Shown: positions 1-64,000, numbered from the stretch's first letter. The stretch: 64,000 bases of DNA from Perna viridis (GCA_037379345.1 CM074521.1:29164704-29228703); one strand, 5' to 3'. Translations and numbers: made by a program. The notes: generated by a model not told the origin, from the letters alone.

Positions 1-90
1 CTCTCAAACCTCCCACTTCCACATTGGCCATACATGTTTTTGTTGTCCACACAAAAGTCATAACTGGTAAAACTGTAGTTAGTCAATTTA

Positions 91-277
91 GCGTTAGACT
101 AAACAACTTCTGTTTTGATTTATTCTGTTCTTACAGGGCAATCTGCGAAAAAGATCTGGATATCGAAAATACGTTAGACTAAACGACTGGTGTAGTGAAT
201 AACACATCTGTTAGGATTTTCTTTTTCGTTCTTACAGGGTAATCTGCTATAAAGATCTTGATATCGAAAAATACGCT
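91..277. repeat. Imperfect tandem duplication (~80-100 bp x2)
   Basis: CGTTAGACTAAAC and GTTCTTACAGGG.AATCTGC...AAAGATCT.GATATCGAAAA each occur twice. Confidence 0.7.
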
Positions 278-2900
278 ATCAAGAGAACGGATAAGGCGCA
301 TTTTTCTTGTATCCTTGGTTAATTAATCGGATGAAAAGAAAAAATCACGGTGTCTCTTTGAAAATGTATAATATTTAATGCAGACTCAATCATTTCTTTA
401 ATTACCGTGTGATGTCTATTATATTGCTGCATACATGATCGAGGAAAGTTAATAATTTGGACATAATAAAGTCTTGACTAAGGTTATTAAAAATGAGATG
501 AGGAAACTGTGTCTGTTGTCTGTATATATATATTTCGAAGAAATATATGTGATTAGTTGAGAGGTACATGAAGATCAAAGATTGTACATATCTTAAGTTA
601 TATAATCTGGCTCATTATCTGACAGCTTGCACGGAAAGACTAACGCCAGTAGTTCATTTAAACTGGTTATCGAACAGAGGCGTTCAATGTAAACTGACAA
701 TGGTTTTGGTTGGGTTGGATTTTCTTTTCTAAAAATACATATATTGCCATTTTTAAAGATATTCGAATTACATTTGTAGATTTTTGTACATTTGAAGTCT
801 TTACTGCCAGCATATAGGTATACAGAGTGATGTATTAAATATTAGTGTCATCCCACAGGGATCGCTGATGTAATAAAGCAATATTGAATTAATGCTACTA
901 TAATGAATTTTACCTTTTATGCGTGTACAATGGCGGATCTAACATATGGAGCGGGAGGGAGGAGCAGTCCGGGATTAACAGAGAATTTCAATATTTTTAG
1001 GGTGGGATTTGACTGACTACCTCCACATGTATCTGACTTTGGTCTACATGCATGTGCATGTATTTTGCGAGAGGTTCTAGAAAGTTTACTATTTAGCTAT
1101 ATTGTACCGACGCCTTTAGGCGATATGCCTCACCGGCGTGAATATAGCTTTACATTGTTCTAAAATAAGGTTATATTACATGTATGATATCGAAAGAGAG
1201 TTTAAAGGACAGATGAATGATGAATTGTAATGATAAGAAAATCTTAATTTAGACCGAAAATACTTGATGTATTGTTAAGTAAACAACAAAACATGAGACA
1301 CGAGGTAAACCAGTATAAAAAGAAAACGAATGCACGCAATATGAATCTATTCATTTATATACAAGTATGTTCGAAAACGCTTTAAATGTCTGATTGAACG
1401 CAAATCGGGTTTAGTCAGTCCAAAAACGTCTGCTTAAACGCAAAACACGGTCAATCGGTCAAGATATGTCTGATTAAACGCAAAATAAGTTTAGACAGTT
1501 GAAAAGTGACTTACTCAGTCATATTTTAACTTAAACAGTTACTACAAAAGACTGTACCAACTTTATCAGTCTACTTCAGTCCTTTTGACAGTCATTATCG
1601 GTGATATATGGACTGAATCAGTCTAAACATGACACTGACAGTCGTTTTTTTTTTTTTTTGTACCGTAGTGCTGTTTGATTTGCAGGCCTGGAGGATATAC
1701 TAAACGATTCCATTCAATCTTAAATTAAAAGACAAAGCTTCACGATTTTTTGTTTGGATTGATTGTGTATGTGTTTTGTTTTTGTGTTTTCGTCTTTTGA
1801 ATGACTTTCTCGAAATAGTAGAGGAATTAATCGACAATGATTTTGGTGTTATTGGTACACCTTGCAATGGTAACAACCTGAAAACATTTAATTCAGAAGG
1901 AGACACATATATTATGTATACGGATCTACCTCTTTTTCTGTGTAGCACGTTTCATTTAAAGGTTAAATGATGGGAAAATATGTATGATTGTATATTGTTA
2001 TTAAAATAACCAAAGGATTCAATATATATATGATATCATTCAATCACCAAGATCTCATCAATTGTTACATGTAAGTATATGTATCGTTGGAAATTTTTAG
2101 AACTCACATATAATTGATTTCACTGTGCAAGTAAACGGTTTAGCAGTATCTCTATTTCGTCGCCTTTATATTTTGTCAAATAAAGTGAAAATTAAGTTGC
2201 CGAACATCCAGAATGTCACATTGTTTGTGTGGGGTTTTATGAAGTTAAGGTTTCCAATACATATACAGTAATTCCTCTGGCATAGTGTAAGGAAGGCATG
2301 AATGACCTGTGGTTTGTTAATCAACGTTAAAAACACGCGTTTGTTCGTAGGATTCCTTAAGTCTACATGATGTCGAGTTTTTTTAAGGAGGTGAACTGCA
2401 GAAGATTGTGCATATTTATATTTTTTATGGACATGGCTTGAACGTCCTAATTCATGGCATTTTGTTAATAAAGTGAAGAAGACTTTTTCAAGTAATGTAC
2501 AAATTAAATTCGAAAAACAAAAACCCGAATTATTGTCTTTATCAATCGGGCAATGTAAATGCGTTGCATGTATTGTAGAATGATATGGAGAACAGAAATA
2601 CCCTAATGATTCCACCCGGTACTCCTAGAAGAAATGTCAGAACGCCTTTTCGTGGTGAATTAGATCGACTTTCGCCGGATATACCATATGCAGCTCAACC
2701 GTACACACTAAACATGACTGTTTGGTGAAATAAAGAAGAAAAGTTAATACTAGTAGAAAAAAAGTATTCAAATTCAGTATGCATGTAAAGAATCATGTTA
2801 AAATAGATGTACCACATAGAACACAAAATCACAAAAAGGGGATATTCTCTCGTACAAAAATAAATGACTACACAAGAAAGAACTGTATTATATATTTTAA

Positions 2901-3177
2901 TTTTCCTTTCCTCTTTCGTCTACCCTGGACTTGACTTTTTATGAGCAGCTTGGGCGGTGTTTCTAGCAAAGCAGAGGACACTTGCCCTACCGATGTACTT
3001 GATCAATGCTCCCATTTTTTAGTGCAGTCCAAGATGCTCATTTACTTTTGTTGCTTTGTGCGTATTTTTTTTCTCATGTTCTTTGTTGTGTGTGTCTGAT
3101 TTCCCTGTCTGGTCTGTGTCCGTGTATTTCATTCTATTGATATCCGCTAGAATCTTGGTCCCCTTGATTATCTTTTC
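2901..3177 (+). mobile_element. Penelope-like retroelement 3'-end fragment
   Basis: Homologous to the sequence directly after the RT C-terminal ORF at 39070-39278. Confidence 0.7.
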
Positions 3178-3641
3178 ATATGTTTTGAAAACACACGAAA
3201 AACATATGTTTGTCATATATGTTTCAGGTGTTTTAGACCGCCAATTAAAACATTTAAAACATATGTTTCTATTCAACAAATCTACGGAAGCGTATTAGAA
3301 ACACATACACACTTCACTTTTTGTAAAAAAAGTGTATATGTTACAGAAAAAAGTATGAAATTTACTGAAAAATGTATGCAAAATAAACAAAAAGTGAAAT
3401 GTTTATGTGGCCCTATTACGCCTCCGTACGAATCAATAAATGACAAAGGAAGTAAGAAAATCATATAGTATTTTTTTATGTTTTCAATAGTAATTCATAT
3501 AAGAGAACACTAAAGTTTTTAAATGAGTGTTTTGAAACAATGCTTTTTTGTATTTCTAAAAACACAATACGCATTATTTCCATATTGGTACTAAACATAT
3601 GTTTCCATATGAAAACATATGTTACAGTTTTGCCTGTGTAA
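3178..3641. mobile_element. Non-autonomous DNA transposon fragment (CACAG-type end, possibly EnSpm/CACTA-like)
   Basis: Repeated palindromic AAACATATGTTT motifs, ending ...TTTGCCTGTG-TA. A related end TA-CACAGAAAAAAA with the same motif occurs at 34073-34200. Confidence 0.4.
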
Positions 3642-6600
3642 AAGCAAAATATGGCGAGAGGTACATCATCTGAGTATCAAACGTCTAATTGTTTCACAGG
3701 ATCGAATTTGAGATAACAAACATATATCTTAAGATTATAATACATGTACAGAACAATCATTCAGAAAATTGAAAAAAAAATCATTTCACATCTATCGCAA
3801 ACTTGGAATGTCTACCGATAAGGAAAATCTTGAAGGGAATGGATTCTGCGAAGGTACACACTGTTTACATATTGACTTTTTCCATTGAATACTAGAGCTT
3901 AGGGAATTTTATTAAGATTCATTCAGGAAGACATACAATTACATAAGAAACAATGATCTTAAGATTATATTTGCAGTGACAGTCCGGAAGAAGAAAGTGG
4001 TATAGTGTCAAGTGACTTCGTAGAATCTGAGAAAATCACTCCACCATTAATTGTCGATTCGTCAGCGTATCCTGAGGGAGGAGTACATAGTGACAGTGAC
4101 TCTGACGAACATTGGTCAAATGCTCATGACTATGACGACGATTTTGAAGATGAAGTGGACGAAACAGAGACATTTACTATTTTAGATTTTGGTGACGGCA
4201 TTAAAGTTAGGATTCCAAGCAATATAGAGACGTCTTTCAAATCCCTTTTGACAATCATGTGGACCTCAATAGAGAAAAACAAAGAACTGTATATTCCAAA
4301 TCAGTTTCGAAATATGAAATATTTGTCTAATATTTTTAGAATTATACCACAATGAGGGACTTTTGTTGTAGACAATGACTTAGAACAAAATACAAAGCCT
4401 TCGGAAAAGAATTTTCCTCGGGCTAAGCAGTGTGTTTTGGCACTGCTGCATACATTTGATGAGAAGATTTTATTTCGAGTTCCTATAGATAATAGGTTTG
4501 CCCCAATCGAAAACAGAGATGTAACAAGCTACAGAGCTCTGATCGAAACTGGTGGGAATGACTGGAAATCTGTTCCAGCTTCTAATGAGGTTTGGATATG
4601 CCGTATGACACAGCGTTTAGTCTAACACTCCAAAATCCGGGCATTTAGTAAAACACAAAAACAAGATGAACGTCCGAAATTAGTTCAGAAACTTGACTAA
4701 AACGTGACAAATACTTGGCATGCGTTGCCTTATAACTTATATATCTTGTTAGTGCTCAACGATTTATGCATTCAAGGGTGTATCTAAACTAATACATGTA
4801 GCATACACGCAGGCTATATACACACACACTCTAACCAAGTTGAATTCATACATTAAAATTATATCAGTATATCTGTATAAGTCAAACTTTAATTTTGTCT
4901 ACTTACACACTAGTATGATCACAAATTCATTGACAGTAAGAAGGCGAACTATCAAGCGACTGACACTCGTAAACAGACGAAACAGAAACGCCCCGGATGC
5001 ACATTATTTCAAGACAGCGCATTCAAATCATTCTTAAGTTTAGTTTTGACTAATATGCATTTTAGCTACCTAAAATGTACATGTTTTCAAACTATGTCCA
5101 TGATGATTTACGACGAACGCCAAAAGCTCGTTTCAGAGTCTTAAGTCTATGTGAAGATTGTTTTATTTCTTACCACGTCTTGCATTCATCAGAACCATTC
5201 GTCCACATCGCCAGTGTCTCACACTTCAAAATAAATGAGGAAGATAAAAAAACAAAAAAAGTAAAAAACAAAAACAAAAAAAAAAACAAAAACGAGACAA
5301 AACCAATTAAGACTAGTAATAATTCTTCCAAACTTAAAGGAGAATATCTAAACGTAATTAATTTAACACATTGAATCAGTCTGGTAAACTGTCCCTACAT
5401 TGTACGTTTTTCTTACGCCTGCTTATAGTAATGTTGCACGAAAGGTACTATGAAGACGGGGGCCAGGTAAGTCGTTTTGACAAAAAGACAATGGGCACAA
5501 TGTATCCAGCGAATGTTTGTTTTAAAATAGTCATTATTACTTATTATTTAGGACGACGGCTTTATTGAGTTTAAGTGTATCAGACTAAACAGTTTCGGAA
5601 TCGCGTCCGAACCAAAAGTAATTGATGGTGTGGTTGATCCATCAGGAAAAGTGTTGTCCACCGGAGGTGGTGGTAGGTTGGATGTATACTTTGAGGAAGG
5701 ATGTGTCACTGAAAGACAAAAATACCAATATTCAGTAATTATTTTTTTCATAATAATAAAGACAGTTTATTACTATGAATATATGTAGTAAACTAAGACT
5801 AAAAGCTTAAAATTGACAAGATAATTGAAAGCCTTAATGTAACAAATATTTAGCATATCAATTTCTTTTTGTATTAAAAACATTTATTTCTTTTTAAATT
5901 TGAATATCTTAATACATAGAAATAATACAATGATGTTTAACCGTTTAGATTCAGAGACCAGACACCAATTATGCAAAGGAGCTAAAGGATCCAAATAAAC
6001 TGATTGCTGCAGTCAGTGACAAATTGACGATCACCTATGACAAAAAAAAATTCAACAAACCTATTTCTCTGGTTGCTACGCTCACCACTGATGAGGAGAA
6101 CGGTTCTGATTTTGATAGCTTTGAACTCAAAGGAATTGTATATAAAAAAGACAAACCAGAAGTTATCAACACAAACGTAGAACAAGTTACTGATAATACC
6201 AAAGTTATCAAATACAAAATGACACTGAACAAACCTTCAAGGTACTAAAATTAAGGGTTTTCTTTAACCTAATTATATACATGGTGTATAATCAGCATAT
6301 ATAGTTCGTTCGAATGTGTAAAACTTAATTTAGACTTTAGAATTATTCTATGCTATCATTATAGCCTTAATTACTTAGACTCTAATAGATATTCATTGTA
6401 GATTCATTACGATGATTTGCAGTAAAATTAAACATTTCGGTCAGAGAATTAGAATTTTGTTTGAACGAAAATACTTCTGATAAAAACAAAAGTGACTGCC
6501 ACAATTTCAAATTTACACAGTTTTAACATGAAAATTCAAAGTGGCAGAGCTTGTTCGTTCTTATGGATCATTGATACTACATTTGGTGCGAACTGTGATA

Positions 6601-8536
6601 TTCACCTGAATTTGTTTTTTTTTTTTTTTAATGCTTTAAATCTTGACATTTTTATTATAATCACTTCTGTATGTTTCTTGGTAATTTTTCTCATATCCAA
6701 ACTTAAATTATTACAGGGTACTTATGGCTTTCGTACGAAGAAACATAAACTACGACCACGTGGAACCAATGCTGAGAAATGAACTTGATCGACGTTTCAA
6801 AGTGAAAGAACCGTGTAAAATTGCTTTATTCTTTAATAGAAGGGTCGACCAATCTATACATTTCTTAGCCGAATGCACGTCTGAAAGAGATATAGACAAA
6901 GGAGTGATTACGTCAAAACGTAGAGGAAAAAGCTAATTTATGAGTCGGATATTTTGCTTTCTACACAGCAAAGAATTCGGATTCGCCCGCATGGATGTAT
7001 CTGTGCGCCACTTGGGGCAGAATCAAACTACTTTTTATTTTTCTTGTGGACGTCAAAGAAAAATTTTTGTGAATTTTCTGTGCAGTTAAAAAGATCCTTG
7101 GGTGCCTCTGTAGATGCTATCATAGAGTTTTCAGCAGACAACCAGGCAAGAGGAAATATCGCTAAAGCAGAATTCAATATGGACTTCATATACAATTCTG
7201 ATCTTTGTCCAAGTGTTTAAAGTTGCATCTAAGCTACAAATGTTTGATGAATTTAACTCATAATAATAATTACTAAAGAATAAAGTGTACGATCAACAAA
7301 ATACTTTTCAGGCCTCCATAGGAGATAAATGCAAAGAGATAGATATCCCAGGACTTCAATAAGTAGATGATATAGAAGCAGTTGACGCGATAGGGTGGTC
7401 ATGTTGTTGAGAAACTTTCACTCTTTTGATAAAGAATTGGCACATGTCAGATTCGTTTTACGTGTAATTTAGAATAGAAATTCCTCAAGAGATTTGGAGT
7501 GTCAAATTTCATCATTATTAAACCATGGTCCCGGTCAATCTTGTCTATGTAGAAGGTTGATAGTATCTGTTGTCAAAGTACTTAACCTTAGTTTTAGATG
7601 AGAGTACTAAGACTCTAGAAAAAAAACTTTTTCACATTACTGCTCTCTCTCTCTCTGTGTATGCCGGACTTTAAGTAAACATAAAATGTAGAAGCAATAA
7701 GGGTTGGCCCCAACAAAAAGGGGAGGGGAGAGCTCTATATTCATTACCGAATAAACTCTTTTAATGGAATAAAACCAAAACTTCAATGATGCTAGGGATT
7801 CATTATAGAAACCAACAAAACGCTCGAAAACTAATAAATAATGTTGATCAGATGAAATACATCATTAGGACTGGCCCTTCCAATTTTGGTACAGGTCCTT
7901 TACAAAGCCCTCTAAATCATATTCCGCTAATCTTGAAAGCTTTACAGTCGTCAGAATACCACGTGGACTAGTTCACCATCAAAGAAAACAACGTATTGGA
8001 AACGTACTAAATTATATGAACCTTATCCATCCGCCTGTATAAAAAAGCTCTTCTATGTATACGAGAATATCTTTTTTATTCATTGGTAATCACATTCAAA
8101 ACGTCAATTTGATATCACACAAAAAACTATTTTGATTAAATTATTGAAAAACGGAGACATATGACAGTGATATAATCACAGAATTTAATATGTGTAAAAA
8201 TACAAAACAAAACTGCAATAACAAAACCTTGCTAATACAGGAAGACGCGAAATAACCGTAAGTTGACAAAAAAGTGAAACATAAAATTTTAAAAGGACAC
8301 CTAGGAAATCAAACATGGAACAGCATAACCTTTCTCCCCTAGAGGGTTTTCTTATTGATTTGAAACAGAAACAACACATTGTTCGATACCATTAAAAGCC
8401 TAGTTTTAAAGCTTTCATTGACTGTTTGTTTCATAGTTTTATTATAAAATTATAGCCAAAAAAGTGAGAAAAAAATAATACCCTCCACTAACATCGAATT
8501 CGGAGATCAGAATGGAACAGTATAGATTGGTAATCT

Positions 8537-8760
8537 CTAAAGCTCCATGCAGCGGCAGACGTCCCTTTTCTCTCCTGCTGCAGACAAGCCTTTCAAAATT
8601 CTCGGACATTATTTAATTCAAGCGTTGTTTGACAATCGGATAACGTAGCACAAAATCATTTAGTTTTCCCCCGACTTCGCAAGATTCTTGCATTTTTTAG
8701 AGGGCTGGCTGCTGCATCAAGAGGAAATTTCGAACGTCAGCCGCTGTTCGGAGTTTAGCA
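8537..8760. mobile_element. Old MITE with degenerate ~65-bp inverted repeats
   Basis: CTAAAGCTCCATGCAGCGGCAGACGT...TGCAGACAAGCC is matched by the reverse complement of GGCTGGCTGCTGCA...ACGTCAGCCGCTGTTCGGAGTTTAG. Confidence 0.55.
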
Positions 8761-9799
8761 ATTCCTTAAAAAACTTTTTACCAGCAAGCAAGATCTTAAA
8801 GCCCAGTTTTAATGGAGCAAAATCCTACATGTTTGCTGATGTATAAATGCAGCTTTTAGCTTCAAACGTATGTTGAATTATTGACCCCCTTCCATATTTC
8901 AGGTAATAAAATTATATCGTATGTATATCGAATATGATATCGCCCTAATGTCAATGTTGGTTATTTATGTGACTTCGTGTCGTTATTTCAATGTTGTAAT
9001 TTTTGAAGTGTCATCGTTCTGTTTCCGTTGGTTTTGTTATCTTTGTTGTCGGGGTCTACAACAGCTTACGTGAAGGTGTTTACACTAATACAAGATTTTT
9101 TGATGATTTATGTTAGTATTTATTATTTTTATAGGGCTTATACGATGGTTCATTTGTTGCGTTTCTGTTCCTTTTTCTATATGAAAGAAATTAACCATTG
9201 TTTTTTTATGATCAGCATGATATTACTCATTTAAGAGGTACTTAAGAATTATGTTTGAACTGAAAATTGGACAAAACTTTCTCTAGTGTTTATTTTGTTT
9301 TCAATAAGGATACGGGCTTGTTGAACTGCAGAACAGTGAAGTAACCAAAATATTAAGAGATGTTAGATATATACACAGACTGATAACTGGACTTTCGCAT
9401 AATCATAACATACGTTCTTATCAGTGATGATAATTATAAAAACAGAGTGAAGTATATGCCTGTTAATGAACTGTGACCTCCAGTGGTGATGCAGTGACAA
9501 ATCCAATTATGAATTATGTTTAAACTGAACTTTATAGAAGACCAAATCCTGTTCCGGAAAAAAACTATATATTCTGCAGAATCAGCAACTATTTTTGTTA
9601 TTGTAATTTTTTTGTAAAAAGGACAGAAATTTACGTGTAACAAATTATAAATGTTAAATAAGGTTTATGGTTTGTAAGAAAAAGTATTATATAAAATTAA
9701 ACTAAATTTTCATTCCCATTTTGTAAGAAAAAATATCCAATTAAAATTTTTTTTATATTTTTTATTCCAGTATTGTATTGTATAGGCCGCATCGAACTC

Positions 9800-10000
9800 G
9801 TTTCAGTACAAAACTATATGACAAACGAGACAAGTGTGATCATAAAATTAAGTTCCTTTTCTTGTGCAGTAATACAGAATTTTTCCAGCATTTTGGGCTG
9901 TTGATATGTCATTGCTAGTACCGACTTTTCTGATTTCTTAAGATGCCACCATAGCCTTCGAGACGGGCTTTTGGACCAAGATTATTAAAATTATGTCTCA
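9800..10000 (+). mobile_element. Degenerate Penelope-like RT C-terminal fragment
   Basis: Translates FSTKLYDKRDKCDHKIKFLFLCSN, matching TKLYDKRADFSFRIVNFPFICGN at 38753. Confidence 0.6.
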
Positions 10001-12600
10001 TACGCTGCCCCAAAAGTTTAATCCCGATATCCATATCATCTTGAAAAATATTTTGTTTCTGACAAACAGATTAAAGATGATGGATTATCATATAAGTTAT
10101 CTAAAATTAATTTGTTTGTACTTGCATACTTTTTTTCGCCATCGCTAGTTATTTTGAAATTCGTTGCTTGGATTTACATAGTTAAGTCGCCGACCATGAT
10201 CTTGTTCGAAGTTATCATTTCAATTCTCCTATCATAACATTTGTAAAAGTCCCAGCATGTTTTCTCGAAAGTGACTCCTTTTGAAACTACTCTTCAAAGA
10301 ATGCAAAACCCCGAGAGTACCATACTTCCAAGACAGGGTTTTGAGTCCACTTTCGCTCCCTCAAACCCCTGACATACTCATTCATATTTAGCGGGTATCG
10401 TCCAGCCAATTCCAATTGGTTACTTTTCCGGGTAAGGAGCACCAATAAAAGTCGATTTAACATATAATGTCAGTAGAATCGTAAACAAAAACACGAGGTA
10501 ATGACTTGGGAAGAGGAGAACATTGGTACCGATTTATACATCGAAAACATTGACGTCAAATATCTCGACAACTGCAAATGAGATTTTTACTGAATTTGGT
10601 TGATATATTCATCTAAGAGGTCCAATAAAAGTCCGGAAAAAATCGCGCGCGTCTCGGTCGCCATTTCAAAATGGCCGCCTATGAGTCATTGAAAATTGAT
10701 ACCCAGGTTTAGACCGTTCCTATTAATAATATACGGCTCAATTAATAATTTGAAATAAGTATCGACTTCCAAGTTCAAAATGGCCGCCATCACATTAGGA
10801 ATTTCCAAATTGTCTGATTCTAATTTGTGTAACGAATGCATCTTTAAAATATATGTTAATGACGTTTCATAAAATTATCAAAACATGCGTTCCGTTTTAT
10901 TAAACACAAACAAAATTTAAATATCCAGTCAATGGATGTATCAACTGATTCAGTGTATTATTATTTACATACAAAGACAGCATTGAAAAATATATAATAT
11001 ACCTTAAGATTTTTTCAATTGCTTAATACTGATTTGCTCTTTATATTGTTTGTTGTCTTTTATAAAATAATAATATCAAAGTTTGTAATACAGAATTATA
11101 GCTAACCCTTCGGCACGTCATACACTGCAGGTAAGTGTTAAATCAAACAGTAATAGACTACCACTGACATCATATGGTGATTGTTCATTGTTCATTGTTC
11201 ATTATTCATTTTACATCTTTTAATTTCATTACACCAATCATTTATATATTTGACTATTATGGTTTCTGGTTGGGGTACTAATTCTAAAGAGGCTATATAT
11301 TCATTAAAAAATACTGAATTGATGATTGAGATCATCTAAACTTTAGTTATAAATACGGGTTCCTTTCTTAAAAAATGAAAGGAAAAATGAAAGTAGATAC
11401 CAGTATGATACAGTAATTGATTTTCATAATCTCAAAAAGGAATAAAATCTATTATATAAGATTGAACTTTTTTTTAATCAGATTAATTATACAAACGTCA
11501 AACAGCAATCCATACACTTTTGTTTTGTGTGATGAATTGGACGAGCAATGAGTCTTTAATAAGAGAACTGAATATGTTGAAGGGGAACTTAGAAAGAGAC
11601 GACTTAGATTCATATTGGATCAATGATTTCCACCATATCTAGTGGTGTAAGAAAAAAGATCAATAATGAAAATAATTTTAACTGATTTTTTCCAAATTAA
11701 ATCAAATCAAATAAGCTTTACTAAAAGCTATTAAAATACCATACAAGCTTAAGCTGTTAACGGGATTGTATAACTGACATAATGGTGTTTACAATGAATT
11801 AAGATATTCATATCGTAGATCTAAGCTTCGAGTGATTTATTTATTTCTGTGTTTAGTGTTTTAAATGGAATAAGAACCAAAAAAAAGACTTTTACTCTTA
11901 TTTAATAGTATCACGATAACCGAAGCACGAACGCTTAAATGGGAAATGTATCTTGTGTATATTCCATTTAACATAAATGTAAACTTCACTTGTAAGTAAA
12001 ATAGTTTTTTACAACCATATTCATCATTTTATACTTGTGACAAACTCTTTATGTTTCACAGTTTAAGGGTTGTTTACTTAATAAAGTGCCACATTTACAT
12101 CAAAATTAGTGCTGCCAGTTGGTAGTTGTGGAGTAAGGGAGATTATCTTATAGCTATGAAGATGGTTGCACCCTTGCTACCAGAATTATAGCAATTATTC
12201 TCTCTAAATAAATAATTAAGTACAATATAGGAAAATGAACTTCAGATTCTACTTGTATAATGTAAAGACTATCAGTATACCCCAAATGTTGAAAAGGGTT
12301 CATATTCCCTTTGATATATTGAATTTGTGTTTACACAGTAATTTATGTAGTTAAGGTTCAATGCCTTGTTCAAGAATTTGTATAGCAAAATATCGTATCT
12401 GACATAAGATTTTACATCGACTTGACTTGAACGTCTTCATTTTTATTATATTGTTACTATAAGTACAGCATACTTGTTACTATATTGTTACTAAAAGTAG
12501 AGCATACTTTTTTTATGGTTATGTTCAAGTTGAAATCGAAAACAAACAACTCCAAATCATAGTAAGTTATGCATAGGGGTATACAAATGTGTATTTTAAG

Positions 12601-12719
12601 TGGAAATGGAGGAAAGAAAAAAACACGATAGCTCTCGTTACTCCTCGAAGAAATCTCAGACTTCCTACGTGTGGTGAATTGGGTCAACTGCCTTCAGAGA
12701 AACCATATGCAGCTCAACC
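12601..12719 (+). pseudogene. Orphan leader exon of the ZU5 family (probably paralog B), directly upstream of HSPA12
   Basis: TTTTAAG| ... CAACC|GTATGT. It encodes TPRRNLRLPTCGELGQLPSEKPYAAQP, homologous to 2579-2700 (TPRRNVRTPFRGELDRLSPDIPYAAQP) and 39317-39419. The upstream intron (~12340-12600) also aligns to ~2235-2578. Confidence 0.75.
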
Positions 12720-12899
12720 GTATGTATCGTACAAGCAAAGAAAAGATGCTAATTTTGTGCAAAGTACATGTGCATGAGTAGAAAATACTAAGTTTGCGAT
12801 TCGGAATGCCACACTGCTCCATCCGATCCTATTGATACAGGGAAGATAATGTAAACTTACAAGTTCTATTAATATATATATATATATATTCGGACTCAT

Positions 12900-13135
12900 T
12901 TAAAACTAGAAGCATGGACCAGGTGCACCGGTAGGCTAAGTGTCCTCTGCTTTTCTAGAAATACCCGCCAATTTGCTCATTAAAAGTCAAGTCCGGGGTA
13001 GACGAAAGAGAAAGGAAAACTATGACTCGTTGAACAAATAAGTTTTCATGCATTGTGCAGATATATACACCGTAATGACCCATGAGTTCACGATGACGAC
13101 CATAAATTTTCTGTAGTGATGACTTTAATCCTGTA
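12900..13135 (-). mobile_element. Penelope-like retroelement 3'-end fragment
   Basis: The reverse complement contains the last ORF codons (KIYGRHREL) plus the 3' UTR of the 38.7-kb element. Confidence 0.72.
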
Positions 13136-13425
13136 GTATCCTTTATCTCTTATCTCAATATCTTTTGGGCAGATGTGATGTTACAAAACCCCGAAACTGA
13201 ATAGTTTAACGATATATATATAGCGACAACTGAGGTTAAAGGATCTAGCTTAACGATGTTCCATCTTTTTGAATCAGAACAGCTATAAAGTCAGCCTAAT
13301 ATGACTAAAGGAATATGCTATCAAGTAGAAGAGCGCAAAAACATATCTGACGAATGCTGCCTTTATTTCAGATATTCACGTTATCAATAAGCCGTAACTT
13401 TTTTTTAAACAACTAGTAATTACAG

Positions 13426-13776
13426 ATGGCGCGTCAAGAATTGTCTTCTCATAAACCAGTTGGAATGCTCAGGGATGACTTCCAGTATATACTGGCAATT
13501 GATATCGGCACCATTTACTCCGGATATGCATTTGCAAACAGAGATGATATAGATATGACAAAGGGAAATGTCAAAGTAGACTGTTCGCAAGCTTGGAACT
13601 CTGGCAAGCCAAACTTGATCTCATCGAAAACACCAACTTGTATATTACTGGACCATCAAAAGAATCTCGTTGCATTTGGATTTGACGCAGAGAATAAGTA
13701 TTGCCAAATTGTTAATGATAAAAAGGAGAAGGACTATTACTTTTTCAGGAGATTCAAAATGGTTTTGTACAAAAAG
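13426..13776 (+). CDS. HSPA12: HSPA12-like Hsp70, coding exon 1
   Basis: The ATG follows the acceptor TTACAG directly. The exon encodes phosphate-1 motif LAIDIGTIYSGYAF, then SKTPTCILLD, AFGFDAENKY and YFFRRFKMVLY, all typical of HSPA12. Donor is AAG|GTATCT, phase 0, 117 codons. Confidence 0.93.
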
Positions 13777-14240
13777 GTATCTCTCATGCTTGTATTAGAA
13801 CTGTTTAATTTTATGGCTATGGAATAAATGCATGGTAGGCTTATTTTTCGTCGGTTGTCGAACAAATATTCTGCGGGAGCAAGAACTAATCGAATACATA
13901 TTACAGTTGTAATTTATAAATTTATTTGTTCTGTTTCTTTCGTAGTTTTTAATTGCTATAGATCTTTTGTTTATTTTGATTGCCGTCTTTCGCAGTTCAT
14001 GTCAATATCACAGTATATTTGTTGGATATATATTTGTCATCAATTTTTGAATTATTTGGAATTAACTAATCCCGACCCTATTCGAACGTTATCATTTGGA
14101 TCTTATGAATTTCATAATACTTGATACACTTGATAATGTATATTAAAAGTTCTAGACCCTTTCACACTCTTTACGCTTGCTTAAAACACTTTACTTACAA
14201 GACACTTAATCATCATATTGTACGTCTAACTTCTATACAG

Positions 14241-14459
14241 GAAATCTTGTCAGACCTTCATTTGACCGATGAATTTGGAAAAACATTGCCCGCCGTTTTT
14301 GTCTTCGGGAAGTGCATCTCTGCACTTATGGCGGATTTCTTCGAATCAATGTGTATAAAAGGCGTTCAACTTAAGGATGAAGAAGTTCGTTTTGTTATCA
14401 CAGTACCCGCCATATGGAGCGATGCAGCCAAACAATTTATGAGGCAGGCGGCTAATCAG
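14241..14459 (+). CDS. HSPA12: HSPA12-like Hsp70, coding exon 2
   Basis: Acceptor CTATACAG|, donor CAG|GTAACT, phase 0/0. Encodes VRFVITVPAIWSDAAKQFMRQAA. Confidence 0.93.
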
Positions 14460-15424
14460 GTAACTAATCTATCATTATTTCCTTCTATAGAATTAACAGT
14501 TTAACATAATATAATTATTTCAATATAAATAAAATGTAAGCATTCGTTTTGTTCATGAATCTGTTGAACATATAATGTAATCACCAATACTGAGTTTTAC
14601 TGAGTTGGTCTTTTAACTAAACGGATCTTTTTGAAATCGTACAAAAAGCACGATACAACAAACGAAAATGCTGGGATAGATATCTTTTTGCAATAGGTGG
14701 GGAGAGGGGGGTTCACAAACTTTTTCCTGAAAACCATACTCTTACACGACAGTCACCTCTTATCAAATGTACCATTAGACCGTTACTTCTATCACGGTGT
14801 GTTTATTTATTTTACAAAGCCATATCCATAGGCCCTTGTGAATTTGCTTGACACTCGTGTGTATTGTATACCCGGCCGTGAGTAGTTTATTCCAGATCAG
14901 GAGCGAAGTTATTAATTCATGTTACACTCAATCAGGTGTGCGTAATTACCAGAATGCAACTACACATTAAATATAGAGGTACATTAGTAATGTTATGACA
15001 GAACATTTGGACACAACCAAATAACTAATGTTAAACATGTCGTTATAATACGTTTGTTCTCAGTTCCAACGATGGGTTCAAAAGAGGTCAATAAATCAAA
15101 ATGTTCAACAACAATAAGAAAAAAAGATAAGCAGTTTTATTTAATAGATATACTTTTTTGTTGTCGTTATATGTGTCTATCCGAACATCTAGGGAAATGG
15201 TTTTATTGATTAAGCAACGAATATCTCGAAATATGCTGTTGACAACTAATACAAAACTGAACTTCGTCTTCATTTTTTGCAATGAGTTCTTAGTAAGTGG
15301 AATTTTAATAGTTGCCATTCGCCTCCGCCGGATGACATATATATTGATGCATTCTTCTTTTTTCATTTTACTGTAAAGTCCGTATGAAGAGGGCAAAGAT
15401 ATAATTATCGTTCAGTTAGTTATG

Positions 15425-17521
15425 CTGCACTCACACCATGCCGAATATCCTTGCGATTGACATGAGAATATCATTCGCCGCTCAACTGTAATGATCGTAT
15501 AGCTATCGCTAGACATTTCGTACTCACTCTCAAGTAATCGTGGTCGTTCGTGAGTTTTAACGAATATTAGAAATATGCTCCTAAAATTCGCAAGGAATTG
15601 AAATTCTCAATCCAATGCTAAATAATTCATATGCATCCTTAGCCAATCGTATTGATGGCAAGCCATTTGCATTTAACGTAATACATACATTATATATGTT
15701 CGCAAGATTGTTTTCTTTTTCCATTTAAGACTGATAAGATATTGTTATCAATGCTTACGAGTCATTCAAGAATGAAGCAAATAGCTTACAACTGTTAAAC
15801 GATATTCAAAAAAATGTCTTACAAATGCCTATGAATGGCTTACCAACGCTAGCGAGTGGTTACAAATGCATGCGAATAAAATACGAACATTGAGATAATA
15901 TTACAAACATCTTGCAATATCAAAGTACTCTTTTTCCTCTAAAAAAAATCAAGGTAAGTTGATAATGGCTGAGTCTATGTAACAAGTTGCTACTCTATCA
16001 GTGCTAGTTTCACAGTACGCAGATATTCATCGTGCTGTTATTGCTCTAAAACAAGAGCAAAAGAGAAGGCGAAGAAGACGTCGACAAAGAAAGGAGAAGT
16101 CATGCTGAGAAACTGACGACTGTCCAGAGAGCAAATGATACAACATTCACATTACTACAAGTTAATGGAGAACCTTTGTCATAGCGACCCGGATAGGTTC
16201 AAACACTTTACCAGAATACCACCGGAATTGTTTGATGGGCTGTTGAGTCGTATTAGACATATAATCACAAAACAGAACACGAGATACCGAGACGCTATAG
16301 GGCCTGGATTAAGGTTAGCAGTGACCCTTCATAATTTAGCAACTGGGAATTTATATGTAGATCTGCCGTATAGTTACCGTGTTGTAGATAAGAGATCCGT
16401 ATGTTTGCACCTTTAGTGTGCAAAGCTATAATTGACGAGTATTTAGATGAAATTGTTCCAGCACCAAGCTCAAAAGATAAAGTGGAAAGAAATAGCCTCG
16501 TATTTGGTGTCATCAATTTAAAGAGTTTGTTCTAATGGTTCTAGTCACTCAAACATGTCCTGCAGAGCCGCTGTCAACTTTGCATGTCGCCTCTCTGTCT
16601 TCTTTTTTGGTGTTTCAGATGGAGGTGGTGTTAGAGAACGTGGCGGAGTATCAATTGATGGAATATAATTGTTAAATCTATCACTGTAATAATCGGCATT
16701 TATTATTTCCGCTTGAGTTTTATTGCTTTTCTGTCCATTTATTAATCTTCGGAAGGAGTACATGTAAGTCTGTCCGATTTCTTTCTGCCTCGACCCCTTC
16801 CAGCGTTTTTGTCCACCTCTCGGCATGAATTGTTAGTTCAAAAACTAAATTCAAAATGAATGTATTCGAGAAGAATTGTTAAAGAGTAATCATGGAAACC
16901 AAGGTTATAGCGGTAATCAAAAGAATGTAATCCAAGGACAAAGATCAGACATGGAAAACAGATATTCACAACAAAGAACTTAGAGTAACTAAAATCATAC
17001 ATACAAAGTAACACAAGCAAATGAGCAACTCGGACTCCACTAAAAACTGGGAGCATGGACCAGGTGCACCGGTAGGGTAAGCGTCCTCTCCTTTGCTTTT
17101 CTAGAAACACCCGCTGAGTTCCTCATAAAACGTCAAGTCAGGGGTAGACGAAAGAGAAAAGGAAAACTATGACACGTTGAACAAATTTTTCTTGCATTGT
17201 GCAGGCAGATGGATACACCGTAACGATCCACTAGTTCATGATGACGGCCATAAAACTTTTTTAGTGAAAAAATTGCAACGCATGCGTTTTTATTCGTTTT
17301 ATTTTAATTGACACTCTCAAGAAATCGTTAGATTCGCAACGATTATCGCAAGCATTCGTTAGGGTCGTAACATCATAAGGTTCGTATAGAATTCGTAAGA
17401 CAGTTGTAACGCCTTGATGATTTTCAATACTTTAAAAACCCAATTTTATTAATTTCTACGAATTGTCTGCGAACGCCAAAATTTTTCATTCGCAAGGATC
17501 TTCGGCATAGTGTGAGAGCAG
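15425..17521. mobile_element. PIF/Harbinger transposon, internally deleted
   Basis: ~35-bp TIRs CTGC(A/T)CTCACAC(C/T)ATGCCGAA(T/G)ATCCTTGCGA. The + strand carries a transposase N-terminus (DPDRFKHFTRIPPELFDGLL..RDAIGPGLRLAVTLHNLATG, 16135-16470). A convergent - strand ORF (16545-16826) is probably the start of the second, Myb/SANT-type gene. Confidence 0.82.
16884..17262 (-). mobile_element. Penelope-like retroelement 3'-end fragment inserted in the Harbinger element
   Basis: Reverse complement of the ORF end plus 3' UTR at 38990-39278. Confidence 0.75.
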
Positions 17522-17979
17522 TTTTTTTAACAAATTTTATTAGTTTATATTTTATTAAGATTAGCTGAAAATGAATTGTACGAAATCAACTCGATAAAGA
17601 GACCTTTGAAAATGTTATATATATACAATAACTGTATATTGACCAGAAATCCAAAACAATATACAGATGAAAATTAAAATCAGTGTACAAGTCGAGGCTC
17701 GCCGAGCTTTTTTCATTGGTGCAGAATTCGTATATCGTATTTTTATTTATTTTAGTCAATATGCAGTTACTGCCATTATACTGCATTCCTTGTCATTTTT
17801 AATCGTTATATTTTTATACGACGTGATTTTTACATTACATTTTCTTTCCTACTGTGGCCACCGATACTGACGGTACGATAAACAGGTGAAAACAAGCTGA
17901 ATGAAAATATTCGTTCTCTTTCGAATTAAATGAACAACCAATGCATTGTCCAAAAGCGAAACAAATATCAATTAAAATC

Positions 17980-20280
17980 AGGGGTCCATCTTTAGCATGT
18001 ATTTATTCTATCAGTAACGCAAGTGACAATTTAGGAACACAAAAATGAAAAAAGTAACACTAGTGACAAAAATACAAAATAACAATATATTTGATACAGT
18101 AAAAAATGTCAATGTCTTTGAAGCATTTAATATGATATTTTTGCCTGTCGTTTATTCATATCCTAAACCTGTATTGATCTAGACACCTAGAAATGCTCCT
18201 CATTGGTTTGAATAATAAAAGTAACAAAAGTGATATTTTTTCTAAGACAAAAGGAATCAAGGATATTTTTCCAATTTCTTCTTTCAAACAATTATTATCC
18301 TATCCTATCATTTTCATCCTAAGATATTGTATTGATTACTTGCAATTGAAACAGAGTCAGTTTTGCTTTTACGTGCGAAAAATGAAAATAAAAACAGTAA
18401 CACTAGTGACACATTGTAATTTATGTGACTTTTTAAAAAAAATATTTGAGGTCTATCAGTAAATCTGATCATTTTAAGGGCTGTTTCCAAAGACTGGCAT
18501 CCACGATGTACTTTTGTCCAACAAATTTAAGTTCTGGTATTGTTCCCAAAATGTTCTCCATGCCGTACCAGCATTCATCTCTTAATGCAAGAGGCCAATA
18601 AAAAGATGGATTTTCTAGGCTTCCTATTATGTGCATACAACTTACAAACAACTAGGTTTCATCACAATCTGTTACGATTCCAAGGTACGGTTTTTTGTCA
18701 TAATCCACTGGTACATACTGTTCAAGTAAATCTTGAGGATTTAAATCTGTGACATTGAGATAGTTTTGTTTGTTTCCGTCTGGATTATCGCCATTGTCAA
18801 TGTGTTCTTTTGTACTATTTTCATTGTAGTCGTTCTGTCTGGTTTGTTCCATTGGTAGTAAAACAATGAAGTGATTGGATACCCAATTCTGCCTTCTCAT
18901 GTCTTGCCTAGTTGTCGTCCACATTATAAAACTCGTTTCTTTGCATTTTATTTCTCTGGGTTTTATCATGCGGTAAAGGTCTATTCTGACGTTAGGGTTA
19001 CCCAGGTTTAGATATATCGAATATATGGGACGACAAAGCACACTAGCTAGGGCAAATGCTTGCTAAATACCCATATAAGTTTTATTCTTGGAAATTTTCA
19101 GGACCTCTCTCTCATATAACCTTCCAAATTCTCCATTTGACAATGCTTCATTTGCATATTCATCCAAGTAAAACGCAAAAGTTTTCGCAAGATAATATTT
19201 CTTTTTCCCAAATCCCCTTTCCAAGTAGCCATGATCCAAGTATCCATCCTGGAAAATACAGGATTTGAGAATAATTCGAACTCTAATTTCCTCACTCTCA
19301 CCCTCCTTTCCAGAGACAAGTATACTTCCCGGGTATGGTAAACAATTACCATATGCAGTGACTTTGACAGGATGAAGCGTTACATCATGTGGTATGTCAG
19401 ATGGTAGAATTGAATGTGTTCGATCCCAGTATTTGTGATACTTGGCGAGTAATTATAGTTAATTCTGTAACTTCTAATCTATGATTCGATAGATATTTTA
19501 GTATTTCCTCGTATGTATGACATTTTCCAAGTTCGGTTGATGTGCGCCAGAAATAATACTTTCTGGCCAGTGCCCTATCTTTAGGTACCAGTATTGCTGG
19601 TGATTGCAGTGTCTGGTGTCCTTCTTCATCATTGCGTGCTCCTTGGTGTTCTGTTTCTGATTGTTCACTTGACCGACTTCCCTTTGTTTTAGTTTTCGTT
19701 TTTCTGTTAATAAGGGAATGTACTTTCATATCGTGTCCTGCATGAAATGAGCCTTTCACGCAAGTGCAGCTCACATCTCTGTATGTACAGTATATTTCCA
19801 TATCCAGAGTAACATATTTGATGGCGTTTTAACGTTCCTGGAACGGGTTTGAGTGTTTCCTTTGATAAAATTATTTCCTTATAGTCTATTTCTTGCTGTC
19901 CTACTTCATACACAGATACGGCAGAATCCTGGAAGTTCTCTGCAAAATACTTGGCACTAATTATATCTTTCCCATGAAGAACCAGGTCATTTGCTCGTCT
20001 TTTCAGAGCACCACCTACTCTGTCTGGCACTCCTTATCCATATCCACTTTCATGAAAGTAACATTTTCCAGATAAATTTCTGACTGTCATTCCTTGTAGT
20101 TGGCCTGTTTTAAAATAATTAATTATGACTATAATAAAAATGAGTGTATATGGTATTTCTATCTTTATCATCTTGCTAAATTGATCATTTTTCATTTAAT
20201 AACTTAGAAAAACTATTGATTTGTCATTTGTGTTATTTTTTAATGGTTAGACAAATTAAAGTAACACAAGTGATATACGG
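17980..20280 (-). mobile_element. Sola-type (Sola2-like) DNA transposon remnant with a vertnin-like OTU domain
   Basis: The - strand reads YFHESGYG*GVPDRVGGALKR (canonical HGKGxxDGxGGxxKR) and LKPVPGTLKRHQI. It then reads VTAYGNCLPY..EIRVRII..TYMGI*QAFALASVLCRPIYSIY..IMWT..NWVSNHFIVL. Subterminal GTAACACTAGTGACA-like motifs are repeated. Boundaries approximate. Confidence 0.7.
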
Positions 20281-20640
20281 GCATATAAATTTATATAGAT
20301 TGAAAGTTTTAGGTCGTAGTTAATTTCTGCATATATGCGATTTGCAGTAGGGTAACTTGCGAACCTGGAAGGTCATTCAACTTAATGTAAGGTTTTTTAT
20401 TCACCTTTTTTCTAATTTTTAAACGTTAAAGCGAATGTCACATGTCAAATAATGTTTCTTTAATAAAAGCCATTTACCATATACTGTTTTAGTGATATAT
20501 AATATAAGTCACATCAGTAATACCGTAGACCTGTATTTACAAACTTAGGATGGGAGATCCATTGTATGATTTAACTACATAATATGCTCAACACTACAAC
20601 TGAATGATGTTATGGCAAGCCAAAGTGCACAGACATTAGC

Positions 20641-21365
20641 ATTTTCCAATATTAAAAAAATATTTTTTTGATATTACAAATTTGTTTTCTAATGTAACAA
20701 ATTGGATTTCTTATATCACAAAACACTTTTTTAATAATAAACAAATCTTATTTTTTAATATTAAGAATTGAATTGAATTTCTAATGTTAAAAAACTATTT
20801 TTTTTAATATTAGAAATTGATTTTCTAATATTAGAAAATGGATTTGTCATATTCAAAGACGATTTTTTAATATACGAAAATCATTTTTAATATTAAAAAA
20901 TGTGACTGATTTTCTAATATTACAAATTCATTTTCTTATATTACGAATTCATTTTCTAATATTACAAAACACTTTTTTAATACTAAAAATTCAATCGAAT
21001 TTTTAACATTAAAAAACGATTTTCTAATATAAGAAATTGATTTTCTAATATTAGAAAATGGATTTATCGTATTCTGTTACGATTGTTTGAATATTAGAAA
21101 ATCATTTTGTAATATTAAAAAATGTGACTGATTTTCTAATATTACAAATTCATTTTCTAACATAACACATTCATTTTCTAATATTACAAATTCAATTCGT
21201 AATATTACAAAATGTGTGATATTTTATAATATTACTAAATCAGGAATTTGTAATATTAGAAAATGAATTTTTAATATTACAAATTAAATTTGTATTATTA
21301 CAAATTCTTTTCTAGTATCAAAAAAACTGATTTTGTAATATAAGAAATTTTCTAATATAAAGAAT
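20641..21365. repeat. AT-rich satellite-like array (TTTTCTAATATTAGAAAA-type palindromic units)
   Basis: Dozens of ~20-25-nt units centred on TAATATTA, with higher-order repetition (e.g. 20810-20960 vs 21030-21190). Confidence 0.85.
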
Positions 21366-21834
21366 TTGTATGTTTCTTCACATACTATTTATCGTTAATA
21401 CGCAGTCCAATTTTACAAAACAGAATTATGAAAAATAATAAGGATGTCTCTTCCAAATAAATAAATGTAAGATTAATGAAATTTTCCTTACGAATTGTAT
21501 CATTTTGTGCCTTGAAATGGACTAAAAGAAAAATCCACATGTTGAATATTTATGCAGATAATTGGGCGTATTATCTGTGAAATGGACAAAATGTGCAGGA
21601 TGTAACCTCACCGACCTGTATATAGCGCGAGAACACGTGTATATTGTAATCCTTGTGGTTATATAATGTTCCCCGTGTAATGAATTCTGAATTCCACATG
21701 ACTATAAGATAAAACTTGTAATTTCCCCCGCCAAAACACTGACTGCTACATTATATAAATTGTATAGAAAATCTAAATGATCAATATGATAATTACGAAA
21801 ACCGAATAGTATCAGGTGGAGATTTTTTTATTGA

Positions 21835-22165
21835 ACTAACTATATCGACTTAGCTAACTAATTATATCCACTTTGCTAACTGGATATATCCACTTAGATA
21901 CATGTAACTGTTTATATCCACTTTGCTAACTGGAAATATCCACATAGATACATGTAACTGTTTATATCCAACTAGTAACTGGTTATATCCAAATAATGGC
22001 TGGTTTTATCCAACTATTAATTGGTTATATCGTCATAGCTAACTGTTTATATCCACTTACATGTAGCTAACTTGTTATATCTACTTAGCTAACAGGTTAT
22101 ATCCATCTACTAGCTGATTATATCCAACTAATAACCGTGTCTATCGACTTAATTAACTGGTTTTT
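21835..22165. repeat. ~22-bp minisatellite (GCTAACTGGTTATATCCACTTA consensus)
   Basis: About 14 degenerate tandem units. Confidence 0.85.
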
Positions 22166-22737
22166 ATGAATAAATTAAATAGAATATATTCTACTCGACC
22201 ACCTCTATCTGTCTGTTAACTTACGGTGAATGCGTTGTGCTCACTTTAAATTGATAAAATGATATAAAACTGTAACATCTATTTTGTTGATTTCACGATC
22301 TGGTCCTATTGTGAGTTCCGCATGCAGGCCGACTTGAAGTGCTTGGAACAAGTATTTATTAAAATACCCGGAAATGTTTTTATGCAGCAATTTATGCAGC
22401 CGTACGAGACATTCCGACTACTGTTAATTAGTAACGTAATATTCACACCCACACATTATTCATCTTAACAAAGTATTTTTTTTTAATTATGTAAAAAAAA
22501 AAGAAAATTTAAGTCAGTAGTGTACATTGACCCACTAATTTAAGGGAGATAACTCTAGTTTGAAAAGAGTATTTTTTAATAACATAGTATTAAGATCGGA
22601 ACAGAGACTTAAGCAATCTTACCACGGCCCTGACACCGTAAAAACAACATTTTGGCACAAGTCTGAAATAGTCTGAACGTGACTGAACCGGTACTGAACA
22701 TGTAAGACTGAACTGACTTTATTAGAATGAACGAGAC

Positions 22738-23097
22738 TTAAGTACCCTTCTGTGTAAGAATCATGTAATGAGTGGCACAATTTTCTCAATTTTGTCTTGT
22801 GTGCCTCAAACGTATTCTAATACATCTAGAAAACAACTGAAAAGCTATTTAAATTTATCTTGACGCATTGGTGACGTAGATATTTTTTTGACTGCTTATA
22901 TAAGGAAAAAGTTCGGGAAAATTTTCCGGCATTTTTCCATAGTGAATTTCAACTAAATTTTACCAAAGGCAAACTTTACAAACACTTTGACAGTAATTTC
23001 GTGAGGTTATTTGGATAATGTAATAAAATCCCAACGTATTTTTTCTTCATGTGCCACACCTTAAACACACATTTTACCAGATTCTTAGACTACTTAT
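22738..23097. mobile_element. MITE, TTAA-flanked (Kolobok-like) family
   Basis: Begins TTAAGTAC..GTAAGAATCA and ends GATTCTTAGACTACTTA. A colinear homolog lies at 37475-37860. Confidence 0.65.
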
Positions 23098-23729
23098 AAC
23101 TACCATTGTTTGACGTAAAAACACCATAAAAATGTGCAATAAAAGAGAGACAATCTTGGTTTATTTTACAGAGTTGACAAAACAAGTTAATGCATACAGT
23201 GTTCAGTGTGTATATTACGTCAATTGTCGTTTTTCATATTTACGGAATGTCATTTTAGTATTAGTAAGTTGAATTTTTAGTCAAAGGGACGTAACCCACT
23301 AACACCCGACAACCTAGATCAGTATTTAAATATCTTGGAAACCTTAACTATTTACACTTCGGTAAGTAGTTACATTTAAATGGTTTGAAACTAATTATTC
23401 AAAGGAACCAAGTACTTACCACAGCTACAATAAGTCAAATATTTGAATTTGAAGTCCACTGCTGTCCATTGCTCCAATCGGAACGTAAAACAGTCTGTCG
23501 GTTTGGAAGGTTACTTCCCTTTGCTCAAAATTAAAAAAAAGAAACAAAGTCGGGAATATGAAAAAGTTTCATTAAAGGTGATTAACAAAATATCTCAACG
23601 GTTAACGATCATACACGATGTAATGTCATTATGGGACTCGTTAACAAATATATTATTCTTTCCGACGATACATATACCACCGTTTGGTAACTGCGCAAAT
23701 TTAGTATGCAGTTGTGTAAATATTTGTAG

Positions 23730-23877
23730 GCAGGGATAAAGAATGAGCAACTTCTCTTAGCACTGGAGTCCGAGGCAGCTTCTATTTACAGTCAATTTGT
23801 GAAGTCAAAAGACGCAAATGAACTACGACTTACTGTATCAAAAGTCGGGACTCGCTATCTTGTAGCTGATCTTGGCG
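23730..23877 (+). CDS. HSPA12: HSPA12-like Hsp70, coding exon 3 (not in ORF track)
   Basis: Acceptor TTTGTAG|, donor G|GTATAG, phase 1. Translates AGIKNEQLLLALESEAASIY...GTRYLVADLG(G). It lies 9.27 kb downstream of exon 2. Confidence 0.92.
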
Positions 23878-24188
23878 GTATAGTTAACCATTAAGCATGT
23901 CTTTACCAATTAATGAAATTGTTATACATGACACTTGACACAACAACTCCCATCCGCCAGATGAATTACATAAACATAGAACCAAGTAAACTGTCTTGAA
24001 CTATATAACAAAAAGGTTTTTTTCACGATTTACAAGAAAACATGTCTGACTTAAAAATGAATTCATGCATTAGAATAAAAGTTATTGACAAATTAACAGG
24101 ATAGAGTTAACGTCGGGTTTAATCTTCCCCATAATTCAAATGTTTCCTATTGTTATATTAATAATCTAAATATATTTTGAAATTCAAG

Positions 24189-25258
24189 GGGGAACCGCTG
24201 ATATTTCTCTTCATGAAAAACAATCTAATGGATTTTTAAAAGAAATACATTGTTCCCGTGGTGATGACTGTGGAGGAAACAAACTCAATGAAGACCTTGT
24301 ACAAGAAATGGTGAAAAATTTTGGCCGCCCTTTGATGAATGAGATAAAAAATGAACACCCTACAGTCTACTTTGATGTCCATAGGGAATTTGAAGCAGCT
24401 AAAAAAACTGTTGATGGAATACATGAAGATGATATGACGATGCGGTTACCGTCTCAATTTCTTGATCATTTACTTAAGAAAAGAATAGGCGAAGATCTAT
24501 TAGAGACAATAGAAATCGGCCCCCATGGGAGTGGCGTAAAGCTTAAATATGGCACTCTTTACATCAAACAGTCGATGGTGATAGATAAACTGTTTCAGCC
24601 AACCACAGATAGAATTGTTGAGTTGTTGAAGGTCGTTATGAATGAAGTTGATAAAAAGGACCATAGTGTCGACCGGATTCTCCTAGTTGGTGGTTTCTCT
24701 GAATCAAAATACATACAGAAATCTATTCGAGAAGCATTTCGAGATAAACTTGTAATAGTTCCTGAATCATCTGACCTGTGCGTTCTTAAAGGAGCTGTAT
24801 TGTTTGGACATTCCCCTCGGCTCATATCTCACAGGGTCATGCGCTACACATATGGAATAGAAACTATAATCCCATTTGACAGCACTTTGCATGATACAAA
24901 ACAAAAGGTTTCAGTAGAGGGTGAGGAATATTGTGCCAATGCTTTCTCAATTTTTGTGCAGTTTGGAACCGTCGTTGAAATTGATACTACCGTTACATAT
25001 AGATTTTCCACCACTCACCCGTTTCAAAGGTTTGCAAAGATCAATATATTCATTTCCTCAAAAAGTAACCCATTATGTGTCAAAGAACCTGAATGCAGAA
25101 AAATAGGTGAAATGAGAGTAACAATTGTAAACCCTACAAAAGAGTTGCGATCCCTTAACGTAAGCCTTCTTTTTGGCAACACAGAGATTCAAATTGGAGC
25201 AAAAGATACTGTAACTGAAAAAGAGTACAGTGTCAAACTAGATTTTGTAATGTACTGA
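24189..25258 (+). CDS. HSPA12: HSPA12-like Hsp70, coding exon 4 (terminal)
   Basis: Acceptor TTCAAG|. It completes DLGGGTAD, is continuous with ORF 24308-25258, and contains ILLVGGFSESKYIQ and VLKGAVLFG. Spliced CDS = 351+219+148+1070 = 1788 nt, 595 aa, no internal stop. Confidence 0.93.
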
Positions 25259-28200
25259 ATAATACACATTTTAACTGTACTCGTTAGGTAAATCATTGTA
25301 TTTTATATTCATCTAGATTTTTTTAATTAAAAACTTCTGTTCAATACAGTACCTTCTTTATTTGATGGAATTAGTGCAGGTTTTTTGTAGTATATTGACA
25401 CATATAATGTTCAAAAGGTTTTGTTGTGTACATCCGCGTAATATTTATTCACAAAACAAAACACCCAAAATGAAAAAAAAAGCAACAAAAAACAATTCAT
25501 AGACAAAGAAAACTGCATGACACAGCAAAGCTAACGAAATAACAAACATAACATGCTTATGAAAAAAATGGGTAACTGTGAGATACTGCTACACAAAGAT
25601 GAAGCGGTTAGGTAAGAAACATCTGTGTTTTTTTTTCTAAATACACCCACCAGGTTGCTCATATAAATGTCATGTCTTGGGTAGAAGAAATAGCAAACTA
25701 TGTAAGGGTGAACAAATCAGTTCTCAAAAGCATAGATTTATCTTCAAGTAAAGTGGTTGCACGGTGTTTCGTATGATTTATTGCTATGTTATATCCAGGC
25801 GTTCAAATCCTGGCGATGATTTTATATTCGGTATTGTTCTATGTTTGTTGGTGGTTTTATCATTATTCAATCATTTCTACATTGATCACTGTATTAACAT
25901 CATAATATTTTGTTGAATTGAATGTTATCGCCTAAGTGTGAATTTATGACAATGACAATTCCCCTTTAAACTCGGTCGTGAGGTGCATCAACTGCAGTTA
26001 TTGTCGCTAAAATCCTTTCAGATTATACTCACATAGCATGCTTACTCATCCGGAGCAACTGATATCTCTTTCGTTTTTTGTGAGAGTTCATCTTGCTAGT
26101 GCTTTACATTTTTTACTTGACGTCTTGTTTTCCATATCTTTAGTGTTTGCATCCAATTAATTGTATACGGATCGTAACATTACGTTTTTGTTTCCTGTTT
26201 TCTCGTTAAGGCCACGGTTTAATATTTTGACGTATTTTAAATACCCTACTCCTAACGCATCAGTAATCTCTTGCCGATGTGTATGAATACACCATCACGA
26301 TCAACGTGTCAAAGAGATGTCGTCTTTAAAATTGTTGCAATAACTTTTATCTTGTAACAACATCACCCTGCTCCAGAAGCATACATGTACGTTGAATCGA
26401 TACATAAATCCGGTTAAATTTGCCAGGCTCTGGCATAACATGTGGGTCGTGTTATGAAAACTAACAGAAAACAATATAACACTAGATAGCATTTAGTCTG
26501 TCGTGTTATTCAGTCATGAGTTGTCCCTATCCATCGATCTTTTAGAGTAGAACTAGATATGAGGCTGACAAAACAATATCCATAGTACTATGTATCACCC
26601 AGTTTTATGGGTAGAGATGATATATAAGACCACCGAATTTGGGCATGGGAAAGACAAAATTATAGCGAACACGGAGACCTCACGGATATTGTTAAACGAC
26701 GTTTTTTTTCTTTCTAATGATATCTGATATTAATTTAACTTCATAAGAGTGAAAGAAACGGTCAGCGAAGGACAATTTGTTCATAATGGGGGCAAATAGA
26801 TTAGTGAAAAGCTACCCAAAGGAATATAAATGAGAAACACTGAAACATTAGTATAAAGTTACCATGAAAATCAAACTTTCATGAAAAAAAAACAGAAACA
26901 AAATATTTTATTGTTAAAATTAAAATGGAATATTCACTTCGGATACACAGGACCTGATTGCATTTAAAATAAAAGGAGTTTGTATTTGACAAAGACGGAA
27001 AACAGTCGTTTCGCTTGTAAGAATTTATTTCTTAATCCCCGTCTCTTGTGTAGTTAGATAGATAGAAAAAAATGTAACATAATAGCCTGCCACGTAATCA
27101 TTTTATTTTGAAGCACATTTTATTATCAATCTGTTTTGAAAGATGATGTACAAATTGATTTAAAATAATAAATATGACCACTTGTGTCATGTACATGCAT
27201 GGGACATATAATTGAAAGAATATGGAGATTAAACAAATTGTATGTTTTCTTCAGCATAAAAATATGTTTTGTAAGACATCGGAAAAATCTTAAGATATAA
27301 CATTGCAATTACCTTTAAATTTACTTAATTGCGAGAATAAACCAGATCAGCTGTTTAAAGAATCACTCGATTGTAAAAACAAATGGACACCCGAGTGACC
27401 ACAGGTACAATGTATATAGCACGAAGATAAGTCATAACTGCTCTCAATTTTAGCTCCTCGAGAATGCATGTTTAAAATGCTCAAAAGTTGCTTTTGTCTC
27501 CGAGTTCTTAGGGAAACATACCCCTACGTGTGATTTAGTTGATGATTTAGGCTATATTTCTGAAATGTCTACCCGCTAAAAAGGGCACTTTAATGATCCC
27601 AATGAGAGAAATGAAACACATGCCAATAAGGGCAATATGGATGCCAGTCTGGGCAAAGTAATAAAATTCATGGTAAATACTGCTCGTAACACTCATTCTG
27701 GTCGTATATATTCCATCGGCTCGTGATTAGTCGACCTAATTTGTCTTTGAAGCGAAAACCCCAACCTAAAATCATACATTTCTGACTTAAGCAATCGAAG
27801 GATCGATTTGATAATGCCCATACAAAAGTTTTTCCGTACTTTGGACTTGATCAAGGAAACACATATAGTCTATCATTAGGCTTGATATTTGTTTAAAAAT
27901 TGTTTGAATCAAACGGTGCAATATACTAGAAAGTATCAAAAAACACACATGCATCACCCTAGCTATTGTCTTGATGATGAAAAAAACTGATATATTTAGG
28001 TCCGCTTTTCTACATGCATATTTTTTTTCAAAACCGCAAATTTACAAAAAAATCAAAATGAAATAAGCCATAGAAAACTAAAACATACTCACTTCTGACC
28101 CCGTTTCCATCTTTCCGAAAAATGCCTTCACCGCACGACAAATGACGCACGTAATAGGAGATGGCGGACGTTTTTGATAACTGATTTTGAATTTTGAATT

Positions 28201-29450
28201 TTGAAATTTGAATGGCCCTTTTTGGCTTTGCATAGATATTATATTTAAGAAGTCTTTTATAATTTGAGTGAACGGTTATTCAATACTAAATTTTTTTTAA
28301 AAAAATGTAACCGTGGAAAACTCCGTAACATGTCATTTACATCCGCACGTGGGTTTAGTCCTCCAAACCGTGAAAACAACCCCCGAAAGAACTATCTCTG
28401 AATTGATTATACATATTTACCCTTATACGATCGGTTACACGCATGCGTATATGTATTTGAATGTGTATCATTTGATTATTATAGTGTAATGTGTGAAACT
28501 TAATTGGTTTCTAAATATAACTGAACTATTTTTGAAATGTAATCAATGAAAAGTATAAGGATAAATGAGATCATGAATCAAAATATGACTCTTCAAATAC
28601 CTTTCAAAGAGACTACTAGCACTTAAAACCATTAGTGGTATGTATTTTGCAGCAAGAAAAATTTTACAAAAGAAACAATTTCACATTACAACTAGAAAAG
28701 AAAATAGAGAGTGTATACATTAATTACAACGAAGTATACATTCAAATATTTTGCATGGTTTAATTGTGTATTATATCATAGACAACGTTTACACAATATG
28801 TTTAGATTTTTACAAACGTGTTGTTTCACATTTAAAATCTTACTCTGTACAATGCCTACAACGCATATTCCGTAAAGAAGTGATCAAAAAGCACGAAAGG
28901 TATGTCAAAATACACACAATTTTGTACTTGAGTAATTTGTAATTAAATTCTCTTTTATTTGTTGCATAGTACATATGAAATAAAGCATATCAAAAACTGT
29001 AATAATTCAAAATGACGAGTTATAAATATTTTTTTAATGCAGGCTTGTTTTAGTTCTTATATTTATATAGACCTAAGATAAACAGACGAGTTATACGATT
29101 ATGGTGCCATAAAAGTCCAAGAATATAACAGAGTCAAGTTTCACTTTGTGTTCTGTGCAAGTTATCGTGTTTTTGGTAAATACGTGTACATGTCTCTGTT
29201 TTTGCTTTACCAAACTCCACGCGTACCTTTCACGATATACCCTTGTCAGCTTTTGGCTCAGTAAACCTAAGGAAAAACCCAGGCTCGACCAGGGACTTTT
29301 AATAAATCTTTTTGTAATTCCCTTCTTTAGTTTCTTTTTCTTATCGTACTTTAAATTTAGAACATGAATAAAGTGTCAGTAAACGCCATCATAATTTGCG
29401 TTTGTTTGAAAATGAGCATCCCAACTTATCTGTGTAAATATATTTATATA

Positions 29451-29627
29451 GCCTAGCTGGCCTAGTGATCTAGGGCGCTGGACTCAGTGCAGGCGGTATT
29501 GCCATAGATGTCACAGCGGTACGAGTTCGAGTCCCGCGGAGGGAACGACAAAAATTTGCTTCGCAAATTTGACAGTTCTAACATCGTTTGGAATTTTTCA
29601 GACACCCCTATATATATATATATATAA
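29451..29627 (+). mobile_element. tRNA-derived SINE
   Basis: Box A TGGCCTAGTGATC, box B GAGTTCGAGTCC and a (TA)n tail. Absent from the homologous site of paralog A. Confidence 0.8.
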
Positions 29628-30930
29628 CCCGGAAGAAAAAAGTGGCATATTGTTAGGTGACCCCGTAGCATCTGAGGAAATCACTCCACTACCAACTGAC
29701 AATTCGTCAGCGTATTCCGAGGAAGAAGTAGCCAGCGACAGTGACTATGACGATGATTTTGAAGTCGAAGTCAAAGAAACAGAGACATTTACTCTTTTAG
29801 ATTTTGGTGACGGCATTAAAGTTAGAATTCCAAGTGATATAGAGGCGTCTTTCAAATCCTTTTTGTCAATCATGTGGACCTCAATTGAGAAAAAACAGAG
29901 AAGTGTTTATTCAAAATCAGTTTCGAAATATGAAATATTTGTCTAATAACATTAGAATTATACCCAAGAAGGGACATTTGCTGTAGAAAAGGAAAAGTAA
30001 AATTACAAAGCCTTCGGAAAAGAATTTACCTCGGGCTAAGCAGTGTGTTTTGGCATTACTAGACAATGTTTGCTCCTTTTGAAAACAGAGATGTTACAAG
30101 GTACATAGCATTGATCGAAACCGGTGGAAATAACTGGAAGTCTGTCTGACAGATATTTATAATTTGTTTTATTGTTGTATTTTCCCGCCATGTCCCGGGT
30201 TATTGGGGAAAGTAAAAGCACTCAATCATGTTTTATCTCCCCACTTACTTTATTTGTCTGTCCATACTAAGGAACCTTTCTTCCAAGGATTGTCATGTTA
30301 TTGGTTTTACGTTTTTGTTTTGTTTGTTTGTTTTTTTTTTGTATAGTTAACGTCGACTTTCGTATTTCACATGTATGAATAATTTCACATCCTTTATTTT
30401 GGGGACTATTACAGCTTGTGTTATGGTATGACTTTTCATCTTCGAAGACCGTAGGGTGAACTGTACAAGTTAAATTGTACGTTAATTGGCATTCCTACCA
30501 CTTCTACTATTTTTAAATGGATTTAAAATAGACATTATTACTTTTCATTTAGGACGATGGGTTTATTGTGTTTAAGTGTATCAGACTAAACAGTTTTGGA
30601 ATTGCGTCCGAACCAAAAGTAATTGACGGTGTGGTTGATCCATCAGGAAAAGTGTTGTCCACAGGAATTTGTGGCAGATTGGATATACACTTGGAGGAAG
30701 GATGTGTTACTGAAAGGCAAAAATACCAGTATTCAGTAAGTACATTTTTTTTTAAATGAAGACAGATTTGTAATATGGATATATACAATTATGTATAACT
30801 TGAGTAAAGAATAAAAGTAAACCGAACTAGTTGCAGATGCAGTGTGTTGTGCATAATATGCCAGATAAAGGAATGCCTTAATTTACCACATAAATTGGCA
30901 TATCAATTTATTTTTGTACTAAAACATAAA

Positions 30931-31643
30931 ATTATAGGATTGAACAGCTATTTTGGGTCGTTCATCTCTCCACACCCAAACAGTACATGAACGACCTTCG
31001 GCCGTTCATTGTGTTTGGGAGCTCCGAGATCAGTTCATACATGCATGAACGACCGAAAATAGCTGTTCAATCCTTATAATCCTATCCGACAGTCAAAGTT
31101 ACCTCTGCGAGCTTCAGTCGGTTATATTGATACACTGTTTTTACGCTTCAATATACACAAATTCCTTTGCACACGTATGGGAGAACGGACGAATATTTAA
31201 ACATAATCGGCTGCACAACGACAGTGAAAGCGGCATGGACGATGTTATAGTTGGCATTGAAAAATATGAGATGTAAACAATTCAGCAGGACTATAATTAT
31301 AAAGGAAATACAACAAGGAAGAAGGAACATTACAACAAGGTGTTTTTAAGGGTTCAGTCAGACTAAGTTATAAATTTCTTTCCCCGAGCTGAAAATTATT
31401 CTCTGTAAACAAATTTGACCGGTAAAATCAATGTGCATGTAATAAACTATTCATACGGCTATATCATGCCGTTCAGTTCGTTGCCATACTCTACACGGCC
31501 GCCATATTGGTTTCAAGTTGACTGGCGTTTATGCATGTATGAACGATCTGTCGAAGTTCATTCAGGTATGAACTTTCTGGCAACGACGTTCTCGACCAAT
31601 CAAAAACGGCTATAAGCATGAGGAATCTCATCATAAGAATTAT
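30931..31643. mobile_element. Crypton-like non-autonomous insertion with a terminal 150-bp nested palindrome
   Basis: Present in paralog B's intron and absent from A's. Bounded by ATTAT direct repeats. 30931-31080 is a long hairpin. No element-spanning TIRs. Confidence 0.6.
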
Positions 31644-32080
31644 TTCATTTTGAATTTTTATACATAAAAATAATATAATGATGTTTAAACTTTTAGATTC
31701 AAAGACCAGATCCCAATTATGCAAAGAAGCTAAAGGATCCAAATAAACTGATTGCTGCAGTCAGTGACAAATTGACGATCAACTTTAACAAAAAAAAATT
31801 CAACAAACCTATTTCATTGGTTGCTACGCTCACCACAGATGAAGCGAATGGTTCTGATTTTGACAGCTTTGAACTCAAAGGAATTGTATATAAAAACGAC
31901 AAGCCAGACGTTATCAACACAAAAGTAGAACAAGTTACAGATACTAAATACAAAATGACACTCGACAAACCTTCAAGGTAGTAAAATTGAGGATTTTGAC
32001 TTACCTAATTATTGACATTGTTTTGAAATCGTAATCTTTCCGCTGATTGCGTTAGACTAAATTAAAACTTTATAGATGTT

Positions 32081-32467
32081 CTATACTAACAATGTAGCCT
32101 CGGATACCTCTGTTGAACGGGTAATCATTGTAGATTCTTCATATTGTACACTAACAATATAGCCTCGGATACCTCTGTTGAACGGGTAATTATTGTAGAT
32201 TCATCATAATCTATACTAACAGTATAGCCTCGGATACCTTCGTTGAACGGATAATCATTTTAGATTCATTATATTCTATACTAACAATGTAGCCTCGGAT
32301 ACCTCTGTTGAACGGGTAATTATTGTAGATTCATCATAATCTATACTAACAGTATAGCCTCGGATACCTCTGTTGAACGGGTAATCATTGTAGATTCATT
32401 ATATTCTATACTAAAAATGTAGCCTCGGATACCTCGGTTGAACGGGTTATCATTGTAGAATCATTAC
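32081..32467. repeat. 65-bp minisatellite, 6 copies
   Basis: Units start at 32081, 32146, 32211, 32276, 32341 and 32406 (CTATACTAACAATGTAGCCTCGGATACCTCTGTTGAACGGGTAATCATTGTAGATTC...). Confidence 0.95.
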
Positions 32468-35400
32468 AATGATTTCCAGTCAAAATTAAACATTTAGGAG
32501 AGGAAAACCTGAGATTGATAAGAATAAATATTGATATACAAAAATGATTGCCACAATTTTAAATTTGAATATCGTAATACAAAAAATGCAAATTGGCAGT
32601 TTGTGTAAATAACACCTATACTACAATTGGTGCAAATTGTGATATTCAGCTGACATTGTTTTATTAAAATGCTTTCAAATTCTGGCATGTTTTCACAATC
32701 ACCTCTGTATGGTTCTTTCGAACTATTCTAATTATCTAAACACTATTACAGGGTTCTTATTGCTTTTTTGCGAAGAAACACAAACTACAACCGCGTAGAA
32801 CCAATGCTGAGAAATGAACTTGATCGACGTTTCAAAGTGAAGGAACCGTGTAAAATTGTATTATTCTTCCATCAAAGGGTTGACCAATGTGTACATTTCT
32901 TCGCCGAATGCACGTCTGAAAGAGATATTGAAAAAGGAGTGATCACTTCAAAAAGCGGAGGCAGAAAGCTCCTTTTTGAATCTGATGTTTTGTTATATAC
33001 ACAGCAAAGAATTCGTATTCGCCCGCACGGGTGTATTCGTACACCACTTGGGGCAGATTCAAAAACTACTTTTTATTTTTCTTGTGGACGTCAAAGAAAA
33101 TTTTTTGTGAATTTTCTGTGCAGTTAAACATATCTTTGGGTGCCTCTGTAGATGCTATTATAGAGTTTTCAGCAGACAATCAGGCAAAAGGCAAAATCGC
33201 TAAAGCAAAATTCAATATGGACTTCATATACAATTCTGAAAATCGTCCACGTGTTTAAAGTTGCATCTAAGTTACACATTTTTTTTTTATAAATTTTAAC
33301 TCATAATAATTATAGTAAAGAATAAAGTGTACTGTCAAATAAAAGGATTGTTATGTTCGCCTTTCTTCAGATTTCCTCAGAAGATCAATTTTAAGGATAT
33401 CCAAGGACATCTGTAGGGAGTAAATGTAAAAACTGTTGACGCGGTAGAGCGATCTTGTTGATGAGAATACTGCACTTTAAAAAAAAGAATAATTTGCAAA
33501 TGTCAGATTGTTTTACATATTATTCAGAATTGAGGTATATCAGGGAGACTTCTTATTTACTTATTTTGGATTTGGAGTGCCAAAGTTCATTATTATTAAA
33601 TCGTGGTCCTGAGGTCAAGGTTGGCTACATAGATGGTTTAGGTAATCTGTTGAATCAAAGTACTGACTACTCCGTCCTTATTTAAGATTACGAAGCTAGG
33701 ACTCTAGAAGGAATATGCACACCGTCGACTGCTTCTCTGTATGTCTGATGGACTCAAAGTAAAGCTAAAATAAATAGAGGCAAAATGGGTTGGCCAAATG
33801 TAGGGGAGGGAAGAGGTCAATGATCATTACCCAATAACCTCTATTAATGGAATAACGCAGATATTTTAAGGATGCTTAGGATTCATCATAGAAACCATCA
33901 AAACTTTAGAAAGGTTTGAAATAAAGTTAGTAGATTAGATAAACTGTATATCATTAGGACTTTGTACAAGTCCTTACAGCTTACAAACTCTCCACATTAC
34001 ATCTCATTAGTTTCGAAAGCTTTTCAGTGGTCATCATTCCACTTGGAACAGTGTACCGTGAACGGAAACAACGTACACAGAAAAAAAATGAAACGTGTTT
34101 CTCATCTGTTTTCCATATGCTTAGGACAGTCACGAAAAACATATGAACACGTATGTGTACGACTAACAAATTAATACACTAAAAAAGGTAAAGCATATGC
34201 TAATTATGTCTTCCATATGTCTTAAGTGTTTGAAAAAAGTATGGTTTTCATATAATTTAGGACAACTGTTGTTTGCGATTTTGTAGGCTCTACATATCTA
34301 TTTCCGTATTGGTATGAACATCTATTTCCACATGCAATTTCACCTTTGTGGTTGAAACCGACTAAATTGAATCCGCCTGTATTTAGAAGCACCTCTACGT
34401 ACAACTAGAATATCTAAGAGGAAATATTGTCCAATAAAACATGTTTTCAGCCAGATGCAGATTTAAGGATTTTTAATTGCTATTTAGATTATGGAATGTA
34501 AACCACTTTGGGTCGTTTTACGCTGAATTAACCTGGAAGCGCTGAGAGTTTTATGTTGCACGTATCTTGGATGATATTCTTTCCTTACAATCCAATACAA
34601 ATCGTCAAAGGACATTAAACGTGACTAGGAAAATGATAATTTATATGCTGATCTCAAATTCTTATTGAAGAATATGATAGTATATGTTTATGTTATGGAT
34701 TTTATTCAACGTACGACTTTTTATCTTCGATTAATTTAAAAATAGAAACTATTAATGTGGTATGGGTTGTTATTACAAAGAAGATACGAATAAAACCTCG
34801 TTTCAATTTTTAAAATTGCCAATTACAATAAAACAATTATATGGTGTACGCGTGCCCATTTTTAAACAGAATCTGTAGATGTTTAAGTTTTGTTTTTATA
34901 TTTGGGACAAGTATTTTGTATTTGGGACTTTATTAGGAGTAACAAGCTCCTGTTGTTTCTCATCATGGATCGATTTGACTGCAAAAAGGATTCAAACAAT
35001 TTGATATGGAACCTTAACTTAGCACGCCGTTTGATGGTGGAAAACTCCTCAAATTCACTATCGATATTATTATCACTTCTTTTACCAGTCTTCAAACGGA
35101 TTCTGATAAAATTGTTCAGATATTTCAAACTTTAACGAATTTGACATGAACTGGGAACGAACTGCAAAACGCTCAAGCAACTGCAAGGGAACGCACAAGT
35201 TCATTTGGACTTCGACTAGCATCCGTTTTTCATTCGTTCTTATAAGTTTGAGAACGTTGCAATTTGATATGAACGTGGAGAATTTTTGTGAAAACATAAA
35301 AGTTTTAAACGTTATCAAAACGTTTTCTATTCGTTGTGTTCGTTAGGTGATCGTTATCAGAAAGTTAAACCAGTTCACAAAATACTTTTAACACGTAAGG

Positions 35401-35744
35401 ATTTTTTTCCATTTATGTAAGGCTTTTTCTTTCAGAAATATACGGATTACATTTAGTACGCTTATTTCGATATCAAAACACTTTGTGGAGATGATAGGGG
35501 TTGGAACTTTTTTATCTCAGGTTCCACTTACATATTAAGCCTTTTTGCATCTACAAACCTCAATACATGTTTCAACATATCTTTAATTGTAAGTTTAGTA
35601 TTTTTAATTGTATAATCGTAAGCAACCATAGAATTGAAGGAAAAGATCATCTTGATCATCTTTATCGCAGATCTGTCATGATCTTACAAGAAAAATAGGT
35701 TTAAATGTTTAATAAATAAAAGAAAAACAAAACAAAACAAAACA

Positions 35745-35910
35745 TAAGTCGCCAGCTGGTGCTAAGACGACTAAACCCTCTTAACTTTACGTGGTGAAAA
35801 AGAAGTCCGCTTACTTGTGCTAAAAAGACTAGTTCCCCTTAACTTTTAGTGAAACAGAAGTCCACAGACTTGTGTTAAGACGATTGCTTTACATTATTAA
35901 CTTTTAATAA
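35745..35910. repeat. ~55-bp degenerate tandem repeat, 3 copies
   Basis: Recurring AAGTC..TTGTGCTAAGACGACTA..CCCTTAACTTT..GTGAAA units. Confidence 0.6.
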
Positions 35911-36734
35911 AATAGAAACTTTTTTTAAAAATGTGTGACATAGGAGACTTTACTAAGACGGAAACAAATAAAATTTCGAAATTGCTTAAATAATAACTAC
36001 AGTACAGGAGACTTTACTTGTAAGGTAGACCTATCACTAAAAGCTTAGCAAAACTTATTTTATCTCAGATATACCTTGTTATAACGAATCCGTATTTACA
36101 ACATTTTCAGAACCGTAACCGGAAACTGTTATATGTGATTTGTTTCAATTTCCGAAACTTAAACGTCCAAAAATGTCAAAACAATAATAAAAAAACTGAA
36201 CTTCGCTACTTTTGAAATTGTTCCAAGAACATTTTAACCTCTTAACGTTTACTGAAAAATGACCAAAATTGGTTCACTTTATTCTTACAGCAAGAACTGT
36301 TGAAGTGCAAAATTTATTACAGACATCTGAAAATAAAATAAATGTGGGGGGACCCCTACAGTATAATAATGAATACTGCATTAAATGCAAATATATCATA
36401 TCTACCCACGCTTGTTACTGTGGGAGAAAAAAGATCGCGGAACTCGAGAAACTAAGCGGTCATGTGCTATTCTTGTTGACACACCATTACCTTATATAGT
36501 TAAAACGTAAAGTAATCAGTCTTGATACTGAATTTTTGAACACTGATGTATATGTATGTAATTGTTTTTTTTTAATGGAAGAGTTGTGACAGTAATTTTC
36601 TTTTAAGAAATCAAAACCAAAGTATCAATGAAAATACCTGCAATCAAGTTCCAACGACAAGACTAAGATAGTTGAGAAATGTTAATAATGCAACGACACA
36701 ATCTATCAGTACAGTCACTGAAGAAGTACTCGAG

Positions 36735-36885
36735 GGAACCGAGATTTCTTCTTGAAATGTAATCCAAGGACAAAGACCAGACATAGAAAACAGACAAACA
36801 CAACAAAGAATATAAAGTAACTAAAATAATATATACAAATTAGCAAAAAATAATGAGGAACTCGAATGCCACTAAAAACTGGGAA
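36735..36885 (-). mobile_element. Penelope-like retroelement 3' UTR fragment
   Basis: Homologous to 16900-17050 and 54630-54785. Confidence 0.65.
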
Positions 36886-37474
36886 TATCACCACTCAATC
36901 TGACAGACGATCTATCAATGGCTTTTTTATTTTTCAATTCGTTCGCAGTTAATAATCTCAGTTCGTATATAAGTGTAAAATGGTCTTTCAAACAAAATCA
37001 ATATTATATTTTAACTCTTAACGGTTGATAAACAAGGATATGAAAATTGACACTGGTATTTGGTGTATGCACCGCTCTGATAGAAACGGGTTTATTGTGG
37101 TGGTATTAACATGCGACTTTGATATACAGGTATGATCTCTCATACAATTTTAGACATTTCAATTCTTTGCCTCTACAATTACACTATTGTCTAAGCTGTT
37201 AAATGAATCAAATCTAGATAATTCAAATGGATAAAGTAATTATTGTTGGTAAACTATATCCATTTAAGTATAAAAATACGCATTTGTTTTATTAAGATAA
37301 TTAAATGAATCATTTATAGGATTTTATTGAATGATATTGATACAAGCTTCAATAGTACAAAAACATGGTCGTCTAAATTTTAAATTCCACAATATCATTA
37401 GTACTCGATTAAGGAGATATCTTACTAATTGTGCTGATATCAATTAGATATTTTAGCTTTAACTTCCTGATTAT

Positions 37475-37860
37475 TTAAGTACCATTCTGTGTAAGAATCA
37501 GGTAATTGTTGGCACATCATATTTCTCAATTTTATTCTTTTTTGTTTACCTCAAATACATACAATACATCTGGAAAGCAAATGAACAGCTATTTTAATTT
37601 ATTCTGAAGCATTGATAATGTAGATATTTTTGACTGCTTATATAAAGAAATAGTTGGGGAAAATTTTCTCGCCATTTTTCCATAGTGCATTTTAACTAAA
37701 TTTGACCTATCAATATCTTAAAAAGGCAAACACTTTGACAGTCATTTCTTGAGGTTATAAGTTATATAAAACTTGGATTATGCGATAAAACATCTGTGTA
37801 TTTTTTTTTCATGTGCCACACCTTATACACATTTTGCCTGATTCTTAGACGGAGTACTCA
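37475..37860. mobile_element. MITE, TTAA-flanked (Kolobok-like) family
   Basis: Colinear with 22738-23097. TIR-like ends GTAAGAATCAGG / CCTGATTCTTAG. Confidence 0.65.
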
Positions 37861-38744
37861 AGTTCTTTTTACACGTTCTCGTTTGATTCCCGCAAGGTTT
37901 GTTTTGTCATTGCCTAATAAATCGACAACATTGTTCTTAAGGTGTCTGACAGAACGAAAATATAACAGCATGATAGATACGTTATTTATCATGTGACGGA
38001 AATTACAATGATACCGGTATAGGTACGCTATTTATAATTTTAATAAGAACATGTTTTACGTGTGTTTGTAGGAAAAAGATAATTACGATTAAAAAGAATT
38101 GAATATGATTTAAAATATCGAAGAAAATGATGTCAATCTTTAAGAATTGATAACGAATTGAAAACCACTTGTCTTTTAATTAACTAATAATGAAATAATA
38201 CTTCATGGCAGAGTAGAATTTTTATTACAATCAATAGAGCAATGCCATCGAAAATCTTGACTTTAACATTTTATAAATATTTATTTTGATATTTAAACCT
38301 TCTGTGTTATACATTATTGCTCTTTTTTAAACAAAGTTATAATTGTTTTCTTAATATACGAAATATCGTAGGACCAAAAGAGTCCCTAATATATGTACTG
38401 CATTTATGCATCCTTGGTTTAAATTTACAAAATATAAAAATATTAATATATTGCAAATCTCGATATGCTGTACACGTGCTTCAAGCGGTAACCTTTTATT
38501 AGCAGCATTATACTAAAACATATAGGAAGATCTAAATCTAAAATAAAGACGTATGCAAAAAGAACACGAAACTATCGCAATTGAAAGCCAAATTCATCAC
38601 TGAGATGTTTTATCACGTGTAATACAATGAATGAAGCCTCATTGATTTAGGTTTTTGAAATTTGTAATACCGCACATTTAGATAAATATGATAGATACGA
38701 TGTGATGTAATTCGGGGTCTGACAAGTCTGACACTTTAAAAAAG

Positions 38745-39278
38745 GAAAACTATTGACCAAACTTTACGACAAACGTGCAGACTTTTCATTCAGAATTGTC
38801 AACTTTCCTTTCATCTGTGGCAACATCCCTTTGGCACCTGCGTATGGAGTGTTCATATCACAACTCATACGTTATGCCAGAGCTTGCCGAAACTACGCAG
38901 ACGTTTTGTATCTCGTTAGAACTCTAACAAATATGCTTTTGGAACAGGGTTATGTTGCTGCAAGATTGAAGTCATCGCTACGTAAGTTTTATGGTCGTCA
39001 TCATGAACTCGTGAATCGTTATGGTGTATCCATCTGCACTATGAAAACTGATTTATTCAATGGGTCATAGTTTTCTTTTCCTTTGCCTACCCCGGACTTG
39101 ACTTTTTATGAGCAACTCGGTGGTTGTTTCTTGAAAAGCTGAGATCGCTTACCCTACCGGTGCACCCGGTCCATGCTCCCAGTTTTTATTGGAGTCCGAG
39201 TTGCTCATTTGCTTTTGTTACCTTATATGTATGATTTTAGTTACTTTATGTTCTATGTTTTGTGTGTCTGTTTTCCAT
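38745..39278 (+). mobile_element. 5'-truncated Penelope-like retroelement (RT C-terminus/thumb plus 3' UTR)
   Basis: ORF 38753-39070 (TKLYDKRADFSFRIVNFPFICGNIPLAPAYGVFISQLIRYARAC..LLEQGY) is the post-YxDD/thumb region of PLE-type RTs. The stop follows with no GIY-YIG domain. Confidence 0.78.
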
Positions 39279-39316
39279 GAATAAAGCTGAACTAACTTTT
39301 TATATTTGCCTGACAG

Positions 39317-42300
39317 TAAATGGATTGTTGAGCATAGACTATTCTTGTTCTACTCCTAGAATACAGTCTACAGGTGAATTGGGACGAAAAACACCACATA
39401 AGCCATACGCTTATATACCGTAAGTTACAAACAGTTCTTCACTAAAAGAGTAAAACGCAATGCGATTTCGAAGACTGAATACTTTTTTGAACAATATTTG
39501 TTCCATAATGGAAATAATAAAAAGAAAGAGGTAGAACATAATCATTCTTTCATTTAGCCAAAATCATCTGCGTTGTTGGGTAATGCATTGAATATGTTAC
39601 ACTTTTCATAACATCGCCTAGAATTTCTCTTCCTACAACGGAGCAACCATATGATTTTTTTGGGGCGGTAGGGGGAGGTTAGAATCAAATTCGAAATTAA
39701 ATATCAGGATGATTTAATTAAATATAAGGATATACGATGAACATATCCAGGGCAAGCTATAGTAAAAGATAAAAAATCAGAAATTTTACTGACAAATAAA
39801 CTTTGACACAAAATTTGAACCAGCCGGTTATTCACTTAATCCTTTTTGGAACAGTAATATATATTTCTATTACAAATTGCAACTAACAAATAAAATAAAT
39901 TGAGTTGCGTTTACTTAGTCCGATTTCATTAAATTGAAGCATATGATTTCCTCAGGTACAAGGAGTCTAACTGACCACTTAAATATAGGGAATAGAAAAA
40001 CCCATGTATGCTATTTCTTAAAGAAGGTGGGCCCAGAGTAAACATTATTTGAGTATCTATACACATGTATTTTTATTTAAGTGATGAATCAGAAGAAGAA
40101 GTAGGAGAACTATTAAACAAATTTGTGCCATCTGAGCAATTTTATCCGGAGTCTTCCAAAGGCGTTGATCTAAGTAGTGATGAAGACAAAGGTAGTGATT
40201 TTGAGGAGTTAAACTAGGTGGTGGCATTATGGTTAAGGTTCCTAATGAAATACAAATGCCGTTTAAATCTCTTTTTGCAGTCAAGTGGACCCCGAATGAG
40301 AAAAACCAGAAGCTTGTTATTCCAAATGATTTTCAAAATACGTGTCTGAAATTTTTAAAATTGCTGTAAGAACGGGCATGCGATCAACTTTACACAAGTT
40401 AACCACCGTAACAGAGAGGGAATTGCCAAGGACGAAGCAATGTGTCTTATCATTGCAAGAAAAAATGACAAAAATATATTCTTTCGTGTCCGATTAGATG
40501 AAGTCTGCACACAAAGATGTGACCAGTTTCAAAGCCGTTATTGAAAGTGGGGGGAATCAATGGAAAACAGTACCTGCAGAATTAAAGGTAACCTTACATT
40601 ATAGATGAAATATTGAAATTTAGAACTATTACATTTTGCACATAATCTATTCAGCATACCATTGATAATAATTTAAATTTACAAAAGGTAATATGAAGCT
40701 ATCAACCATGCACATATTTAAGGAGACCACTTAGAAAAAGAAAAAAAGAAAATATTTTGTATCTTTTATGTCAACTCCAAAGGGACCTTATCAGCATAGT
40801 TACTCACCTGAAGACATTATGCTCATTTGTGCAATACAAAATTCTCGAAGAAGTGTCTTTTTTCCTTACGCTATATTTGTAGCATTGACACGCAAATCAT
40901 ACTGACGTCCAAATTATACAATTGACAGGGATTTTAAAACATATAAAAATACAACAAAAAACCGATGGCCTATCTAATACATACTGCAATAAATGTTTTC
41001 GAAGGATGATGGATTTGTTGAATTTAACTGCCTCCGACTAAATAGTTTTGGATTAGCATCAACGCCAAAGATGACAGAAGGAGTGGTCGATCCTTCAGGA
41101 AAAATCTTGTCGACTGGAAATGATGGCAGATCAAATACTGTCTTCATTGAAGGATGTGTAACTTCAAAACAGAAGTACCAATATTCTGTAAATATCTTAA
41201 ATATATCAAATGAATTTTATTTTACTTTATTCCAATCTTGTGAGGAATGACTGCTTTATTTATTTTTTTTTATTACTATTTTTTGTCTATGATGACATTA
41301 TAACCATAATCACATATTGCACACTAAAAGTGATTTAAGATTATTTCAAATACTAAATAGACCAAAGAAAGTAAGTCATTCCTTATAACTTAAGTGACAA
41401 TAACATTAATGAAATTATCACCAAATATACATGTATTCTAATAAAACAAAATTCAAATTTCTTTTACATTACTCTACATCTTTATTTTACGCTGTTTGTT
41501 CTCCAATTGATACTTTTTTTAATTATAATAAAGTAACATTTAATTCAAATTTCAAATATGTATAAAGAGGCACATGTTTAAATTAATTTTAGGTTCAAAG
41601 GCCTGACCCAGAATACAACATATCAGAGAAAAACAACGGAAGGTCTTGTTTCAGCAGTGAGTGATAAAATCTCGATCGAGTATGATAAGTCACAGTTTCA
41701 AAGTAATTTTATATCCTTTGTTACTCCTCTCAATTTTGATGACACAACCGACTCTGATTTTGAAGAGTTCGAGATCAAAGTAGTAATATACAGGGATGAC
41801 AAACCAGAAGTTATCAACACAAGAATAGAACGATTATCCGGTCAACGGTACAAAATAATTCTTGACAGACCATCACAGTACGGAATATTTTTTTAATATA
41901 TTATGTTTTATAGGTAAAACTGAAGGTATTACACGTATAATTGAGGCTGTGTTAATGCGAAATCTTGAGCTTAAAAATCAGTAGATGATCAATGCATTTA
42001 GCCACTTTTGATTTCAAAGCGTAGCGTAAGGAAATGTTCAAATTATATCGATAATGAGATAATGGTTAGAGTAAATCTTTCAATTAATAACAGCACAACA
42101 AGCATGAATATGTAAGCTAAAGGACACCCTTTGGAAGAAACCCTCACACATCAGCACAAACAACATCAAGCCACAAAACAACATAATATACATGTACATC
42201 GAAAACGTTGCCCCCATATACTCCAGTAACATAAAAGTAAACTGAAAATGAAAACGAAACAAGACATACAGAAGCCAAACACTCCTGACTTGGGACAGGC

Positions 42301-43303
42301 ACAACAATGCGGTGGCATTATAGTACTTTTGCGTGATCACAACTCTCTCTTTTTTAAATCTTCCAAATGTTAAAAAAATATTATACCATTACACACAAAT
42401 TAAATTCAGTTCAAAAAGGTCGAGTTCCTAGTAGACATGACTTATTATTTTACTTCTGGTATGGCAGCGCAAAAAATGTTGGTGATTTCATCGTTGTGAT
42501 GATAATAAAAAACAGGTCACACACTGTGCTATGAAAATGTGTTTACAGCACATTTGTCATGCAAACAGAACGATATGTTTAAATGAATTGATAATTGATC
42601 TAACTTGGCTGTCAGATCGACCATTTACGGCAAACACATAAAGGGTTTTGTAGTTAATATTTAAGTTACAGCTTACGTTTCATATAGGAATCATTGATCT
42701 TGTTCATATCTTAATACTTTCAATCATTTATTGAATATAAATACTGAGGAATAAATATGTATTCATTACAGAATTCTTATTGCTGCATTGCAAAGACATA
42801 CTAACTTTGAGCATGTAGAAAACGATTTGAAAAATGAGCTGGATCAGATTTTTGGTTACAAAAAGATGTGTAAAATTTCTTTATTCTTTACAATGAGCGG
42901 AACATCCTATCATCTTATCTCCGACTGCAGCACTAAAGATAACTATAGAGAGGTAGTTAGGCACCACAAAAGTAAAAGAAGAATTCTTGTCTTTGAATCA
43001 GAATACATTTTACTGCCCCCTCAACAAAGAGTCCGCATTCGTCAATATGGGTGCGTCGGTACACCATCCGGTGCGATTTCAAATTATTTTCTGTTTTTTT
43101 GTATGTATGCGACAAAGAAAAAGTATTGTGAACTTGTCTTAGAATTAAACAGAGCAATGGGGGCATCTGTCTATGCAATCATTGAATATTCAGCTGACAA
43201 CCAAAAAAGAGGGAATATATCAAGGACTGAATTCGATATAGAGGAATTAAAAGACAGAATACACCCCAAAGGTTTCCCAGGAGTAATACAAGTGATGATC
43301 TGA
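39317..43303 (+). pseudogene. ZU5-ZU5-UPA protein, paralog C (more diverged), disrupted
   Basis: Exons 39317-39419, 40082-40587, 41005-41187, 41593-41877 and 42772-43303 have the same intron positions and phases as A and B. There are several frameshifts in exon 2 (first ~40212) and one at ~41638. Exons 3 and 5 are open. AATAAA at ~43357. Confidence 0.8.
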
Positions 43304-43509
43304 ATAGTCCAAGAATGTATAGAATGGAGACGTCTCTTCTTTGATATAATACTCCCAATAAAAATGAGAAAGCTACTTAAATGTTAATTATAGCACATTT
43401 CCAATGGTTCAAGAATGTAAGAACAATATTCTTGATTTTAAATTTTTTGTGTAGTATGATGGTCTTTTAGGGAATATATTTTCACTAACCTTGAATATAT
43501 TTTCACTAA

Positions 43510-43678
43510 CCAGGTCCATGCTCCCAGTTTTTAGTGGAGTCCGAGTTGCTCATTTACTTTTGTTACTTTGTATGTATGATTTTAGTTACTTTATGTTCTT
43601 TGTTGTGTGTGTCTGGTCTTTGTCCCTGGATTACATTATTTTGATTACCGCTATAACCTTGGTTCTCTTGATTACTCT
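43510..43678 (+). mobile_element. Penelope-like retroelement 3' UTR fragment
   Basis: Near-identical to 62360-62538. Confidence 0.72.
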
Positions 43679-44689
43679 TGAATATCTTATTTTGTCAACA
43701 TAATTTTCTTGGGGCCTATTGCGGTTTATGTTATTCATGCTTACAAATAATGAGCTTTAGTTTGTTTACAAATTTTAGAATCAAGTAATGTGAAGGTTCA
43801 AACCGAGGGTTAAACATAAAGGAGTTTTATATTGAAGTATTCCATCTTATCATACATAGGCATTTAAGTTATTGGTGAAATTAAGAATTTGTCAATAGGT
43901 TTCAAATAAGCGTAACAAGGAATGATTATCAAAAACATTATTATGAAACATTTTTATTCCTTGAATGATTTTTCATTCGTCCAAATTAGAAAAAAAGGTC
44001 ATACTTCATTCTAAAAAGAATCCTTTACAGTTTGTATCGCCGAAAATGTCTTAATAATCAACTGTTATGCTGATGAAGACAGATATGCTCTCTAGGTTTC
44101 AAACAAATATGCCTACATGTTGAATAAGTGCTAAAAACATTCAATAGTCATTAATAGAGGCATAGGACAAACTGTATATTTTTAAACATTGAACATGCGA
44201 TCTTGAACTTGACAGAACATTACAATAACTTATAAAAACAAGTAGCACTGTACCAAGAGTTCACTTGATAATTCCAAAGTATTTATGATGCGTAGTTTCA
44301 ACTCCCTCATATGATGGCGCTGTAATAATAAACTGTTATAAAAATACCATTGCGAATCATATGATCTAGCTCCATTTACTTGCACTAATACAGTGTGTCA
44401 AAGGTGTAACCCCACTGTAATAAAAGAGTAAAAGTGTCAATTTCCGTGGATTGTCAATCCAGTTTAAGTTTCATAAGCAGTTTAAACGCCTGCAAATGAG
44501 TCAAATTGTCGTCAACAGAACATATTTCAAGAAGCATTGGAACATAGAAGCACACAAAAAACTTGAAATAACCAAAATAACGAGGACAAATGAAACACAA
44601 GTAAATGAGCAGCCAGAATTCCAGTACGAACGCGTATTGTGGCACAGGTAAATCGATAGGGTAAGTGGCTTCCTCTTTCCTAGAAAATG

Positions 44690-44917
44690 TTAAATTGATT
44701 ACATACATGTCAGACGATTCCTTGTAAGAGTTATTGCCCTTGAAAAGGGAAAAATGACATTTTTTACAGTTTTCAGCCAATATTTCGAAAACTATGATAG
44801 ATAGAATCTTTCTCAATTACTGAAATGATCCTTATGACAACTTCCTGTTAAATTTATTGCCCTTGAAAGGCAACATTTAACCAGGTGAGCGATTCAGGCT
44901 CCTTTGAGCCGCTTGTT
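44690..44917 (+). mobile_element. Helentron/HINE-type non-autonomous element 3' end
   Basis: AGAGTTATTGCCCTT core motif, subterminal CAGGTGAGCGA, and a terminal hairpin AGGCTCCTTTGAGCC followed by TTGTT. Confidence 0.6.
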
Positions 44918-47000
44918 TAAGCTTGTTAAAAATATTACATAATTAAACACACCTTAAAATCAGTAAAAAAGATTTGTCCTTGTTAAAATGTAAATGAAGA
45001 AACTGGTTGTACGTTACACAAATACACAAAGAACTACTAGCACGTCATTGACATGCCAGTTACAGACCAGTTTATACCTACAAAAAATGTTGCCTTCATC
45101 GTATGAAATATCAATCTTATTCTTCCGAAGCGGGATTGAGAACCACAGTATATCGTTAGTCCTTCACGACCTATGTCATGCCGAAAATTGCTTTCAAATA
45201 TCGGTTGTTAGATTTTTTATGCAAAGATCCTATAAGCGAATCAGTTTTAATAACAAAAATACTATCTTAAATATACGAGAAATTCGATGATTTCTACTAC
45301 CTATGATACCATTTCCTAAGCCTTTGTGTAAAAGCTCATACACTATGATAGTGCATTCCAAATCAAGAAGAATGTGTGCACCGCGCATATTTTCTTGCCA
45401 ATCCAAACAAATTATTTTGCCACGAGACTCAGTAAGCACTAAATTGTTAAATGCAAAATAATAACAGTTTTATATATTGTAAGTTTAGATATGTTGTACA
45501 AGTGTTTCAAGGAGTAACCTCTCATCAGCAGCATTAAAATCAAATATGTAGGAAGATCATAATCAAAATATTAGTTGCATACAATAAGTACTCATAACCA
45601 AATATATCGAAAGAGGAAGCCAAATCCATCACCGAGAGGTTTTACCAAATGCTATGCAAAGAATGAAGCCTCGGTGTTTTACTTATTTTTAAATTTGGAA
45701 TATTGCAAAACAGTCGACATAATGAAATCTTTGATTGTTTCAGTGTGGCAATCTCCACAATGAAAATGTACTCATTTATAATTTCGAGGTTTTTCTTTTT
45801 CCTATAAATATGTGATATGCATCAAAAGAAAGAACCTTGCGTTTCGAATGGTCTTCGAATGAGATTAGTAGATTTAGTATTTCGATAGCAGTGGATTATA
45901 AAACACCCTATGTATATTTTCGACAAATTAAATAGATTCTAGATCTGTAAATCGGTAATTTTACTCTCGCACTGTTATAAACTACATAAGCTATGTTAGA
46001 GCATTGACTGTTCATCGTTTGGAATTGGACAATCCATACTCTTGTGTGATATTTCTTAACATTAAGACTAGAGGAAAAATCAAAGTATCCTGTCTAACCA
46101 AGTATGAACCAAAAGGTATTATTTTTAGGAAAATAACTGTATTTGTGTGTTACACAAGACATCATGAAGCGGAAAGCTTGGACAAAAAAATGAAGAATGG
46201 AAGAATAGAAAAATCTAAATATTTTGCAAATTGAGTTTGTACGAATGGGCGGTTTAAGATACGCAATAAATCTTTATGTATTATAAATTTCATGTGTCAA
46301 AAGAAGTACCACCAAGGTCACTTGAAAATTATTTTTGTTAAACTTAATTCATGTTTCAATATTGTTATTAACGTTTTGTTAAGGGTCATAACAAAATTAC
46401 CAAATTAACAAAATCTGGGCAGTAGTCAAAAGGAATAGCCTTAAAGTTTAATAAATGTTTATAATTGTGACACAAATTTTCGTACAACATGAGTCAAACG
46501 ATTTACCAAGCGAAATATTATAATTCAAACAGAAAAGAACGATGAGACCCAACTTTGTTTGGGCGACACCGTTTTCGTATGATTTGATACTTTTATCAAA
46601 TTTCTAATAACTTTACATGAAATTGTGACTTAAGTGTCAGTAAATGTAGGAATTTACATAGGGTAAATATGGTTTGTTAAAATATCATTGAAATACATTG
46701 AAAACATTTCAAAGGCAGATGATTCAGTCTAAACCTCATTTTACTTTAAAATTTCGGAGCAAATCAAGTGATGCAGAGATCAAATACTAGTCTTTTGAAT
46801 AGGGAAAGCATCCTTGATAGCAGCTTTATTTTCAGGTCGACGAGTTTTTGACATTGTTACTGATTTTTTTCCGTTTTGATTGATTCTTACAAAAACGTAT
46901 ACTTAACATTCATTTGAATACTAACCTTTGTAAATTTTCAATGCATGCTTCATTAAAACAAAATGTCTTTTAATGCCAATGCAAAAACCTTTAAGGTTTT

Positions 47001-47402
47001 AGGTAGCTGTCTTTGTAAGAATCATGCAAAATCTGACAAATGTGATGCACCCACAAAAAGGCTACATATTTTTATTTTTGTAATTAAGTTGTTTTGAGGG
47101 TCTATACTATGAAAAGTGTAATTATTCATTCAAATCTGCCTGCTCTTAGAAAATAATCGACATACAAAAATACAGTAGATTCCATTATATTTGAGCGCCT
47201 TTTACAGAGTTATCTCCCTTAATTTTGAAATCTACAGTGCATTCTATATAATTTCATCTCCTAAGAGCACGGAATATAAGAAAACCCACATGTTTATTTC
47301 TGTTTACTACGACATTTCAAACAAAATATTAAAAATAAAAATTTGTAGGCTTTATACCCATGAATCACATTTTGCATGATTCCTAGCTGGAGTACTACTT
47401 AA
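47001..47402. mobile_element. MITE (Kolobok-like), complete
   Basis: TIRs AGGTAG..GTAAGAATCATGCAAAAT / ATTTTGCATGATTCCTAG..CTACTT-AA. A second copy starts at 48518 and is interrupted by the LTR element. Confidence 0.65.
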
Positions 47403-48639
47403 TTAGATTAAACCGTTTTATTACTACTACTTCAAATAATTGAATATTATTCTTTGTACTCTTTATATAGTGCTTATGTCATAGTTACTAAAGTAAGGAT
47501 AAAAATTTTGTTTAATGTCATTATGTCAATATCAAAATTCATGGTATTTAAAAAGACGTGCCATGGATAATCTGCATGACTTCTTATTAGTTTCCCAATG
47601 TAGATTTGATCACTGCAAAAGCTGTTTAAAAACTTTTATTCAAGTTTTCCAAGGAATATCCAACAATATCAGACAAATTTAGATCAGGAGGTAAAGTGTG
47701 ATACAACAATTATTTTTGACTAAAGTACAGAAACCTACAGTAAAATTATTTCAACCATTTCCTTTGAGTATTTGTATTTAGCAAAATGTACAAACACTGA
47801 TATTTATTTTTCATTTCAAGACAACTGATAAATGTTTTGGACGTTCAAAGCCAATAAAGTTATGGAAACTTTTTCAAAAAGGCTAACCTTAAAAACCCTT
47901 ATTATCCTTTACCATATAATAAAAGAACATTGACCAGTTTCTCCAGGAGTCTGAACACAAGTATGGTCATTTCAAATATTGTTCAAATATCCGGACTTTT
48001 TATTTAAATCTGTAGAAAAATCTGTGTAATTAAAGACAAATACAGAGTCTATAAGTCAAAGAAGGTTGGTAATGTGCTTTTAAGCGAAAGCGATTCGATG
48101 AAAAAATAAAACATATAAATATGAAACTTTAAATAGCTTATTACAAAAGTATTTTCGTAAAGTGTTCATAGCCCAACTGACTGTACAGTTGTACCTTTCA
48201 GTAGTTCAGAGTTAGAATTTTTACTTTTTGTGTTTTTGTTTGAACTGTTATTTTGATGATTCCTCCGTTTTAATAATCAAATAGTCTCATTTTGTCAAAA
48301 GACAGTTCGTTTTTTTCTTCATTTCATGTTTCTATTTTTACGATCATCCAGATATAAAATCACTTCCTGACCTATTTAAATGCATAATTTTAAGACTTTA
48401 CTCATTAGTAGTTTTGCCCTTGTCTTTTTTTTATTTAAAGGACCATTAATTGCTCTGTGCCTTTTTTCTGATATTTTTCCATTCTGATTCTGGTGTTTAC
48501 ACGTGCGTATGTTATTTAGGTAGTAGTCTTTGTAAGAATCGAGCAAATTCTGTAATATGTGATACACCCCAAAAAAGGCTATACACTTATAATTCTGTTA
48601 GTAAGTTGCTTTATTAGTTTACATTAAATATATAATTAT

Positions 48640-49433
48640 TGTGCAGTTTTAGTATTTAGCTATTAACGTCATGTTAATTTTTTGCTTTGTTTCATTCCCC
48701 AGGTTAAGATATTCTCCATGAGACGAATGTTCAGTCACATGTCATGTTTTGGAGTTTTGTTCCCCCACAGGAGTAAGTTATATTCCTTTTATGAACACTC
48801 AGTCATAATGTTTATATAGGTTTTTACAATGATTAACCTGTTATTTGCGTTTTTTTTCTGTTCCAAAGCATATTTTTATGTACGCACATGAAAAGGTAAA
48901 CAAACGCTTTATATGCTCATATGTCCTTAATTTTCCTTACGTATGTCGTTTTATACTTACCCTTCGTTCCAATTTACCTTATGCGTTATTTAAATTGCTT
49001 TTTAGCCAGTGCCAATACTTTTGTAAAACCTACAGTACCGACCTCGTGTAATATATTGTCACTGTAACGTCCCCCTACGCTGATGGCTCCAAAAATACAG
49101 TACCGGCAACGTGTAATTTTACATTTTCACCGACCATCGTTAAGTTTGTATTTGTATTTATATTGCTTAAATTTAACAATTATTGATGCATTATCGCACT
49201 AAGAGTATTTTCACATATAGTTTGGTGGTATACATGAGAAAACATGCTTGATTTATAATATTTTTGTAGAATAACAGTTTTCAATTCATATGACTACTTT
49301 GTATTCGTGAACTTTAATTTGAACATTTGATTTATGATTGTTTATTTTGTACTTTCAGTTTTCCACCCTCTCCAGGGGTCTGTATACACTATACACTAAA
49401 AGTTAAAACCAGTTTCGACTACTTTCTTTTACA
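48640..49433 (+). repeat. 5' LTR
   Basis: 794-bp direct repeat of 55010-55771. Confidence 0.95.
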
Positions 49434-52400
49434 GTGGAAAAACCTTGTTCTTGGACAACTCCGTCATCATGGCATATTCAGAGAGATTGTTGTGGGGCAG
49501 TCGAGATCATTAACATATCTTAGAGGAGAACATTTCAATCAGTCAGTGGACCGCCACTTTCGCAAATTACTCAGAAACCAGAAAGAAATTAACAACTTAC
49601 TTTTCAACCTAGATGGAATTCCATATTGGACTTGGGGACCGCTTCCCGCTATAGACAAGAATTGCTAAAATTGAATAAAGATTTCAATCAGATAGCAGAG
49701 GACTATATTATTTTTTTACAAGCTCATCGCACAAGTGAGAGCGAGAGTGCGCGGGCATCGTTCCAACTTGTTTCCGTTGTCACAACCAGAATATCTGTTG
49801 CGTTGAAGCACTTGAACACTTTGTTGCCAGATGAAAAATTCGAAACTGTTTCCATAAGAAGTAAATCAAGAGCGAGTGATCGCTCCAAATCAGAACTTCT
49901 CAGATAGACTGTAAAATTAGAGACGGCTAAGGCTAAACTTATATATGCCCAAGAAGAAGCAGAGCTGATACAAAAGGAAGCTGCTTTAAAATTGCAACGA
50001 TATTTGTTAGACATAAAAAAAAGAGGTTGCTGAAGCTGAATTCGTTATCGCCGCAGTAAGAAAAACGCTAAAATTTGACAGTAACAATTTAGGCGAAAGT
50101 TATGAACCTCATAGTTATCAAAACAGGTCAGGAAGTCATGATCTTACATATTCAAGTTCATGATTAGTCGTAAGTCTACTGTTTCTCAAATTCAGAACAA
50201 AGAACTTTTGATTATATAAGAAACCAATGTAATATTTTACCAAGCGAAAGTGAAGGTAATAAGATAAAAATCCCTAGCTTAAATCCATCTGCTATGCCAT
50301 TTACTCTAGCTTTAAAGAGTGAAGTAAAGGAAATAGCCAAATTCATGGTCAAGAGGGATCTTTTAACATCCTAACTTATTCCTTTTGATGATCAACCTTC
50401 ACATTATTTGTCCTGTAAATTGATTGAACAGGAAACAACACCGCTTGAGCAACTCGACTTGCCGATCAAATACTAAGGACCTGCTTCTAAAACTCAAGAC
50501 TTGAACATTAGATCTGCGAATGCCAACTCTCCGGCAACCACAGTGCGCTTAATTTGGGACCGGCTAGATAACAGATACGGTACCCCAGAAATGCTGGAAG
50601 CATCAATACATTCACGTGTTAACAGTTTTCCAAAACTCTCAAATCAGCAAAGAAAAGAACTTTATGATCTCACAGATCTAGCCGCAGACATAAAAGCAAT
50701 AAAGGGATGAATAGTGTGGGATAACATTTGCATACTTCGACTCATCTCTTGGAGTGAATCATTTGGTCAATACATTACCATACAACATCCAAGAAAAGTG
50801 GACTACTGCGGCTAATTCTTACAAGCAAACCAACAATGTTGCATATCCGCCATTTTCATATTTTGTGACCTTTCTGCAGAACATAGCAAAGGTTCGTAAT
50901 GATCCAGGATTCATGTATGAGAATCAAGAATCAAAACATGTTGCACAGAAGCAGATAAAGCCGAAACCCCGAGAAAATCAGATAGTGTCGTCTTTAAAAA
51001 CTGGGGTTGCACAAAGGAGTTCTGACAGTAGCAAGGACAATGAAAAGACACCCGAAGATGTTTGTCCTCATCATGGTACGAATCACAAGCTTAACTCCAG
51101 TCGTGTGTTCCGTGCAAAGCCAATTTCAGAAAGACTAGAATTTTTTAAAGAGAAAGGATTTTGTTTTAAGTGTTGCCGGCCTAAGAACCATTTCCGTGAC
51201 AAGTACCATGAAAAGGTCGAATGTAATGTGTCGAAATGATCACCCCTCCGCTTTACACAAGGACTCAGTTCAAACCCCGAAGGAGAACGAGGGGGAGAAA
51301 GTCAACGAAGAAGTGAAGAACAGTTGTACCAGAATATATGAATCTACAAGTAACACTAGTAAATCTTGTGCAAAAACCGTTTTGGTAAAGATGTATCATC
51401 AGACCTGATTATTTCAGAAAAGTGTATTGTTTGATCGACGACCAAAGCAACCGAACATTGGCTGTTTCAAAAGTCTTCAACTTGGAGAAAACAAATCTGA
51501 GACATAATATGTGCTTTCAACTTGCGCTGGAAAGTTTGTAACTAGTAGAAGCAGAGCTTCTGAATATGTGGTTTCGTCGGTAGATGGTACAGTACAAATA
51601 ACTCTTCCAAATGTAATTGAGTGGAAAGAAATTCCTGACAATTGGCAATGAAATTCCTTCACTAATTGTAGCAGCTAGCTTCGTTTACATCAAGAATATC
51701 GCAGCTCAAATTCCTGAAATTGACAATGACTCCGAAATCGAATTGCTGATTGGCAGAGACTTAATCAGTGCCCACCACGTCCTAGAGCACCGTGTTGCTC
51801 CTCGTGAATTACCATATGCACAAAGTTTACCCCTTGGATGGGTTATCATCGGCAATGTTTGTCTTGGAAAGTTTCATGAACAGGACATAGTTAATGTCAA
51901 CAAATCAGTAATTCTTAGAGGTGGACGAACAACTTCTTTGGATCCATGTGAAAATGAAATATCCATTCATCTTGATCCTGCGTTCAAGAAATCTCATATG
52001 GACGAAAAACAAGGTTTGTCTGTAGAAGACGGGTTTTCCTGGATATTATGGCCTCAGGCTATCAGAAACTTAATAATGGACAGTGGATTGATCCATTGCC
52101 ATTCAAGCCCAATCGACCGGCTTTTCCTTACAACAAGAACCTTGCTGAACGTCGCTCTAAATCATTCGATAGGAACTTACAGAACAATGTTGGAAAGCAT
52201 AAGCATGGTATGGACTTTATGCAGAAACTATTTGAAAATGGGCACACAGAAGATGCACCACAGCTACCACCAGATAAGCAGTGTTGGTACTTGCCAATGT
52301 TCTCTGTTTATCATCCTAGAAAACCTGAAAGCGTTCGAGTGGTCTTCGATTCTTCCGCAAAGCACCAAGGCTTTTCACTTAATGATGTTCTATTGAAAGG

Positions 52401-53392
52401 ACCAGACATTTATAATAGTTTACTTGGCATTCTGATGCGTTTTCGGAAGGAAGCTTATGCAGAAACCGTAGACACTGAACAGATGTTTCATAACTTCAAA
52501 GTTTTGGACGAACACCGAAGATACTAACGTTTTCTATGGCACAGAAACTACGACTTTGATGAACCTCTTGTCGAATATCAAATGACTGTCGACAATTTTT
52601 GAAAGTAGTCCTAGTCCTGCCGTAGCAATCTATGGGCTACGCAAGTGTGTGCAGAATCAGATGTACAAAACTTTGTATTCAATAACTTCTAATAGTAGAA
52701 CTGTACTACAAGTATTTACCACAGAGGGTCTTGCCAAGAACCTTACAGACCTTGATTTTTTATCTACATATGCAGAGAAGCTAAGGCTTGTCGTGGGACA
52801 CTGAGACAGATGAATTTACATTTCGAGTATCCTCAGACTTGAAACAATACACCCACCGTGGTGTATTGTACACGATAAATCGTTTGTATGACCCACTAGG
52901 AATTGCAGCACCCGTGGTAACCAAAGGCAAATTAGTCATGCGTGACATGATTTCTACCTCAAACATTGACTGGGACGATCCGCTTCCAGAATCCCTCAGT
53001 CACTGGAACAACTCAAATGTTTTAAGTTACCAAGGTCATACAATGGAATTTCTTTCTCCAATAGTCTGAAGCATGAAGTCCATATCTTCTCAGATGCGAA
53101 AGGTTCGGTGGCGTACCTAAAGTTATTTGACATTGACTAAAACAATATACGCTTTCTGTAGTGAAAAGCGAAAGTGGCACCATCACATGGGCACACAATC
53201 CCAAGGCTTGATCTTGTGCCGCAGTACTAGCTGTTGAGTTATCAGACATCATACGAGACCAACTTAATCTCAAACCAGAAAACTTTTTCTATTACAGAGA
53301 CAGTAGTGTAGTTCTTGAATATCTGACAAATGAAACTCGTCGATTTTATGTGTATGTCTGCAACCGTATAAGTCGTATTCGGACTTCAAGCA

Positions 53393-64000: not shown

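What the first reader, a model, noticed from the sequence alone, without database searches (positions are those of the whole stretch)
12340..33258. Intact HSPA12 gene nested in a ZU5-ZU5-UPA paralog, with apparent capture of its 5' exon/promoter
Seen: in paralogs A and C the leader exon (TPR..GEL..PYA..P, phase-2 donor) lies 1.3 kb and 0.66 kb upstream of exon 2. Paralog B's body (29.6 kb) has no such exon nearby. A third copy sits at 12601-12719, 700 bp upstream of HSPA12; it is closer to A than to C (as B's body is), and its upstream intron is also homologous to A's. The HSPA12 ATG directly follows a splice acceptor with in-frame stops just upstream, so the gene probably needs a 5' exon. Joining 12719 to 13426 gives GCTCAACC|ATGG, a near-ideal Kozak context. 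Inference: a 12-kb intron-containing HSPA12 copy landed in sense orientation in this intron of paralog B, took over its promoter and leader exon as 5' UTR, and the host body then decayed. This would be a concrete route by which expanded bivalve HSPA12 copies gain new expression patterns.
Basis: partly seen in the sequence, partly recalled or inferred. Interest (0 to 1): 0.78.

Follow-up and report, generated by a model that had tools for sequence, protein, structure and literature searches.

The report
HSPA12 gene inside a dead gene's intron
An intact, expressed mussel HSPA12 chaperone gene lies between the orphaned first coding exon and the body of a dead neighbouring gene, but assembled transcripts show it uses its own upstream sequence, not that exon, so the proposed promoter capture is not supported.

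Summary
The sequence observations hold. A 119-bp copy of the family's first coding exon lies at 12601-12719. An intact four-exon HSPA12 gene (595 codons) follows at 13426-25258. The body of paralog B starts at 29.6 kb with no leader exon of its own.

The fold label also holds. A model of the Mytilus homolog matches the ankyrin-B ZU5-ZU5-UPA tandem (Foldseek E 1.3e-15), although Pfam finds nothing.

The key inference fails. Spliced cDNA contigs from three studies carry the HSPA12 exon 1-2 and 2-3 junctions. They run colinearly through the supposed acceptor at 13425/13426 to 13228, 13169 and 13010. None shows a 12719->13426 joint, and depth over the leader exon is zero in all four runs. The 5'UTR is unspliced and mostly made of an abundant repeat (12890-13314).

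Paralog B is dead throughout, but A and C are disabled too, so B's decay is not tied to HSPA12. The nearest HSPA12 paralog in this genome is only 38% identical, so this is not a recent duplicate that landed.

Most likely this is an ordinary HSPA12 gene with its own 5' end, sitting in the former intron 1 of a pseudogene in a decaying tandem array. Interest is low.

The parts
12601..12719 (+). Orphaned first coding exon ('leader') of pseudogene B. Its ancestral ATG at 12606 is thrown out of frame by a 2-nt deletion relative to A and runs into a TGA inside the exon.
   Evidence: There is zero RNA depth in four runs.
12366..12600 (+). Intron sequence upstream of the leader exon, homologous to A 2379-2578 at 64-71% identity.
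11949..12322 (.). Dispersed repeat (860 or more first-look candidates, 74-84% identity). It accounts for the low RNA depth at 12.0-12.4 kb.
12890..13314 (.). Copy of a very abundant dispersed repeat, in two segments (12890-13136 and 13131-13314). It makes up most of the HSPA12 5'UTR.
   Evidence: 9003 candidates; 86-88% identity for the first segment, 72-78% for the second. (mRNA contig reaches 13010).
13010..13425 (+). HSPA12 5'UTR as seen in cDNA contigs: colinear with the genome and not spliced at 13425/13426. The true start may lie further upstream, inside or at the repeat.
   Evidence: table 8: X1 record 6 (13010-13774), X2 record 11 (13169-13774), X6 record 21 (13228-13774).
13426..13776 (+). 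HSPA12 coding exon 1 (117 codons, ATG at 13426).
   Evidence: The joint 13776->14241 (GT..AG) is present in three runs.
14241..14459 (+). HSPA12 coding exon 2 (73 codons).
23730..23877 (+). HSPA12 coding exon 3 (148 nt). It follows a 9.27-kb intron full of transposon remains.
   Evidence: The loose-end consensus of the X1 and X6 contigs after 14460 is identical to 23731-23760. tblastn.
24189..25258 (+). HSPA12 coding exon 4, ending in the stop codon. Pfam HSP70 scores 23.6 bits against a cut-off of 20.6.
29438..29626 (+). Young SINE-like element with a (TA)n tail, 94-95% identical to more than 40 copies. It sits exactly where B's exon-2 acceptor and first ~7 nt should be.
29629..33258 (+). Body of pseudogene B (exons 2 to 5 of the ancestral structure). 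Exon 2 has several frameshifts and stops, and the last exon has a 2-nt insertion.
2579..7220 (+). Paralog A. Its start codon (2585) is intact, but it has a TGA in exon 2 at about 4353 and a 1-nt deletion in the last exon at about 6895-6926.
39318..43303 (+). Paralog C. The leader ATG is out of frame and exon 2 is split over three frames, while the last exon is intact (171 codons).

Best explanation
An intact, transcribed HSPA12-type gene (595 codons, four coding exons, 13426-25258) has its own 5' end. Its mRNA runs unspliced from at least 13010, inside a dispersed repeat, through the ATG. The AG in front of the ATG is not used as an acceptor.

The gene lies on the same strand between the orphaned first coding exon (12601-12719) and the body (29629-33258) of paralog B. 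B belongs to a mussel-restricted ZU5-ZU5-UPA-fold family. B is a pseudogene, so the 'host intron' is now just spacer DNA that has been rebuilt by transposon insertions.

B's neighbours A and C are also disabled, and only D, just right of the window, looks intact in the exons checked. The locus is therefore a decaying tandem array with an unrelated, old HSPA12 lineage lodged in it.

Shown: gene structures, splice joints, the colinear 5'UTR, the disabling mutations and the fold.

Inferred: that the 12.6-kb exon once belonged to B, and how HSPA12 came to lie there. That could be relocation into intron 1, or a larger rearrangement. It was not a recent duplication.
For: Transcript evidence:
- in three runs from three studies one contig each carries the GT..AG joint 13776->14241. 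In X1 and X6 the contig's overhang after exon 2 is listed and equals the start of exon 3. These are therefore mature cDNAs.
- The same contigs lie colinearly on 13010-13774, 13169-13774 and 13228-13774.
- No joint at 12719 is listed, and the bins 12431-12828 have depth 0 in all four runs.
- 13315-14480 is unique in the genome, so the spliced contigs are not a retrocopy.

Gene identity and integrity:
- exon phases fit and there are no stops.
- the best relatives are named HSPA12A/B-like, and Pfam HSP70 scores above its cut-off.
- the next HSPA12 paralog in this genome is 38% identical.

Paralog array:
- A, B and C carry disabling mutations.
- the leader and its upstream intron are 71-72% identical to A, against 70-74% for A-B introns and 88-92% for body exons.
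- there is no other leader copy upstream of B's body.
- ZU5-ZU5-UPA fold.
Against: - Logan contigs drop rare variants and break at repeats. A minor or condition-specific isoform that joins 12719 to 13426 cannot be excluded, and the true transcription start is not fixed.
- The only raw-read RNA run (X21) had no reads on HSPA12, so it says nothing either way.
- The three informative runs are labelled RNA only by guess. Their cDNA nature rests on the spliced joints.
- No A-like intron-1 sequence survives beside the leader exon or upstream of B's exon 2. The link between the leader and B's body therefore rests on position, order, strand and matching divergence, not on continuous homology.
Confidence: 0.8

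Rival explanations
1. Exon and promoter capture. HSPA12 transcripts start at paralog B's promoter, include the leader exon as 5'UTR and splice 12719->13426. This would be either the main form or a tissue- or stress-specific form.
For: The sequence permits it. There is a GT donor at 12720 and an AG acceptor at 13424-13425 with a T-run upstream. Both features are on the same strand and 706 bp apart. The runs sampled do not cover all tissues or stresses, and contigs show presence rather than absence (notes).
Against: Three independent cDNA assemblies read through the acceptor colinearly. None has the joint, and the leader exon has zero depth in four runs. Nothing upstream of the leader (8650-12600) is expressed except repeats, so B's promoter looks silent. 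Joined to 13426, the leader would add two upstream ATGs (12606 and about 12707), one of them overlapping the HSPA12 start out of frame.
Confidence: 0.07
2. The 12.6-kb exon is not B's leader. It is the stump of a fourth paralog whose body was deleted. B lost its own leader separately, and HSPA12 was always intergenic.
For: Homology to A stops 3 nt after the donor. The leader exon is much more diverged from A (72%) than B's body exons are (88-92%).
Against: It needs two independent deletions. The leader's upstream intron is as diverged from A (71%) as A-B introns are (70-74%), so the age is the same. No second leader copy or stump lies at 25.3-29.6 kb. The encoded N-terminus is disordered in the model (pLDDT below 50 for residues 1-86), so fast change is expected there.
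Confidence: 0.1
3. The transposable-element copy at 12890-13314 supplies the HSPA12 promoter and transcription start, as a case of TE exaptation. This would make the TE, not paralog B, the source of the gene's regulatory input.
For: The longest cDNA contig starts at 13010, inside the repeat. There is no depth in 12630-12828. A (TA)n TATA-like run lies at 12867-12889, directly before the repeat.
Against: Contigs break inside repeats, so 13010 is not a mapped start. The three contig ends differ (13010, 13169, 13228). The 416-nt UTR holds 12 upstream ATGs. This reading is compatible with the best explanation rather than opposed to it.
Confidence: 0.35

Closest known systems
Bivalve HSPA12 (HSP70 subfamily 12) expansion genes, for example the Mytilus 'heat shock 70 kDa protein 12A/B-like' genes
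   Same: It shares the N-terminal IDIGT..SGYAF and DLGGGTAD nucleotide-binding motifs. Pfam HSP70 hits above its cut-off. The best database relatives carry HSPA12A/B-like names. About 100 family matches are found in its own genome, in line with the published bivalve expansions (PMC11268181, PMC10939072; titles and abstracts only).
   Different: It is a deep, isolated lineage: 38% identity to the nearest paralog in its own genome, and 59% to the best outside hit (a Logan contig of unknown species). It has a 9.3-kb transposon-filled intron and a repeat-derived 5'UTR.
Ankyrin / UNC5 / PIDD / NLRP1-FIIND ZU5-UPA modules (PDB 4D8O, 3G5B, 7CRW)
   Same: The predicted fold of the Mytilus homolog P0123 aligns over about 470 columns with the ankyrin-B ZU5-ZU5-UPA-DD tandem (E 1.3e-15, probability 1.0). 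It also aligns with UNC5b and the NLRP1 FIIND.
   Different: Pfam ZU5 and UPA models find no sequence-level match. No death domain, ankyrin repeats or receptor part is seen. The family has a disordered acidic N-terminus. It is small and so far found mainly in mussels (13 hits among 1.84 billion representatives). Model confidence is moderate (pLDDT 64).
Nested genes and host-exon capture (chimeric transcripts between a host gene's 5' exons and an intronic gene)
   Same: An intron-containing gene lies in sense orientation between exon 1 and exon 2 of another gene. A compatible donor and acceptor pair is present.
   Different: The defining chimeric junction is absent from the transcripts examined. 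The host is a pseudogene.

Membership tests
HSPA12 / HSP70 superfamily | Match to the Pfam HSP70 model (PF00012) above its gathering score | tested here: met
   The exon-4 product scores 23.6 bits against a cut-off of 20.6. The relatives P0002 and P0040 hit at E 5e-12 and 2e-12.
HSPA12 / HSP70 superfamily | Actin-like ATPase phosphate-binding motifs (N-terminal DxG(T)xxSG and DLGGGT) | tested here: met
   AIDIGTIYSGYAF lies in exon 1. DLGGGTADI is rebuilt across the exon 3/4 joint.
HSPA12 / HSP70 superfamily | Closest named relatives are HSPA12A/B, not canonical HSP70 or HSC70 | tested here: met
   the Mytilus 'heat shock 70 kDa protein 12A/B-like' proteins are the best named hits, at 36-43% identity (36-41%; P0002 at 42-43%).
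HSPA12 / HSP70 superfamily | Complete open reading frame, transcribed and correctly spliced | tested here: met
   Exon phases fit and there are no stops. The exon 1-2 joint is in cDNA contigs of three studies, and the exon 2-3 joint is shown for two of them (X1, X6). The exon 3-4 joint is inferred from GT/AG sites and homology only. The joined model was not searched, by rule.
ZU5-ZU5-UPA supramodule proteins | Two ZU5 beta-sandwich domains followed by a UPA domain (fold) | tested here: met
   The AlphaFold2 model of P0123 has Foldseek hits to 4D8O (E 1.3e-15), 6M3Q, 3UD2, 3G5B and 7CRW. Mean model pLDDT is 64, and 70-90 over most of residues 90-535.
ZU5-ZU5-UPA supramodule proteins | Sequence match to the Pfam ZU5 or UPA models | tested here: not met
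   Neither the window's exons nor the full-length homologs give a Pfam hit at E up to 1.
ZU5-ZU5-UPA supramodule proteins | C-terminal death domain, as in ankyrin, UNC5 and PIDD | tested here: inconclusive
   The structured part of the model ends at about residue 535 and the tail is disordered. No separate domain-level search was run.
Host-exon / promoter capture by a nested gene | Transcripts that join the host's 5' exon to the nested gene's first coding exon | tested here: not met
   Four runs show no 12719->13426 joint. Contigs are colinear through 13426, and depth over 12431-12828 is zero. Contigs cannot exclude rare isoforms.
Host-exon / promoter capture by a nested gene | An active host promoter upstream of the captured exon | tested here: inconclusive
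   Nothing but repeat-derived depth is seen between 8650 and 12600. The host's first non-coding exon was not located.

The most novel reading that the evidence does not exclude
In tissues or stress states not represented in the assemblies examined, a minor HSPA12 isoform starts at the dead paralog B's promoter and splices its orphaned first coding exon (12601-12719) onto the ATG exon at 13426. A pseudogene's 5' end would then give an expanded HSPA12 copy a second expression programme.
Probability: 0.06. Interest if true: 0.55.

Novelty: new member of a known kind. Interest (0 to 1): 0.2.

Why it matters
If capture had been real, it would have shown a concrete way for expanded bivalve HSPA12 genes to gain new regulation. 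The transcript evidence does not show it.

What remains is modest:
- a well-defined, expressed and deeply diverged HSPA12 gene whose 5'UTR is mostly transposon-derived;
- a small mussel-restricted protein family with a ZU5-ZU5-UPA fold that Pfam's sequence models do not detect, seen here as a tandem array in which three of four local copies are already dead.

The case also carries a methodological caution. An AG in front of an ATG, together with a nearby orphan exon, is not evidence of splicing.

Tried and rejected
- Pfam on the window's family exons and on the full-length homologs gave nothing. The fold had to be tested by structure prediction.
- The Logan contig carrying P0121 (99% identical to C) is colinear with the genome, intron included, so it says nothing about expression.
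- The first own-genome DNA search with 12400-14500 was swamped by the repeat at 12890-13136. It was repeated with repeat-free pieces.
- I looked for A-like intron-1 sequence next to the leader exon and upstream of B's exon 2, using word size 7 and local and global alignment against shuffles. None was found. The insertion breakpoints therefore cannot be mapped, and a simple one-point insertion is not supported.
- I tried to retrieve the full-length HSPA12 protein of this species from the protein collection, in order to fetch its mRNA contigs. It is not there.
- ARAGORN does not call the SINE-like element at 29438-29626 as a tRNA. Its GTTCGAGTCC B-box-like motif was seen by eye only.
- No heat-shock-element triplet was found in 12300-13430.
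- The one odd loose end, in X1 at 13706, matches nothing within 104 kb around the locus, so it is not the leader exon.
- The raw-read RNA run X21 had no reads on HSPA12.
- The joined (spliced) HSPA12 model was not built or searched. Exons were treated one by one.
Full report
**What is in the window**

The window is AT-rich animal DNA (GC about 0.33). Its best protein relatives are Mytilus proteins at 36-59% identity. The assembly is 723 Mb in 46 contigs. It is therefore a mussel-like bivalve that is not itself in the protein collection.

A self-comparison shows two homology blocks between paralog A and the region in question:
- A 2459-2703 with 12482-12722, at 69%;
- A 3984-7995 with 29629-34075, at 74-87%.

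A third, more distant copy (C) lies at 39.3-43.3 kb. A search of the genome itself adds a fourth copy (D) just right of the window and three remote, weak copies.

**The observation**

- The exon at 12601-12719 is real. It has an AG at 12599-12600, a GT at 12720, and 119 nt, so the donor is phase 2.
- It encodes ...TPRRNLRLPTCGELGQLPSEKPYAAQP. A has ...TPRRNVRTPFRGELDRLSPDIPYAAQP at 2585-2700, and C has ...TPRIQSTGELGRKTPHKPYA at 39334-39411.
- Intron 1 is 1276 bp in A and about 655 bp in C.
- Sensitive tblastn with four leader peptides finds no copy between 25.3 and 29.6 kb.
- The exon is nearest to A: 72% identity, against 51-56% to C and D.
- The 120 bp upstream of it align with A's at 71%, far above shuffled controls.

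One refinement is needed. In A, in D and in the Mytilus galloprovincialis homolog P0123, this exon carries the start codon, so it is the first coding exon.

**HSPA12**

- tblastn with Mytilus HSPA12-like proteins maps four coding exons.
- cDNA contigs fix the exon 1-2 joint (13776->14241, GT..AG). The contig overhang after exon 2 is identical to 23731-23760, which fixes the exon 2-3 joint.
- The exon 3-4 joint (23877->24189) is inferred from GT/AG sites, from homology, and from the restored DLGGGTADI motif.
- Exon lengths are 351 + 219 + 148 + 1070 = 1788 nt, or 595 codons plus a stop, with fitting phases.
- The exon-4 product passes the Pfam HSP70 threshold.
- The exons were handled one at a time. 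The joined model was neither built nor searched.
- About 100 HSPA12-like matches exist in this genome, but the closest is only 38% identical over exon 4.
- The segment 13315-14480 is unique in the genome.

**The decisive test: transcripts**

The look-up of sequencing runs with exon 4 returned 20 runs of the same organism from seven studies that hold it, plus one raw-read RNA run. I laid four runs on 8650-14600.

In X1, X2 and X6 (three studies), one contig each contains the spliced exon 1-2 joint. In X1 and X6 the contig's overhang after exon 2 is listed and matches the start of exon 3. Because the genome holds no second copy of these exons, these contigs are cDNA.

All three contigs continue upstream of the ATG colinearly with the genome. 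They reach 13010 (X1, a 2682-nt contig), 13169 (X2) and 13228 (X6), with 1-3 mismatches. No joint at 12719 or 13426 is listed. The bins 12431-12629 and 12630-12828, which hold the leader exon, have depth 0 in all four runs.

The only other depth upstream falls on repeats. The stretches 11949-12322 and 12890-13314 are shown to be repeats by their copy numbers in the genome. The narrow spike at about 10376-10406 is read as a repeat from its very high depth and clipped read ends in all four runs.

Hence the dominant mRNA has an unspliced 5'UTR of at least 198-416 nt, and the AG before the ATG is not an acceptor.

Limits of this test:
- Contigs end inside repeats, so the start site is not mapped.
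- Contigs drop rare isoforms.
- The raw-read run X21 had no HSPA12 reads at all.

**The 5'UTR**

The stretch 12890-13136 belongs to a very abundant repeat: 9003 first-look candidates at 86-88% identity, with eight copies in the window. In other copies the stretch 13131-13314 matches a second segment of the same element, about 260 bp further on. Most of the observed 5'UTR is thus transposon-derived, and it contains 12 upstream ATGs. A (TA)n run sits just before the element. Whether the element supplies the promoter is open.

**The host family**

Pfam finds nothing in the exons or in the full-length homologs. The family is small: 13 hits among 1.84 billion representatives, and the named ones are Mytilus 'uncharacterized proteins'.

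An AlphaFold2 model of P0123, built with a 16-sequence alignment, has mean pLDDT 64, and 70-90 over most of residues 90-535. It matches several solved structures:
- the ankyrin-B ZU5-ZU5-UPA-DD tandem 4D8O (E 1.3e-15, probability 1.0);
- ankyrin-G/spectrin complexes;
- the ankyrin-R ZU5A-ZU5B pair;
- the UNC5b cytoplasmic domain;
- the NLRP1 FIIND.

No death domain is apparent.

**State of the paralogs**

- A has an in-frame TGA in that exon (about 4353) and a 1-nt deletion in the last exon.
- B's ancestral ATG (12606, aligned with A's 2585) is put out of frame by a 2-nt deletion. Its exon 2 has several frameshifts and stops. Its last exon has a 2-nt insertion.
- B's exon-2 acceptor and first ~7 nt are replaced by a young SINE-like element with a (TA)n tail (29438-29626), which is 94-95% identical to more than 40 copies.
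- C has its leader ATG out of frame and its exon 2 spread over three frames, although its last exon is open.
- D is open in every exon checked, and its last exon is identical to the database protein P0122. Its leader lies 8.4 kb upstream of exon 2, so long first introns are not unique to B.

Decay is thus general in this array and cannot be attributed to HSPA12.

**Is the 12.6-kb exon B's?**

Body exons of A and B are 88-92% identical. Their introns and 3' flank are 70-74% identical. The leader exon is 72% identical and its upstream intron 71%. The leader block therefore has the neutral A-B divergence, which fits a single duplication.

The leader exon encodes a disordered N-terminus (pLDDT below 50), so weak constraint is unsurprising. 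With order, strand and the lack of any other leader copy, this makes 'B's orphan first exon' the most economical reading.

It is not proven. Homology to A stops 3 nt after the donor, and no A-like intron-1 sequence is found on either side. Much of A's own intron 1 is itself repeat-derived.

**How HSPA12 got there**

A duplication younger than the A/B split cannot explain a gene whose nearest relative is 38% identical. Either the gene was relocated, or the region was rearranged more extensively.

The Mytilus homolog has a 760-bp intron 1 and no HSPA12 within 10 kb upstream or 7 kb downstream. This favours a derived state in B, but orthology is uncertain. This step is inference.

**Comparison with what is known, and verdict**

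HSPA12 expansion in bivalves is well documented (PMC11268181 and PMC10939072; titles and abstracts only). Nested genes, and genes lodged in dead neighbours, are common in repeat-rich genomes.

The one element that would have been new was capture of a host exon and promoter. It fails its defining test. The finding is a correct piece of sequence reading with an over-reaching inference. What is there is an ordinary, expressed HSPA12 gene in the former intron of a pseudogene. Two small side results remain: the repeat-derived 5'UTR, and a ZU5-ZU5-UPA-fold family that Pfam's sequence models do not detect.

The scan's earlier notes held only this same finding, plus one note on another piece that I did not use.

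Noticed in passing
window 12890-13136, 2898-3175, 16879-17267, 36756-36884, 38958-39279, 43509-43679, 54614-54920, 62317-62540: A dispersed repeat of about 245-300 bp has eight copies in the window and at least 9003 first-look candidates in the genome, at 86-88% identity. Its depth in RNA assemblies is very high, in the thousands to tens of thousands. One copy lies directly upstream of C's leader exon and one lies in A's intron 1.
   Followed up: partly
window 29438-29626: A young SINE-like element is 94-95% identical to more than 40 copies, often in paired or inverted arrangements. It has a GTTCGAGTCC B-box-like motif (seen by eye) and a (TA)n tail. ARAGORN does not call it a tRNA.
   Followed up: partly
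just right of the window: leader at window-style 65834-65941, exon 2 from 74291, last exon 82330-82941 (L033, L036): A fourth paralog, D, looks intact in the exons checked. Its first intron is 8.4 kb, and its last exon is identical to the database protein P0122. It is probably the only working family copy in this local array.
   Followed up: partly
window 48640-55771: A BEL/Pao-type LTR retrotransposon. Direct repeats 48640-49433 and 55010-55771 (89% identical) flank broken gag/pol reading frames. Pfam Peptidase_A17 hits at 52788-53069 (E 1.7e-12). GC rises to 0.43 here.
   Followed up: partly
window 20640-21368: A very AT-rich block (GC about 0.25) is made of direct and inverted repeats of itself at about 70-77% identity. 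It lies inside the 9.3-kb HSPA12 intron.
   Followed up: no
window 32076-32470: A tandem array with a period of about 65 bp (copies 89-92% identical) lies in an intron of pseudogene B and is absent from A. It shows as a gap of about 330 nt in the A-B alignment.
   Followed up: no
window 16135-16416 (+) and 18652-20030 (-): Open reading frames without Pfam hits lie in the large HSPA12 intron. They are probably transposon remains, and the first resembles a PIF/Harbinger-type N-terminus from memory only.
   Followed up: partly
window 13706 (run X1): One contig matches HSPA12 exon 1 from 13706 onward. It is preceded by 104 letters that occur nowhere in the 104 kb around the locus. It may be a chimeric contig or a paralog that shares a short stretch.
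   Followed up: partly
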